NCBI GenBank assembly: GCA_043803945.1
Contig: JAZDJN010000027.1
Location: 7,931-71,930, forward strand
From: a bacterium
Lineage (GTDB): Bacteria > Bacteroidota > Ignavibacteria > UBA10030
Direction of reading: 5' to 3'
Length of the DNA stretch: 64,000 nucleotides
Shown here: in pieces, positions 1-64,000 of the stretch
Position numbering within the stretch: the first letter of the stretch is position 1
Layout of the letters: every line of letters begins with the position of its first letter
The notes under the pieces: model-generated
What the model saw: the letters and a program-made list of their open reading frames with translations, nothing else
Databases searched by the model: none
Told to the model about the DNA's origin: nothing
Position numbers and translations under genes: made by a program

Positions 1-962
1 CGGAGCCAGACAGTAAATGGTTCACGTTCTGCACTCGGAGTTTTCTTGCGAAGAGATCGGAAAGCATCCCGAGCACGCTCGAGAGTTTGAAATGGCTTGT
101 CAATGGTGCCCGTGTTGTGGTCATTCCCAGTTGGGGAAACAAACGCTTCCTGGGCTTGAATATGTGTGATTATTACGATTGTCAGAAGCAGCGAGAACAT
201 GCAGTTCATGGATTTTCCAGGATATATAAGTATGGATGGAAAGTTGTGGAGGAATGTAAGACGAATGTGTGGGGAAGTCAAGAACAGGTAGGATGCAGAA
301 TCATCGCTTTGCTGCTTCTTATTTTCTCAATGGCCTCTGCTTGACAATAGATCCGATACACGGTAAGTTTCAGGGAGATATATTCTGCTTTGGTGGGTGT
401 ATGATTAACATTATATTCACTACTTAGAAAGCGGAGGATCCAATGAAACGCTTACACTACCACATCATTTCCATCTTTCTACTTTGCGTACTCTCAGACA
501 CCGTCGAAGTAAAACATCTTACTCTAAACGAGAATGGTAAATTAAAAATTGAGAAAACCGGTGTTCTCACCGTCGCTCACTCGGGATCGTTAGACGTCTA
601 TGAGCCATTTGAAAATCAAGGTATAATTCATGTTCGGTGAGGTGGTGCATCGGCGGTAATGGTATTTCAGCCCTCTCGTCCTCTACTTGATTCTCTGTAC
701 GTGAGATGTACTCATCCCACTTCAATTCACTCACCAATGTAACTCAGAAAGAGAAAAGATCTTGATTCAAGAGATTATTCTTGTTTTTGACCTCCCCTTT
801 TTCTCCTCCTTGGCAAGCCTGCCTGCCGCAGGCAGGGAGGGGATATGGGGAGGTTTGGAGTTTATTAGGGAAAAGCTCCATTGATTGATTATCCTTTTTG
901 CGTAACGGGAGTCACTCAGATAAGTTGATAATGCCCTCCTAAGGTAGTATTTTATCAAAGTA

Positions 963-2501
963 ATGATTATTGTAATGCGATTTTTCGTTCTCCTCCTTTT
1001 GTTTTGTCTGCCGCTTTCACAGTGCTTGCCGGCACGGTTCTATGTCGCACCGACGGGGCTCGACACAAATCCCGGTACATTTGAACAACCCTTTGCGACG
1101 ATCACGAAAGCGGTCGCACTTTCTACCTCTGTGCTGCGGCCCGGCGACACCATCTATGTAAGAGGCGGCCAGTACATCTGCACTGCAACGATCTCTATCT
1201 CCAAGAGCGGCACTGATTCATTACGCTACCAGCTTCTCGCGTATCCCGGAGAACGTCCACTCCTCGACTTTTCTTCAATGTCCCGGGACAGTAAAAGTCG
1301 AGGTATGTCTCTGAGCGGCAGATATTGGCATGTCAGCGGTCTGGATATTAAATTTGCTGCTGATAATGGTATGTACATCCAAGGTTCGAATAACATTATT
1401 GAATATTGTTCTTTCTCCGAGAATATGGACACGGGATTGCAGCTCGATAACGGTGCATCGAATAACCGGATCATCAATTGCGATTCTTACTATAATGTCG
1501 ATATCACTCAAGGAGATGCTGATGGCTTTGCACCGAAATTGGGTGTAGGAACGGGTAATTATTTTTATGGCTGCCGTGCCTGGCAAAACTCCGACGACGG
1601 CTGGGATGGCTATATGCGCACTGCCAACGATGTCTCAACCACGCTGGAAAACTGCTGGTGTTTTAAAAATGGGTATCTCAAGAATAGTTCGCCAAGCACC
1701 GGTAATGGGAACGGTTATAAAATGGGAGGCAGCGATACCAAAGTTCTCATTCATAACTTCCTGCTTATCCGGTGCCTTGCCTTTGATAATCGGGTGAAAG
1801 GTTTTGACCAGAATAATAATCGCGGATCGATGACACTCTACAATTGCACCGGCTATCGCAATGGTACCAACTATCAGATTGCCGACACGCTCGCGTACTC
1901 AAAAGGGAAGGTGCTGACGGTAAAGAACTGCGTTGCGCTCGGTACGTATGGCACACTGAGGAGCGGATCAATTCAACAGACGAACAGTTGGATGTCCCCA
2001 TTCTCCACAGTCACAGCGGCAGATTTTTTGAGTATCGATACTCTCGGGATGAGAGGGCCCCGTAAGCCCGATGGCAGTTTACCGGATGTCCGATTTCTTT
2101 TCCCTGCACCTGGCAGTCAACTGATCGATGCCGGCACGGACCTGGGAATGCCATTTAATGGTAAAGCTCCAGACCTGGGGGCTTTTGAGACAGGAGGGAG
2201 TACCACGGAAATTCTACAGGAGAATTCCACACCTCCCCCTTCAGCACTACTTCTCCAATGCTATCCAAATCCTTTCAATTCTTCTACGACTATATCGTTC
2301 ACAGTACCTCAAACTTCATATGTCTCTTTAACCATATTCAATTCGCTCGGTCAGGTTATTGCGCAACTGGTGGATGAAGAAAAAGGAGCAGGTGAATACC
2401 TGATTCACTGGGATGCAGGTTCAATCGCGAGCGGTGTTTATTTTTCGCGTCTCTCTGCTGATGGTCATACAGCGACTAAGAAGATGATCCTGATGCGGTA
2501 A
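963..2501 (+). CDS. Secreted right-handed beta-helix (pectate-lyase-like) protein with T9SS C-terminal sorting domain
   Basis: 512-aa ORF with an N-terminal signal peptide. The beta-helix/pectate-lyase-like motifs are 'ARFYVAPTG...GDTIYVRGGQY' and 'NSDDGWDGY'. The C-terminal ~80 aa, 'CYPNPFNSSTTISF...SGVYFSRL...KKMILMR', is the canonical Por/T9SS CTD pattern. Confidence 0.7.
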   Translation: MIIVMRFFVLLLLFCLPLSQCLPARFYVAPTGLDTNPGTFEQPFATITKAVALSTSVLRPGDTIYVRGGQYICTATISISKSGTDSLRYQLLAYPGERPLLDFSSMSRDSKSRGMSLSGRYWHVSGLDIKFAADNGMYIQGSNNIIEYCSFSENMDTGLQLDNGASNNRIINCDSYYNVDITQGDADGFAPKLGVGTGNYFYGCRAWQNSDDGWDGYMRTANDVSTTLENCWCFKNGYLKNSSPSTGNGNGYKMGGSDTKVLIHNFLLIRCLAFDNRVKGFDQNNNRGSMTLYNCTGYRNGTNYQIADTLAYSKGKVLTVKNCVALGTYGTLRSGSIQQTNSWMSPFSTVTAADFLSIDTLGMRGPRKPDGSLPDVRFLFPAPGSQLIDAGTDLGMPFNGKAPDLGAFETGGSTTEILQENSTPPPSALLLQCYPNPFNSSTTISFTVPQTSYVSLTIFNSLGQVIAQLVDEEKGAGEYLIHWDAGSIASGVYFSRLSADGHTATKKMILMR

Positions 2502-2612
2502 ACCTCCAAGACCTTCGGAAGGTTTTAACTGCTGGGAGGGAGCTCCCGCCAAACAACGGCGGGACAAGCCCTGCTCCCGACCAGCGCGGAATAAATTAAA
2601 ACAAGAAAAAAT

Positions 2613-2756
2613 CAGTGTTCCCAAAATGCTTCAGTTTGGGATCTGCTACGCGGAATTAACATGTAGCGTTTAATTGATCCCCCCGATATAAAGCATCCCG
2701 AAATAAAGCATCGGCACAGGTCGGGGCAAGCCGACAGAAGCACTCGGGGAACACTG
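2613..2756. repeat. MITE-like intergenic repeat, copy 1, with terminal inverted repeats CAGTGTTCCC / GGGAACACTG
   Basis: Directly visible TIRs and an internal hairpin 'cccaaaatgcttcagtttggg'. It is homologous to two tandem copies at 41300-41548. Confidence 0.6.
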
Positions 2757-2934
2757 ATGGGTGGAGGAAATTTATCCCTTCGTCACTAAATACCGCAAGT
2801 CATCTCAAAGTGCTTGACGCTTTGCTCGAAAAGATTAATTTAACCGATAGATTGCTTCTTGACACAAAGATTATCGTGTTTGTTGCACTGCTTGACGGAA
2901 GTTGTACGGCCGGTGATATACTAGAGAGGACTAG

Positions 2935-3693
2935 TTGATGAGAACGATGATTTTCCGTTTTTCCCTCGATTTCATAATTCTCCTGATGTTTACTGCTTGC
3001 AGGGAAGGAGTAGTGTTGCCTCAGACCGTTGATGAGCTGTCGAATTCCACACGTGTGAATTCCACAGCGTTCCAGTTTGTCATCTACGGTGACGTCAGCA
3101 GCAGCCAGGTGTCGGGAGTCTATGAAGCATTGGTATCAAACAATGAGAGGATAAAAAAACATCTTCATGTAACCGACATGCCTCAGGTGAAAATCTCTCT
3201 CTGGTCGGAAGCTCAAAGCAGCGATTTCTACAGCCAGATGAAATCCCGAATCGGTCAGATCTACCCCGGAGCCACGGGCTACACTCCCAGTGCGAGAGAG
3301 ATCTGCCTGCTTTGGAATTCTTCCGCTCCCACTGGAGTAGTGCATGAATATGCTCATCTCGTATCGATTGCTCTCAGGCCGACGATTGGTAATAATCCCC
3401 GCTGGTTGTGGGAGGCAATAGCTCAGTATGAAGCGAGAATGTTCGACCATCCATCACGCTGGTCTTTAGAGCAACGAAAGTTTCCCGGCTTTTCAGCACT
3501 CAATCAGTTCAACTCGGAGTTACCTTATCGCTGGGGATATTATCTCGCGGCATTCATCCTTGAGCGCTGGGGGGATGACGGATATATTAATCTCATCCTG
3601 ACCAACGGAAATATTTCCAATTCGCTTGGCGCGACGGAGAAGGAATTTGGAATTCTCATGGAAGAGTATATCAAGCGGCTTGTGAATTCATGA
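2935..3693 (+). CDS. Peptidase MA-like (zincin, HExxH...E) lipoprotein
   Basis: Signal peptide plus lipobox (LLMFTAC). The motif 'VVHEYAHLV' is followed ~20 aa later by 'PRWLWEAIAQYEA', the HExxH-(n)-P.WL.EG.A.Y pattern of the Peptidase_MA_2-like family. Confidence 0.5.
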   Translation: MMRTMIFRFSLDFIILLMFTACREGVVLPQTVDELSNSTRVNSTAFQFVIYGDVSSSQVSGVYEALVSNNERIKKHLHVTDMPQVKISLWSEAQSSDFYSQMKSRIGQIYPGATGYTPSAREICLLWNSSAPTGVVHEYAHLVSIALRPTIGNNPRWLWEAIAQYEARMFDHPSRWSLEQRKFPGFSALNQFNSELPYRWGYYLAAFILERWGDDGYINLILTNGNISNSLGATEKEFGILMEEYIKRLVNS

Positions 3694-3754
3694 AAGGGAG
3701 GAGACGACGGTCCAAATCTGCTAAACCTTCAACTTGAAACCTGTAATTACTTTG

Positions 3755-4582
3755 CTATTGCAGGTACACCTGATAATTCCGTTGGGCTTGCGCACTGAAG
3801 TAACCCAAAGCGTTATTTGAGAGATTGGATTTTGGATTGAAGTCTTTGATTTTAAAAAAGTCGGACACTTCGATGTCGCCTTCGCCTATAATCTCTCTGA
3901 GTGAATGGAAATACTCATAAGTTGCCTTGTCAATAGAGATCAGCTCAATACGAATTACATTGCCGGTTGGAGAAAACGAAGGGCTGTTGACAATTACCTG
4001 CTGACCGTCAGAATATTTATCGCTGTAGAGTGTCCAATAGAATGAAGTGCTGTTCTGGTTGTACGCTTTGATCAGGCAGTATTCTTCAACCCCCGGTTTG
4101 TTTGTGAGATAATATTGAAGTTTGGTCTCACTGAAAAATCCCCAAAATGTATTGACATCAGTGTGTTTGATGGAATCCATCGTCATTGGCGACGGCATGT
4201 TTGAAACGGCAGTGTACTGCATACCGTTTACCTCGACTCTTAGAGTATAGATCCGCGGGGCAATCGGGTACGTTTTGGCAGGGAGATAGAGTCCAGGTTG
4301 TGTTTCAGCGAGAGTCTCGCTATTGCCGGCATCATCGCTTATGGTGACCTGCGCTCCGCGAATATCTTTTGGCTGCGACTTTTGGAAGATACTTTCGGTC
4401 ATGCTGATCTTGATCTTGTTCAGAGTGTGATTATCCGAGAGAACACCCTCGATAACAATTTGGTCGTGAACCTCATCGAGATCGATGTCGATTACTTCCT
4501 CGCAGGAGAGAAAGAGGAGCGAAATCAGCAGAATGGCGGCGTGCCGGAATGATTTCGAACGGCCTCTTCGAATTGTTCCCAT
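3755..4582 (-). CDS. DUF4249-like lipoprotein, the usual partner encoded downstream of CarbopepD_reg TonB-dependent receptors
   Basis: 275 aa with a lipoprotein signal (LLFLSCEE). It lies immediately downstream of the TonB-dependent receptor on the same strand with an 8-bp gap. Confidence 0.45.
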   Translation of the reverse strand: MGTIRRGRSKSFRHAAILLISLLFLSCEEVIDIDLDEVHDQIVIEGVLSDNHTLNKIKISMTESIFQKSQPKDIRGAQVTISDDAGNSETLAETQPGLYLPAKTYPIAPRIYTLRVEVNGMQYTAVSNMPSPMTMDSIKHTDVNTFWGFFSETKLQYYLTNKPGVEEYCLIKAYNQNSTSFYWTLYSDKYSDGQQVIVNSPSFSPTGNVIRIELISIDKATYEYFHSLREIIGEGDIEVSDFFKIKDFNPKSNLSNNALGYFSAQAQRNYQVYLQ

Positions 4583-4589
4583 AGTTCTT

Positions 4590-7220
4590 CTACAAAGTAA
4601 ATGTGTAGCTGAGCGATGGAATCATAGGGAATAACGAAAGTTTTACTGCTTCCTTCATACCCGGTTGATTAGATTTATCGCGGAAGAGCACAGTATAAAT
4701 GTTCCGCCTTCCAAGCGCGTTATAAAAATTCAGGCTCCAAATTCCCCCGCCATCGGTGATGTAGGTAACCCCCAGATCGAGGCGATGATACGAGGGGAGG
4801 CGGTATCCATTCCGTTCTGTGTATGCCAGCACCTCTTTGCCAAACACAGAATACCTGCCATAGGGCAATGTTATGTTAAATCCGGAGGCGTAAATAGAAT
4901 TTGCCGAGAATGACCAATGATCGCTCACTTTGTATTGAGCAACAATATTCAGTTCGTGGGTCTTGTCGTTCGCGGCAAAGTAGGGCTGACCTCCATTGAT
5001 TTGCTCAAACTCTCGTTTCGATGTCGAGAGCGTGTAGGCAATCCAACCTGTCAGGTTTCCGGAATTCTTTTTTACAAGAAGTTCTGTACCGTACGCCCAT
5101 CCCTTGCCGAAGACTAATTCAGAGTCGAAGTAATTCTTAAAAAGAAAATTCGCTCCATCTTTGTAATCAATCTGGTTTCTGAGATCTTTGTAGTAGATCT
5201 CCGCTGAAAGTTCGCATGTGTTATCAAGAACAGATCTGACATAGCCCATTGAGATTTGATCGGAGATTTGCGGCTTGATGGCGGAGCTGCTGGGCTGCCA
5301 GATATCGAGTGGAGTGCCGGAATTCGAATTGCTGAGCATGTGTAAATATTGGAAATTTCTGGCATAACCAGCTTTTATAGAACTGAATTCGTCCAGCGTG
5401 AATGTAGCACTAATTCTGGGCTGGAGATTGGCGTACGTCTGATCTTCTTTGCGATGGAAATCGATATACAATTCGCCTGCATCCTCGATATCGAAATTAT
5501 CCGCTTCTCCCGCAACAGTAAAAAGACTTGCACGAATACCATATTCCAGTTTGATGTTATCATTCCAGGTGTGCTCGTGAGAGGCATAGGTATTAAACTC
5601 GTTCGCGGTCTTTTTCCCAATGGTAAATTTGTAATTCGCACTTCCCATCACGGAAAACTGAGCAGGGAGAAATGAGTGATGGATATAGTTAAGGCCAAAG
5701 CCGAAGGTGTTCTGTGCATCCTGAAAATATTCGAAGTCTTCCTTCAATGCGATATTGGAGACTTCGGAGATCCACTCTACATGATCGTCATCCTGGGCTT
5801 CTCCGCCGGCGTCGAGTTGATACTTAAAATTACTGAGGATGAGCGAGGAATTCAGGAAGAGTTTATTGCTGAACAAGTGATTCCATCGTACTGTGCCGGT
5901 TGAATTGCCCCAGTTCATATCGAACGCATCCGAAAATCCTATGCCGTCTCTTCCGAAGTACCCCGAGAGATAGACTCTGTCTCTCTCATTGATTTTATAA
6001 TTCACTTTCGCGTTGAGATCATAAAAATGGAACTTCGCATCGCTCGCATCGCTTGAGAGCGCTGTGAAAAAATCGAAGTACGTGCGCCTGCCGGAAATCA
6101 GGAAAGAGGCTTTGTCGTTCAGGATGGGCCCCTCCAGCATCAGCCGGGAAAAGATAAGGCCGATGCCGGCTGTCCCGTTGAACTCTTTCATGTTCCCCTC
6201 CTTCATTTGCATGTCGATCACGGAAGAGACTCTGCCGCCATACTTTGCCGGAGCGGTACCCTTCATCATTCGTACATTGCGAATCGCATCGGAATTGAAG
6301 ATGGAGAAGAGGCCGAAGGTATGGAATGGACTGTAGATGGTAGCTTCATCGAGCAGGAGGAGATTTTGATCGGCATTGCCGCCGCGGACATAGATGCCGC
6401 AATCGCCTTCACGCGGATTGCTCACTCCGGGCAGCAGTTGGAGAATCTTCAGCAGGTCTTGCTCACCGAGGAGCAATGGGATGGTACTGAGTTGACTTGG
6501 ATTCAATTGCACAGTTCCAAGCCGGGGTGAGCGAGGGGAGAGTTCTTCGAACTCCGCAACGACAACAACGGTATCGATCTTAATGGAGGAACTTTGTAAA
6601 TGAACATTGTTTGTGACATCGGATTCCAGTTCAATCAATACCTCCGAAGTGATATAGCCCATGTACCTGAACTGAACAATATAATTACCCGGGGAGAGTG
6701 TGATTGAATAAAAACCGTATGCATTGGCTGTCGTACCGAGAGTAAGGTCTCGCAAGTAGACTGTAGCGCCCAACAGCGCTTCTCCGCTTTCTGCATCTGT
6801 AATGTAACCGCTCATCGTGAACGACTCTCCCAAAGCTGCACCGGAGCGGCTTTTCTTTTTCACGAGGATCACCTGGTTCTTGTTCATCACGATAATATCG
6901 ATGCTTTCGTCGTGCAGGATTTCCTTTAGTACGAGGAAAGCCGGTTGATGATCCATGGAGAGCGTCACCGTGGTTTCTTTATTCAGGAGGTTCTCGTTAT
7001 AATTTAATTTGAATTGGCCTTTCTCTGCAACAGTGTGCAGGGCTTCTTTCAAGGGTACGTTCTTGAACTGAACAGAAATTGAATCTAACAAAGCCAGCGG
7101 CACCTGTACATTCCTTGAGTCAACGATGGGGTGCTGTTGCCCGATCATCGTAGAAGTTCCTGCAACCAGAACAAGGAAAAGTATCCAGCATTGTCTCGGT
7201 ATGTTGATTTGGATTTCCAT
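4590..7220 (-). CDS. TonB-dependent receptor/transducer (N-terminal STN signalling domain, carboxypeptidase-regulatory-like domain, plug, beta-barrel)
   Basis: 876 aa. The N-terminal STN-like region is 'VPLALLDSISVQFKNVPLKEALHTVAEKGQFKLNYN'. The CarbopepD_reg region is 'SGYITDAESGEALLGATVYLRDL...GNYIVQFRYMGY'. The plug motifs are 'GVSNPREGDCGIYVRGGNADQNLLLLDEATIYSP...KGTAPAKYGGRVSSVIDM'. The protein has a long C-terminal beta-barrel ending in an aromatic-rich terminus, 'YTFTL'. Confidence 0.8.
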   Translation of the reverse strand: MEIQINIPRQCWILFLVLVAGTSTMIGQQHPIVDSRNVQVPLALLDSISVQFKNVPLKEALHTVAEKGQFKLNYNENLLNKETTVTLSMDHQPAFLVLKEILHDESIDIIVMNKNQVILVKKKSRSGAALGESFTMSGYITDAESGEALLGATVYLRDLTLGTTANAYGFYSITLSPGNYIVQFRYMGYITSEVLIELESDVTNNVHLQSSSIKIDTVVVVAEFEELSPRSPRLGTVQLNPSQLSTIPLLLGEQDLLKILQLLPGVSNPREGDCGIYVRGGNADQNLLLLDEATIYSPFHTFGLFSIFNSDAIRNVRMMKGTAPAKYGGRVSSVIDMQMKEGNMKEFNGTAGIGLIFSRLMLEGPILNDKASFLISGRRTYFDFFTALSSDASDAKFHFYDLNAKVNYKINERDRVYLSGYFGRDGIGFSDAFDMNWGNSTGTVRWNHLFSNKLFLNSSLILSNFKYQLDAGGEAQDDDHVEWISEVSNIALKEDFEYFQDAQNTFGFGLNYIHHSFLPAQFSVMGSANYKFTIGKKTANEFNTYASHEHTWNDNIKLEYGIRASLFTVAGEADNFDIEDAGELYIDFHRKEDQTYANLQPRISATFTLDEFSSIKAGYARNFQYLHMLSNSNSGTPLDIWQPSSSAIKPQISDQISMGYVRSVLDNTCELSAEIYYKDLRNQIDYKDGANFLFKNYFDSELVFGKGWAYGTELLVKKNSGNLTGWIAYTLSTSKREFEQINGGQPYFAANDKTHELNIVAQYKVSDHWSFSANSIYASGFNITLPYGRYSVFGKEVLAYTERNGYRLPSYHRLDLGVTYITDGGGIWSLNFYNALGRRNIYTVLFRDKSNQPGMKEAVKLSLFPMIPSLSYTFTL

Positions 7221-7244
7221 TCGGATATACCGATAAGAGAAGAC

Positions 7245-8000
7245 TCAGTTCACTTTCTGAATGATTGAACCGCCGCTGATCGTTGTTCTGCGGATGACAG
7301 GATTTCCTTTATATTTAAGAATCGATCCTCCGCTCAATGTCAGATCGAGAATATCGGAGACCTGAATATTGCTGATGCTTCCGCCGCTGAGTGAGACATC
7401 GCAATTCTTCACAGGAAAATTGAAGAGATTGAACACTGTGCCGCCGCTTCCATATAATCGCATTTCGCTTGCACTACCAGTCAAGTCGACGACGCTCGCA
7501 CCGGTTAAATTAAAGTTTACTTCCGTCGCTGTCAAATATCCTCTAATCACACTTGCCCCGGAGGATACGATGTCTATTCCGTTGTTAAGGTCGAATCCTT
7601 CCAATGTCACGGAAGCTGCACCGTTAATATTGAGAGAGGAGAGATCGGGTGATTCGATTGTGACGTCGAATGTGATATTTTTATAGCTCTTGTTATCCAA
7701 TCCAATCGATACTTCATTGGACGATTGATAGGCGTTCATGTATTTCTCAATATTATCGTCGAGTGCAATCTGTATCGAGTACGTAGAGCTTTTCCTTATC
7801 TTGGCCTTTGCAGAATTATTCAAGAGGATCTTTGAAAAATTCTTAAATGGGAATGTGGCCGTGATGATCTTCCCGGAGCCGATAATGGCATCCCGATCGT
7901 TGTCATTATCGGGCCCGTTCATCGAATCAATTACTATGCAGCCTGTGAAGGAGAGAATCAGGGTGGTCAGTATTGTGAGGCTAAAAGTTCGATAGTTCAT
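7245..8000 (-). CDS. DUF2807/DUF4097-like lipoprotein (putative adhesin head GIN domain)
   Basis: Lipoprotein signal (FTGC). The C-terminal half contains repeated 'LSGGSI' / 'TGASVV' beta-solenoid-like repeats typical of DUF2807. Confidence 0.5.
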   Translation of the reverse strand: MNYRTFSLTILTTLILSFTGCIVIDSMNGPDNDNDRDAIIGSGKIITATFPFKNFSKILLNNSAKAKIRKSSTYSIQIALDDNIEKYMNAYQSSNEVSIGLDNKSYKNITFDVTIESPDLSSLNINGAASVTLEGFDLNNGIDIVSSGASVIRGYLTATEVNFNLTGASVVDLTGSASEMRLYGSGGTVFNLFNFPVKNCDVSLSGGSISNIQVSDILDLTLSGGSILKYKGNPVIRRTTISGGSIIQKVN

Positions 8001-8036
8001 TGGTCCTCCGATGAAAAGAAATATGATGGATGTCTA

Positions 8037-8738
8037 CTATTCGCTGATGTGTACTGGAAAAGTGAATCCGAGATTGATGCTGAATCCTTTACTTTTATAG
8101 ACTGCATGGTTCAGGATATTCCCGCCTAATATTTCATCCGCAAATTCACCGTTGATTCTTCCACTCTTGATAATATTGTTTAAGCCATGGCTGTACCGTG
8201 CCTCGAAAGAGAGATCGAGAAATTCGTCAATCTGATACATCAGACCACCGCCCAATTCCAGAGAATATTCAAGGTCATCCACCAGATCGTTGGCATCGGC
8301 TTCAAGTTCGATCTGCGCAAACGGGAGTCCCTGGATCTCTGCCCCTAAGCTGGATGAGAGGTTGATCCCAAGCGTTGGTCCGAAAAGGATGTACGGCTTA
8401 AGCTTATTGCCCACAGAATATTTCACGAGAAGGGGAAGTTCCAGGTATGACAGATTGAATGAGATGGTCGGAGAGAACACCAGCGTGTGAAATGGGCTCG
8501 CGGATGTCTCTTTCTCGATGTATGTCGGATTTAGCAACACTGAGAGATTCCTTGTCAATGGGATATCAAGAACTGCTCCGAATGTATGCGTAGGTCGACT
8601 GACAGCATTTGAATAGTAGAAGTTGCTCTGGTTCGCCTGGGAGAAATGAAATCCCCCGTTGAGTCCAAGATGCACTTGCGCCGTGAGTGTATGGAAGACG
8701 AAGAGAAATACGATTGGAAGAAATTTTAATCTGGTCAT
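8037..8738 (-). CDS. Outer-membrane beta-barrel (OmpA/OmpW-like porin family) protein
   Basis: 233 aa with a signal peptide. Alternating hydrophobic beta-strand pattern and a C-terminal aromatic-rich strand, 'GFTFPVHISE'. Confidence 0.45.
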   Translation of the reverse strand: MTRLKFLPIVFLFVFHTLTAQVHLGLNGGFHFSQANQSNFYYSNAVSRPTHTFGAVLDIPLTRNLSVLLNPTYIEKETSASPFHTLVFSPTISFNLSYLELPLLVKYSVGNKLKPYILFGPTLGINLSSSLGAEIQGLPFAQIELEADANDLVDDLEYSLELGGGLMYQIDEFLDLSFEARYSHGLNNIIKSGRINGEFADEILGGNILNHAVYKSKGFSINLGFTFPVHISE

Positions 8739-8885
8739 GGCATGTCACCTTTTTTTATCGTTTGTAAGGGGTTCTTTCTCTTAAGACAAACGAGGAAGTG
8801 TTTTGGGTGACGAGCGATTGGGAGACTTAATAATATTCTTATCCTGGGATCGAGCTGTCTCATAACGTCCGGTGAGGGTAGAGAT

Positions 8886-9917
8886 TCATTGAGGCACAAA
8901 ACGGATTGTGTCTCCATGCTGCTTATAGGTACTACCGAGGAGGATAGAGAGAAGATGCAGGTTATCCTCAAGGGGTTTATTTTCGATAAAGATCGTAATG
9001 CGATTTTGATAGAGTGCACTATCGGCAGCCACGATCTGAATCTGGTACCATCGCTCTAATTGCTGGAAGACCTCCTTGATTGGAGTGTTTTGGAAATATT
9101 TCTCTTTCTTCATCCATGAAATATAGTTTGAGAAATCAATTTCTGCCGGAGGGGAGAGAGAACCTCCTTCTCCCAATGTGCTCATGGTGTTTTTCGTTAA
9201 ATAGACTACCGCCGCCGTATCGGTATTCCCTTCCGTCTGGAACGAAATCCTTCCTTCGTTAACGGCAACAACGATGTTCCGGTTTGCCTCCCAGGCACGG
9301 ATGGCAAATAGTGTTCCGAGAACTTCGATCTTTCCTCCGTTCGCATGGACGATGAAAGGTTTGTCGGCATTCTTTGCCGCCTCGAAGTACGCTTCACCCT
9401 GCAGATACACCTCTCGGAGATCAGTGTTGTTAAAACTCTGAGGATATGTCAAGGAGCTGCCCGCATCAACCGTGATTCTGGATCCATCGGAGAGGACCAA
9501 GCTCTGCATAGTGTTTGATGTCAATGTGACTTTTTCGGCATCTCTCTCCGAAATAGAATTCAGATACAGATAGAGTGCTCCAAACATTATGATCAGTACA
9601 GCAGCAGCGCGTAATGCAGGGGAGTGGAACGGAGTTGCATAGTGCGGCCTCTTCCTTCCAGATTGCGGGAGATGGAGTATGTTTGTACTCCTCACGGAAT
9701 CGGTTTGTTCAATTCTGGAGAGGACACTCTTCAATGCCTTTTCAGTATCTGGTTTAGGAACTGCTGAGCGATGTTCAAACCAAGCTGCCTTAATGCGATC
9801 GTAGAATTTCCGGTTTTCTTCACTCTCGGCAATCCATTCGGCGAGCCGTTGTTCGTCGCTTTCAGATGAAACGCCGGTTAAATGATTGATGAGTATGTCC
9901 AGGTCAAACGATTTCAT
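8886..9917 (-). CDS. FecR-family anti-sigma factor (transmembrane sensor)
   Basis: 343 aa. The N-terminal cytoplasmic region 'HLTGVSSESDEQRLAEWIAESEENRKFYDRIKAAW' is typical of Bacteroidota FecR. It has a single TM and a periplasmic FecR/DUF4974-like C-terminal region, and lies directly downstream of the ECF sigma gene. Confidence 0.75.
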   Translation of the reverse strand: MKSFDLDILINHLTGVSSESDEQRLAEWIAESEENRKFYDRIKAAWFEHRSAVPKPDTEKALKSVLSRIEQTDSVRSTNILHLPQSGRKRPHYATPFHSPALRAAAVLIIMFGALYLYLNSISERDAEKVTLTSNTMQSLVLSDGSRITVDAGSSLTYPQSFNNTDLREVYLQGEAYFEAAKNADKPFIVHANGGKIEVLGTLFAIRAWEANRNIVVAVNEGRISFQTEGNTDTAAVVYLTKNTMSTLGEGGSLSPPAEIDFSNYISWMKKEKYFQNTPIKEVFQQLERWYQIQIVAADSALYQNRITIFIENKPLEDNLHLLSILLGSTYKQHGDTIRFVPQ

Positions 9918-10007
9918 CGAGTCTATGGTGTAAACGTATCCGTTACAGTGATGACAATTATAAGAGTCTAAAGGGTGACAACATGTTATTCCAAAATGAA
10001 AAATTTA

Positions 10008-10580
10008 TTACTCTAGCAGAAACAGTATTAAATACAGATGCTGCAACGATTTACTCAACGATTTAATCGCTCGCTTCAGTTGGGTTTTAACTGTATTGAT
10101 ACTGACCTTTTCTATCTCAGCAATTTCCTGGTAGGAGAGGTTGTCATATTTTGCCATAGAGAATATCTGCCGGCACTTGGGAGGCAGTTTCTTAATGGCC
10201 TTTTCCAGTGCTTCGGCGAGTTCGTTCCGTTCCAATTGTGTGTCTGGCTGGGGATTGGTTGTATCAACTCGATCCTCTTCAAATTCCAAAGAAGTGAAAA
10301 AACTCTGGTGTTTGAGATAGTTCAAGCATGAATTCTTCACCGAGGTATACAGGTAGCTTTTCAGATTGCTCGTGATTTGCAGGGATTGTCTGACATCCCA
10401 GAGTTTCACAAAGAACTCTTGAACGATGTTCTCTGCGGCGCCAGGATCTCGAACATATCGTGCGGCAAAATAGTACAGCGGTTCGTAGTACGATCGGAAG
10501 AGCTCAGAAAACGACTCAAGATCACCCCGGCGAATGCCTTCAGTGATGTCGTTATCGCTATGTCGAGGAGAAGCATTCAA
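10008..10580 (-). CDS. RNA polymerase ECF-type sigma-70 factor
   Basis: 190 aa. The region 2 motifs are 'FSELFRSYYEPLYYFAARYVRD...ENIVQEFFVKLW'. Region 4 is the HTH 'LSYQEIAEIEKVSINTVKTQLKRAIKSL'. Confidence 0.8.
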   Translation of the reverse strand: MNASPRHSDNDITEGIRRGDLESFSELFRSYYEPLYYFAARYVRDPGAAENIVQEFFVKLWDVRQSLQITSNLKSYLYTSVKNSCLNYLKHQSFFTSLEFEEDRVDTTNPQPDTQLERNELAEALEKAIKKLPPKCRQIFSMAKYDNLSYQEIAEIEKVSINTVKTQLKRAIKSLSKSLQHLYLILFLLE

Positions 10581-11056
10581 AGGCTTACATCAATCTATTG
10601 GCCTATCGTGAGAATCGCTACCATCGCTGCGAAAACTATTCGCTCCAATAGAGCGGCGATGGATTGTCCAATACTACGGCATTGCTATTCCTAAGATACA
10701 TCAGGAAATCCTGAAATACTAAAGGGAGGGATTGAATCAACAGTTCAGTAAGATTCCAAGGCGTTTCCCTACTAGGTTCACAGAGGCGGAGAGTCTTTTA
10801 AGGATTTTAAATATCTTCCAGAAGTAATCTCCTATTCCGTTGCTAGTACAAATTATGTTTTATACTAGCGGATTTAACAAGGGGAAAATCGAACTTGACA
10901 TTATCTTTGATTTCAAGTAACCTTGTATGGAGCTAGCTTAAGATTTTTCTGATAGACTATGAGATGTAATACTATCTCAATTCTACTAAATTTCATATGT
11001 ATTACCCTTTCAATACTGTTTCATTTATAGGTCAAGAATTTTGATCAGAGAAACGT

Positions 11057-11914
11057 TTGATGAAACAGGTAATCATTCTATGTTCATTCCTAATTAATGC
11101 CGCTCTTCTTTCAATTGCTGCCTTTGCTCAAGAAAAATCATCAATCCAACTAGATTCGCTTTTTAAGTCTAGAGTACAACTAGAAGAACAGGAGCTTTTT
11201 GATTTTCTTACAAATTTTAAATTTATATACATCGATAAACAAAATGAATTTAACAGAGCTCGTCAATTGAAAAGGATTGATAGTATCACATCAATTCTTC
11301 GTGCTTCTTGGAGGACAAGAAGCAAGATAAAACTCCTTAAATCATCTATAAGTACAAATCCAAATTCGAATACGATGTTTCATATTGGTAAGTATGACTT
11401 CAAGCGAGAGGCATTTGAGATTAAGCTAGGTAAGGTACCTTTTGCAGATAAATTAGACGTTGAAGAAGAGATTCTCAATAAATATTTAAGGAATAAAATA
11501 CCGAGGAGCACAAATATTTTAGGCGCATATATACTGCTATTCCTTGACAACTTCCAAATGGATAAAAAATATTTTCTTCCAATGAATACTTCTAGTGCTG
11601 AAGAATTTAAGCGACGGATTGAAGAGTATGAAACACCATGTGAAGTCGTTATTGATTTTTTAAGCTTTATCAAAGAAAGCATTAGTCTTGAATCTACAAT
11701 TGGTTTCGATAATTACAAGAATTCTCAAAAAGCTAACTTTCAGGGGATGTCCAAAAACGAAAGAGAAAGAATTCTGTTACAGCGATACCGATCACTATAT
11801 CCATATAATCTATCGCACGAAGCATCTTTTTTTCTTGAAGTTACTTTCAGGATCGTAGCAATTAGATTTTTTGATGTTTTCACCGATAAATATATTGATT
11901 GGGTTCCGAGATGA
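11057..11914 (+). CDS. Hypothetical secreted protein encoded in the low-GC island
   Basis: 285-aa ORF with a signal peptide (LLSIAAFAQE). Composition is AT-rich and I recognise no family. Confidence 0.45.
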   Translation: MMKQVIILCSFLINAALLSIAAFAQEKSSIQLDSLFKSRVQLEEQELFDFLTNFKFIYIDKQNEFNRARQLKRIDSITSILRASWRTRSKIKLLKSSISTNPNSNTMFHIGKYDFKREAFEIKLGKVPFADKLDVEEEILNKYLRNKIPRSTNILGAYILLFLDNFQMDKKYFLPMNTSSAEEFKRRIEEYETPCEVVIDFLSFIKESISLESTIGFDNYKNSQKANFQGMSKNERERILLQRYRSLYPYNLSHEASFFLEVTFRIVAIRFFDVFTDKYIDWVPR

Positions 11915-12031
11915 ACATCAGTAAATAGTATTTCTTTTTCTTCTAACAAGCTTTAATAAATGCATCTTACCAAAGAGTAATAATAAAGACGTTTCAACAT
12001 TAGGATATATTTCCTACTTATTATAGAAAAT

Positions 12032-13480
12032 TTGTCCCAGACAATTGAATATGTAAAGGCGGGCAATATGAACGCATCTAAAGTAATTTATATGAGTACT
12101 CTAATATTATCCTTCCCGTTTATCTTAGTGGGACAACCTTCATTAGATTGGATAAATAGAACTTCCACAAAAGAAAGCAATATCTTTAACTCTAGAATAT
12201 TTTTCTTTCCAGACTATTTGTTCCATCCGCTTTCTAGATATCAATATTATATTTTTCCAGACGACGAATTCGAAGAACATAAATTGAAAGAAAATCAAAA
12301 GTCTTTTCAATTACTCTTCGCATCTCGATGGAAAAATGGTTTCTTACTACAAATACCAATCGATGTGGGGAATAAATTAACAAATAGTAGTTACTTTCAA
12401 ATGGGGGTATATGATTTTAGATCGGAGTCTTTTCCATTGAGATTTGTTGGTGGCAATTTGGATTTTCCACTTTATAGGGAAGATGTTGATCAAACGCACC
12501 TGCAGAATGTATCTCAAGCAAAAGGCACAAAATATGCGTATCCGGGCCGAGGTGCAATACGATTGAGATCGAGTAAACCTTCAACAACTTTTTTTTCTTT
12601 GAAGGTTCCGAAACATTTTGCTGAAATATTCAAAAGTGGTGTAATTTCAGAAGGAATTGGAATTCAACTAATAATTGATTTTGAAAATTCGATTTCATAT
12701 TCATCAGCTCAAAAACCTACAAATCATTTTAAAGAGCAGATAGGAATTTGGAAGTTTAATAAAATTAATGAACAAGCTCTTAATACATATTTGAAGGAAT
12801 TTGGAAAAGTATTTGGAAGGCCAATGGAATTGATTCAATGCTTAAATTTGACAATAAAAATTAGAGGTTTTAGAATTGTTGATTATGAACAGATTATCCT
12901 TTTCGAGTGGATAGACAATTTAGCAACTCCTGGTTTATGGAAGATTGATTCAAAGAATTCAACATTCAGTGATCAGCTCATTATCGCTGAGCAACCGTTA
13001 GATACATTTATATCACAATGGGCGGAGTATCCATGGCATAGAGAAACTATCATCTCAAGTTACTCTATAGATAAGAATCAGGTTTCTAAACAAGAATGGC
13101 AATCATTTTTATCTCGGGATCTATATAATACAAGGAATGGATTTTTGACTTCTACTTCAATGAGCTATCTATCAGATGAATTTTCTTGGTGGGATTGTGA
13201 TTTCTATTTAAAAAGAATTGGTAAAAGATTACCGTCGAATTATGAAATTCGGCAGGCCGTCTCAGATAAACTTAAAAGCACTAATTCCAATAATAAGGCC
13301 TTCATTACTTTGATTAATTATCATAATGAGATTTGTAATAATTCGATAGATTTCAATAACAGGGAACACCTCTTTATTTCACGTAATGAAACCGGTCGAT
13401 GGTCAAAGACCGAATTTGACATAGATGATGATTACTGGCATTGGTCGAACTCGATCGGTTTTCGCGGTGTACATCACTGA
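12032..13480 (+). CDS. Hypothetical secreted protein with a degenerate FGE-sulfatase (SUMF1/DUF323)-like C-terminal region
   Basis: 482 aa with an N-terminal hydrophobic segment. The C-terminal part carries 'EYPW', 'VSKQEWQSFL', 'WWDCDFYLKRIGKRLPSNYEIRQAV' (compare the FGE 'W..A.AYC.W.G.RLPTEAEWEYAA' motif) and a terminal 'IGFRGV' (compare 'GFRCV'). Confidence 0.45.
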   Translation: MSQTIEYVKAGNMNASKVIYMSTLILSFPFILVGQPSLDWINRTSTKESNIFNSRIFFFPDYLFHPLSRYQYYIFPDDEFEEHKLKENQKSFQLLFASRWKNGFLLQIPIDVGNKLTNSSYFQMGVYDFRSESFPLRFVGGNLDFPLYREDVDQTHLQNVSQAKGTKYAYPGRGAIRLRSSKPSTTFFSLKVPKHFAEIFKSGVISEGIGIQLIIDFENSISYSSAQKPTNHFKEQIGIWKFNKINEQALNTYLKEFGKVFGRPMELIQCLNLTIKIRGFRIVDYEQIILFEWIDNLATPGLWKIDSKNSTFSDQLIIAEQPLDTFISQWAEYPWHRETIISSYSIDKNQVSKQEWQSFLSRDLYNTRNGFLTSTSMSYLSDEFSWWDCDFYLKRIGKRLPSNYEIRQAVSDKLKSTNSNNKAFITLINYHNEICNNSIDFNNREHLFISRNETGRWSKTEFDIDDDYWHWSNSIGFRGVHH

Positions 13481-13644
13481 TAATTTCTCTACGCTTATGA
13501 TTAATTTGATAAATAATAAAAATACATCAAACCCTATAAATAATTGTGAAAAACCTTATTGAACCTAGGTATTGGATTATCATTGTAGATTCTGAAATTG
13601 TAATATCAAACATCACTAACTAATCTTTCTACTGGCACCATACT

Positions 13645-14298
13645 ATGCCACTATCTGAGTTGAGCTGGAAGTTAATCCTTCTTTTTACTCCTGGGATTAT
13701 ATGCACTTTAACGATTGACATGTTGACAATTCATGCTCGTTGGTCACCATTCGATTTTCTAATCAGGTCTTTCATTTATGGTATCATTACTTATTTATTT
13801 TTACAGTTGCTACTCTTTACATATTTTGGAATTTATAGCGTTTACCATCATGAACAAATAACCATCGCTTACTTATCTATTTGGCGATTAATTACGGAGC
13901 AAGGACAGACCGTTAATATCATTGAGATTACGGGGTCATCTATATTATCAATCATCGTAGGATTTATTGCTAGCAAGGTGATGAATGACAAAGTATTAAT
14001 TAAGATTGGAAGGAAGCTAAAGATTACCTCTAAATTTGGAGACGATGATGTATGGTCATATTTCCTGAGTGATGACGAAGTACACTGGGTTTGGGTCCGA
14101 TGTCCAAAAGACAATATTGTTTACGAGGGTTGGGTTCAGGCGTTTTCTGAATCAGAAAAATATCGAGAAATCGTTTTACGAGATGTCAAAGTCTATGCAA
14201 ACAACAATTCTTCCTTCTTGTATGAGATTCCCGCTGCTTATCTATCAGGGGAACCGAATGATTTATTCATAGAGATTCCACCAGATCCATTTTTATGA
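13645..14298 (+). CDS. Hypothetical integral membrane protein (~4 TM plus soluble C-terminal domain) encoded in the low-GC island
   Basis: 217-aa ORF with four hydrophobic helices in the first 110 aa followed by a charged C-terminal domain. Confidence 0.4.
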   Translation: MPLSELSWKLILLFTPGIICTLTIDMLTIHARWSPFDFLIRSFIYGIITYLFLQLLLFTYFGIYSVYHHEQITIAYLSIWRLITEQGQTVNIIEITGSSILSIIVGFIASKVMNDKVLIKIGRKLKITSKFGDDDVWSYFLSDDEVHWVWVRCPKDNIVYEGWVQAFSESEKYREIVLRDVKVYANNNSSFLYEIPAAYLSGEPNDLFIEIPPDPFL

Positions 14299-14621
14299 GA
14301 AAACATGTATTCATAAATCCCCATAATCCGATCGAAATATATATAGGAGATTATCATGCGAAAAATACTTGCTGAGGGAACCGACAAGAAATCGATAAAG
14401 CCAAAACCACAAAAGCCACGTCCCAGCACACCTCCTCCACCACAACCAAGGCCTCATGGTGGAAGATAATAATACAAGCACAATAACTTTAGTTGTAGAT
14501 ATTGACTTATAGCTATTTGAATTGGAAGAATATTCTTAACTAGTATCCAAATATCAGTAGGATCAATTGTATGAGTATGTACGCTAACAATTCTAATATC
14601 TTATTTTATGAAAGGTACATT

Positions 14622-17486
14622 ATGAGACGATATCTTTTTGCCTTCTTATCCTTGTTATTCTCCTTCAGCACACTCGCAGTTGCTGGTGAAAAGGGGAAAG
14701 AGTTTAAAATTCCGTATGAGAAATATAAGCTTGCCAATGGCTTGAATGTCATTCTCCATATGGACAAATCCGATCCCATCGCCTCGATCTACGTCTGTTA
14801 CCATGTCGGCTCGAATCGTGAGACGAAGGGGCATACGGGATTTGCTCACCTGTTCGAACACATTATGTTTCAGGAGTCGCAGCACATTCCACAGGATCAG
14901 TTCTTTAAAAAGATTCAGGGTGCTGGCGGGACGTTAAATGGCTCGACAAATAATGACCGGACAAATTACTATGAGACGGTTCCGAAAAATGCATTGGAGA
15001 TGGCGCTCTGGATGGAAGCCGACCGGATGGGATTTCTGCTGAGCAAACTCACGCAGGAAGCATTCGAGAATCAGCAGAACGTTGTGCAGAATGAGAAACG
15101 GCAAAACTACGACAACCGTCCACTCGGCAACTCAGGGTATGTGTTGAGCAAATTGCTCTACCCTGATATCCATCCCTACAACTGGCAGGTCATCGGCTCG
15201 TTGGATGATCTTGGTAATGCCAGCCTGCAGGATGTTATCGACTTCTATCGAAAATATTATGGCCCGCAGAATGCAACACTGGTTGTTGCCGGCGATCTCG
15301 ATGTGCCGCAAACAAAAAAATGGATTGAAAAATATTTCGGAGAAATCAAGGGAGGAGCAAAAGCTCAATCGCTTTCCAAGATGCCTGTGACATTGACGGA
15401 AACAAAGAAAGCATACTATGAGGATGATCTCACAAACTCCAATTCCTTTACAATGGCATTCCCGACGGTTGAAGAATACAACAAGGACTCCTATGCACTG
15501 AGGTATCTCGGTCAGTTGCTCGCGAGCGGAAAGAAATCTCCGATGTATCGTGTGCTTGTAGACGAGAAAAAACTGACTCCAAGCATGGGCGGAGGAGGCG
15601 GAGGCCGCGGTATGGGCGGCGGCGGTGGTGGAGCAATGAACAGGAGCATGGAACTGAGCGGATCATTCAACATCTCGGTGCAGCCTTATCCCGATAAAAA
15701 TCTTACCGATGTGGAATCCGCTGTGAAGGAAGCTTTTGAATTGTTCGAGAAAGAACGCTTCACCGATAAAGATTTGGAACGGCTCAAAACCGGTATTGAA
15801 TTACAGTTCTATAACAGTATCGCCGGTGTTGCCGGAAAAGCTTCACGCCTGGGCGATCTGAATGAATATGCTGGTTCTCCCGACTTCCTGAATTCCGACC
15901 TCAACAATTCCCTCAATGTGACGAAGGAAGATATCTGGAGAGTATACAACCAGTATATCAAGGGGAAAAATTATGTCGTGCTCAGTATCGTACCGACAGG
16001 GAAATCAAATCTTGTTGTACAAGGTTCAACACTGTTCGTTATACCTGAGGAGTCGATATCCAGGCAGGGCACCGCGAAGAAGAGTGCAACTTCTGTAAAA
16101 GTTGAGCCAACCCCGACAAAATTTGATCGATCGAAGGAACCGCCGAAAGGCTCTAACCCGGCTGTGACGATTCCAAAAATATGGACAGCGAACACAAAGA
16201 ACGGAATCAAGATTTATGGTATTACCCATAAAGAACTTCCGCTTGTTCAATTCTCTGTCTCGCTGAAAGGCGGAATGATGCTCGATCCAAAAGATAAGAT
16301 CGGCACATCTTCTTTGACCGCACGGCTGATGAATGAGGGGACCAAGACTAAAACTCCGGTGGAATTGCGTGAAACCATGCAGGACCTTGGTGTCAGTGTC
16401 TCGATGAGCAGCGGCGAAGAAACGTTTACGGTCTCCAGTAGCTGCCTCGCAAACAAACTCGCTGATGCCGTTGCTCTTGCAAAGGAAATGATGTTTGAGC
16501 CGCGATGGGATGAGAAGGAGTTCGCCCTGGCAAAACGCCAAACTATGGAATCCTTTAAACGGAGTGAAAGCAGCCCTGCCAGTATTGCCACAAGAGTGTT
16601 CGACAAGCTTGTCTATGGTGCCGATCATATTCTGGCGAGTTCTGCAAGCGGGACGGCAAAATCGATCGAGAGCATTACCATCGACGATCTGAAGAATTAC
16701 TACAACAACTATTTCTCACCCTCCGTCGCTAAGATTATGGTGGTAGGGGACATTACCAAAGAAAAAGCAGTTGCTATGTTTGATGCATTGAAAGATTGGC
16801 AAGCAAAGGAAGTTAAGATTCCAAAGATTTCCGTCGAACCATCCAAAATGAAACCCGGCATCTACTTTGTCGATGTTCCGAATGCAAAGCAATCGGAATT
16901 CAGAGTCGGTCATTTGGGACTTGCCAGAACAAATTCTGATTACTACAAAGCGGTCGTCATGAATTACCACCTTGGCGGTAACTTCAATGGAATTCTGAAC
17001 ATGATCCTGCGAGAGGAGAAGGGATACACATACGGTGCCCGTTCCAGTTTCTCCGGAACAACAAATCCCGGTACTTTCCAGGCATCATCGAGCATTCAGG
17101 GAAATGCAACCTTGGAAACCTCAAAAATCATCCATTCGGAGATCGATAAATATCGTCAGGGAATATCCCCCGAGAATCTTGCCCTCGTTAAAAGCACAAT
17201 CCTGAATGGCGAGGCATTGAATTATGAGACTATTCGCCAGTTGGCTGGCATGCTTTCCCTGATTGTTCAGTACGATCTGCCGTTCGATTATGTCAAAAAG
17301 CAGCAAGAGATTGTCAAGAATATGAGCACGTCAGAGCATAAGGCACTCTCGGAAAAATATCTGCTGCCGGATAAGATGATCTATCTCATCGTGGGTGATA
17401 AAGCAACTCAGTTTGACAAGTTGAAGGAAGTCGGCCTTGGAACTCCTATCCTGTTGGATAAAGAAGGAAAACCGGTCGCACAATAA
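14622..17486 (+). CDS. M16-family (pitrilysin/insulinase-like) zinc peptidase, two-domain, secreted
   Basis: The inverted zinc motif HxxEH is 'GFAHLFEHIMF', with the downstream E in 'NVVQNEKRQ'. There is a signal peptide and a length of ~955 aa, typical of two-repeat M16 enzymes. The probable start is the ATG at 14622 (MRRYLFAFLSLL); the ORF is open from 14571. Confidence 0.8.
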   Translation: MRRYLFAFLSLLFSFSTLAVAGEKGKEFKIPYEKYKLANGLNVILHMDKSDPIASIYVCYHVGSNRETKGHTGFAHLFEHIMFQESQHIPQDQFFKKIQGAGGTLNGSTNNDRTNYYETVPKNALEMALWMEADRMGFLLSKLTQEAFENQQNVVQNEKRQNYDNRPLGNSGYVLSKLLYPDIHPYNWQVIGSLDDLGNASLQDVIDFYRKYYGPQNATLVVAGDLDVPQTKKWIEKYFGEIKGGAKAQSLSKMPVTLTETKKAYYEDDLTNSNSFTMAFPTVEEYNKDSYALRYLGQLLASGKKSPMYRVLVDEKKLTPSMGGGGGGRGMGGGGGGAMNRSMELSGSFNISVQPYPDKNLTDVESAVKEAFELFEKERFTDKDLERLKTGIELQFYNSIAGVAGKASRLGDLNEYAGSPDFLNSDLNNSLNVTKEDIWRVYNQYIKGKNYVVLSIVPTGKSNLVVQGSTLFVIPEESISRQGTAKKSATSVKVEPTPTKFDRSKEPPKGSNPAVTIPKIWTANTKNGIKIYGITHKELPLVQFSVSLKGGMMLDPKDKIGTSSLTARLMNEGTKTKTPVELRETMQDLGVSVSMSSGEETFTVSSSCLANKLADAVALAKEMMFEPRWDEKEFALAKRQTMESFKRSESSPASIATRVFDKLVYGADHILASSASGTAKSIESITIDDLKNYYNNYFSPSVAKIMVVGDITKEKAVAMFDALKDWQAKEVKIPKISVEPSKMKPGIYFVDVPNAKQSEFRVGHLGLARTNSDYYKAVVMNYHLGGNFNGILNMILREEKGYTYGARSSFSGTTNPGTFQASSSIQGNATLETSKIIHSEIDKYRQGISPENLALVKSTILNGEALNYETIRQLAGMLSLIVQYDLPFDYVKKQQEIVKNMSTSEHKALSEKYLLPDKMIYLIVGDKATQFDKLKEVGLGTPILLDKEGKPVAQ

Positions 17487-17513
17487 TTCTATGGTACATA
17501 AGTTTCATTAACA

Positions 17514-17545
17514 GAGTCCCGCTCAAAGCGGGACTTTCTTTTGGA
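17514..17545 (+). terminator. Rho-independent terminator after the M16 peptidase gene
   Basis: The hairpin 'gagtcccgctcaaagcgggact' is followed by 'ttcttttgg'. Confidence 0.55.
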
Positions 17546-17742
17546 ATCCTTTTCCTGATACCCTCGAGGCAAGAGTATTGAAGATGCTTTCCAAGCTGTG
17601 AAAGAAAGAATAACATTGCCTTTGACATCGTCTTTATCCCAGCCGGCTTGACGATGATTGTAAAATGATTATTTTGGCATAAAGTGTTGCATGTGGCCTG
17701 GCTGATAGCTCTGAAAAATGTTGAACATCACAAGGAGAAGCA

Positions 17743-18687
17743 ATGAGAAATCACATCGATCGTCGTCAATTTCTCAAACGATGTTCGGTGAGAAGTTTAG
17801 GGATTCTTGTCAGCCCCAATTTAACCGGCATGCTTGCAGGTCAGTGGAGCGATGGATCTCCAGAGCACACCGTCTCTGTTGTCGCAGGAGATCGATATTT
17901 CGAAAACACCATCAAGGCCATTGAAGCATTGGGAGGAATGAAACGATTTGTCAAGAAAGGTGCATTGGTCGCATTACTCATTAACTCCGTCTTCGACAGG
18001 CCCGGATCTGTTGTCCATACTGATATCCCTCTTGCTGTTCTCAAAATGTGCCTCGATGCCGGAGCGGGAAGAGTTCTCACCATCGAAAATACTCCGAGAA
18101 TATTTTGGAAGATGGGTACGATGTCTGAGAAGTTCACGAAGGAGATCAATGGCATCGGATATTCATCAGACAAAAAAAATGTGAACCTCCCCGGAGCTGT
18201 GTATCTAAAGCAAGGATCGGTGTCGTCTTCGCTTATCGCATGTGATGTCTTTATTAATATCCCGATTATCAAAGATCATAAGGGCACGCAATATACAGGG
18301 AACCTTAAAAACATGATGGGGGCATTCTCTTCAGCAACTTGCAGGCGTTGTCATTATGGAGATCAATCCCTTCTCACCCAAATATTCCAGGGTGCTTATG
18401 AGAAGGTGGAGTTGCTGACGCAATCCATAGCTGATTTAAACCTAGTTCGCACTCCTGACCTGAGCGTAGCGGATGTTACAGAGATATTGGCAACGAACGG
18501 TCCGGTCGGTCCGGGGAAAATTATCAGGCCGATGGAAATCGTCGCAGGTACGAATGCTCTTGCAGTGGATATGTATTGTGTAAAACATTTGGGACTGAAC
18601 GTCGAAGAGACCGTGACGATAAGACATGCACAAGAGCATCACTTAGGTCCGAAGAGTCTGGCAGAGGTGAAGGTCCTCTGGAATTAA
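17743..18687 (+). CDS. Tat-signal protein, DUF362-like
   Basis: The twin-arginine motif 'RRQFLKRCSVRSLGIL' is at the N-terminus. It is a ~300-aa protein resembling the DUF362 family; this recognition is from memory and has not been checked. Confidence 0.4.
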   Translation: MRNHIDRRQFLKRCSVRSLGILVSPNLTGMLAGQWSDGSPEHTVSVVAGDRYFENTIKAIEALGGMKRFVKKGALVALLINSVFDRPGSVVHTDIPLAVLKMCLDAGAGRVLTIENTPRIFWKMGTMSEKFTKEINGIGYSSDKKNVNLPGAVYLKQGSVSSSLIACDVFINIPIIKDHKGTQYTGNLKNMMGAFSSATCRRCHYGDQSLLTQIFQGAYEKVELLTQSIADLNLVRTPDLSVADVTEILATNGPVGPGKIIRPMEIVAGTNALAVDMYCVKHLGLNVEETVTIRHAQEHHLGPKSLAEVKVLWN

Positions 18688-18818
18688 GAATGGGATTTCT
18701 TGCTCTGCCTAACGATTTCGCTTCTCGATGCGCATTCGTCTTGAGAGCAAGCAATATGGTAGAACCTGGAAGAGTTATAGGCAGTTAGTATTGGAGGAGG
18801 GGTCGATCCTCATCCACA

Positions 18819-19217
18819 TTAGTTGAGTGTTCTGACAGTTATGCCAGAGGATCCCCTCTTTGTAAGGAGAACTGCCACAGGATTTAATCCATCCTCTCCC
18901 TTTACGGCATCTGCTCCATAACTGCAGGCGTAGACCTGGAGATTTTGCCCGGATCCACTCACCCAATATCCGATATCAGGCTCGTCAATAAAGAATTTAG
19001 TTAATACAAAGCCGGTGTATGATCCTCCGCCACCGCCGGTTTGAGTCGACCTAAGCTTGTATTGTTCAGCAAATTGGACAAGAAACTTAGCTTCCTGGAG
19101 TACCCTTTCCCTGGCACTGTCTGCATTGTAGTAGTCAAACATGCGTGTTCCTGCATAGATCGCCATGGAAATAATGATAACGCTCAAGACTATCAGCAGC
19201 AATTGTTGTTGTCCCAT
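18819..19217 (-). CDS. Small membrane-anchored hypothetical protein
   Basis: 132 aa with an N-terminal TM helix and a Gly-rich linker 'TGGGGGSYTG'. It lies 40 bp downstream of the 19257-19706 gene on the same strand. Confidence 0.4.
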   Translation of the reverse strand: MGQQQLLLIVLSVIIISMAIYAGTRMFDYYNADSARERVLQEAKFLVQFAEQYKLRSTQTGGGGGSYTGFVLTKFFIDEPDIGYWVSGSGQNLQVYACSYGADAVKGEDGLNPVAVLLTKRGSSGITVRTLN

Positions 19218-19256
19218 TGATTACCTCCAACATAATATTAAAATAAAAGTCGAACT

Positions 19257-19706
19257 CTATTGAACGATCGGGGGTGGAAGTTTCAGCTCGACCAATGGTG
19301 TTGTACTCTGGTTGCCCTTGATTGTGAGGACAGCCTTCGTCCTATTTATTTTTCCCATGTAATATGCTTTTAGCAGTAACACGACACCCATTTTTTTGTC
19401 ATCTGATATTGCATTCCACATTTCTTCATCGATGACCAGCGTTACGGTGGAGTCATTCTTTGACTTTACGAATCCTGTCTTTATCCACCCACTAATCGTT
19501 CCTTCCTGGTTGATGAAATTCAGAGAAATTCCAGGTTCGTTGCTGCTGGTGAACACATCGTACAGAATCAAAACCGCTCCAAGAACTACAACAACCAAAA
19601 GGTAACGAATAGTTCTCTTCAGCTTGGCGATCCGAACTCTTTCCCGCTGAGCAGCAGCTTTCTTTAAGCGCTTTATTTTCTCTGGGTCCCATTGTTGTAT
19701 GGGCAC
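19257..19706 (-). CDS. Small bitopic membrane hypothetical protein
   Basis: 149 aa with a basic N-terminal region, one TM helix ('YLLVVVVLGAVLILY') and a periplasmic domain. Confidence 0.4.
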   Translation of the reverse strand: MPIQQWDPEKIKRLKKAAAQRERVRIAKLKRTIRYLLVVVVLGAVLILYDVFTSSNEPGISLNFINQEGTISGWIKTGFVKSKNDSTVTLVIDEEMWNAISDDKKMGVVLLLKAYYMGKINRTKAVLTIKGNQSTTPLVELKLPPPIVQ

Positions 19707-20085
19707 AGAATACCCCCTCGATGGTTCATCAGATCGCCTGTAATAACTACATCATAGGCTTAATTAGATAAATTTCTTAGAAAGAATCCAGAGCATTAAT
19801 AATTAAACAATATGAATGCCTTCACGATGAAGCTAATCGAAGGAATCGAAAAGTGAACAGGCACGGGGTCATGGTTCTATTATCGTCTCGATTCCTTTGT
19901 ATTAACGCTAATTTTGAGACTTCTGGAGACAACGCCGCCCATCAATGTATCCTTCCACCATCCAAAGGGCGAGGATGTCGCCTTCCTTCAATCCAACCTT
20001 CTCCATTTAAACTTCTTCTCATCTTCCGCTGTACTGCCTTCCCCGTCATTGGGTTTGAGTTTGGTATATTGCACTACCCGCCATT

Positions 20086-21507
20086 TTGTGTGAACGCACT
20101 CCAATCGAAACTGAGAGTCAATGGGAAAGAAATATTTTCCTGCATCAATCCGAAGTGATATCATCCATTTACTTTCTTATATTCTGCACATTATTACTTG
20201 TCATGGATAAACCTCTGATCGTCATCGTTTATAATGGAACAATGGATCGACTGACAAAGGCAATACCTCCCAAATTGATTGCCGCCGGAGCAGTGCTGCT
20301 GCTCGCGTTGCCCGTGGTTGTGTATACACGGCTTGTATTTCTTTATATGGTCAACATTCCATTCCATGATGATTATGAAATCATTCTGGATTTCATGAAT
20401 AAGTATCTCCAGGCCGACACCCTTGGAGAAAAACTCTCATTGCTTTTTTCCCAGCATAACGAACATCGCATGGTGTTTGGGCGAATTGTGGCACTGGTTC
20501 AATATTCCTTGCGTCAGGAGATAAGCCTGAATGACTCTCTGCTGATCGGCAATCTCGGATGGATTTGTGCGATAGCGATTATTATGATCGTTGCACAAAA
20601 GCACTATCGTTTAACTCTGGTCCAACTGTTACCCATTCCCTTCATTCTCCTGATACCGACACACTGGGAAACGATGGTCTTTGCTTCTGCTGCAGCAAAT
20701 TACTGGGTGATCGTTTTTTCACTTGTTTTTATCCTTTGCGTTGTGCACGATCGATTCGTTGGGGCGTGTCTCTTCTACCTCGCGGCGCTTCTGACATTCG
20801 GCAATGGACTGTTGTTGGGCTTGTTGGGACTCTGGTTCTGGGGGCGCCAGAAACGATGGAAACCGTTCTTTGTGTTTGGTGCGCTGATGGTTGTATCTAC
20901 GCTTCTTTATTATGTGAATTACCAGAAGCCGGTCGATCATCCAATGGTTTTCGAAACGATTACACAACCAGGCGCAGTACTATCGTACATCGTTCTGTTT
21001 TGGGGCAGCATTCTCCCAATGAAAATCCCTGCCTTTCTGTTCGGCCTGGGAATGATCATCTACGCGATACTCCATATGCTGAAGAGAAATCGGGATCACT
21101 TCCTGATTATGATTATTCTTTTTGTTGCTCTGACGAGCCTTGCTGCTGCGATCACAAGAAGCGGATTTGGAATCGAGCAGGCGCTCTCATCGAGAAATTC
21201 AATCTACGCACTCCTCCTTGTCGCGTGCTGCTACATTTCTATGATCACCTCAATCAGTCAAACTCAAATCAGGAATGGCGTTGCTCTCGTGATGATTTTT
21301 CTTGCCATACTATTTTGGCACACCAATGCAGCACGGTATGAAACAAAACTGTCGTTAAGAAAGTCTGATCGAATTGCAGGTTTTGCTAAACTCATCGAGA
21401 GGAAAGATCCTGCAAGTCTAATTCATCCGGATCAAATGCGAGCCGCAGCAATTCTCTTTACTGCCGAGAGTTTACATGTTTATCAGTATAAGCACTGGAA
21501 TCGATGA
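20086..21507 (+). CDS. Polytopic integral membrane protein (>=10 TM), possibly a GT-C-like glycosyltransferase or polymerase, first gene of the exopolysaccharide-like cluster
   Basis: Continuous strongly hydrophobic ORF with a soluble C-terminal ~90 aa. The probable start is the ATG at 20203 (MDKPLIV). I recognise no family with confidence. Confidence 0.45.
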   Translation: MCERTPIETESQWERNIFLHQSEVISSIYFLIFCTLLLVMDKPLIVIVYNGTMDRLTKAIPPKLIAAGAVLLLALPVVVYTRLVFLYMVNIPFHDDYEIILDFMNKYLQADTLGEKLSLLFSQHNEHRMVFGRIVALVQYSLRQEISLNDSLLIGNLGWICAIAIIMIVAQKHYRLTLVQLLPIPFILLIPTHWETMVFASAAANYWVIVFSLVFILCVVHDRFVGACLFYLAALLTFGNGLLLGLLGLWFWGRQKRWKPFFVFGALMVVSTLLYYVNYQKPVDHPMVFETITQPGAVLSYIVLFWGSILPMKIPAFLFGLGMIIYAILHMLKRNRDHFLIMIILFVALTSLAAAITRSGFGIEQALSSRNSIYALLLVACCYISMITSISQTQIRNGVALVMIFLAILFWHTNAARYETKLSLRKSDRIAGFAKLIERKDPASLIHPDQMRAAAILFTAESLHVYQYKHWNR

Positions 21508-21532
21508 ATACCTCACCGCATGGGACTGTCGT

Positions 21533-22699
21533 ATGAAAAAAATTGCAGTCATATTCGGAACCAGGCCCGATACCATCAAATTGGCACCGGTGATTCTTGA
21601 GTTGCAGAAAAGCAGCAAGCAGTTCAAGGTGCTCACTATTGCCACCGCCCAGCATCGACAGATGCTGGATCAGGTTCTTTCGGTGTTTCATATTACTCCC
21701 GATTATGATTTGAATATCATGCAGGCAAAACAATCGCTTGCGAGCATCGTGCACAATACCATCAAAGCACTCGATGCGATTCTGGAGCAGGAACGACCTG
21801 ATCTCGTCCTGGTTCAGGGCGATACCACAACGACATTTGTCGGAAGCCTGGCAGCTTTTTACAGAAAGATTCCTGTCGGTCATGTCGAGGCAGGTTTACG
21901 GACGTATGATAAATTCAATCCATTTCCCGAGGAAATTAATCGCCGGCTCACAGGCACACTGACTGATCTGCATTTTGCGCCGACACAAACTTCAAAACGC
22001 GCTCTCCTCAAAGAGAACATCCATCCGAAATCCATCTTTGTCACAGGGAATACCGTTATTGATGCATTGAAGATGACGGTGACCCGTAGGCATACATTTT
22101 CATTGCCGGTATTGACTACGATTCTTGCTCAAAAGAAACGAATCATTTTGGTGACGCTCCACAGGCGGGAAAATTGGGGCGAACCGATGAAGAGCGCATG
22201 CCGGGCAATCCGAGCAATTTCTGAGCAGCATCAGGACATCAATATTATTTTCCCTGTCCACTTAAACCCGATAGTTCAGGAAGTTGTCCATGCAACATTA
22301 GGTAATCTTGATAATGTTTACCTGGTCGCTCCGTTGGAATACCCTGATTTTGTCAATGTGATTGCCAGGTCGTTTCTTATCATCACGGATTCTGGTGGAG
22401 TTCAGGAGGAAGGCCCGCATTTTGGAATACCGATTCTGGTGATAAGAAAAGTTACAGAACGGCCAGAGGCAGTTGAGTATGGGACTGTGAAACTCGTCGG
22501 TACCGGGGAGAAAAAGCTTTTATCCGCCGCAGAGCGTCTTATCACCAACACGCATGAGTATCGTAAGATGGCTTCTGCCATCAATCCTTATGGCGACGGC
22601 CTCTCTTCAAAACGAATTGTTCAGATCATAAAATACTCGCTTGGCATATCACGGACGAAAATCAAAGAATTTGTCCCTGGTAAGAAGAGAAAGCAATGA
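21533..22699 (+). CDS. wecB: UDP-N-acetylglucosamine 2-epimerase (non-hydrolysing)
   Basis: The N-terminus 'MKKIAVIFGTRPDTIKLAPVI', 'TAQHRQMLDQVL...DYDLNIM', 'HVEAGLRT', 'TGNTVIDAL' and 'ITDSGGVQEE' give a canonical WecB/MnaA motif series. Confidence 0.85.
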   Translation: MKKIAVIFGTRPDTIKLAPVILELQKSSKQFKVLTIATAQHRQMLDQVLSVFHITPDYDLNIMQAKQSLASIVHNTIKALDAILEQERPDLVLVQGDTTTTFVGSLAAFYRKIPVGHVEAGLRTYDKFNPFPEEINRRLTGTLTDLHFAPTQTSKRALLKENIHPKSIFVTGNTVIDALKMTVTRRHTFSLPVLTTILAQKKRIILVTLHRRENWGEPMKSACRAIRAISEQHQDINIIFPVHLNPIVQEVVHATLGNLDNVYLVAPLEYPDFVNVIARSFLIITDSGGVQEEGPHFGIPILVIRKVTERPEAVEYGTVKLVGTGEKKLLSAAERLITNTHEYRKMASAINPYGDGLSSKRIVQIIKYSLGISRTKIKEFVPGKKRKQ

Positions 22700-22730
22700 G
22701 TGATTCCAGAATTTATCCAGGAGAGAAAGC

Positions 22731-25700
22731 TTGATAAACCATTGCACGGAGATGTTTCACGGAAAAGCAGCAGTGATATCAACCGCATGCCGTTGTCTTG
22801 TTCTCATAGTTATTCTTCTATGGTGCTCAGCAACCACATCATATTCGCTTCCTCAATCCAAGACGAAAAATATAATCATTCTGGTAGAAGGGGATACCAA
22901 TCTTAAGAGCATTCCGATGGCCGGCGGGCGGCAGTTAGCAACTCTCTTTGGCCATTTCGATGTGAAAAGTACAATCAAAGGTGTTAATCAATATACCGCA
23001 GGAGAGATGAACGGTTATGATCTTGTATACTACCTCGGTGACAAATTCAAGAATACTCCACCAACGAACTTTCTGAACGATATTCTCACCACGCGCAAAG
23101 ATATTGTCTGGTTGAATACCGGCTTCGCTGAGTTCTCCAAGACCCATGATGTTCAGAAGACATTTGGATTTTCTGTCAGCGCCATTGATTCTTCCTCCGG
23201 CTATGAGATTGTCAAGTCCGGGACCAAGGTATTCACCAAAGGTGATAAACCGACTGCGGTGATCCAGATTGCCGATAGGGAATTAGTTAAGGTATTGGCG
23301 ACCACATATTCTCCCTCTCGAAAGAAAGAAATTCCCTACATCGTCAAGTCGAAGAACCTCACATATATTGGCGACTCTCCCTTCTCCTATGCCAGCGAGA
23401 CCGACCGCTATCTCCTCTTCGCTGATATGCTGCATGATATCCTCGGTGAGCAGCATGAGGAATCCCATTCGGCGATTATCCGTATCGAAGATATCAGTCC
23501 CATGGATGATCCAGAGAGACTCCGTGATATTGCCGATCTGTTTGCCTCCCACAATGTCCCGTTCCTCGTCGGCGTGATTCCGTTCTATGTCAATCCTTCC
23601 ACCGGAACCCGGCTCGGATTATCTGATAAACCGGAGCTGGTGGATGCGCTCAAATATGTGGTGCACAACGGCGGTGCGCTGGTAATGCATGGCAGCACGC
23701 ATCAATATAAAGGAGTGACAGCTTCGGATTTCGAATTCTGGAATCAGATGACGAATAAACCAATCGCCGATGAATCGGAATCAACCTTCTCGAAAAAGAT
23801 TGAGTCGGGCATTCAGGAATTCATGAAAAACGGCCTCTACCCGATCGTATGGGAGACCCCCCACTATACCGGATCCTTTCTATTGTACAAGACCATTGCG
23901 AAATACTTCAGCAGTGCAATGGAGCCGCGATTGGCGATTGAAGATATTGACCAAAGCCAGTTCTTCCCTTACATCATTGCGAAAGATCTCTTTGGTCAAA
24001 AGCTCTATCCTGAGAATCTTGGCTATGTTCCGTTCGATGAGGATCCACGAATCGGCGAGGAAGCAGTTCAAACGATTTTAAGAGGTGCCAAAGCAAACCT
24101 TGCTGTGCGTGACGGGTTTGCTGCTTGTTTTTTTCATTCCTTCAATGAACTCGATTTACTTGAAGAGCTCGTGGATGGTATTCTTGCGCTTGGTTATAAA
24201 TTTTATGATTTGCGTGATCAGAATAATTGGGTAAAGACATCCGACAGAATAATTCTGACCGGAAGCCAGGACTATACACTGAAACTCAACGGGCAGTATC
24301 TCTCCGAAGCGTACTACGATGTTGACGGGCAAATAAAACAGGAGCTGTATTCAGAGAACAGAATTGATGGCACAATCACCAAATCGATCTCACTGGCACC
24401 GGGTGAACTCTACCGCGCAGAACCGGTGGAGTACCGTGAACGGAAGCTGACGATGACTGAGAAACTTGCCAACAGCCTCGATCGTGCGTACCAGCATATC
24501 TTCACTTCAACCGATGTGTGGAAGGAAGCCCGTGTTGCCATTCTCTGGAATCATTATGCGCGCGGCTCGGCGTACAATGATCAGGCTTCTTTCGCTTCCA
24601 CATTTCAGAGCATCAACATTAAGGTCGATACTATTTTCCTTGGACAGCAGATCAATCTTCAACCGTATAACCTGGTTGTCGTACCGTATGTTTTCATCGA
24701 CTCCCTTTCGGAGAGTGATTACACAACTCTTGCGGATTACGTGAAACGTGGTGGGAATATGATCACCGACACGAAAAGCTCTCTGACTGATCATTTCGGC
24801 ATCAAGTTTAGTGAGACAAAAATCAGAATTCGCAGGATCCGCGACCGATTTTTCCCGGAAGAGGCAATCGCCTGGCGTTATGCCGAACTGGTCAATAAAA
24901 TTGAGATCGATGATCCCGACGAGATCTTGTGCTCTGATGAGGTTACCCAAATGCCGATGGTGATTGGGAAGCACGTTGGGAAAGGGAAAATCATCTTTTT
25001 CAATTCCCGATTCGATCCTTACTCTCAACAGGGCTATAGTCTCTACCCGTATCTTCTCGAGTATGTGAGAAAGTTCTTTAATCTCTCGCCGATTGTTCGG
25101 AGAGATAACCTCGAAGTATATTTCGATACTGGATTCCGGATAAATTTCAGTACAGAAAATCTGATCAAGCAATGGGTGACACAGGGGATTCGGATTATCC
25201 ATGCCGCCGGCTGGCATCAATACCCCCACTTTACATTTGATTATCGGCGCCTGATCGACCTGGCCCATGCCAATGGAATGCTGGTGTATGCCTGGCTTGA
25301 ACCGCCGCAGGTGAGTCAGAAGTTCTGGCTTGAACATCCGGAGTGGCGTGAGAAAAATTATAAAAATCTCGATGTCCAACCTTCATGGCGGTACCCTGTT
25401 GCGATGACAGATCCAAAATGCCTTGAAGCCCTTGCACAAGAGTTCAACACTCTTCTGGAGCAGTACGACTGGGATGGTGTGAATTTGGCAGAACTCTATT
25501 TTGAGGCTGGAAAAGGGCTGCAGGAGCCGAACCTTTTTACACCCATGCATCCCTCGGCAAAAAGTGAAATCTTTAGAAAATATGGAATCGATATGAATAC
25601 GGTGTTCGATTCAACATCGGCATCGTATTGGAAGCATCACCCTTCCGTCGAGAATTCCATTACCACATACCGGGTCAATAAGCTCCGTGAGGTCTATGAA

Positions 25701-26726
25701 CTTCTTTTGTCGATGTTCGAAAGGATTGCCCAACAGAAGGCTGGCTTCGAGATTATGGTCACAGCCATGGAAAGTCTCGGGTCTCCGGAATTGCGGGAAT
25801 ACATTGGCGTGGATATGAAGAGTATTCTAGAACTCCAGAAAAAATTTCAATTTACTTTACAGATAGAAGATCCAGAGCTTCGCTGGTCATCTAATCCGCA
25901 GCGCTATATTGAAATTGGGAATCGGTACAGGGGGCTTCTTGGCGGAGATTCCAAACTGGCACTGGACCTCAATATTCTCACCTTCAGGAAGGGAAATGTT
26001 GTCACACCGTTTCCCACATTGATTCAAACCGGTACGGAATGTTTTCAGTTGATTCGGGCTGCTGCTTTGGGTGCCCCACGATTCACGATCTATTCCGAGT
26101 CCAGTGTGAATCCTCAGGACATGACGTTCCTCCCATTTGCTGCCTCGCCGCACGTACAATATCGGTATATCCAAAATGGGTTTGAATTTTATTCCCCCTA
26201 TTCTTTTACCTTACAGCTTCCACCGGCAATCACCATCATTACCGTCGATGGAGCATTACTCGTACCACATCGCGAAAATCTGTTTACCATTCCGGCGGGA
26301 ACACATTCGGTTCGTCTGTCACGTGAGTCCATTGGTTCGTTTTCCGCAAGCGACCTCCAGGCAAAAATTCTTTCCTGCAGCGGGAATCTTACTTCTGTGC
26401 TGTACGGGATGCACGATATGAAGTTTACCTATGAATCAACGACCCGGACATTGATTTCGGTGAATCGCAAACCAACAGCCATCAAAGTCGACCAGCAGGA
26501 GTATCACCCCACCGTAATGAAGGGGAATGATTGCTTCACAATTTTCCTGCCGCCAGGGAACCATGAGGTTGAGTTAAGAGCGGGCGATGCTATTTCGTAC
26601 GGCATCAATCTGACATCCATCTGGTCGTCGACCGGCATTGCGATCTTTGGCACTCTCGCGGTAGCGATGCTTTTCGTTATGTACCTTCTTTTAAAAACCC
26701 TTCGAAAAAAGTATTCATCCGTCTGA
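22731..26726 (+). CDS. Giant (1331-aa) membrane-anchored multidomain protein with a deacetylase-like (DUF2334-like) region and a GH-like TIM-barrel (GHL10-like) region
   Basis: It has an N-terminal signal/anchor and a C-terminal TM helix ('IAIFGTLAVAMLFVMYLLL'). The region 'IRIEDISPMDDPERLRDIADLFASHNVPFLVGVIPFY...LVMHGSTHQY' resembles predicted polysaccharide deacetylases. The region 'IHAAGWHQYPHF...MLVYAWLEP...DWDGVNLAELYFE' resembles glycosyl-hydrolase-like TIM barrels. Confidence 0.55.
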   Translation: MINHCTEMFHGKAAVISTACRCLVLIVILLWCSATTSYSLPQSKTKNIIILVEGDTNLKSIPMAGGRQLATLFGHFDVKSTIKGVNQYTAGEMNGYDLVYYLGDKFKNTPPTNFLNDILTTRKDIVWLNTGFAEFSKTHDVQKTFGFSVSAIDSSSGYEIVKSGTKVFTKGDKPTAVIQIADRELVKVLATTYSPSRKKEIPYIVKSKNLTYIGDSPFSYASETDRYLLFADMLHDILGEQHEESHSAIIRIEDISPMDDPERLRDIADLFASHNVPFLVGVIPFYVNPSTGTRLGLSDKPELVDALKYVVHNGGALVMHGSTHQYKGVTASDFEFWNQMTNKPIADESESTFSKKIESGIQEFMKNGLYPIVWETPHYTGSFLLYKTIAKYFSSAMEPRLAIEDIDQSQFFPYIIAKDLFGQKLYPENLGYVPFDEDPRIGEEAVQTILRGAKANLAVRDGFAACFFHSFNELDLLEELVDGILALGYKFYDLRDQNNWVKTSDRIILTGSQDYTLKLNGQYLSEAYYDVDGQIKQELYSENRIDGTITKSISLAPGELYRAEPVEYRERKLTMTEKLANSLDRAYQHIFTSTDVWKEARVAILWNHYARGSAYNDQASFASTFQSINIKVDTIFLGQQINLQPYNLVVVPYVFIDSLSESDYTTLADYVKRGGNMITDTKSSLTDHFGIKFSETKIRIRRIRDRFFPEEAIAWRYAELVNKIEIDDPDEILCSDEVTQMPMVIGKHVGKGKIIFFNSRFDPYSQQGYSLYPYLLEYVRKFFNLSPIVRRDNLEVYFDTGFRINFSTENLIKQWVTQGIRIIHAAGWHQYPHFTFDYRRLIDLAHANGMLVYAWLEPPQVSQKFWLEHPEWREKNYKNLDVQPSWRYPVAMTDPKCLEALAQEFNTLLEQYDWDGVNLAELYFEAGKGLQEPNLFTPMHPSAKSEIFRKYGIDMNTVFDSTSASYWKHHPSVENSITTYRVNKLREVYELLLSMFERIAQQKAGFEIMVTAMESLGSPELREYIGVDMKSILELQKKFQFTLQIEDPELRWSSNPQRYIEIGNRYRGLLGGDSKLALDLNILTFRKGNVVTPFPTLIQTGTECFQLIRAAALGAPRFTIYSESSVNPQDMTFLPFAASPHVQYRYIQNGFEFYSPYSFTLQLPPAITIITVDGALLVPHRENLFTIPAGTHSVRLSRESIGSFSASDLQAKILSCSGNLTSVLYGMHDMKFTYESTTRTLISVNRKPTAIKVDQQEYHPTVMKGNDCFTIFLPPGNHEVELRAGDAISYGINLTSIWSSTGIAIFGTLAVAMLFVMYLLLKTLRKKYSSV

Positions 26727-26745
26727 CCAGGGAGCCCATCACACC

Positions 26746-28005
26746 ATGTCTGTTTTAGAAATCGATCTCAGTTTTCTCTTCCTCATCGCAGTCATCCTGA
26801 TCTGGTTTATGATCGGCTATCAGTTCGTACTGACGCTCTTTGGGTATATCAATTTTATCCGATCCTTAAGGGAGAAGAACGAGATCGATCAGATGTCGTT
26901 TCAATTCCCTCTTTGTACGATCCTCATTCCGGCACATAATGAAGAAAAGGTCATTGCCAAAACGATCGAGTCGATGTTGAAGCTGAAGTATCCGAAGGAA
27001 CAACTCCAGATTGTCGTTATTAACGACGGCTCGACAGATGCAACGAAGGAGATTAGTGCGAGATGTGCCAGAGAAGACTCACGGGTGGAATTGTACGATA
27101 TTCCCCTCGGTGAAGGCGGTAAAGGAAAATCGAGAACATTGAATCTGGGGCTCAGTGCTGCCCGCGGTGACATTATTGCCATCTACGATGCTGACAACAC
27201 GCCACATGAAGATTCACTCCGCTATCTCGTGTCGCAATTGCTTCTGCATAAGGAGCTTGGCGCTGTGCTCGGGAAATTCCGGACGGTGAATAAAAACAGG
27301 AATTGGCTGACGAAGTTCATTAATATCGAAACCTTAAGTTTTCAGTCCATGCTTCAGGCAGGGAGATGGCAAATGCATAACATTGCCACGCTTCCCGGAA
27401 CGAACTACGTGGTGTGGAGCTGGCTGATCAGAAAATTAGAAGGTTGGGATGAAGAGGCGCTGACGGAAGATTCTGAGCTGAGTATCCGGATGTACGAAGA
27501 GGGATATAAAATTAAATTCATCCCGTATGCTATTACCTATGAACAGGAACCCGAAGAGTGGAAGGTGTGGATTAAGCAGAGGGTTCGATGGGTACGCGGC
27601 AATAATTATGTGCTCTTAAAATTCCTCAAACATATTCCAAAGTTCAAGAATCGACGGCTGGCGTTCGACATCCTCTACACCCTTGCTCTGTACTATATCT
27701 TTTTTGCAGCTATTGTAGTCTCCGACCTTCTGTTCCTGATTGGATTGTTCAACCTAGTCAGTATCTCTCTTCCCGGTCCGTACACGTTTGTCTGGCTTAT
27801 TGCTTTTATCCTCTTCATCCTGGAAATCATTCTAGCAATCTCATTTGACGAAGAGGATAGTTTCAAGCAAATCTGGTTTATTGTGCTCATGTATTTCTCG
27901 TACTGCCAGTTGTGGATTTATATCGTGGTGAAGGCTGTCTATGCGGAGTGGATTAAAAAAGAAAAACGGACTTGGACAAAAACGATCCGGTTTGATACAG
28001 AATGA
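26746..28005 (+). CDS. Processive family-2 glycosyltransferase (PgaC/IcaA/NodC/cellulose-synthase-like polysaccharide synthase)
   Basis: N-terminal TM, then 'ILIPAHNEEKVIAKTIESMLKLKYP...IVVINDGSTD', 'IYDADNT' (DXD) and 'QRVRWVRG' (Q-x-x-R-W), followed by 3-4 C-terminal TM helices. Confidence 0.8.
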   Translation: MSVLEIDLSFLFLIAVILIWFMIGYQFVLTLFGYINFIRSLREKNEIDQMSFQFPLCTILIPAHNEEKVIAKTIESMLKLKYPKEQLQIVVINDGSTDATKEISARCAREDSRVELYDIPLGEGGKGKSRTLNLGLSAARGDIIAIYDADNTPHEDSLRYLVSQLLLHKELGAVLGKFRTVNKNRNWLTKFINIETLSFQSMLQAGRWQMHNIATLPGTNYVVWSWLIRKLEGWDEEALTEDSELSIRMYEEGYKIKFIPYAITYEQEPEEWKVWIKQRVRWVRGNNYVLLKFLKHIPKFKNRRLAFDILYTLALYYIFFAAIVVSDLLFLIGLFNLVSISLPGPYTFVWLIAFILFILEIILAISFDEEDSFKQIWFIVLMYFSYCQLWIYIVVKAVYAEWIKKEKRTWTKTIRFDTE

Positions 28006-28060
28006 ACCCGAAACCGGACGACTCCAAGAGATATCGCAAACTCGCTGACTAACAAAGACT

Positions 28061-29497
28061 ATGAAGAGATCTCCTCAACGAATACCATTCATCCTGTTTT
28101 GTCTTCTCGTGTGTGTTCTTTCCCTGCACTCTCAGAAAGTTCGGAACGATAGTCAAACGAAGAGCAACAACGCAGCAAGTACACTGAGAAGTCAGTATGA
28201 AACCCGGCTCTCTCAGATATTCCTCACCAACGTCACCCGTCAGAAGCACTACGTCGATTCGCTTTCACGAGAGATTATCAAGCTTCGTGATATACTGCAG
28301 AGAGGTGTCAGTAAAGTCCATGACACGCTCATTGTTGCTGCAGCTCGTCTGTTCAATGCTTTGAGGAGAGATTCATTGCAGCGAACCTCTTTCCTGTTGA
28401 CACAACCTTTTCAATCGTTGACAGATCGCTGGAACACTCTCTCAGGTAATTTACTCAATCGTGAAACAACGTTTCTTAAGGCACAGCAATCCTTATTCGG
28501 TCGATCGTCGATTTCAGATCAGGATGAATCTGTTGAAAGGATAGAGGAGTATTCATCGATTGCGGATAGTGTTTCTGAGATGGTTCTTGATTCGAGTTCC
28601 TGCTTTTTCGATACAATCATAGACAATCTCACCGAAGCTGCCGATGCTGCACGCGACTCGTTGGAGTCCGTCTATTGGCTTCTGGAGGAGGATCAACAGA
28701 AGGAGAATGATCTTCTTGCAGAGCGCCAGGAAGCGATTGCAGACAGTCTTGCCGAGGTGAAGGAACATGCTTCGAGACTTGTTGTTTCGATGTACTATAA
28801 TCACCATGCAACGTATCGCGGCCGCGATAATGGGATTAGCTATAATTCATTTGTTCCAACCCTCACGTATACTCATCGATCGGGATTTTCTCTTGGGCTG
28901 ATGGGAATCATTTTCCCCAATCACCCTGAGCGTCGTTATGAAGGTACCGGAGTAAGTCTGGGTTACTCGGGAGAAATTGCTGCTGTGGTGAGTTCCAGCA
29001 TTACCTATACGCATTTTTGGTTTGGCAAGAACAGTGCGGAACCGCGCTCCTATATGAACGATAACCTCTGGGCTGATTTGGATATAAACCTCGGCAGCTT
29101 TTCCATGAATCTTGCATCAACGTATGATATAGGATCAAAATCCGAATTCAATGGTATCCTTACTTCGATGGTTCTTCTTGATCTTGGTAAACCATTCGGA
29201 GCAGACAGGTTCGTCGGCGGCCCGGTGCTTTCGGCGCTCTACGGGCAACAGGATGCAACCTTAACGAGTGTTCGATTAACCATCTTGAAAAAGAGAACGA
29301 TCTCCACAACCGTCACCGAAGAGAAAAAAGTGTTTGGAGTTCTCTGCTATGAGCCGATGTTGATCCTCAGTTATCAGAAGGGGGGATTCAATCTGAAACC
29401 GTCGCTGGTATATGAAATTCCATTAAATGTTGTCGATAATAGCACCTCTCATCCCTTTCTCAATGTGACCTTGGAGATGAGTTATACCATCCGTTAA
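28061..29497 (+). CDS. Secreted protein with a helical N-terminal half and a beta-strand-rich C-terminal half; putative outer-membrane export barrel of the polysaccharide system
   Basis: Signal peptide (FCLLVCVLSLHSQ). Residues ~30-230 are Leu/Glu/Arg/Gln-rich helical sequence. Residues ~240-478 show an alternating hydrophobic pattern ('FSLGLMGIIF', 'GVSLGYSGEIAAVVSS', 'LTSMVLLDLG', 'KPSLVYEIPL', ...). Confidence 0.4.
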   Translation: MKRSPQRIPFILFCLLVCVLSLHSQKVRNDSQTKSNNAASTLRSQYETRLSQIFLTNVTRQKHYVDSLSREIIKLRDILQRGVSKVHDTLIVAAARLFNALRRDSLQRTSFLLTQPFQSLTDRWNTLSGNLLNRETTFLKAQQSLFGRSSISDQDESVERIEEYSSIADSVSEMVLDSSSCFFDTIIDNLTEAADAARDSLESVYWLLEEDQQKENDLLAERQEAIADSLAEVKEHASRLVVSMYYNHHATYRGRDNGISYNSFVPTLTYTHRSGFSLGLMGIIFPNHPERRYEGTGVSLGYSGEIAAVVSSSITYTHFWFGKNSAEPRSYMNDNLWADLDINLGSFSMNLASTYDIGSKSEFNGILTSMVLLDLGKPFGADRFVGGPVLSALYGQQDATLTSVRLTILKKRTISTTVTEEKKVFGVLCYEPMLILSYQKGGFNLKPSLVYEIPLNVVDNSTSHPFLNVTLEMSYTIR

Positions 29498-29636
29498 AGA
29501 TGATCTGCGGGTAAAATCGATCGTGCGCTTTCAGGTTTATGCACTGAACAATAGAAGATCGGCACTGAAAAAATTGTTGAGCACGATTAATCTTCGTGCT
29601 TGTTGAAAAACTATTCTTTATCGAAAGAGGCTCACT

Positions 29637-30158
29637 ATGAAAATCAGAATGTTGCTTGCGGTTCTTTTGGTACTCTGCTTTGCACAGATGCTTGTTGGTC
29701 AGCAATCGAATCCCGTCTGGGAGAAGTGGCAGTATTTGCTCGGCACATGGATTGGTGAAGGAAGCGGTCAACCGGGACAAGGTAGCGGCTCATTTACATT
29801 CCAAACTGATCTTAGCGGCTCGGTCATCATCCGGAAAAGTCAAACAACCTTTCCTGCGACCAAGGATAAAGGAGCAAGCCTTCATGAGGATTTGTTAATT
29901 ATCTATTTGGATTATTCTGGAGTGCCTTCAAAAGCAATTTACTTCGATAATGAACGACACGCCATCAACTATACCGTTATGTATCGTGATCAAGTGATCG
30001 TGTTCACCAGTGAAAGTATCAAAAATGCTCCACGATTTCGGTTATCCTACGAGCCGATTGATCGCAATATCGTGAATACCAAATTTGAGATCGCCTCGCC
30101 TCAGAATCAGGATGAGTTTAAAACCTATATCGAAGGGAAATCCAGAAGGAAAGAATAA
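29637..30158 (+). CDS. Small secreted hypothetical protein
   Basis: 173 aa with a signal peptide (LLVLCFAQMLVGQ) and a Gly-rich segment, 'GEGSGQPGQGSGSF'. Confidence 0.4.
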   Translation: MKIRMLLAVLLVLCFAQMLVGQQSNPVWEKWQYLLGTWIGEGSGQPGQGSGSFTFQTDLSGSVIIRKSQTTFPATKDKGASLHEDLLIIYLDYSGVPSKAIYFDNERHAINYTVMYRDQVIVFTSESIKNAPRFRLSYEPIDRNIVNTKFEIASPQNQDEFKTYIEGKSRRKE

Positions 30159-30763
30159 TATCAGCTTGGAGTTGTTTGGCTAATTTATCAATGGTCGGAA
30201 ATGCAGTTTGGAACTTGCATCTCATTCCGGAAATAGGTATCTATTACAGGGTGGAAAAAAATCGATGAATAGAAAATTCACACAGCATATTGCAGCCAGC
30301 GTCCTTCTGCTCTACCTCTGTGTGGGTTTCCTTGGTAGCCTCGAGGTGATATCGAATCTGTTCCGGCCTCCGACACCGGTCACCTCTTTCCGGGTATCGA
30401 AACCTCTCCCGCCAACATCATGCAAAATCATCTGGACTCAGTATAAGCATATCCCGAGCAGTCCAAAGGTGGTGGTTCAAACCCAGGCGATACTCACTGA
30501 TCCAATTTCGATCGAACGAAAAGAATTTTCTACTCTAGTCATTCCTTTTCAGGTTTCAGGATATACATCTCCTCAACATTCTTCCGGCTCTTCTCGCGCT
30601 CCACCTTCAGCATAACATTTCTCAAATCAATACTGTAGACGAATCTTAGAACTCAAGTCTGCTCGTGTTCTGATAAATTCATTTATACGAATTCATTTCA
30701 TGCGATGAGGAGCAGAAGAGAATCCTCTCTTGTTCTAAGTTTCTTTCCACTGAAGTAAGAAGG

Positions 30764-31996
30764 GTGAGTGTCATGATTCTATGGCATCGACGAGCTCTTA
30801 CAAAAAGCACGCAATTGGCAAACAATGTACTGCGTCCATTTCAGGAGTTCTTTCGAATTGAATCGAGTGCCGGGATTCTTCTGTTCATATGCACGGCAGT
30901 CGCATTGTTTTGGGCCAACTCACCGTGGAGTACAACCTACAGTTCCTTCTGGCAGTACAGCCCTGCGGTTGATCTCGGCAGATTCAAGTTCTCGAAATCC
31001 CTTGAACACCTTGTGAATGATGGCTTGATGGCCATCTTTTTTCTCGTTGTCGGATTAGAGATCAAACGGGAATTGTTAGTTGGAGAAATCTCTTCCTTGA
31101 AGAAAGCAGCACTGCCCGTGATTGCCGCGATTGGCGGGATGTTAGTACCAGCCTCGCTATTTCTCTCGTTCAATTCCGGCACTGAAGGTTCGCACGGATG
31201 GGGTATCCCCATGGCAACCGATATTGCCTTTGCCATCGGTGTTCTCTCGCTGCTCGGAAACAGAATACCTCTTGGATTGAAAGTCTTTCTGACAGCCCTG
31301 GCGATCATCGACGACCTAGGTGCCGTTCTGGTAATTGCCTTTTTCTACACCAGCGAGATTAATGGCTCGGCGCTTATTGTAGCAGGAATGATCTTCCTTT
31401 TGCTTCTCCTTCTCAATTACAGAGGAATCCGATTGATTTCGATCTATGTGGTACTTGGATTCTTCCTTTGGATTGCACTCTTAAAATCAGGCGTGCATGC
31501 GACGATTGCGGGGGTCCTGCTAGCCGCAACGATTCCGGCCCAGTTCAACCGGTCATTGGATCAGGAGGGAGAGGGGACCTCGCCGCTCCAAAAACTGGAA
31601 CACACGCTTCATCCATGGGTAAGCTATTTCATCATGCCGGTCTTTGCTCTTGCCAATGCCGGGATTGTGGTGAGTGCCGGCTTCTTATCGGCCCTGACAC
31701 ATTCTATTTCAGCGGGAATCATTCTTGGACTGGTCATCGGCAAGCAGGTGGGGATAACACTCTTCGCATGGTTGGCGGTGCGCTTGAAGCTTGCCTCGCT
31801 GCCGGCACATACCCGGTGGATTCAACTCTATGGAGTTGGCTGGCTGGGCGGTATCGGTTTTACAATGTCGTTGTTCATCGCCACTCTGGCATATGGTGAG
31901 TCAGAGATACTGGCAAATGCAAAATTGGCGATACTAATGGGTTCGGTCATTGCTGGATTTGGAGGATGGGCGCTGCTGCGCTCTGTACGATCATAA
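30764..31996 (+). CDS. nhaA: Na+/H+ antiporter NhaA
   Basis: 'FFRIESSAGILLFICTAVALFWANSPW', 'MAIFFLVVGLEIKRELLVGE' and 'GIPMATDIAFAIGVLSLLG' are canonical NhaA motifs. Confidence 0.85.
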   Translation: MSVMILWHRRALTKSTQLANNVLRPFQEFFRIESSAGILLFICTAVALFWANSPWSTTYSSFWQYSPAVDLGRFKFSKSLEHLVNDGLMAIFFLVVGLEIKRELLVGEISSLKKAALPVIAAIGGMLVPASLFLSFNSGTEGSHGWGIPMATDIAFAIGVLSLLGNRIPLGLKVFLTALAIIDDLGAVLVIAFFYTSEINGSALIVAGMIFLLLLLLNYRGIRLISIYVVLGFFLWIALLKSGVHATIAGVLLAATIPAQFNRSLDQEGEGTSPLQKLEHTLHPWVSYFIMPVFALANAGIVVSAGFLSALTHSISAGIILGLVIGKQVGITLFAWLAVRLKLASLPAHTRWIQLYGVGWLGGIGFTMSLFIATLAYGESEILANAKLAILMGSVIAGFGGWALLRSVRS

Positions 31997-32048
31997 TAAT
32001 ATTTCAACTTACAACGATTTTTTACTTCGAAAATAGAAGGGTTGGCAT

Positions 32049-32258
32049 ATGAAAAAGAATTTTCAATTGATAGACATTGTCTTCAGTCTCATAGTTTCTT
32101 TCGTTGTGAGCCTCATTCTCTGCGTTGTTTATAGTTTACAAACTGATGAGTATGTCCATATTCATTGGGAGCTCTGTGCAGTTCTTGCGTTGCTCATCGG
32201 AGTTGGAATTCTTTGGAATCAACGGCGCGACAGAAAAGCCCAGGTGAAAAAGCAATAA
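32049..32258 (+). CDS. Small two-TM membrane protein (hypothetical)
   Basis: 69-aa ORF with two hydrophobic helices. It sits between nhaA and the next membrane protein; support is weak. Confidence 0.25.
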   Translation: MKKNFQLIDIVFSLIVSFVVSLILCVVYSLQTDEYVHIHWELCAVLALLIGVGILWNQRRDRKAQVKKQ

Positions 32259-32362
32259 CCATGTGCAGTAGTTAGAAAGATCGTTTCATAACGAGGCTCG
32301 AACAACCAAGCATTTTATCCTGTGCTTACAGGCAATCAACATTTAAGCGAGATGAGGTATCT

Positions 32363-33034
32363 ATGCCTAGTCAAATAGAAGCAACCATCAATTCCCTAAA
32401 ATCTCTTTGGGAACAACTCCTCCAATTCTTACCTCAATTGCTTATCAGTCTTGGCATTATGGCAGTCGGATGGTTCATTGCATTATTGATACGGAAGGGA
32501 GTTATTGTCCTCCTTAAACTCCTCCGAGTCGATAAAATGGCAGAAAAAGCTGGGCTCGAAGGTATTCTCTTAAAAGGTGGTGCTCAGTATTCGACAGTGA
32601 ATATCCTGGCAAATCTTTTCTATTGGTTCCTGATGTTGGGGCTAACACTCTCCGTCCTTCATAGCCTCGGATTAGACACGGCAAAGGAAGTGTTCAATCG
32701 GATTATTCTCTACATCCCGAATGTCATTGCAGCTCTCTTTATACTTGTTTTTGGAATGTTTCTGGCAAAACTCTTACGGGGAGCACTGCTCACATACCTT
32801 ACGAATGTCAGAATTTCAGGTGCAGACTTTGTGAGCACGGTAACGTATTGGGCGATCGTTTTTCTTGTCTTATCAAGCATGCTTCAACAACTGTCGCTCG
32901 GTGGACAATTGTTGATCTCGGCGTTCGAAATAGCCTTCGCAGGATTGTGTCTCGCACTCGCCATAGCCTTTGGCCTGGCAGGAAAAGAGTGGGCTACTCA
33001 AATTCTGGAGAAACTCTGGAGAAGCAGTCGTTGA
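32363..33034 (+). CDS. Membrane protein with tandem conserved-TM-helix repeats (MscS-associated 'TM_helix'-like)
   Basis: 223 aa with two similar repeats, 'L..LL..L.I.A...FIALLIRK' and 'IPNVIAALFILVFGMFLAKLLR'. Confidence 0.4.
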   Translation: MPSQIEATINSLKSLWEQLLQFLPQLLISLGIMAVGWFIALLIRKGVIVLLKLLRVDKMAEKAGLEGILLKGGAQYSTVNILANLFYWFLMLGLTLSVLHSLGLDTAKEVFNRIILYIPNVIAALFILVFGMFLAKLLRGALLTYLTNVRISGADFVSTVTYWAIVFLVLSSMLQQLSLGGQLLISAFEIAFAGLCLALAIAFGLAGKEWATQILEKLWRSSR

Positions 33035-33089
33035 TGATACTCAATTATCATTGCGGGAGTGTCTAATTATACGATAGGATGGTGTAATT

Positions 33090-35357
33090 ATGAAGATTAC
33101 CGTTCGTCTTATTATATCGCTTTTCATAGCGGCCGCCTTTGTTGCTGCTGTGTTTTCCTACCTTCAGGTTCAGAATGAACGAGATCTCCTTGTTCAAGAC
33201 CTAACGAGCCGGGCGCGTGTCCTTGGTGAAAGTATGGAGGAAACCATCAAGGAATACATTCAAGCGAATGCAATGGCAAAACTTAAAAGCACGATATATC
33301 GATTCGGCAGAAGGACAAAACTCCTTGGAATTGCAGTTTATGATAATCAAGGGGCGGGTATTGCTTTCAGTCCAGCGCTGGATTCTACATTCTCGACAAC
33401 TCCCCCGGAAGTCTGGGAATCAATCACAAGCCTAAAAGCTGTCAGTGGAATGAAGGAGGTGAGCGGTAATACTGTCCATTTATATGTTCATCCCCTGATG
33501 GCTGACTCGTCGATTGTTGGAGCGTTACTGTTCTACCATGATGTTTCCTTTATTGATGCAAAGCTCCAGGGGATCTGGCAGACAAACTTTATTCGTCTGC
33601 TTACGCATTTTTTCCTAATTATCGTGACGACCATTCTTGTCGTACGATGGAGTATCAAAGGCCCCATTGCACAAATTGCCCATTGGATGCGCGGTTTACG
33701 AACGGGAAAATCTTATCAAACAATCCCAATTCCACGGGGTGATCTTCTTGAACCGTTAGCCAATGAAGTCTCACTGCTTGCAAAAAGCCTCACACAAGCA
33801 CGAACCGCTGCTCAGGAAGAGGCACGTCTGCGTATAGAAGCCGAGTCACTTTGGACCTCAGAACGGCTAAAGGAACATGTCAAAATTGAGTTAAACGGGA
33901 AAAATCTTTTCGTTATCTCCAACCGCGAGCCCTATATGCATATGATAATGGGAGGAACGATTCAGTGTATCGTTCCGGCGGGCGGATTAGTCACTGCCCT
34001 TGATCCGATTCTGCGTGCGTGCGGGGGTATATGGATTGCCCATGGGAGTGGCACTGCTGACAGAGAGACTGTTGATATGCAGGATCGCGTTCAGGTTCCA
34101 CCAGAGGATCCGACATATTCATTGCGACGAGTCTTTCTCACCAAAGAGGAGGAAGAGGGATACTATTACGGGTTCTCCAACGAAGGGATATGGCCGCTCT
34201 GTCATATTACACACACTCGTCCCACATTTAAATTACAAGATTGGGTTCATTATCAAAATGTCAATGAGCAATTTGCAAAAGCGTTGTTAGAAGAAATCCG
34301 AAATGAAGAATCTCCCCTGATTTTGATTCAGGATTATCATTTTGCTCTCCTTCCATTATTGATTAAATCCAAACGCCCGGATGCGAGGGTGGCGATCTTC
34401 TGGCATATTCCCTGGCCCAATCCCGAAGTGTTCGGCATTTGTCCCTGGAAACAGGAATTGCTGCTTGGTTTACTCGGCGCGGATCTTATCGGGTTTCATA
34501 TCCAATTTCACTGCAACAATTTCCTTGAGACAGTGGATCGTTACTTAGAATCAAAAATCAACTGGGATCAATTTTCCGTTGAGCGGCATGGACAACTCAC
34601 CTCTGTGCGTCCATTTCCTATCAGTGTCGCTCATCCGTATGAGTCTGAAATCAGCACTCAACGGCCAGTCTCTATCGCTACCAAAGAGTCCTTACTCAAA
34701 AAATCTGGAGTTGTTGCTCCCTTCATGGCGTTGGGCGTCGATCGGATAGACTATACAAAGGGAATCGTTGAACGATTCCAGGCAGTGCGGCGATTCCTGG
34801 AAAAATATCCAGAATATGTTGGGAAGTTTACATTCGTTGAACTCGGAGCACCGAGCCGTACGCATATCAAACGCTACCACGACCTGATCGCTGAATTGGA
34901 TGAAACAGTCGATCGCATTAATTGGTCGTTTCAAGCTAAAAATTGGAAACCGATCGTTTTTCTCAAAGCCCACCATGATCACAAAACCATCGGCGATTAT
35001 TATCGGGTTGCCGATGTGTGCATGGTCACTTCTCTTCATGACGGGATGAATCTCGTTGCCAAAGAATTTATTGCAACACGCACCGATGACGATGGTGTTC
35101 TCATTCTCAGTCAATTTGCAGGGGCGGCACGGGAGCTACCCGATGCACTCATCGTTAATCCGTACGATATTGAAGAAATGGCTGAAGCGCTTCATCTGGC
35201 ATTGACGATGGAGAAAAAAGAACAACGTGAACGAATGCAAGAGATGCGAACGGTGGTGAAAGAAAGAAATGTTTACCGGTGGGCAGCGAACATTATAACA
35301 ACCCTCACGCACTTGCGGATGCCCAAGCAACCTGCAGCGATGGAGTCACAACAGTGA
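33090..35357 (+). CDS. otsA: Trehalose-6-phosphate synthase (GT20, OtsA) fused to an N-terminal two-TM periplasmic sensor plus HAMP-like module
   Basis: The C-terminal ~480 aa carry GT20 motifs: 'LILIQDYHFALLPLLIK', 'IFWHIPWPNPEVFGICPW', 'LLGADLIGFHIQFH', 'GVDRIDYTKGI' and 'ILSQFAGAARELPDALIVNPYDIEEMAEAL'. The N-terminal ~270 aa comprise TM1 (res 7-25), a ~140-aa extracytoplasmic region, TM2 ('FIRLLTHFFLIIVTTILVV') and a HAMP-like helix-connector-helix ('GPIAQIAHWMRGL...PRGDLLEPLANEVSLLAKSL'). Confidence 0.8.
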   Translation: MKITVRLIISLFIAAAFVAAVFSYLQVQNERDLLVQDLTSRARVLGESMEETIKEYIQANAMAKLKSTIYRFGRRTKLLGIAVYDNQGAGIAFSPALDSTFSTTPPEVWESITSLKAVSGMKEVSGNTVHLYVHPLMADSSIVGALLFYHDVSFIDAKLQGIWQTNFIRLLTHFFLIIVTTILVVRWSIKGPIAQIAHWMRGLRTGKSYQTIPIPRGDLLEPLANEVSLLAKSLTQARTAAQEEARLRIEAESLWTSERLKEHVKIELNGKNLFVISNREPYMHMIMGGTIQCIVPAGGLVTALDPILRACGGIWIAHGSGTADRETVDMQDRVQVPPEDPTYSLRRVFLTKEEEEGYYYGFSNEGIWPLCHITHTRPTFKLQDWVHYQNVNEQFAKALLEEIRNEESPLILIQDYHFALLPLLIKSKRPDARVAIFWHIPWPNPEVFGICPWKQELLLGLLGADLIGFHIQFHCNNFLETVDRYLESKINWDQFSVERHGQLTSVRPFPISVAHPYESEISTQRPVSIATKESLLKKSGVVAPFMALGVDRIDYTKGIVERFQAVRRFLEKYPEYVGKFTFVELGAPSRTHIKRYHDLIAELDETVDRINWSFQAKNWKPIVFLKAHHDHKTIGDYYRVADVCMVTSLHDGMNLVAKEFIATRTDDDGVLILSQFAGAARELPDALIVNPYDIEEMAEALHLALTMEKKEQRERMQEMRTVVKERNVYRWAANIITTLTHLRMPKQPAAMESQQ

Positions 35358-36193
35358 AGAATCCGGTCTATCTATTTTCAGGACGACGAGAATCATGGGA
35401 CGCGATCGCCCGGAAATTACGCGCTGCTTCCGGCATAGCTCTATTTCTTGATTACGATGGAACATTGACCCCGATCCGGCGGACGCCATCAGCGGCAGTT
35501 CTTACACCGGACGTAAAGAACATTTTACAGCAGTTGGCACAACTTCCGGATGTGTGCGTCGCTATCGTCACCGGCAGGTCAATGAGGGATATCCAGAAAC
35601 TCGTTCGTGTAGATACCCTCGGATTTGCCGCAAATCATGGTTTCCATATGGATATCAATGGAATTGACTGGATTCATCCTCAAGCTGTATCTCAGAAGAA
35701 AGTACTGTCACGACTTCACTCGATTCTTTGCAACGCACTTGCAGCATTTCCTGAACTCTATATTGAGAACAAACAATTCACATTAAGTATTCATTATAGG
35801 AATGTTGCTGCACATCATGTCCGTTCCCTCAAAGCACTGGTTTCGAAAACCGTACACTCATTTAATCCGACACTACAAATAACTCGCGGAAAGAAAATAT
35901 TGGAAGTAAGACCTCAAATACCATGGGGAAAGGGAGATGCTGTTTTAGCAATGTTAAATTTGAGTAAGACTTCTCAACGCCGGATCCCGCTGTTTATCGG
36001 CGATGATACAACAGATGAGGATGTCTTTCGAGCCTTGCGTTCGAAAGGGATAACGATACGGGTGGGAAGGGCGCGATCTACAAATGCGCAATACTATGTG
36101 AAGAGCGTCAAGGAAGTTCACGATATACTTCGATTGATCATCTCTCTCAGAGAGAATCGTTCTATCCGCACTCGTTCACGTCAGAAGAAATAA
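35354..36193 (+). CDS. otsB: Trehalose-6-phosphate phosphatase (HAD superfamily)
   Basis: HAD motif I is 'LFLDYDGTLTP' and motif IV is 'FIGDDTTDEDVF'. The probable GTG start overlaps the otsA stop in a GTGA overlap, suggesting translational coupling. The ORF is open from 35279. Confidence 0.8.
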   Translation: MKNPVYLFSGRRESWDAIARKLRAASGIALFLDYDGTLTPIRRTPSAAVLTPDVKNILQQLAQLPDVCVAIVTGRSMRDIQKLVRVDTLGFAANHGFHMDINGIDWIHPQAVSQKKVLSRLHSILCNALAAFPELYIENKQFTLSIHYRNVAAHHVRSLKALVSKTVHSFNPTLQITRGKKILEVRPQIPWGKGDAVLAMLNLSKTSQRRIPLFIGDDTTDEDVFRALRSKGITIRVGRARSTNAQYYVKSVKEVHDILRLIISLRENRSIRTRSRQKK

Positions 36194-36208
36194 GGAAGGA
36201 ACATCAGC

Positions 36209-37417
36209 ATGCATGCATTAGAAGAATACCGGGACATTGTCGGTGATGATGTTATCGCAGAAATCTATCGTTTAGCTCGTCCGCTATATGGTAAGAAAAT
36301 CCTTCATATCAATTCCACCTACTATGGAGGCGGTGTTGCAGAGATCCTCTATTCACTTGTGCCACTTCTGAATGCCGCCGGTCTTGATGCCGACTGGAGA
36401 ATGTTGCGAGGTACTCCGGAATTTTTCAACGTCACAAAGAAATTCCACAACGCTATTCAGGGTGAATCGATCCGAATGACCGACATCAAGGCAGCGCTCT
36501 ATTCCGAGAATAATCAGGACTTTGCATCGTATTGCAAGATCGATGCCGATTGTGTGATCATTCATGATCCTCAACCATTACCACTGATCCGTTTTTATAA
36601 GAAACGCCAACCCTGGCTCTGGAGGTGTCACGTTGATCTCTCGCATCCAAACCAAGATCTCTGGCACTTTCTCAAAGGGTATATCCTTGCCTATGATGGT
36701 ATCATTGTCTCCGATGAACAGTATGTTCAAAAAGATCTTCCGATGAACTATACTATCATCGATCCTGCTATTGATCCACTCTCCTCGAAGAATAGAGTTA
36801 TCCCGGAGGACCTAATAGAACGGACGCTTCAGAAGTATGATGTCCCCACTGATAAACCATTTATTACTCAAATATCAAGATTTGACAAGTGGAAAGATCC
36901 TGAAAATGTTATTGAAGTATATAAACTTGTGCGGAAGGAATGCGATTGTCGGTTAATACTGTGTGGAAGCATGGCAACGGATGATCCGGAAGGCTGGGAA
37001 TATTTCGAGCGAACGAGGAAGGCAGCAGGATCGTACCTTGATAATAAGGATATCATATTGATTACAGTAGAGGACAATATTTTGGTCAATGCACTCCAGA
37101 GTAAGTCGACCATCATTCTTCAAAAATCGATACGGGAAGGATTCGGGCTCACGGTCACTGAAGCGCTCTGGAAGGGCAAGCCAGTAGTTGCATCGAATGT
37201 TGGCGGTATTCCCCGGCAGTTGATTGATAATAAAACGGGATTTCTCGTGGAGCCGCTAGATATCCAGGGTTGTGCCGATATCGTGAGTACGATTCTAAAG
37301 AATCCAAAGTTGGGTCAGGCACTTGGTGTGAATGGTAAAGAACACGTTCGAAAAAACTTTCTCATCACCCGGCATGTGATTGATGATCTAAAGCTGCTCA
37401 ATAAAATATTGAGTTGA
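36209..37417 (+). CDS. treT: Trehalose glycosyltransferring synthase (TreT-type, GT4; NDP-glucose + glucose -> trehalose)
   Basis: 'HINSTYYGGGVAEILYSLVPLL', 'FFNVTKKFHNAIQG', 'PWLWRCHVDLSHPN' and 'IREGFGLTVTEALWKGKPVVASNVGGIPRQ' closely match the motif set I recall for archaeal and Thermotoga TreT. Confidence 0.6.
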   Translation: MHALEEYRDIVGDDVIAEIYRLARPLYGKKILHINSTYYGGGVAEILYSLVPLLNAAGLDADWRMLRGTPEFFNVTKKFHNAIQGESIRMTDIKAALYSENNQDFASYCKIDADCVIIHDPQPLPLIRFYKKRQPWLWRCHVDLSHPNQDLWHFLKGYILAYDGIIVSDEQYVQKDLPMNYTIIDPAIDPLSSKNRVIPEDLIERTLQKYDVPTDKPFITQISRFDKWKDPENVIEVYKLVRKECDCRLILCGSMATDDPEGWEYFERTRKAAGSYLDNKDIILITVEDNILVNALQSKSTIILQKSIREGFGLTVTEALWKGKPVVASNVGGIPRQLIDNKTGFLVEPLDIQGCADIVSTILKNPKLGQALGVNGKEHVRKNFLITRHVIDDLKLLNKILS

Positions 37418-37435
37418 GATTGACTGTGGTGGACC

Positions 37436-37966
37436 ATGAATTATTTTGAACGTTTTTACAAACACAAGAAATTTTTTGATTTCCTGGACGAGCTAAAGAT
37501 AAAGCAGCGGCACTGGATTATCTTATCGATTCTCGTTGCAAGCGCCGATTTCCTGAGTGGCAACAAGATCCAATTTTCTATCCTCTACCTCTTGCCCATT
37601 GCTTTGGCTGCCTGGTTTGGTGAACGTCGTGAAGCATTGATTCTTGCTTTGCTACTTCCCTGTTCTCGATTGATCTTCCGAGCACAATGGGATATGCCAT
37701 GGTTCGTTCTCGATTCAATGATAAATCTTCTCATTCGCATTCTTGTCTTTATCATTATTGCATATTTAATTTCTTTCATAAAAGAGCTACACGTGTTGAG
37801 GGGATTATTGCACATCTGTTCGTATTGCAATCGGATCAAAAATGAAGATGGAACCTGGATCTCCGTGCAGGAGTATATCGTTGATCATTCAGAAGCTCTC
37901 TTGAGTCATGGCATATGTCTTGAGTGTGGTTCAAAACATTTCAGTCGACTGTTTCCGAACAAATGA
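37436..37966 (+). CDS. Membrane protein (4 TM) with a C-terminal CxxC...CxxC zinc-ribbon-like tail
   Basis: 176 aa. The C-terminus is 'CSYCNRIKNEDGTW...CLECGSKHF'. Confidence 0.4.
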   Translation: MNYFERFYKHKKFFDFLDELKIKQRHWIILSILVASADFLSGNKIQFSILYLLPIALAAWFGERREALILALLLPCSRLIFRAQWDMPWFVLDSMINLLIRILVFIIIAYLISFIKELHVLRGLLHICSYCNRIKNEDGTWISVQEYIVDHSEALLSHGICLECGSKHFSRLFPNK

Positions 37967-38142
37967 GATACTTTTTCGACATGAGTGATTTGACCAATAA
38001 GGATTGAGCATATAGTTAACATTACTTGATAAATGCTGAATTTCTTGATCTCAAAAACTAGGTACTATTCTCCGGTTTGCAGATGTAATGATTCCTTCTC
38101 ATATTCAATTCACGATCACTAATTCCAGTAAAAGTTGGAACA

Positions 38143-40137
38143 TTGATGCCAGTGGGATCAAAACGATTTCAACTCCCAAAATTATTAATGCGCCTCACTG
38201 CGCCTCCCAGAAACGCGGTAGAGAAGTGGTTTTATCATGGAGGAAAAGTTGATGCAAAATCCCGAAAGAGCGAAACGCATCCTTGGTACAGAGTACTCTG
38301 GCTCACCGGTGTTGATTATTTTTCTACGTTAGGATACCAACCGGGAATTGCCCTCCTTGCTGCAGGAGCTCTTTCTCCTTTGGCAACGGCTCTTTTAGTA
38401 ATTGTCACCTTGTTTGGTGCGTTGCCAGCCTATCTGCAGGTAGCACAACGTTCGTATGCCGGTCAGGGATCCATCGCGATGCTGGAGAATCTGCTTCATG
38501 GATGGAAGGGTAAAATCTTCGTTCTGATTCTCCTGGGATTTGCCAGTACAGATTTCGTTATTACGATCACACTCTCTTCTGCTGATGCAGTCCAGCATCT
38601 CCTCGAGAATCCACTTATCGGTCCCTTCTTTGGCGATGCACGCCTGACATTAACAAATATCATGCTGGCAATCCTTGCCGGTGTATTCTTAATGGGCTTT
38701 ACTGAGGCAATCAGAATTGCTGTTTTTGTTACAATACCATACCTGGCATTAAATGCCATTGTCATACTCCGGTGCATCGTTGAGATCATCCAGCGACCGG
38801 AACTATTCACCAATTGGTCAGCAATGCTCTCGCTTCACGGTGATCCAATCATGATCGTTCTGGTCTGTGCCTTGATTTTTCCGAAGCTCGCTTTGGGACT
38901 TAGCGGTTTTGAAACCGGTGTCGCAGTTATGCCGCTCGTATCCTCAGGAGGGGGTGTCTCCCGGGGTCAGATACCATTCGTCAGAATCGCTGCAACAAAA
39001 AAGCTACTTACCACGGCCGCTCTGATCATGAGCGTATTTCTTATCTCTTCAAGTTTTGTAACGACCCTGCTTATTTCGGAAAAAGAATTCGCCCTCGGAG
39101 GAATAGCAAGTGGAAGGGCATTGGCATTTCTGAGTCATACCTATCTTGGACATACTTTTGGAACGTTGTACGATATTTCCACGATCGCGATTCTCTGGTT
39201 TGCGGGTGCCTCAGCAATGGCGGGCTTACTCAACGTGATTCCCCGATATCTGCCGCGGTTTGGTATGGCGCCGCGATGGGTAGCCTACACCCGGCCCCTG
39301 GTTATTGTGATCTTTATTGTAAGCCTTATCGTGACAAAAATCTTCAATGCGAGTGTCGAAGCTCAAGGTGGAGCATATGCCACTGGAGTTCTTGTTCTGA
39401 TGCTTTCTGCAGCGGTCGCCGTTGCTCTCGAGCTGAAGCGTGAAGCGATGGATAAAGCAGAGTATCTTCTGGGAAGAATTAAAAAAGTTCTCTTAAGCGG
39501 ATATTTTTGGGTTATTACGTTGATTTTCACATTCACACTTATTGATAATATTTTCGTTCGCCCGGATGGAGTGATCATTGCAAGCCTGTTTATTATTTCG
39601 ATTATTGCACTGGGTGCATTGAGCCGCTACATCCGACAGACAGAATTACGCGTGGAAAGTATGTCGCTTGTGGATGAGGAGTCACTAGCCTTGTGGCAAA
39701 AAATTAAAGGGAAGAAGGTTAATCTTGCACCGTTAAAAGATGAGAATCAGGACTCTATAGTCAAAAAGCAGAGTGAAATTAGCAGACATTACAAAGTTCA
39801 GGGTCCGATAGCATTCGTTCATGTCCATCTTCTCGATAACCGCAGCGAATTTCTGACTCCGTTGCAATTGAAAATTCGTAGGCGAGGAAAACATTACATG
39901 ATTAATATCTTTGGCGCTGTAGCTGTCGCGAATAGTCTCGCCTATCTGAGCGAACAGATGGATCCAAAAACCATCTTCATTGGTCTCACAGGGCAGAACC
40001 TCATGACTCAATCACTAAACTATTTTATTTGGGGAGAAGGCGAGGTGGGACTTTCGGTGTACACCATTCTTGTTCGATATTGGGAATGGATCGGTGAAGA
40101 AAATGAACGGCCGCTAATTTTCTTAATGAGTGAATGA
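38143..40137 (+). CDS. APC-superfamily-like polytopic permease with a ~180-aa cytoplasmic C-terminal domain
   Basis: 664 aa with ~12 hydrophobic helices in the first ~480 aa, and a soluble C-terminal region. Confidence 0.45.
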   Translation: MMPVGSKRFQLPKLLMRLTAPPRNAVEKWFYHGGKVDAKSRKSETHPWYRVLWLTGVDYFSTLGYQPGIALLAAGALSPLATALLVIVTLFGALPAYLQVAQRSYAGQGSIAMLENLLHGWKGKIFVLILLGFASTDFVITITLSSADAVQHLLENPLIGPFFGDARLTLTNIMLAILAGVFLMGFTEAIRIAVFVTIPYLALNAIVILRCIVEIIQRPELFTNWSAMLSLHGDPIMIVLVCALIFPKLALGLSGFETGVAVMPLVSSGGGVSRGQIPFVRIAATKKLLTTAALIMSVFLISSSFVTTLLISEKEFALGGIASGRALAFLSHTYLGHTFGTLYDISTIAILWFAGASAMAGLLNVIPRYLPRFGMAPRWVAYTRPLVIVIFIVSLIVTKIFNASVEAQGGAYATGVLVLMLSAAVAVALELKREAMDKAEYLLGRIKKVLLSGYFWVITLIFTFTLIDNIFVRPDGVIIASLFIISIIALGALSRYIRQTELRVESMSLVDEESLALWQKIKGKKVNLAPLKDENQDSIVKKQSEISRHYKVQGPIAFVHVHLLDNRSEFLTPLQLKIRRRGKHYMINIFGAVAVANSLAYLSEQMDPKTIFIGLTGQNLMTQSLNYFIWGEGEVGLSVYTILVRYWEWIGEENERPLIFLMSE

Positions 40138-40508
40138 AAAGGATGTGAGACATGCATGATATAGCACCAATAATTCTTTTTGTCGGCTGCCTGGTGTTTC
40201 TTGCACATTTTTTTGTCCTTGCGTTTGAACGAACCCGTGTGCCCGACGTGCTATAACTTATCATGATTGGCCTATTTATAGTATAGTGGGGATGCGGATG
40301 ATTGTCGGATAACGAAGCGGTTCAACCGTGAACCTGCTGCATTACTGTTTCGATATGGGTTTCGCTGCGCACTGAGCAAATAGAAGGTAAACAATTAAAA
40401 ATTCTCCAATTAGCTTGGTAGAGGCATAGGAATATCATTTATGCCACATGACCATCGAGCTAATTCAATTGTCCATCGACTCTTCTTTAATATTTTACTA
40501 ACTTTGCT

Positions 40509-41252
40509 TTGGAAAAGAAGCATAGAATCGGGTGTGAAATGATTCTTCCAAATTTCATTCTCAAAAGCGTAATTATTCTCATCCTGCATGTTGCCATCGC
40601 CGCACGGGCCGGACAGGAACAGTATCTTCGCGAACGCACTATGATGGTACAAACTCAAATTGTGGAGCGCGGTGTTCGCGATACCTCCGTCCTGCGGGCT
40701 CTTCGAACTGTCCCGCGTCATCTGTTTGTTCCGGCTGAACAGCAGCAGAATGCATATCAGGATTCTCCTCTTCCCATCGGATATAACCAGACCATCTCCC
40801 AGCCCTACATTGTCGCATTGATGACTGAACTCATCAAGCCGCAACCATATTTCCGTGTGCTGGAAGTTGGAACCGGATCCGGTTACCAGGCTGCAGTTCT
40901 TGCCGCACTTGTCGATAGTGTCTTTAGCATTGAACTTCTCCCGGAACTGGCTACTTCTGCAGCGACACGATTGAAGCGGCTAAATATTCGTAACGTAGTT
41001 GTACGGCAGGGAGATGGCTACCAGGGCTGGCGTGAGCATGCGCCATATGATGCAATTCTGGTGACAGCAGCGGCTGATGAAGTTCCTGCTGCGCTGATCG
41101 ACCAGCTCAAGGAAGGGGGCAGAATGATCATTCCGGTTGGATCAGCAGGGTCGGTTCAGGAGCTTATGCTCATTGAGAAGAAGGGGAAAAAAGTTGTATC
41201 GACGTCTATCATACCGGTTCGATTCGTTCCTCTCATCCATCCTCGTAAGTGA
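40509..41252 (+). CDS. pcm: Protein-L-isoaspartate O-methyltransferase
   Basis: The SAM-binding motif is 'VLEVGTGSGYQAAVLAALVD'. 'AILVTAAADEVPAALIDQLKEGGRMIIPVG' is also present. The ORF as drawn begins with a hydrophobic signal-like segment. An alternative cytoplasmic start is at 40641 (MMVQTQIVERG). Confidence 0.8.
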   Translation: MEKKHRIGCEMILPNFILKSVIILILHVAIAARAGQEQYLRERTMMVQTQIVERGVRDTSVLRALRTVPRHLFVPAEQQQNAYQDSPLPIGYNQTISQPYIVALMTELIKPQPYFRVLEVGTGSGYQAAVLAALVDSVFSIELLPELATSAATRLKRLNIRNVVVRQGDGYQGWREHAPYDAILVTAAADEVPAALIDQLKEGGRMIIPVGSAGSVQELMLIEKKGKKVVSTSIIPVRFVPLIHPRK

Positions 41253-41299
41253 TTCCTCGCTTAATACCTACTGGTAGGAGTATTAATAACAGGGGAAAA

Positions 41300-41395
41300 A
41301 GTGATCCCAAAGTGACTTTGTTTGGGATCTGTAACGCGGAATCAATTTACACCGAATAGTAGATCCCCGATAAATACATTCGGGGAACACTAATG
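41300..41395. repeat. MITE-like repeat, copy 2
   Basis: 'agtgatcccaaagtgactttgtttgggatctgtaacgcggaat...cattcggggaacactaatgagttgg' is homologous to 2613-2756. Confidence 0.6.
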
Positions 41396-41420
41396 AGTTG
41401 GGAAACAACAAGCAAAGGAA

Positions 41421-41548
41421 AGTGATCCCAAAGTGACTCTATTTGGGATCTGCTAAATGGAAATGAATTGCACCGCATCGTAGATCCCCCACCTTCGCAT
41501 CGCTACGGTGGGCAGGCCGATAGAAGCATTCGGGAACACTAATGGGTG
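41421..41548. repeat. MITE-like repeat, copy 3, in tandem with copy 2
   Basis: 'agtgatcccaaagtgactctatttgggatctgctaaatgg...cattcgggaacactaatgggtgagg' is a near-identical start and end to copy 2. Confidence 0.6.
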
Positions 41549-41593
41549 AGGAACCAACAAGTAAAAAGCAGCAAGAAGTAAATTTACTTTTCT

Positions 41594-42958
41594 CTAAAAT
41601 CTTGGCGGCAGGCTTGCCTTCCATCTCCAATAATAATATGCAGGAATACCGAGAAGAATAATTCCCAATCCAAAGAGCGCATCACGAGGATCTTCAAACA
41701 GAGTGTTTCCAACGAGATAGAGAGAGAAAAGGATGAAGATTATCGGAGTGTATGGATATCCCCATGTCGCATACGCTCTCGGAAGCTCTGGCGATCGCTT
41801 ACGGAGGATCAGCACCGCACCCGCTGCCATCGCATAGAAGATCCACGATGCAAAAATCACATATGTGAAGAGTTGATCAAATGTACCAGAGAGCACCAAC
41901 AGGCATGACCAAACGCCCTGCGCGATCAGCGAAGGTATCGGTGTGTGAAATCTTGGATGCACCGAAGCCATGATCTTTGGAAAAGAATTATCGATACCCA
42001 TCGCATAATAAATCCGTGCACCGGAAAGGATAAAGCCATTATTGCTGCCAATCGTTGCTATCATTACAGTGATGGCTGCAATGGATGCTCCGGCTGATCC
42101 GATCAGCTTTGTTGCTGTATCGGCTGCAACCAGGGTTGACTGTCCAATCTTCTCAAGTGGAAGTACTCTCAGATATGTGATATTCACCAGAGTGTAAATG
42201 ACAAGAACGATAAGCATCGAAAGAATAATTGAGCGGGGAATATTCTTCTGGGGATTCTTAACTTCTCCGGCGACGTAGGTGATTTCAATCCAGCCATCAT
42301 ACGACCAGAGCACAGCTACCAGTGCGATGCCGAACGGTCCTAAAAAACTCGAAAAGGAGAAAGGAATATTCGTAAGTGATAAATCCAGGCTCTGAGCGTT
42401 GGTCATAGTAAATCCCAGGACGATGAGGGCAACGATGATGAGCAATTTGAGGATCGTGAATCCATTTTGCACGATAGCACCGAGTCTAATCCCGAAGCAA
42501 TTGATTGTTGTCAGGAGAATGATTGACCAGATGGCGATAATTTTTATTCCCATGGCAGAAAGAGGAATGAAATATCCGAGATATGTGGCAAAGCCGACCG
42601 CAACTGCAGAGATTGCCGCTGTCAGGATAACCGTGAATGCTGTCCAGCCGTAGAGAAATGCCGAAAGAGGGCCATATGCTTCGCGCAGGTAAACATATTG
42701 ACCACCAGCGTTCGGATACATCGCTCCCAGTTCTGCCACCGAAAGAGCTCCGAACAGGCTTATGATGCCGCCGAAAATCCAGACCAGGATAATTGAGGGG
42801 GAGGAGGGAAGGATTAACGCAATGGATGCAGGGACAAGAAAAATTCCCGATCCGATCATACAGCCAACATTCAGCATGGTTGAATCGAGAAGTGAAAGCT
42901 CACGTTTGAGTTCAGGAGTGTCGGCTGATGGAGAAGCTTCCTTCGGTATCAAATTCAC
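41594..42958 (-). CDS. APC-family amino-acid/polyamine permease
   Basis: 454 aa with 12 predicted TM helices and the typical APC N-terminal motif ('GCMIGSGIFLVPASIAL'). Confidence 0.7.
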   Translation of the reverse strand: MNLIPKEASPSADTPELKRELSLLDSTMLNVGCMIGSGIFLVPASIALILPSSPSIILVWIFGGIISLFGALSVAELGAMYPNAGGQYVYLREAYGPLSAFLYGWTAFTVILTAAISAVAVGFATYLGYFIPLSAMGIKIIAIWSIILLTTINCFGIRLGAIVQNGFTILKLLIIVALIVLGFTMTNAQSLDLSLTNIPFSFSSFLGPFGIALVAVLWSYDGWIEITYVAGEVKNPQKNIPRSIILSMLIVLVIYTLVNITYLRVLPLEKIGQSTLVAADTATKLIGSAGASIAAITVMIATIGSNNGFILSGARIYYAMGIDNSFPKIMASVHPRFHTPIPSLIAQGVWSCLLVLSGTFDQLFTYVIFASWIFYAMAAGAVLILRKRSPELPRAYATWGYPYTPIIFILFSLYLVGNTLFEDPRDALFGLGIILLGIPAYYYWRWKASLPPRF

Positions 42959-43177
42959 ACCTTGAGCTGTAATTGTCTGACTGGTAGAATCATTGCAAGG
43001 TAAACGAATCGATTGTGAATGTGAGGATAGTTTTTGAGAATAACAATTGTAAAAGAACTTTTGCTTTGTTCACCATAATCGATTATTTTCAAGAGTAAGT
43101 TCCGAAACGGTCAAGCCACAACCGGAGAGGAGAAGATTGTTCCAGTGGCAAGGTAAGCACAGAAGAAAGATGAGCGT

Positions 43178-44170
43178 ATGACACACTATAAAGAACTCGG
43201 ATTGGTGAATTCAAAGGAATTATTTCAGAAGGCCGTGAAGGGCGGATACGCGATTCCGGCATTCAATTTTAATAACCTTGAACAATTGCAGGCAATCATC
43301 GGTGCTTGCGTTGAAACAAAATCTCCCGTTATTCTTCAAGTCTCCAGCGGCGCCAGAAAGTATGCGAACCAAACGCTTTTAAAACATCTCGCCAAAGGTG
43401 CCGTGGATTATGCCGGGGAACTCGGCTATGCCATTCCTATTGTGCTCCACCTCGACCATGGCGATACTTTGGAGTTGTGTAAATCCTGTGTTGAATCCGG
43501 ATTCTCCTCGGTGATGATTGATGGTTCTCACCATTCGTATGACAAGAATGTTGAATTAACGCGCCAAGTTGTTGAGTTCGCACACTCGCACGATGTTACT
43601 GTTGAAGGTGAGCTGGGCGTATTGGCAGGTATCGAAGATGAGGTTTCCAGCGCGGTAACGCATTACACGAAACCGGAAGAGGTAGAAGACTTTGTGAAGA
43701 AAACGGGAGTCGACTCGCTGGCCATTTCCATTGGAACCTCGCACGGTGCGAACAAGTTCAAACCGGAACAATGCACACGGTCCGAAGACGGAGTGCTTGT
43801 CCCGCCGCCGCTCCGGTTCGATATTCTGGAAGAAATTGAAAGGAGGATTCCGGGATTTCCCATCGTGCTGCATGGTGCATCCTCCGTGCCGAGCGAGTTA
43901 GTGAAAATCATCAACAGCAATGGCGGCAAGTTGAAGGATGCAGTTGGTATTCCGGAGAGCCAACTCAGGAGGGCTGCCGCATCGGCGGTGTGCAAGATCA
44001 ATATCGATTCAGATGGCCGGCTTGCAATGACAGCAGCGATACGAAAAGTGTTTGGTGAGAGTCCGGGGGAATTCGATCCGCGAAAATATCTGGGTCCGGC
44101 CCGTGATCAACTCAAGGCATTATACAAACACAAAATTGTGAACGTGCTTGGGAGTGCTGATAGGGCATAA
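43178..44170 (+). CDS. fba: Class II fructose-1,6-bisphosphate aldolase
   Basis: 'PVILQVSSGARKY', 'IVLHLDHGDT', 'SVMIDGSHHSYDKNVELTRQVVEFAHSHDVTVEGELG' and 'IVLHGASSVP' are class II FBA signatures. Confidence 0.85.
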   Translation: MTHYKELGLVNSKELFQKAVKGGYAIPAFNFNNLEQLQAIIGACVETKSPVILQVSSGARKYANQTLLKHLAKGAVDYAGELGYAIPIVLHLDHGDTLELCKSCVESGFSSVMIDGSHHSYDKNVELTRQVVEFAHSHDVTVEGELGVLAGIEDEVSSAVTHYTKPEEVEDFVKKTGVDSLAISIGTSHGANKFKPEQCTRSEDGVLVPPPLRFDILEEIERRIPGFPIVLHGASSVPSELVKIINSNGGKLKDAVGIPESQLRRAAASAVCKINIDSDGRLAMTAAIRKVFGESPGEFDPRKYLGPARDQLKALYKHKIVNVLGSADRA

Positions 44171-44197
44171 CACAGTTCAATGCCGATGTACATTTGA

Positions 44198-44226
44198 AGC
44201 CCGTCTATGGACGGGCTTTTTTTTGG
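44198..44226 (+). terminator. Rho-independent terminator of fba
   Basis: The hairpin 'agcccgtctatggacgggct' is followed by T9. Confidence 0.7.
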
Positions 44227-44565
44227 GGGGACTGGACTACACAGTCATCAGTAATTGAATTTATGTGATAAAGTTTTTTACTCATTCGAAGAAGAAAGAG
44301 CAACCGCGAAGAATGCCAATAGTCCAAGAATAGAATGAAAGTGTTTTCCTCATAATAGAAAAAGTCAGGCAATGTGTTACCTGACTTTTAGTACGCCCGA
44401 AGGGAGTCTCCGCCAGGCGGATGAGCCTCCGGCTCAGAGCCCCTAACACCCATTTTGATTAATGACCGAAATCGTACTAATGCTTAATTCGCGGTAATAA
44501 AAATCCCGCCTCCCAGCGGGATCTTTTCTTCTCACTTCTCACGTTTTTCTTCTTACCTTCTTTTG

Positions 44566-44639
44566 TACGCCCGAAGGGAGTCGAACCCCTAACCCTCAGC
44601 TCCGTAGGCTGATGCTCTATCCAGTTGAGCTACGGGCGC
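44566..44639 (-). tRNA. tRNA-Arg (anticodon ACG)
   Basis: The reverse complement folds as a cloverleaf: acceptor GCGCCCG/CGGGCGT, D-arm GCTC..GAGC, anticodon stem TCAGC/GCTGA with loop CTACGGA, and T-arm AGGGG-TTCGACT-CCCTT. There is no encoded CCA. Confidence 0.8.
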
Positions 44640-44755
44640 AAAGGAATATGTAAATGTGGAAATGAGTAAATGAAGGAATTGTAGCATTGAAAAGACGTTT
44701 CTCTTAATTCCTCAATTTCCTAATTCCCAAATTTTCACATTCTCACATTTCTATG

Positions 44756-44828
44756 TAGCCCTAACGGGATTCGAACCCGTATTTTGGCCTTGAGAGGGCC
44801 ACGTCCTAAACCCTTAGACGATAGGGCC
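44756..44828 (-). tRNA. tRNA-Glu (anticodon CTC)
   Basis: Reverse complement 'GGCCCTATCGTCTAAGGGTTTAGGACGTGGCCCTCTCAAGGCCAAAATACGGGTTCGAATCCCGTTAGGGCTA'. The anticodon loop is CTCTCAA and the T-loop is TTCGAAT. Confidence 0.75.
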
Positions 44829-44944
44829 AAGGTAAATAAGTGAATGTGAAAATGTGGAATTGAAAAACAGTTTCTTTCAATTTCTCAATGCCATATTCTA
44901 CATTCTCATATTCCCCCATTCTCATATTTCCATTGCTGCCCCGC

Positions 44945-45017
44945 TAGGGCTCGAACCTAGACTCTTCTGATCCAGAGTCAGACGTGTTGCCAGTTACACC
45001 ACGGGGCAATTAAAAAT
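44945..45017 (-). tRNA. tRNA-Gln (anticodon CTG)
   Basis: Reverse complement 'TGCCCCGTGGTGTAACTGGCAACACGTCTGACTCTGGATCAGAAGAGTCTAGGTTCGAGCCCTAGCGGGGCAG'. The U1-A72 pair is typical of tRNA-Gln, the anticodon loop is CTCTGGA and the T-arm is CTAGG-TTCGAGC-CCTAG. Confidence 0.8.
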
Positions 45018-45305
45018 CAGTACTTTCGTAAGGGAAAAACCTATTCTTGATAAAATACATGTTACAGAATAGTAGCAGATTGTATAGGTTTGTATCTGCC
45101 GGTACTGATTTATGGCGCACAAATGTAGCAAGGAATTTCAAAACTATCAAGAAGATATATTTTGATAGATTCATTCCAAATAAAAAGAAGCTAAGTGTAA
45201 GATTCCAGATATGTATTCTTGTTGGTGTGAGGATGTTATGATAGAATCACAAATAAAGAAGCGCGTATTCTTAAAAATATATCAAATAGAAAATATTCGA
45301 TTGAT

Positions 45306-46382
45306 ATGGATGTTTTTACCATGATGCGCGGCCTCCCGATGGATTTCTCATCTGACGAAAAAAGCTACTCCATCGGAGATCAGTATATGTTCGGTCCCTC
45401 GATCATGGTTTGCCCTGTAACCGAGTACATGTACCATCGCCCGCCGGAGTCAAGCGAACTGGTGCAACGCGATGTTTTCAAAACTAACGACGGTAAGCCC
45501 GGGCTCCTGGCAAGATATTTCAAAGACGCCGACCGACGAATGTTGACACGAGAACAGATCGATCCCAACATCGACATCATATGGTATACAGGTCGCCCGG
45601 ACTATGTCACGGACTCGGCTTATGCGATCCGCTGGGAAGGAAAGCTCATACCGAAGGAGAACGGGAATCATCAATTTCATTTGTTGTGCTATGATAAAAA
45701 ACGTCTATTGCTGAATGGGGATACGCTTCGTATGGTGTACACCAGCGTCGAGCAGTACACTGAACTTGTGAAGTTGGAGAGAGGAAAAGAATATCCTTTT
45801 GTACTTGAAACAGAGAATAGGTCAACCGGAGCTGCACGAATGCGCCTGTTCTGGAAGACACCGTCGATATTCGCGAGAGAGCAAGAGAAGAAGAATAAAG
45901 AAAAAACGAGAACAGTCTATCTTCCCGCTTCTCACCTTTGGTACGATTTCTGGACAGGTGCTCCTTTTAAGGGAGGGCAGACGATCAAGGCTGATGCACC
46001 GATTGAGAAGATTCCTCTCTTCATAAAAGCCGGGTCAATCATCCCGATGGGACCTTTTCTCCAGTACACCACGGAGAAACCTGCCGATCCTCTCGAATTG
46101 CGTATCTATCCCGGAGAACATGGTCGGTTCACCCTCTATGAGGATGAAAACGACAACTACAACTACGAGAAGGGAGTGTATGCGACGATCGAATTCTCCT
46201 GGGACAATGAGCGACGGCAACTCGTCATCGGTGACCGCCAAGGAGAGTTCCCGGGCATGGTGCGTGAGCGCATCATCAAGGTAGTCCTCGTCTCAAAAGA
46301 CCGCGGGACTGGTATCGAGATCTCAGATCGATTCGATGCAGTCGTTACCTATCGTGGTACAGAAATCGTTTTGAAGTTCTGA
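45306..46382 (+). pseudogene. 5'-truncated glycoside hydrolase family 31 gene (C-terminal ~360 aa only, with PA14-like insert)
   Basis: 'DQYMFGPSIMVCPVTEY', 'RTVYLPASHLWYDFWTG...GGQTIKADAPIEKIPLFIKAGSIIP' and 'LELRIYPGEHGRFTLYEDE' are GH31 C-terminal motifs. The PA14-like insert is 'LARYFKD...IRWEGKLIPKENGNHQFHLLCYD'. The N-terminal domain, the catalytic (beta/alpha)8 core and a signal peptide are absent. The ORF starts ~290 bp from the tRNA cluster. Confidence 0.6.
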
Positions 46383-46975
46383 ATAGTTGAAGATCTTTAT
46401 AAAGGAGGAGTTCATTACGAGCAGTTGTTTTTGTGGGACGAGCAAGAATTCAATACAAGCCTACCGCGACACGCTTTAAGTCGGGATCCTATGTACCCGC
46501 TGAAGCCCCGAAGGGTTGAAGGTGGGCCCCATCACAATAGAGGCCGTTTCTGAAAAGACTCGACCTCTTTCTTTTCATGACCCCGACTTGTACCTGCATT
46601 TTGAAGATGGAGCAAACAATAAGACTTCTTTACAGAGCTAAAGAAAGCACGATGTATCACGCTTGATTGGTTTGATGCGGATAGGACAATAATCTGATAT
46701 GGAGTGGCCAACGGAGGAATCAATAAACAACAGATGATCTAATGAACACCAGAGTATCTGCAGACATCGGAAGGTGTGGGGAATGTAGAGACAGTAGAAA
46801 TCTGATGGGTCGTGCTTTGATGATTAAAGAGGTGAGAATGAGCGGAGAGGTCTTGACATTTGAATAATTGGTAGTAATCTTCCTTATAACAGTCTGGAAT
46901 TCTTTGAGCTGCAACGTTGAGCGGTTATACTGTGATGGACAATCGAGCTATAATTCTCTAAAGCGAGGATTGTGT

Positions 46976-48334
46976 ATGTTTCGTAAAATTTTCCTGGTTG
47001 GCATTCTAGCTTTGATAATGTTCTCGTCGTGTTCTCTCATCCAGTTTCTTTATGAGCAGGATGATTTCATTCGCGTGGAGAGGACTCAGTTTACCCACAA
47101 CGGTAAGCCGTACTATTTTGCTGGGATCAACCTCTGGTATGGCTGCTATCTGGGATCTCCCGGAGAAACAGGTGATCGTGAGCGGCTTTGCCGTGAACTC
47201 GATTCATTGCTCGCCTATGGCATTAACAATCTGCGTCTCCTGGCTGCTTCTGAAGATTCATACATACTGCGTTCGATCAAGCCGGCGATTCAACGAGCTC
47301 CCGGTGTTCTCAATGATTCCCTGCTGGTCGGATTAGATTTTGTCCTGGATGAAATGTCAGAGCGGCATATGCATGCTGTGATGTTCTTGAACAATTACTG
47401 GGAATGGTCGGGTGGAATGGCGCAGTATGTCGCTTGGGCCACCGGTGCAGATGGCCCCGATCCGGAAGATCCGGTAAAAGGCTACGGTGGATTTATGGAT
47501 TTTTCAGCGAAGTTTTATTCTACTCCCGAAGCGATGCGGCTGTATGAAGAGTATGTGAAACGGATCGTCACTCGGAGAAATACAATCAATGGCCGCTTGT
47601 ATGCCGAGGATCCAACGATCATGTCGTGGCAGCTCGCGAATGAACCACGCCCCGGCCGGGATGGAGAATCGGGAAAACGAAACCTTGCCGCGTTCAATGC
47701 CTGGATCGAACGGGCTTCGCAGTACATTCATTCCCTGGATACCAATCACCTCGTCTCGACTGGAAGCGAAGGGAAGGTTGGCTGTATTCAACTTGAAGAA
47801 GCGTTTCTCGAATCACACAAATCGGTGTATGTTGATTACCTGACATTTCATCTCTGGCCATTGAATTGGGGATGGTTCAATCCCAAACGCATTACGGAGA
47901 CTCTTCCCTCGTCGGAAGAAAAATCGTTGCAGTACATCAACCTCCATTTTACGCTAGCGAGACAGCTCAACAAGCCAATTGTCATGGAAGAGTTCGGCAT
48001 GGGGCGGGATAGTGCAAATATCCTTCCCGGAACACCGACGACAGCACGCGATCATTTTTATCGAGTTGTCTTCCAGGCACTCTATGATTCTGCACGGGCC
48101 GGTGCACCGATTGCCGGCTCGAATGTCTGGACGTGGGGAGGCGAAGGTGTTGCCCGGCATCCAGACGGTCAATGGCGCAAAGGCGATCCGTTCGTCGGCG
48201 ATCCTCCGCAGGAACCACAGGGAAGAAATTCAATTTTTATTTCGGATACCTCTACCCTAAGTATTCTGCATCGGCACGCACGACTGATGCAGCGGCTTGG
48301 CATTATGGATTCCCTGCTCACCTATAAGAAGTGA
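46976..48334 (+). CDS. GH5-family (clan GH-A) endo-beta-1,4-mannanase-like lipoprotein
   Basis: Lipoprotein signal (MFSSCS). 'WQLANEPR' carries the catalytic acid motif NEP and 'VMEEFGMG' is the nucleophile region. A Trp-rich TIM-barrel pattern is present. Confidence 0.65.
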   Translation: MFRKIFLVGILALIMFSSCSLIQFLYEQDDFIRVERTQFTHNGKPYYFAGINLWYGCYLGSPGETGDRERLCRELDSLLAYGINNLRLLAASEDSYILRSIKPAIQRAPGVLNDSLLVGLDFVLDEMSERHMHAVMFLNNYWEWSGGMAQYVAWATGADGPDPEDPVKGYGGFMDFSAKFYSTPEAMRLYEEYVKRIVTRRNTINGRLYAEDPTIMSWQLANEPRPGRDGESGKRNLAAFNAWIERASQYIHSLDTNHLVSTGSEGKVGCIQLEEAFLESHKSVYVDYLTFHLWPLNWGWFNPKRITETLPSSEEKSLQYINLHFTLARQLNKPIVMEEFGMGRDSANILPGTPTTARDHFYRVVFQALYDSARAGAPIAGSNVWTWGGEGVARHPDGQWRKGDPFVGDPPQEPQGRNSIFISDTSTLSILHRHARLMQRLGIMDSLLTYKK

Positions 48335-48499
48335 CAATGAATTTGAAGATGCAATGGAGATTCCTGCTGATGCGGAACAGTACTGATGAGTCGCTCTCAG
48401 CAGTTACTTGCTTAAAATCTGGTCAACGCCTGCTATGGCGCATGCGGACCAATCGTACGGTACTAATCCACACTTCAACGAATCGTGCCTTAGAATTCT

Positions 48500-51111
48500 A
48501 TGAACCATATCAAAGTCTTGACGTTACTTGCCGTATCGATGATGATCGTGCAGCTTTCAGCTTCCAACGGTGACCGTTCGATGAACATGAACCTGCACAC
48601 TCAATGGAGATTTAAACAGGAAGGAACCGATCGATGGTACTCTGCGGCTGTACCGGGGTGTGTCCATACCGACCTGATGCAAAACGGACTAATTCCAGAT
48701 CCATTTGTTGGAACGAACGAACGCGATCTCCAATGGATTGGTGAAAAGAATTGGATCTATGAGACAACATTCGGCATTCCAGCCGCATTCCTCCGACAGG
48801 ACCATGTCGAACTTATCTTCGAGGGATTGGATACGTATGCAGATGTTACCCTGAACGACAACACCATTCTCCATGCAACAAATATGTTTCGCACATGGCG
48901 AATTGAATGCAAAAGCCTTTTACGAGAGGGGCAGAATCGTTTGGCAATCCGATTCAAAAATGTGTTCGACGAAAATCTCCCTAAACATCGTTCTGCACCC
49001 TTCGAGCTGCAAGCCTTCGATAACAATGATCAGGCAGAGGCAAAGATTTCCATGCATTCCCGCAAAGCCCAGTTCCATTACGGATGGGATTGGGGGCCCC
49101 GGCTAATCACGTGCGGCGTTTGGCGTCCTGTGGCCCTTCAAGCGTGGAGTGGATTCAAGCTTAACCATGTGCATGTCCAGCAACAGAATGTCACAGAAGC
49201 TGGTGCTGATATCCTCTCTGTCATCGCCATCGACTCAGATCGGCCGCGGGAGGTTTCCATACTCATGACGATGGATGACCTCCAGCTTGTTACACAGCGT
49301 GTGAAGCTTCAACAGGGGAAAAATGTTATTCCTCTTACAGGGCATCTGGCCAATCCAAAACTCTGGTGGACGAATGGCTTAGGTGCTCAATACCTCTACT
49401 CGTATCGGCTTATCGTGAAGGATGATTCCGAATTGAGTGATGAGTATACCACATCCATCGGCATCCGTTCTCTGGAAATTGTTCGGGAGAAGGACACACA
49501 CGGTAGAAGCATGTATGTGAAACTGAATGGTGTACCGGTCTTTATGAAAGGGGCTAATTATATCCCGCAGGACAATTTTCAGAATCGGGTGACTCGGGAC
49601 CGTTGCGAACACATTGTTCGTTCTGCCGCAGAAGCGAATATGAACATGCTCCGGGTATGGGGCGGCGGTATTTACGAAGACGATCAATTCTATGAGTTCT
49701 GCGACCGGTACGGTCTCCTTGTGTGGCAGGAAATGATTTTTGCCTGTGCGATGTATCCTGCTGACGGTGACTTTCTGGAAAATGTGCGGCAAGAGGTGAT
49801 TGATAATGTAACCCGAATCCGCAACCATCCCTGTATCGCATTGTATTGCGGCAACAATGAGAATGAAGCTGCCTGGTTTCAGTGGGGATGGAAGCAGAAA
49901 TACGATACACGAACGCAAGAAATTTTTGAACGGAACGCAGAAAGGCTCTTCTATGAAGTAATCCCTTCGGCGCTCCGGGAAGCAGACTCGACACGCTATT
50001 ATCATCCCACTAGTCCGATTGCCGGAATCAAAAATACTCCATACAGCGAAGGTGATATCCACTATTGGGGTGTGTGGCATGGCAAAGAACCGTTCGAGAA
50101 TTTCACTTCCAACATTGCCCGCTTTGTGAGTGAATATGGATTTCAGTCCTACCCTGAACTCTCCACCGTTTCAAAATTCGCCCGGCCGGAAGATCGACAG
50201 CTTCATTCCGATGTGATGCTGTCTCATCAGCGTTGCATGGCGGATGCACGGCGTGACAAAGAGTATGGCAATCGCTTGATACAGACATACATGGATCGAT
50301 GGTACCGTACGCCGAAAGATTTTGAATCATATCTCTATGTCAGTCAGGTTCTTCAGGCTGAAGGAGTACAGGTAGCATTGGAGGCTCATCGCCGGGCAAT
50401 GCCATTTTGCATGGGAAGCTTATACTGGCAGATCGACGATTGCTGGCCGGTGGCATCATGGTCGAGTATCGATTATTACGGCCGCTGGCATCATGGTCGA
50501 GTATCGATTATTACGGCCGCTGGAAAGCACTCCACTATGCAGCAAAAAACTCTTATGCTCCTATTCTGGTTTCTCCAGCGATGTCGAAAGACAGTGTCAT
50601 CCTTATTCTAGTTTCAGATGCATTGAAAGCGTTTGAAGCGTTGCTCGATGTAACGGTGATGGATTTCAACGGCACTCGAATTTCACACCTTACGCTTCCC
50701 GTGACTGTACCGGCGAATAGCTCGGCGAAGATTCCTACCATCCCGAAACAGCAGCTTATCGGAGATGCAAACGAATCCCGATCTGTTATTCACCTGCAAT
50801 TACGACGGGGGCAGGAAACTCTCCACGAACGATACGCCTACTTCCGGCTGCCAAAGGAACTGGAACTACACAAGCCAACCCTGATGAGAGCCATTCAAAA
50901 AAATCTAACGGGATATACCATTGAGTTGGCCGCATCGACACTTGCGAAATCTGTCATGCTTGCCTGCGGTGACGATGCATGTTTCTTCAGCGATAATTAT
51001 TTTGACCTGGTGCCGGGAATTCAAAAGACTATAACGGTAACGACAACAATGAAACAGGATGAATTCGAAAAATCATTGAAGATTATCAGCTTGATCGATA
51101 GTTATCAGTAA
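48500..51111 (+). pseudogene. GH2 beta-mannosidase disrupted by a 35-bp tandem duplication (frameshift splits it into ORFs 48500..50611 and 50407..51111)
   Basis: The N-terminal 'WYSAAVPGCVHTDLMQNGLIPDPF' and 'LIFEGLDTYADVTLN' are typical of beta-mannosidases. The unit 'tggcatcatggtcgagtatcgattattacggccgc' occurs twice in tandem (50451-50485 and 50486-50520). Removing one copy restores the continuous frame '...CWPVASWSSIDYYGRWKALHYAAKN...' and a protein of ~860 aa. Confidence 0.75.
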
Positions 51112-51173
51112 CCTGAATTCTCCGTACTGCTAATTCGATTACAGTCCTCCGTATCCTGAACATTAAACGATCC

Positions 51174-52271
51174 ATGATGATTGTCATTATTCGATTGCTT
51201 GTCTATCTCGCCACACTCTTAGGATCGGCCACTATGCCCTCACCGCTGAAATTCATACCAGCCAACCATCCCTTCATTCAATATAGTGGAAGATGGGATG
51301 TATCCGACACGCTTCACCGCAAGCATTCCTGGCCCGGAGCGTATCTCCGCGCTTCATTCAGCGGTACGAGTATCGGGATCAGGATGAAAGATAATCTGAA
51401 CTATTACAATGTGTATATCGATGGAACGCTGTATAAAATTTTTCGTGGAACCTCGCCGGACGAAGCTGAGTACACCCTTGCGGAAGGTCTGGATTCTTCA
51501 GCGCATGCACTGCTTCTTAGTAAGCGAAATTTCATGTTCGATGCCGTTTTTTCGGTTTCAGGATTACTGATCGAGGAGGGGGCATCGCTTCTTCCTCCGC
51601 CACCGAGGCCGGAGCGAAGAATAGAATTCGTCGGGGATTCCTTCACGGCTGCTGAAGGGAACGAAGCAACCATGCAGGATGTCGCGTGGGAAGATCGTTT
51701 TCCACTCACCAATATTGATCGGGGATTTGCTCCCATCGTTGCCCGTCATTTTGATGCCGAGTATCACACAACCTGCCGCTCCGGCAGCGGGATGGTATGC
51801 AATTGGGAGGGAAATCCAGAGATCACCATTCCGAAGATCTTCAACCGTACATTGATGGAAGCCCCGGAACCGAAATGGGATTTCAGACAATGGAAACCCG
51901 ACCTCATCGTCATTTGCCTCGGCCTGAATGATCACTCGGGATTACGTGATTCCAATGGGAATATCTCTGAGGAAAAATCTTCTTTCTTTCGCAGAGGTTA
52001 TACAGAATTTATCAGTAGACTCCGAACGCTCTATCCCGGTGTGCGACTTCTTGCCGTTGCGGCTCATCCTGAATGGGTCAGAACGAACGTTCATCAGGTT
52101 GTTCAGGAGGAACTCCTCCATGGAATGAAGGATGTTGCATACACAACGTTCGATGAGGTTCCAGGCGGGTATGTCGCGAACAATCACCCAACAGTTGCCA
52201 CGCACGAAAAAATTGCTGAACAGATCATTGCTGCCATCGAACGGGAGAAAATATTTCCGGTGATGAAATAG
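51174..52271 (+). CDS. CE2-like acetyl esterase (N-terminal beta-sandwich + SGNH/GDSL hydrolase)
   Basis: Signal peptide. The GDS motif is 'IEFVGDSFTAAEGN', the SGNH block III is 'VICLGLNDHS' and a C-terminal 'NNHPTVATHEKIA' is His-containing. Size and architecture fit the CE2 family. Confidence 0.6.
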   Translation: MMIVIIRLLVYLATLLGSATMPSPLKFIPANHPFIQYSGRWDVSDTLHRKHSWPGAYLRASFSGTSIGIRMKDNLNYYNVYIDGTLYKIFRGTSPDEAEYTLAEGLDSSAHALLLSKRNFMFDAVFSVSGLLIEEGASLLPPPPRPERRIEFVGDSFTAAEGNEATMQDVAWEDRFPLTNIDRGFAPIVARHFDAEYHTTCRSGSGMVCNWEGNPEITIPKIFNRTLMEAPEPKWDFRQWKPDLIVICLGLNDHSGLRDSNGNISEEKSSFFRRGYTEFISRLRTLYPGVRLLAVAAHPEWVRTNVHQVVQEELLHGMKDVAYTTFDEVPGGYVANNHPTVATHEKIAEQIIAAIEREKIFPVMK

Positions 52272-52283
52272 CAGTCATATTCA

Positions 52284-53513
52284 ATGTATCCAATGAAAGA
52301 ATTACGAACGATGAGAAGGTGCACTCTACAACGGTTCTTGTTTTACCTAGCTTTGGTGATCTGGAATTCATTCTCCTATGGACAATCACCTCTCCCTCCC
52401 GATGCAAAACTGGAAAAACTTGCCACCGGATTCCTGCAGCCCGAGGGACCAGTATGGAAAGAGGGAGTCGGCCTCCTCTTTAGCGACATCAAACGCAACC
52501 TCATTAATCTCTGGTCGCCGGTGGATGGTTCGATAAAAACATATCTGCAGCCGTCGGATAGTTCCAACGGACTCACATTCGATCGCCATGGCCGTTTAGT
52601 GCTCACACAGATGCGATTGCGCCGGGTATCACGGCAGGAATTGGATGGCACGATCACACCGCTTGCCTCGACATATAATGGTAAGAAACTGAACAGCCCG
52701 AATGATCTCGTGGTGAAATCCGATGGCTCCATTTTCTTTACCGACCCCGATTTTAATATCCCTGTCGGGCAGATAAAAGAATTGAACTTCAAAGGGATTT
52801 ATCGGATTAGTCCCGCCGGCGCGTTGATTCTCCTGGATAGCACATTCGATAAACCGAATGGCATTTGTTTCTCTCCAGATGAACGGAAATTATACGTTTG
52901 CGAGTCGCCGCGCTGCGGCATTTATGTATGGGATGTGATCGGTGATTCCGCGCTTGCGAACAAGAAACTTTTCTTCGCAATCCCCGCAACCGGCTATGCA
53001 GATGGGATGAAAGTTGATGCAGCAGGCAATCTTTACTGCACAGGGCCTACGGGAGTCTGGATTATCTCTCCATCGGGACAATATTTGGGTAAGATTGCTA
53101 CACCTGGAAATCCATCGAACTGTGCCTGGGGTGATGCCGATAGGAGAACCTTATATATTACTGCGGACAGTTCACTGTATAGGATTCGGATGGTCACCAC
53201 AACAAAACAGGAAGAAGAAGAGCATCCAACACCCGACCACTCCGAGCTGTTTCAGAACTATCCGAATCCATTCAATGTCTCGACTATTCTTACGTATCGG
53301 ATTTCGGAAGCCTCGCATATCAATCTCAGGATCTTTGATTCGCTGGGGAATCTTGTCACAACTCTCGTCGACGAGAGGAGAGAGGCGGGTTTCCATGCTC
53401 GAACATTCGATTGCTCGGTGTTGGCGAGCGGTGTTTATCTTGCCCAGCTCATGGCCCGAACGGATCGGACAATCTCCACCTCGCAATCGAAAAAGTTACT
53501 GCTGATACGGTAG
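52284..53513 (+). CDS. SMP-30/gluconolactonase/LRE-like beta-propeller protein with T9SS C-terminal sorting domain
   Basis: 'FLQPEGPVWKEGVGLLFSDIKRNLINLW' and 'NSPNDLVVKSDGSIFFTDP' are propeller-family motifs. The C-terminus 'FQNYPNPFNVSTILTY...SGVYLAQL...KKLLLIR' is a T9SS CTD. Confidence 0.65.
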   Translation: MYPMKELRTMRRCTLQRFLFYLALVIWNSFSYGQSPLPPDAKLEKLATGFLQPEGPVWKEGVGLLFSDIKRNLINLWSPVDGSIKTYLQPSDSSNGLTFDRHGRLVLTQMRLRRVSRQELDGTITPLASTYNGKKLNSPNDLVVKSDGSIFFTDPDFNIPVGQIKELNFKGIYRISPAGALILLDSTFDKPNGICFSPDERKLYVCESPRCGIYVWDVIGDSALANKKLFFAIPATGYADGMKVDAAGNLYCTGPTGVWIISPSGQYLGKIATPGNPSNCAWGDADRRTLYITADSSLYRIRMVTTTKQEEEEHPTPDHSELFQNYPNPFNVSTILTYRISEASHINLRIFDSLGNLVTTLVDERREAGFHARTFDCSVLASGVYLAQLMARTDRTISTSQSKKLLLIR

Positions 53514-53672
53514 TTAATCGATGATCGTTTATATTGCTGCGCGTGAAGGTGAAGTATTGCCTCGCTTTGTATCGTCCGATAGATCCTCAAGAAAAAGAAG
53601 AGAATTTTAAAGAATAGGTGTATATTTGTTTGTCGTACTTGATATGTATGTTCATTCACAGGAGGGGACTCC

Positions 53673-55862
53673 ATGAACCTGGGTAAACATTTTTTCAACT
53701 TGCTTCTTGCACTTATCATTTCACAGGTATCATTTTCACAATCGAACCGGATCACCTATAACAATCAACGACTGTTTCTCAGCGGTGCTAATCTCGCATG
53801 GCTCAGTTTTGCGGGAGATATTGGACCGACACAGGCCAATTATGCAAAGTTCGGAGAAATACTTCTTATGATGCATGACAGCGGCGGGAATTCGATGCGT
53901 TGGTGGCTTCATACCAATGGCACTATCAGTCCGCAATTCAATGATTCGGGGTATGTTATTGGACCGGGAGATGGTACTCTTGATGATTTGAAGAAAGTGT
54001 TGGATCTCGCCTGGGAGCGAGAAATTGGATTGAAACTGTGTCTCTGGTCGTTTGACATGCTTCGCTCTTCCAATAATAGTACAGTTCTCAATCGAAACAG
54101 GCTGATGTTGAATGATACCAACTACACCCGCGCCTATATTAAGAATTGTCTCATTCCATTGGTCAATGCGCTGAAAGGGCATCCCGCGATCGTTGCATGG
54201 GAAATATTTAATGAACCAGAGGGCATGAGCAATGAATTTGGATGGAGCGAAATCCAGCACGTCCCCATGGCCTCTATTCAACGATTCGTTAATCTCTGTG
54301 CTGGAGCGATTCACCGTGCAGATCCGGCAGCTAAAGTGACGAATGGCTGCTGGGCGTTTCTTGCACTCACCGATGTGGCGACAACTTCCATCTCCTTGGG
54401 AAAGATTGGCATAGACCTCTCACAACTGGGTATTGCCGAGAGAGAGGATATGGAAAAACGGTTTACGGATAAATATGGGATAACGCTCACCGCGGAAGAA
54501 ATAGTGCAGCACTATCAACGCGCTGCTCTGCAAGCAAACTATAATTATTACTCCGACAGCCGTCTCATTGCTGCAGGTGGAGATGTTCAGGGAACACTCG
54601 ATTTCTACTCCGTGCATTATTATGATTGGGCAGGGACGTCTCTTTCTCCTTTCAGCCGGCCTGCACTGTTTTGGAATCTGGATAAGCCGATCGTCGTTGC
54701 TGAATTCCATATGAAAGATACATTCGGTGTTCCCAAACAGTATCTCTTTGAAGTCTTGTTCCAGAATGAATATGCAGGTGCCCTGCCATGGTCGTGGACG
54801 GATAACGCCGTCACGAAAGTTGAAGATATGCTGGCTGGAATGAAGTATATGTGGGATAATCATAAGAACGATGTGGATGTTCTCGGCATCGGGGGAGATT
54901 GGCCAATTGTAACGCTTACAGCTCCTGCTCCTGAAACAAAATTTGCCGACACTGCAAAAGTCGTCATTACAGCCGAGGCGTCGGATAAGGATGGTTCTGT
55001 AGCCCGGGTGGAGTTTTTTATCTCGGATACTGTGAGAATTGGAGAGGCCATAACACCGCCGTATACGATGACCTGGTCGAATTTGAAATCAGGATTATAC
55101 GTGATTACAGCAGCAGCGACCGATGACAAGGGTCACAAGCGGATCTCCAAGGGAGTTCAGATCCAGGTGGGTGCGCTTCAGATGACAAGACTGGAAGCCG
55201 AAGGTGCAATCCGATCTGGCACACCGACTGTTCGAAGCGATCCGACAGCAAGCCGTGGTTCCTATGTCACCATGCAGCAGACCGGCACTATTACATGGAC
55301 AATCCCCAGTGTGCCTAAAGATGGAGCTTATGAAATCGTGTTTCGATACAGATTATCTTATAATACACCAAAGAATCAGTATATCAATATCAATGGAGTA
55401 CGTATAACAGAACTGGCATTCACGGGAACAACGAATACATGGCTCGATAAATCATTAACGGTTAATCTTACTGCCGGGCAGAATATTGTACAAATGGAAT
55501 TATCCTGGGGATGGATGGATGTCGATTACCTCTCCGTCCCGGTCACATTCCTCACATCGGTGAAGAGCAACAATGAGCTTCCACTCTATTTTTCTCTTGA
55601 GCAGAATTACCCGAATCCGTTTAATGCAATGACAAATGTCGAATTCCGATTGCTGGTGAGGGCCAAGGTGAAACTGAGTGTGTACGATATCCTCTGCCGT
55701 GAAGTGGCAATACTGGCGCATAGCGACCTGGCGGCAGGAACCCATGCAGTACGGTGGGACGCTTCGAATTTCGCCAGCGGAGTTTACTTCTACAGACTCG
55801 AAGTACAAGATGGTTCACCGGCTGGTGTGATTCAGACAAGGAAAATGGTCCTGGCCAAATAG
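53673..55862 (+). CDS. Secreted clan GH-A (GH5-like) mannanase/glycanase with C-terminal beta-sandwich (CBM/Ig-like) domains and T9SS C-terminal sorting domain
   Basis: Signal peptide. The catalytic region carries 'LFLSGANLAW', 'SMRWWLHTNG', 'AWEIFNEPEG' and 'VVAEFHMKD'. The C-terminus 'EQNYPNPFNAMTNVEF...SGVYFYRL...RKMVLAK' is a T9SS CTD. Confidence 0.6.
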   Translation: MNLGKHFFNLLLALIISQVSFSQSNRITYNNQRLFLSGANLAWLSFAGDIGPTQANYAKFGEILLMMHDSGGNSMRWWLHTNGTISPQFNDSGYVIGPGDGTLDDLKKVLDLAWEREIGLKLCLWSFDMLRSSNNSTVLNRNRLMLNDTNYTRAYIKNCLIPLVNALKGHPAIVAWEIFNEPEGMSNEFGWSEIQHVPMASIQRFVNLCAGAIHRADPAAKVTNGCWAFLALTDVATTSISLGKIGIDLSQLGIAEREDMEKRFTDKYGITLTAEEIVQHYQRAALQANYNYYSDSRLIAAGGDVQGTLDFYSVHYYDWAGTSLSPFSRPALFWNLDKPIVVAEFHMKDTFGVPKQYLFEVLFQNEYAGALPWSWTDNAVTKVEDMLAGMKYMWDNHKNDVDVLGIGGDWPIVTLTAPAPETKFADTAKVVITAEASDKDGSVARVEFFISDTVRIGEAITPPYTMTWSNLKSGLYVITAAATDDKGHKRISKGVQIQVGALQMTRLEAEGAIRSGTPTVRSDPTASRGSYVTMQQTGTITWTIPSVPKDGAYEIVFRYRLSYNTPKNQYININGVRITELAFTGTTNTWLDKSLTVNLTAGQNIVQMELSWGWMDVDYLSVPVTFLTSVKSNNELPLYFSLEQNYPNPFNAMTNVEFRLLVRAKVKLSVYDILCREVAILAHSDLAAGTHAVRWDASNFASGVYFYRLEVQDGSPAGVIQTRKMVLAK

Positions 55863-55930
55863 GCGGGTGAGTTACAGGGTGTGCATACAAATAATTAAGT
55901 GTTGTCACTGTTTACTAACGAGATAGTATT

Positions 55931-58027
55931 TTGATTATAACAAAGGAATCAGCCGTGCAACCTTGCCGATTTTTTCTCTCTGCGGTATCATTGACAATAC
56001 TAACAGTGTCGAGTCTATGGTGCCAGCTTTCCAGCGACATTCGCTTGAATCAGATCGGGTTTTATCCCGCGATGCCAAAGATCGCAATTGTCCGCAATGT
56101 AAGTGCAGCGCCGTTCGCGATTGTATCAACGACAACGTTAGATACCGTCTTCCGCGGCACACTGAGTTCAGCGCAGACATGGCCCTATTCAAATGAGTCT
56201 GTAAGCCGTGCAGAGTTCACCGAATTGCAGACACCCGGCACTTATCGAATTGTGGTACCCGGCTTAGGAACATCGTACCTCTTCACGATTAAACCCCGCA
56301 TTCACCTGAATGTCGCGACCGCCGCGTTGAAGAGCTACTATTATCAGCGTGCATCGATGACGCTCGATGCTGCGTATGCGGGTTCCTGGGCGCGTGCTGC
56401 TGGGCATCCGGATAATAGTGTCCTGATTCATCAGTCGGCGGCAAGCGTGCAGCGTCCGGCAAACAGTACAATCTCCGCTCCTCGCGGATGGTATGATGCC
56501 GGTGATTATAACAAGTATATCGTCAATTCCGGAATATCGACATACACGATTCTTGCGGCGTACGAACACTATCCGGAATTCTGTGATCGACTGGACACAA
56601 ACATTCCTGAGAGCGGCAATGGCGTTCCGGATATACTCGATGAGGCGCTCTGGAACGTACGGTGGATGTTGGCCATGCAGGATCCGAATGATGGAGGAGT
56701 GTACGCCAAACTGACGAATGCGAACTTTGATGGTTTTATCATGCCCGCTGCTGCTACCACGCCGCGCTATGTCGTGAAAAAATCTACCGCTGCTGCATTA
56801 GATTTCGCTGCGGTAACGGCGCAGGCAGCACGGATCACAAAAAAATTTTCTGCTGCACTGCCGGGATTATCAGACTCTTGCTTGCAGGCATCGCTGAAGG
56901 CGTGGCAATGGGCAAGGAACAATCCAGCAGTGTATTATGATCAGGCGCAAATTAATGCTCAATATACTCCCGTAATCAATACGGGAGCATACGGTGATAA
57001 TAATGTCTCCGATGAATTTGCATGGGCGGCTGCAGAGTTATGTGTTACAACGGATCAGGATAGTTTTTTAACGGTGGCGAGCCCTCTCTCGGTCTCCTGG
57101 TTCAACGTCCCCGGATGGCCTGATGTTCGCACACTCGGACTGTACACACTCGCTCAGCATCGTAACACTCTGCCATCATCCATCGATACGAGTATTCTCG
57201 CAGTTCGATTGGTAACGCTGGCAAACATGCTTCGTAATGCTATGACAACTTCTGCCTACCGTGTCGTGATGGGCGCGCAAAGCTCTGATTTTGGATGGGG
57301 AAGTAATTCTGTGGCAGCAAATCAGGGAATGGTGCTCCTGATGGCGTTCAGGATGACAGGCGATACAAGCTATCTGCGCGCCGCCCTGAGCAATCTCGAT
57401 TACCTTCTCGGGAGAAATGGAACGACATTCTGTTTTGTTACCGGTCTTGGATCTCGCTCTCCATTGAATATTCATCATCGCCCCTCAGCTTCAGATGGTG
57501 TCCAGGCACCCGTGCCGGGATTATTAGCCGGAGGGCCGAATCCCAGAATGGAGGATAGTGTGAAGACCTATCCGTCATCGCTGCCCGCTCTGGCGTACAC
57601 CGATAATGTGAATTCCTATGCTTCGAATGAGATTTGTATCAACTGGAATGCACCCCTGGTATACCTCGCCATCGGAATAGAGGCGCACACGTCACCGAAT
57701 GGTTTACCGACCTCGTTGAATCCTGATCCCTCGCATCAGCCGATTCCCGGGTCATACGGACTGTTCCAGAATTATCCCAATCCATTCAATCCCTCAACGA
57801 CGATCAGGTATCAGATACCGGCGACAGGACATGTGACGTTGAAAGTGTTCGACACGCTTGGTTGTGAAGTGACAACCTTGATTGATGAAGTGAAAAGCGA
57901 AGGTTCCTATTCAGTGGTATTTGATGGTGCACATCTTTCGAGCGGTGTCTACTTTGGACGGTTGATGGCACAATCCCGGGATGGTAATCCTGTCGTTGAG
58001 ACAAGAAAGCTTGTCTTGACAAAGTGA
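55931..58027 (+). CDS. GH9-family glycoside hydrolase with N-terminal CelD-like Ig domain and T9SS C-terminal sorting domain
   Basis: 'IRLNQIGFYPAMPKIAIV' is the Ig-like N-domain. 'GWYDAGDYNKYIVNSG' matches the GH9 DAGD motif. 'DEFAWAAAEL' is present. The CTD is 'FQNYPNPFNPSTTIRY...SGVYFGRL...RKLVLTK'. Confidence 0.7.
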   Translation: MIITKESAVQPCRFFLSAVSLTILTVSSLWCQLSSDIRLNQIGFYPAMPKIAIVRNVSAAPFAIVSTTTLDTVFRGTLSSAQTWPYSNESVSRAEFTELQTPGTYRIVVPGLGTSYLFTIKPRIHLNVATAALKSYYYQRASMTLDAAYAGSWARAAGHPDNSVLIHQSAASVQRPANSTISAPRGWYDAGDYNKYIVNSGISTYTILAAYEHYPEFCDRLDTNIPESGNGVPDILDEALWNVRWMLAMQDPNDGGVYAKLTNANFDGFIMPAAATTPRYVVKKSTAAALDFAAVTAQAARITKKFSAALPGLSDSCLQASLKAWQWARNNPAVYYDQAQINAQYTPVINTGAYGDNNVSDEFAWAAAELCVTTDQDSFLTVASPLSVSWFNVPGWPDVRTLGLYTLAQHRNTLPSSIDTSILAVRLVTLANMLRNAMTTSAYRVVMGAQSSDFGWGSNSVAANQGMVLLMAFRMTGDTSYLRAALSNLDYLLGRNGTTFCFVTGLGSRSPLNIHHRPSASDGVQAPVPGLLAGGPNPRMEDSVKTYPSSLPALAYTDNVNSYASNEICINWNAPLVYLAIGIEAHTSPNGLPTSLNPDPSHQPIPGSYGLFQNYPNPFNPSTTIRYQIPATGHVTLKVFDTLGCEVTTLIDEVKSEGSYSVVFDGAHLSSGVYFGRLMAQSRDGNPVVETRKLVLTK

Positions 58028-58204
58028 CTTACGTGTCCCGCTAGAGCCAAGATTGAGAGTCTGAGATTGATACTCTGAACCACCAAGTTCACCAAAATGT
58101 AAAATATTTACTCAGCGTGATATTAACAGTCAAGGTGATTTCCATCTCAGCAGAATGCCGCAGGACCTGATTAATCAATTGTAGTTCTCATGCGGAGTAA
58201 ATTC

Positions 58205-58311
58205 CCCCTTTCGTAAAGGGGGTCCGGGGGATTTGGTTTTTGCTGCGTTAATCTGAGAAGTATTTACAGCTTCCAAAGAAATCCCCCAAATCCCCCTTTG
58301 GCAAAGGGGGA
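58205..58311. repeat. G5/C5 palindromic hairpin cluster between convergent genes (probable bidirectional terminator or REP-like element)
   Basis: There are two hairpins, 'ccccctttcgtaaaggggg' and 'ccccctttggcaaaggggg', in direct orientation ~70 bp apart, flanked by the inverted pair 'gggggatttgg' / 'ccaaatccccc'. Confidence 0.5.
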
Positions 58312-58473
58312 GATAGAAATGAAGGCACTCATTGGGCTGTCGGACATGCTGAGTAAATACAAATATTTTTATAATAGGATTTGAGGACCATTCAGTCAAT
58401 GATTGAAGAGGAGTAAACTTGTTCGTGCTAGAACATCAGGCTTGATATGCAACGCTATCTCGATATTGCTAGG

Positions 58474-60294
58474 TCAATCCGGATCGTACCCGATTTCCAA
58501 TCTTGAGAGTTGAATCCCATCCATCAAATGAATTTTTATGAAGCGATGATCCGGTGGAATATTTACAATTGAATACCGCATCGGGATAAAGGCTTTGTAT
58601 TCATTTTTGAATGGCTCGAATATCTCGTATTTCACCGACAGCGAGGAAGGTGTTTCGGGCGAAGCGCCGGAAAAAAATGTTATGCTGCTGTCCCGATTCG
58701 TTGTGGTGATGAAGACGTCGAGTTGAAGTACGGTTGCCTCTTCCGACAGGCGATAGAGAATGTAGTCGCTTCGTTTTCCTTCCAGGCGGTATTGATCTTC
58801 CTTGGCCTTGGCCGCATCCTTATTACGGATGAAGCTTACTCCAGAGGATTTTTCCACCATCAATTTATCATTCTCGAATTCATCGATAAGAATCCGATAT
58901 GGTGCTTCGATGGGTCCTGCAACGGCTGAGGCCTCCGATATCCCGGAAGTATTCTTTGCTCGAATACGGTACGAGTAACTGACACCAGGTTCTGCCGTGG
59001 TATCCGAAAAAAGAGGACGATATCTGACGTTTGCATCGCTGGCGTTGCTGTCGATAACGCTCCAGCGTGAAAAGAAGAGGAGGAACCGATCCTTCCGTTC
59101 AACAAGGTATGATGAGGCGCCTGTCGATCCTTGCCAGGAAATTTTATAGGGAGTCGTTATGGGCAGTATCGTTGGTGCCGCGGGTATCGGGAGAGGCGCA
59201 ACTGGAAGTCCATTAATAGCATAAGCCTTTTCTGTGAAGAGTTGAATGATCTTTTGCTCCTCCCATCGCTGTCCAGATTCAAAGCCGGGCCATCGGTAGG
59301 CATCTGTGTGGTAGTAATAGCCTCCATCACGATTATGCCCGCGCATACTCCACACCATGATTCCGGAAATACCTGATGAAATAACAGCATCGAGCACCAG
59401 GCGCATGCTATCCGCGGGCATGAAGCCAAACTCCCCGACAAAGTACGGTTTCTTCCCCTTTGCTTTTTCCCGCGCTGTGAGCATTAAAGTTATGGTTTGA
59501 TACGCAGGCCGATAATGATGTGTCGAGAGAATATCGATGTTGGGATCGGCAAGAGCTTCGTCCAAGATAGACTGGCTATGAGTTCCTTCGATGACCAGAT
59601 GGTTGGTATCGAGACTTTTGATATAAGCAGCAATTTCTCTTGTCCAAGCGAAGGTCGGTACATCAAGTTCGTTGCCGGTTTCCCATCCGAGAAGAGCTTT
59701 ATCGTCTTTGAAGGGGAGACCGGTATAGGTGTTGACACGATTGACCATGAAGGCAATCGTCTTCTTGAAATCGGCAATCACAACGGAGTCCGTCCAAAAT
59801 GCTTCACGCGGTTTACCGCGTAAACGCCCATAGTCGGTAACACCGCCCCACCACCACCAGTTATCGATCAGAGGGATAATAACACGTACGCCTACCTCAT
59901 TGGCAATCTGGAGAATTTTGTCGTACGCTTTGAACGCTTCTTCGTTAAACTGCCCCGGCCCTTCTACGTGCCTGATGATGCGTGGATCATCGTTCGCTTT
60001 TCGGATCGAAGGAGTATAGAGGCGAGTGACCATTCCGCCCGACTGCTTGATGGCGTTTAGTGCATCACGAATCTCGAATTCGTTCGCCACCCGCCATGGA
60101 TTCGGATCGTCAAATGCCTGATGGTCTTCAATGTAGTGCAGGTTCGGAATATTGTATGAAATGAACCGGAGCTCCCAATCTCCATCCATTAACTTGTCGC
60201 CTGCTGCCGTGATGAAGTGACTGAATTGTCCATTCACAGATTGAATGAGCGTGAAAACGCAGCAGAGTAGAAAGGTGACGAGATTACGGTTCAT
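58474..60294 (-). CDS. GH5-family glycoside hydrolase (mannanase/glucanase-like) with C-terminal accessory beta-sandwich domains
   Basis: Signal peptide at the probable start MNRNLVTFLLCCVF (60294); the ORF is open to 60411. 'LLGWETGNELD' carries the acid/base motif NEL. 'KPYFVGEFGF' is the nucleophile region. 'IDNWWWWGG' is present. Confidence 0.65.
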   Translation of the reverse strand: MNRNLVTFLLCCVFTLIQSVNGQFSHFITAAGDKLMDGDWELRFISYNIPNLHYIEDHQAFDDPNPWRVANEFEIRDALNAIKQSGGMVTRLYTPSIRKANDDPRIIRHVEGPGQFNEEAFKAYDKILQIANEVGVRVIIPLIDNWWWWGGVTDYGRLRGKPREAFWTDSVVIADFKKTIAFMVNRVNTYTGLPFKDDKALLGWETGNELDVPTFAWTREIAAYIKSLDTNHLVIEGTHSQSILDEALADPNIDILSTHHYRPAYQTITLMLTAREKAKGKKPYFVGEFGFMPADSMRLVLDAVISSGISGIMVWSMRGHNRDGGYYYHTDAYRWPGFESGQRWEEQKIIQLFTEKAYAINGLPVAPLPIPAAPTILPITTPYKISWQGSTGASSYLVERKDRFLLFFSRWSVIDSNASDANVRYRPLFSDTTAEPGVSYSYRIRAKNTSGISEASAVAGPIEAPYRILIDEFENDKLMVEKSSGVSFIRNKDAAKAKEDQYRLEGKRSDYILYRLSEEATVLQLDVFITTTNRDSSITFFSGASPETPSSLSVKYEIFEPFKNEYKAFIPMRYSIVNIPPDHRFIKIHLMDGIQLSRLEIGYDPD

Positions 60295-60568
60295 TGAGAT
60301 GGCTCTCGATAAGTGATTACGAGTAAGTGCTCTGCGCACATGGAGCGCAGACCATATCTTGAGTAATGTACTGTACAAGAAAGAAACAAAGTAGCAGAAT
60401 TCTCTTCTCAAGGTTGTTTCGGAATGAAGCTTACTCTGGAAATTATAATCAGAAAGGTAACGTTCTTGTAGTGTGGTTAATAAAAATCGCCCAATCTCCC
60501 TCTCTCCTTGTATTCACTCCCCCAATTACTTTCCTCTCAATCTCCTACACTCATACCCTCTCACACTC

Positions 60569-61756
60569 TTATTGTCGTTTTAAGATTGTAAGGTTTCTCT
60601 TAATAAGCTGTACTCTCTGCTGCACGCTCATTCCTGTGCGTAATCCATCCTCGGGTGTATGAAGCACATAGTCGAGCAGTTTCTCTATGCTTGAGACAGC
60701 GGCATGCATTCTTGTATCAGAAGAACCGTAATAGATAAGTACTTCCCCGTTTGAGCGCATGACCCAGCCACTGCTGAAGACCACGTTGGAAACATCGCCA
60801 ATTCTCTCCATTCCTTCGGGAGCCAGGAAGTATCCGGCCGGCCGGGTCATCACTTTCGAAGGATCTTTCAGATTGGTGAGAAAGAGGTAGAGAACATAGC
60901 GTAATCCGGCGGCGGTGTTGCGTACTCCATGCGCGAGCTGTAGCCAGCCTTTCTCGGTTTTCAAGGGGGCCGGTCCAAGGCCGTTCTTGGCCTCTTTGAT
61001 CGTATGGTATTCTCGGTCGTCGATAATGATCTCACTCTCGATGACAGCATTGTCGATACTGTCGCACATGCCCCAGCCGATCCCGCCGCCCGATCCGGCT
61101 TCGATGAATCCATCCTGCGGCCGGGTGTAGAAAGCATATTTTCCTCGAATGAATTCAGGATGGAGAACGACGTTGCGTTGCTGTGGAGACTTGGTCACCA
61201 AATCCGGTAAGCGCTCCCAGCTCATAAAGTCCTTCGTTCTCACAATTCCACATTGGGCAATCGCAGAAGAGGTGTCAGTTCTTGATACGTTCGGATCTTT
61301 TCGTTCCGTGCAGAAGAGCCCGTAAATCCAGCCGTCTTCATGCTTGACAAGACGCATATCGTATACGTTGATATCCGGATCCGGGGTTTCCGGGAGTACT
61401 ATCGGAAAATCCCAGAATCGGAACTGATCAACACCGCTGCGCGATTCTGCGATGGCGAAGAACGACTTGCGGTCCACGCCTTCCACACGGACCATAAGAA
61501 GGATTTTGCCATGATACTCGATGGCGCCTGCGTTGAAGGTGGCATTCACACCGAGACGCTCCAGCAGGTGCGGATTTGTTTTGTAGTTCAGATCGTATCG
61601 CCAGAAGATAGGCGTATGGTCTGCTGTCAGTACAGGATTGGTATACCGTTGATAAATGCCGTTTCCCGAACTTGACTTTTTATTTTTCTTTGCAAGAAAA
61701 AGCTTCTGCGCAGCAAGAAGCCGTTTGACGTTACGATTGAATTCAGCTTGTGTCAT
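60569..61756 (-). CDS. GH130-family beta-1,4-mannosyl-glucose / manno-oligosaccharide phosphorylase
   Basis: '[17 protein letters not shown]', '[23 protein letters not shown]', '[19 protein letters not shown]' and '[14 protein letters not shown]' form the GH130 five-bladed propeller motif set. The probable start is [13 protein letters not shown] at 61756; the ORF is open to 61825. Confidence 0.7.
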
Positions 61757-61805
61757 AACTCTTGTTCCTCTTCCATCGAAAACCGGTACTAGGCCGTTTT
61801 GTTTC

Positions 61806-63686
61806 TCACCGTGATGGCCGCACATCGACCGAATTCACAGGGTCCGGTCCGATTTTTATTCGATTGTCAAAATCCGGAGGCAATGTTTCTTTGCTCAACT
61901 CATCGAGTTTATTCCACCAGGTGAATTTTAAAATGATCGAAGTAATGATTATACTCACCGTCACGTTGAACAGCATATGATATTCTTTGGTGACCAGTGA
62001 TATTGGGAAGAGCACCAATGATACCTGCCAGGTGACACCCACGATGATGTTGAAAAGATCTCGTTTAAAATTTCGATTGGGTTCGAATGCCGGGTAATAC
62101 TTATTGACTTTATGCAAGATCGGTTTCCAAAATCCCCAGGGGCGGACCTGCATATAGAATCGCATAAGCACTTCATCCGCCTCTGGTTTGGTCAATAAGC
62201 TTCCCACGATACAGCCGATCAATGACAGAACGAAGACATAGGGGAACGCCATGATGGGAGCGATGGAAGGGAATGCGACCGGGATGATCATCGATGCAGC
62301 GATGCCGGTGATCATGCCCCAGAAATATCCGTGACCGTTTAACCGCCACCAGTACCATTTGAGCACATTCGATGCAGTATATCCACCATACAGGGCGCTC
62401 ACGATCCATAAGGTAACCTGATTAATCGAGTCGACCATAAAACCGAACACAAAACCGATCAGGACGAAAGCAATGGTTGTAATAATGCTCAACTGTACGT
62501 ATTTTTTTTCTTCTGCATGAGGATTAATGAAGCGTTTGTAAATATCGTTAACCACATAGGCAGGTGCGGCATTAATCGTCGCGGCATAGTTGGACATAAA
62601 CGCTGCAATCAATCCGGAGAGGAGAAGCCCAACCAATCCAACAGGAATGATATTCTTGATGATATTGGGGAGAATCATCTCGAAGTCAATGTTCGGTCCC
62701 ATGTCGCGTAAGTGAGGTGAGAAGTAGACAAGCGCGAGCACGGTAATGCCGGAAATCATCATGTAGCGTGGAAGGATGAGTACAATATTAACGAACCAAT
62801 TCATCTTTGCCGCTTCTTTCGGTGAACGTGTGGCAAGGACTCGCTGCATATCGTAGTTGGGAGCCGGGCCTGCCGCACTTTTCAGAATTCCCTGAAACAA
62901 GACCATCATAAAGAAAAATCCAAAAATGCCATAACCATCCTGTTGGATCTTGGTATTCACTGCGTCGATCAATCCCGTCCAATCCAGGTTCAAATGCCAT
63001 CCAAAAAATGGTGTAAGCCATCCTTCGGGGATCACCTGCCGAAGCTGCTCGGGCGAGATCGAGACGAACGCGAGAAATCCGATTGAAAGAGAAGCGATCG
63101 TCAAGACGATGAATTGGAGAAATTCTGTAATCACAACACTGAACATTCCTCCCTTTGCTGCATAAATGGCTGTCAAGGACATCAGGATGATGGCGTACAT
63201 ATCCGGTGAGATGTCCCATGGAAAAAATATTGCAGCGAATTTCCCTATTCCCTTAAATGCGTAGGCGATAAATCCGATGACGCTCACCAATGCGAATATG
63301 ACGACGCTGATATGCGATAAATTTGCGCCTGTACTGTTCCCAAAGCGTGTTTGGATCCATTGTGCGCCAGTCATGACATTGGATTTTCGCAGCCAGATAG
63401 ACAGAAATACCATGAGGAAAATTTGATTGAAGGTAGGCCAAATCCAGGGAAGCCACACGCTTTTAAAGCCATAGACAAACAGAACATACACTAACCACAT
63501 CGTGCCAGTGATATCGAACATCCCCGATGCATCCGAAACGCCAAGCATCCACCATGGCAGCGTGTTATTGCCAAGGAAATATGAATTGATGTTTTTTACA
63601 GCTCGTTTCGAGACCAGGATGCCCAGGGTGATCGCTACGACAAAATAGGTAATGATGATAATCAGATCGATTGGGTGAATTATCAT
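61806..63686 (-). CDS. Sodium:solute symporter (SSS family) transporter
   Basis: 626 aa with ~14 TM helices. The N-terminus '[46 protein letters not shown]' is a typical SSS family start. It is the first gene of an operon with GH130 and GH5. Confidence 0.7.
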
Positions 63687-64000
63687 AGATGAGTTCTTTC
63701 CATCAATGGAATAGTATTTCCCCGGTTTCAGGCATAAAGGATGCCAAACCTACAAAGGCATATTATGCTGTCATTCCCCAATAATACTATGCCTGATTTA
63801 TCAGCATAATAATCTTTTATGGAATTGATAAAAAATCGGGTTATGATAGCGAGTTACCGGGAAAAAGTGAGTGCAAAATGTGAAATTCTGCACCCATTTA
63901 ATGGCAAAGACTTTGCTCATTCTCTAATGCCTAAACTCTCAAATGTAACTCATTCAGGTGTGGAGGGTATATGTTCCTGTCGAGCGCCAGGATTTCAAGA

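Follow-up and report, generated by a model that had tools for sequence, protein, structure and literature searches.

A gene cluster with a probable role in beta-mannan or glucomannan breakdown in an uncultured Ignavibacteria-like bacterium

Do the carbohydrate genes at positions 45,306 to 63,686 of the 64,000-nucleotide stretch of DNA analysed here (the window) form a locus for the use of plant beta-mannan, and how might its products enter the cell? The initial annotation had proposed a mannan/glucomannan locus in which T9SS-exported enzymes and a symporter–GH130 unit stand instead of SusC/SusD. Profile and structure matches uphold the carbohydrate-enzyme cluster and most of the family calls, and the locus is a real, fairly ordinary 18-kb cluster for the breakdown of plant beta-mannan or glucomannan. 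Its features are:

45306–46382, + strand: GH31 alpha-xylosidase-type remnant with PA14 insert, 5'-truncated, last ~358 aa (Pfam)
46976–48334, + strand: GH5 exo-/endo-beta-mannanase of CmMan5A type, probable lipoprotein (1UUQ match, motifs)
48500–51111, + strand: GH2 beta-mannosidase gene, frameshifted (Pfam domains in two frames)
50451–50520, no strand: exact 35-bp tandem duplication, two copies (TRF, frame restoration)
51174–52271, + strand: CE2 acetyl esterase with signal peptide, without CTD (CE2_N, GDSL)
52311–53513, + strand: SMP-30/gluconolactonase-like (SGL) six-bladed propeller with T9SS type A CTD (PF08450, PF18962, TIGR04183)
53673–55862, + strand: secreted endo-beta-mannanase, GH5 (mollusc/GH5_10-like), Big_7, CBM35 and T9SS CTD (profiles, structures)
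55931–58027, + strand: GH9 endo-beta-1,4-glucanase with N-terminal Ig domain and T9SS CTD (PF00759, CelD_N, TIGR04183)
58474–60294, - strand: GH5, mannanase-like, with signal peptide and C-terminal FN3-like/beta-sandwich region, without CTD (3PZ9, 1RH9)
60569–61756, - strand: cytoplasmic GH130 subfamily-1-type 4-O-beta-D-mannosyl-D-glucose phosphorylase (BfMGP 3WAS match)
61806–63686, - strand: inner-membrane SSS symporter, first gene of the SSS–GH130–GH5 unit (PF00474, 109 bits)
63798–63831, no strand: inverted repeat TTATCA-N22-TGATAA in the symporter gene 5' region, candidate operator (motif count)
63971–64000, + strand: first 10 codons (MFLSSARISR) of a divergent ORF cut by the window end (read from sequence)

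From 46.9 to 63.7 kb there are only genes for carbohydrate-active enzymes or sugar transporters, and ten carbohydrate-related genes or gene remnants stand in an unbroken row. The related locus L008 has six of the cluster's gene types within 12 kb of its SSS–GH130 pair; together with the ten consecutive genes this argues that the clustering is more than chance. GH5 (Man5A), GH2, CE2, GH5-CBM35 and GH9 types also recur within 10 kb of SSS–GH130 in L004, L005, L007, L008, L012, L014, L059 and L075, while about 25 acidobacterial loci have a GH9 directly upstream of the SSS gene. Of the 14 nearest loci, defined by an SSS identity of at least 66%, 13 have GH130 directly after SSS, and this pairing recurs across phyla. 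The best SSS relatives (80–83% identity) belong to Ignavibacteriae or to MAGs loosely labelled 'Bacteroidota', from fens and peat, which supports the Ignavibacteria-like lineage first suggested.

The beta-mannan or glucomannan theme is carried by three mannanase-type GH5s, the GH2 beta-mannosidase, the CE2 esterase and a GH130_1 adjoining the symporter. All three GH5s have a mannanase or mannosidase as nearest solved relative and keep the catalytic Glu motifs; their subfamilies are inferred from these structures. The enzyme originally called a GH5 mannanase lipoprotein (46976–48334) matches the Cellvibrio mixtus exo-mannosidase Man5A over 411 aa [44% identity, 421 bits, 1UUQ], possesses NEP and EEFG motifs, and has an N-terminus, MFRKIFLVGILALIMFSSC, which by eye resembles a lipoprotein signal. 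The GH5-like enzyme with beta-sandwich domains proves to be the GH5–Big_7–CBM35–CTD protein at 53673–55862, with NEP and AEF motifs and the mollusc mannanases 3VUP and 2C0H as nearest solved relatives. No further GH5 was found on the + strand after the GH9, contrary to the earlier listing.

The GH2 gene is frameshifted, as had been noted, because of the exact 35-bp tandem duplication (TRF: period 35, 2.3 copies, 97% matches); its N-terminal domains and its mannosidase Ig domains are read in different frames. Deletion of one copy yields an intact 858-aa ORF related to BtMan2A [720 bits, 2JE8]. The CE2 call stands as well, with a GDS motif at residue 154 and CtCE2 [2WAO] and CjCE2B [2W9X] as solved relatives. 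Among NCBIfam models it matches AxeC2 (acetylxylan esterase/glucomannan deacetylase) alone, and the 91 bits are far under that model's 500-bit cut-off.

Several of the proteins had been said to carry a T9SS CTD; such domains are present, and their number is exactly three (SGL propeller, GH5-CBM35 and GH9), each above the TIGR04183 cut-off of 23 bits. The gluconolactonase-like propeller, whose start was taken from the 400-aa NCBI product, scores 162 bits to PF08450 and 29.1 bits to TIGR04183 and also matches PF18962. Among solved structures it is related to the exported gluconolactonase 3DR2, and its orthologues sit in non-mannan hemicellulose clusters among GH95, GH43, GH115, GH51 and esterase genes. 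The GH9 assignment is likewise confirmed [PF00759, 278 bits]; the protein scores 25.5 bits to TIGR04183, possesses DAGD and C-terminal NE motifs, and has as nearest solved relative BoGH9A of the Bacteroides ovatus xyloglucan locus [495 bits, 6DHT].

On the opposite strand the families of the predicted symporter, GH130 and GH5 unit are all confirmed. Among solved structures the symporter comes closest to the sugar carriers SGLT1/2 and vSGLT. The GH130 (NCBI product 395 aa) aligns over its full length with Bacteroides fragilis BfMGP [63% identity over 388 aa, 575 bits, 3WAS] and with RaMP1 [522 bits, 5AY9]; the aspartate of its YDMR motif, which aligns with BfMGP D131, is kept. The GH5 which follows contains NEL and GEFG motifs and matches the mannanases 3PZ9 and 1RH9 at 67–83 bits; a GH5 after GH130 is also found in L011 and L059.

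The first ORF of the interval (45306–46382) is not a GH5: it matches Glyco_hydro_31_3rd, DUF5110 and PA14 and aligns to residues ~600–955 of the xyloglucan alpha-xylosidases BoGH31A [5JOU] and CjXyl31A [2XVG]. Its nearest solved relative belongs to the Bacteroides ovatus xyloglucan locus, and the earlier inventory included neither this remnant nor the resemblance of the GH9 to a xyloglucan-locus enzyme. The open frame starts at 45231 and no earlier, directly downstream of AT-rich DNA and a tRNA-Gln; the gene adjoins three tRNA genes and about 600 N-terminal codons are lost. Since it lacks the catalytic barrel and a signal peptide it is probably a pseudogene, the second damaged gene of the cluster beside GH2.

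What we observe directly are the assignments to families and nearest relatives, the CTDs and the conserved gene order; the compartments and substrates of the enzymes we infer. We favour, with moderate confidence, a beta-mannan locus working in three compartments, its substrate most likely acetylated glucomannan. The GH5–Big_7–CBM35 endo-mannanase, the GH9 and the SGL-type propeller would be exported by the T9SS and the polymer cut at the cell surface. Enzymes that have a signal peptide but lack a CTD would trim the oligosaccharides to disaccharides and deacetylate them, either in the periplasm or on the inner side of the outer membrane; they comprise the CmMan5A-like lipoprotein, CE2, the second GH5 and, where its gene is intact, the GH2 beta-mannosidase. 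The symporter would bring Man-beta-1,4-Glc, possibly also mannobiose, across the inner membrane, and in the cytoplasm GH130_1 would use phosphate to split Man-beta-1,4-Glc into alpha-mannose-1-phosphate and glucose.

A 2-epimerase had been predicted just beyond 63.7 kb. This is unsupported: no PF07221 epimerase is encoded by any ORF of 150 aa or more in the 64-kb window, and tblastn with an epimerase query gave no match there. Among the 14 nearest loci the epimerase lies downstream of GH130 in seven, is absent within 10 kb in the other seven, and is upstream of the symporter in none. With none in the window, pure mannan or mannobiose could not feed GH130_1 unless an epimerase is encoded elsewhere. 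GH9 cleavage after glucose may supply Man-Glc directly, so that for glucomannan an epimerase would not be needed.

Neither SusC nor SusD is encoded by any window ORF of 150 aa or more, and the window shows no outer-membrane importer. The phrase "instead of SusC/SusD" is true only as far as the window reaches; beyond that point several relatives carry a TonB-dependent receptor. It is a serious possibility, a little short of an even chance, that both importer and epimerase are only apparently missing and that a receptor-centred, CUT-like locus continues past 64 kb: the window stops 314 bp upstream of the symporter on a source contig of 100,382 bp, and in about 40% of close relatives a TonB-dependent receptor other than SusC occupies the upstream position (3–10 kb from the symporter in L002/L003, L004, L006, L014 and L059). 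That receptor is of the Xanthomonas/Caulobacter type [TIGR01782, 345–362 bits against a cut-off of 310]. However, none occurs within 10 kb upstream in L005, L007, L008, L009, L010 or L013. The best 120 of 4666 matches to an epimerase profile include none from a contig of 100,382 bp. Relatives in which the enzymes accompany this TonB-Xanth-Caul receptor and a transporter of the inner membrane, with no SusD, resemble the TonB-dependent-receptor CUT loci of Xanthomonas and Caulobacter, reportedly from Blanvillain et al. 2007; the window itself has no such receptor, and that of the relatives neighbours a T9SS-CTD protein.

The + strand might instead serve xyloglucan, beta-glucan and glucomannan, with only the SSS–GH130–GH5 unit specific for mannan. 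We regard this as unlikely, although the affinities of the GH9 and GH31, the company kept by the SGL orthologues, the full-length GH31 beside a Man5A-type GH5 in L012, L014, L008 and L037, and the failure of a window motif search to find an operator common to both strands all speak for it. The interval lacks a GH5_4, GH74, GH16 or GH12 endo-xyloglucanase, a beta-galactosidase and a GH3 beta-glucosidase; the GH31 is inactivated; BoGH9A-like enzymes are generic weak endo-glucanases; and five of the eight intact-frame enzymes, like the repaired GH2, are mannan-related by nearest relative. Less likely still in our judgement is an eroding locus, no longer fully functional, left by rearrangement beside the tRNA cluster. 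The broken GH2, the truncated GH31 and the absence, at the homologous place, of the epimerase of seven of the 14 nearest loci would fit such decay, but eight further genes, for enzymes or the transporter, retain intact frames and catalytic motifs, MAG assembly or polishing can create a perfect duplication artificially, the exo-acting Man5A-type GH5 is partly redundant with GH2, and L005, L008, L059 and L075 also lack a nearby epimerase.

Several known systems are close to this locus. The Cellvibrio mixtus man5A-unk(GH130)-epiA cluster, reportedly from Centeno et al. 2006, also combines a CmMan5A-type GH5 (44% identical) with GH130 for intracellular mannoside processing; it is proteobacterial, includes the epimerase EpiA and lacks T9SS. 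The Bacteroides fragilis mannan catabolic operon BF0771-0774, said to be that of Senoura et al. 2011 (BBRC 408:701; reference 47 of PMC8353096), similarly unites a mannanase, a cation symporter and the GH130_1 phosphorylase BfMGP. Here, in contrast, the mannanases are GH5 rather than GH26, three enzymes bear T9SS CTDs and the window has no cellobiose 2-epimerase; the transporter here belongs to the SSS family. The BoMan PUL of B. ovatus is reportedly a SusC/SusD-type beta-mannan PUL. Such PULs share with this locus endo-mannanases, CE2, symporter, GH130 and the (here predicted) cytosolic phosphorolysis of manno-gluco-disaccharides, whereas the visible locus lacks SusC/SusD, GH26, a GH27/GH36 alpha-galactosidase, an AraC/HTCS regulator and the epimerase, and has a GH9 and T9SS cargo domains. 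That of Muricauda sp. MAR_2010_75 contains symporter, GH130 and epimerase (PMC9860051).

The locus had also been described as a distinct strategy, which is overstated, as both the T9SS-tagged glycosidases of the lineage and the symporter–GH130 pathway are already published. Melioribacter roseus, of the same class-level lineage, has CBM-bearing glycosidases with the Por/T9SS C-terminal sorting domain, and its SSS transporter Mros0509 adjoins the mannanase Mros0511, within a comparable module at Mros0508–0511 (Kadnikov et al. 2013, PMC3534657). The two organisms do not share gene complement or order, and in both a role of the SSS–GH130 module in mannan use is a prediction from the genes; SSS and GH130 are present in the Melioribacter-type loci L010 and L013.

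Upstream of the symporter, the inverted repeat TTATCA-N22-TGATAA has a single occurrence in the window, where chance would give 0.11, and its core is kept upstream in L004–L008 with a TGGCAT box. The divergent ORF has its ATG 285 bp away from the start of the symporter gene; in L002, L003, L006, L008 and L009 a divergent SASA-type esterase gene starts 266–299 bp away.

Open reading frame listing, together with Pfam and NCBIfam scans, gave the following gene map for the cluster, which begins directly beyond three tRNA genes.

Genes of the cluster and the adjoining tRNA genes (CTD, T9SS type A C-terminal sorting domain)
44565–45008, minus strand: three tRNA genes (Arg, Glu, Gln)
45306–46382, plus strand: GH31 fragment (PA14, GH31 C-terminal domain, DUF5110)
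46976–48334, plus strand: GH5 (Man5A type)
48500–51111, plus strand: GH2, split over two frames
51174–52271, plus strand: CE2
52311–53513, plus strand: gluconolactonase-like propeller (SGL) with CTD
53673–55862, plus strand: GH5 with Big_7, CBM35 and CTD
55931–58027, plus strand: GH9 with CTD
58474–60294, minus strand: GH5
60569–61756, minus strand: GH130
61806–63686, minus strand: sodium:solute symporter (SSS)

By the Pfam and NCBIfam scans all ten consecutive genes or remnants of the cluster are carbohydrate-related; the preceding 45 kb hold few such genes, namely a Pel9A-like CTD protein and trehalose and glycosyltransferase genes. The minus-strand SSS-GH130-GH5 unit and the plus-strand genes are transcribed towards each other, and the GH130 gene of the unit starts 49 bp from the end of the symporter gene on the same strand. 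Three of the products are deposited at NCBI, encoded on a contig of 100,382 bp: SGL [MFH0989528.1], GH130 [MFH0989532.1] and SSS [MFH0989533.1]. Since the promoter and terminator scan returned counts equal to chance expectation, no operon boundaries could be drawn. An Rfam scan found only the three tRNAs; the 590-bp gap at 46383–46975 gave neither a riboswitch nor a leader. This non-coding gap, which separates the GH31 remnant from the Man5A-type GH5, contains a 19-bp tandem repeat (46709–46759, 2.7 copies).

The best-supported family call of the cluster is that of GH130. Based upon its similarity to Bacteroides fragilis BfMGP [575 bits, 63% identity, 388 aa, 3WAS] we assign it, by sequence, as a putative subfamily-1 4-O-β-D-mannosyl-D-glucose phosphorylase, which upholds the initial annotation. 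The Ruminococcus albus orthologue RaMP1 follows [522 bits, 5AY9], and other GH130 subgroups scored at most 112 bits. The aspartate of its YDMR motif is conserved and aligns with D131 of BfMGP, reportedly the catalytic residue (Nakae et al. 2013).

Among solved structures the symporter is closest, though only remotely, to two kinds of sugar carrier, SGLT1/2 and vSGLT. Its closest relatives among the matches listed are about 80–84% identical and come from fen and peat metagenomes and from MAGs labelled Ignavibacteriae, Ignavibacteriaceae or “Bacteroidota”, in agreement with the Ignavibacteria-like source that had been proposed. The relatives listed by a scan of the genome collection were at most 83% identical. 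The 100% match is missing from the SSS homology search because the protein is filed under an unrelated short representative; clustering at 90% places both the exact SSS protein and the exact GH130 protein under unrelated representatives of 46–54 aa. P0362, P0363 and P0365, short cluster mates of these two proteins, were rejected as unrelated peptides.

All three GH5 products retain their acid/base and nucleophile motifs. The one encoded at 46976, presumably the mannanase lipoprotein of the initial annotation, has a lipoprotein-like N-terminus and shares 44% identity with Man5A of Cellvibrio mixtus [421 bits, 1UUQ]. The GH5-CBM35-CTD protein has its nearest relatives in two mannanases from molluscs, 3VUP and 2C0H, and the minus-strand GH5 in those of Thermotoga and tomato. 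A further GH5 had been listed after the GH9; on the plus strand there is none beyond the GH9 gene, the region 58028–58473 being intergenic. CE2 matches CtCE2 and CjCE2B and possesses the GDS serine. GH9 is closest to BoGH9A [495 bits, 6DHT] and carries DAGD and NE motifs. The SGL protein resembles an exported gluconolactonase [3DR2]. Since its CTD-bearing orthologues (70–74% identity) occur in other hemicellulose and esterase clusters, in the company of GH95, GH43-CBM6, PF00756 esterases, GH115 and GH51, the protein is, as judged from these neighborhoods, an accessory found in plant-cell-wall clusters generally, frequently beside esterases, and not specific to mannan. The orthologue loci L085, L086 and L087 are Ignavibacteria clusters rich in esterases and in enzymes that remove side chains.

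Two genes of the cluster are damaged. The frameshift that had been noticed in GH2 is real in this sequence and is caused by an exact 35-bp tandem duplication at 50451–50520; deletion of one copy restores an ORF of 858 aa scoring 720 bits to BtMan2A. With two copies so perfectly alike, the duplication either arose very recently by mutation or was introduced during assembly. The first ORF (45306–46382) was initially taken for a GH5, an assignment that we reject in view of its PA14, GH31 C-terminal and DUF5110 domains. Its counterpart in the PA14-bearing α-xylosidases BoGH31A and CjXyl31A is their C-terminal stretch of ~360 residues, its frame opens only at 45231, and AT-rich non-coding DNA and the tRNA-Gln gene lie just upstream; it is therefore a 5'-truncated remnant. 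Some 600 N-terminal codons of this α-xylosidase-type gene are gone exactly where the three-tRNA cluster begins, which suggests a rearrangement or deletion at this boundary. Full-length GH31 genes adjoin the Man5A-type GH5 in two related loci (L012 and L014).

The proposal that several of the enzymes carry a T9SS CTD holds for exactly three proteins, all above the TIGR04183 cut-off of 23 bits: SGL (29.1), GH5-CBM35 (28.8) and GH9 (25.5). With PF18962 (cut-off 27) the same proteins scored 31.6, 37.4 and 26.2 bits, respectively. Neither model detected a CTD in the other six cluster proteins. The N-termini of the T9SS cargo, read by eye, are hydrophobic with plausible cleavage sites. A fourth CTD protein in the window, a Pel9A-like β-helix of the pectate-lyase type (963–2501), is unrelated to the mannan cluster; its CTD shows that other parts of the genome make use of the sorting signal too.

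Twenty reference proteins were compared by tblastn with 84 related loci (L-numbers), the nearest set being the 14 loci with a symporter at least 66% identical to that of the window. GH130 follows SSS in 13 of these 14, and L011 and L059 show the same SSS-GH130-GH5 order as the window. Many relatives have the plus-strand gene types again at distances of up to 10 kb: L008 carries SSS, GH130, two GH5s, CE2, GH2 and the Man5A-type GH5; CE2 and GH5-CBM35-CTD are present in L004, and a GH9 with the Man5A-type GH5 in L005; L012 and L014 both contain GH5-CBM35, the Man5A-type GH5 and a GH31 of full length. This recurrence beside SSS-GH130 argues that the two halves of the window cluster belong together functionally, with their order shuffled. 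The SSS-GH130 association was also found in, among others, Acidobacteriota, Bryobacterales, Verrucomicrobiota and Lewinellaceae. Some 25 acidobacterial loci (within L021–L081) have a GH9 gene, its product 36–39% identical to the window GH9, at 70–340 bp upstream of the SSS orthologue, and usually an epimerase-GH130 pair is present within 8 kb; GH9-SSS-epimerase-GH130 is a set conserved across phyla.

The initial annotation predicted a 2-epimerase just beyond 63.7 kb, that is, upstream of the symporter gene. No ORF of the window matched the PF07221 epimerase family, and tblastn with the epimerase of L004 gave no window match at E<1e-10. In the relatives the epimerase gene follows GH130 on the other strand (L002/L003, L004, L006 and L007) or lies ~9 kb downstream (L012 and L014), or was not found within 10 kb (L005, L008, L009, L010, L013 and L059); in none of the nearest relatives is it upstream of SSS. 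The homologous downstream position in the window is taken directly by GH5. Five relatives have a divergent SASA-type esterase gene upstream of SSS, with its ATG 266–299 bp from the SSS start, and the window has an ATG at 285 bp on the divergent strand, opening an ORF (MFLSSARISR) that is cut by the window end. Judged by synteny, an epimerase immediately upstream of the symporter is unlikely. A profile search with the epimerases of six relatives gave none on a contig of 100,382 bp among the best 120 of 4666 matches.

The absence of SusC/SusD was correctly noted as far as the window extends, that is, up to its end 314 bp upstream of SSS, and holds only to that point. No ORF at 45–64 kb matched a susC-like (TIGR04056) or susD-like model in Pfam or NCBIfam, and no TonB-dependent receptor (TBDT) was found in this region. 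The sole TBDT-like ORF of the window (4590–7220) lies 40 kb away in a FecR/ECF-sigma unit and scored 54 bits against a cut-off of 368. Five of about 12 nearest relatives (L002/L003, L004, L006, L014 and L059) possess a TBDT 3–10 kb upstream of SSS, a site corresponding to a region outside the window. These receptors are of the TIGR01782 (Xanthomonas/Caulobacter) type [345–362 bits, cut-off 310] rather than SusC/RagA [69 bits, cut-off 368], and their neighbor is not SusD; it is a protein of 650–900 aa ending in a T9SS CTD, which could take over the function of SusD or bind glycans at the cell surface.

Pairs of a TIGR01782-type TBDT and a T9SS-CTD protein beside SSS-GH130 modules
L002, 1800–7018
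L004, 1210–7047
L039, 4151–9706

The lineage is probably without SusC/D at these loci, and a TonB-dependent importer for the locus is likely, perhaps beyond the window.

From the observed family identities, CTDs, gene order and its conservation we infer the following. The GH5-CBM35 mannanase, GH9 and the SGL protein would be exported by the T9SS; the Man5A-type GH5, CE2, GH2 and the second GH5 would do the trimming, in the periplasm or anchored to a membrane. Man-Glc would then be imported by SSS and phosphorolysed in the cytoplasm to mannose-1-phosphate and glucose.

Mannanases require mannose at the -1 subsite and therefore leave mannose reducing ends. A β-glucanase accepting glucose at -1 could free Man-β-1,4-Glc directly from glucomannan; if GH9 did so, this would account both for its association with these loci and for operation without an epimerase. 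Were GH9 to cut after glucose, the T9SS-exported GH5 and GH9 would jointly free Man-β-1,4-Glc, and its importer would be a carrier of the SSS family so far uncharacterised for any disaccharide. For uptake through the outer membrane this lineage would then rely on a Xanthomonas/Caulobacter-type TonB receptor paired with a T9SS-anchored surface protein, replacing SusC/SusD. We consider it rather improbable that this complete epimerase-independent glucomannan route, with release by GH5 and GH9, uptake by a TIGR01782-type receptor, import by SSS and phosphorolysis by GH130_1, operates here.

The symporter/GH130_1/epimerase/mannanase pathway was reportedly defined in B. fragilis by Senoura and colleagues in 2011. 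The window locus shares with it a putative GH130_1 phosphorylase with an adjoining symporter gene, while its endo-β-mannanase is represented by three GH5s having mannanases as nearest solved relatives, not by a GH26, and the PF07221 epimerase was not found within the window. Unlike a polysaccharide utilization locus (PUL) sensu stricto it has no adjacent susC-like and susD-like genes at 45–64 kb, and unlike a TBDT-centred CUT-like locus no receptor in the same region. The B. fragilis paper (Senoura et al. 2011) is cited in PMC8353096, and a Muricauda SusC/D PUL uses the same pathway (PMC9860051). In Melioribacter roseus most CBM-bearing CAZymes have a Por sorting domain, and the SSS transporter Mros0509 lies beside mannanase Mros0511 (PMC3534657). 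Literature on Ignavibacteria with GH130, or with T9SS and CAZymes, yielded nothing specific to this module. With the pathway and the Por-tagged Melioribacter CAZymes already described, the locus is made of known parts in a lineage whose general strategy is on record. Overall the initial observation is confirmed in part and its interpretation partly supported. Because parts and logic are otherwise known, the value of the finding lies chiefly in annotation. The locus joins enzymes secreted through the T9SS with phosphorolysis by GH130, a route that saves energy, and points to possible use of softwood- or moss-type glucomannan by a non-Bacteroidia member of the Bacteroidota-Chlorobiota-Ignavibacteriota group, kin to fen and peat organisms. 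As the SSS-GH130 module is common, in the sampled loci, to Ignavibacteriota, Acidobacteriota, Verrucomicrobiota and others, the carrier is a reasonable target as the first biochemically characterised mannosyl-glucose or mannobiose:Na+ symporter of its family.

An inverted repeat, TTATCA-N22-TGATAA (63798–63831), occurs just once in the window, in the region 5' to the symporter gene, and may be an operator for some regulator; the locus itself shows no regulator gene. Both the repeat and a TGGCAT box are kept upstream of the SSS start in L004–L008. A sigma-54 reading of this box was rejected, since GG-N10-GC fits the window and L006 only. An operator motif shared by both strands was likewise rejected: the repeat occurs before the SSS gene only and so provides no evidence for co-regulation of the two strands. 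Beside the tRNA genes, a 22-nt direct repeat (44387–44408 and 44561–44582, 95% identical) places a copy of the tRNA-Arg 3' end at a distance of 174 bp, and tRNA-like sequence follows the copy. The repeat represents either a tRNA copy that has decayed or the scar of an old att site.
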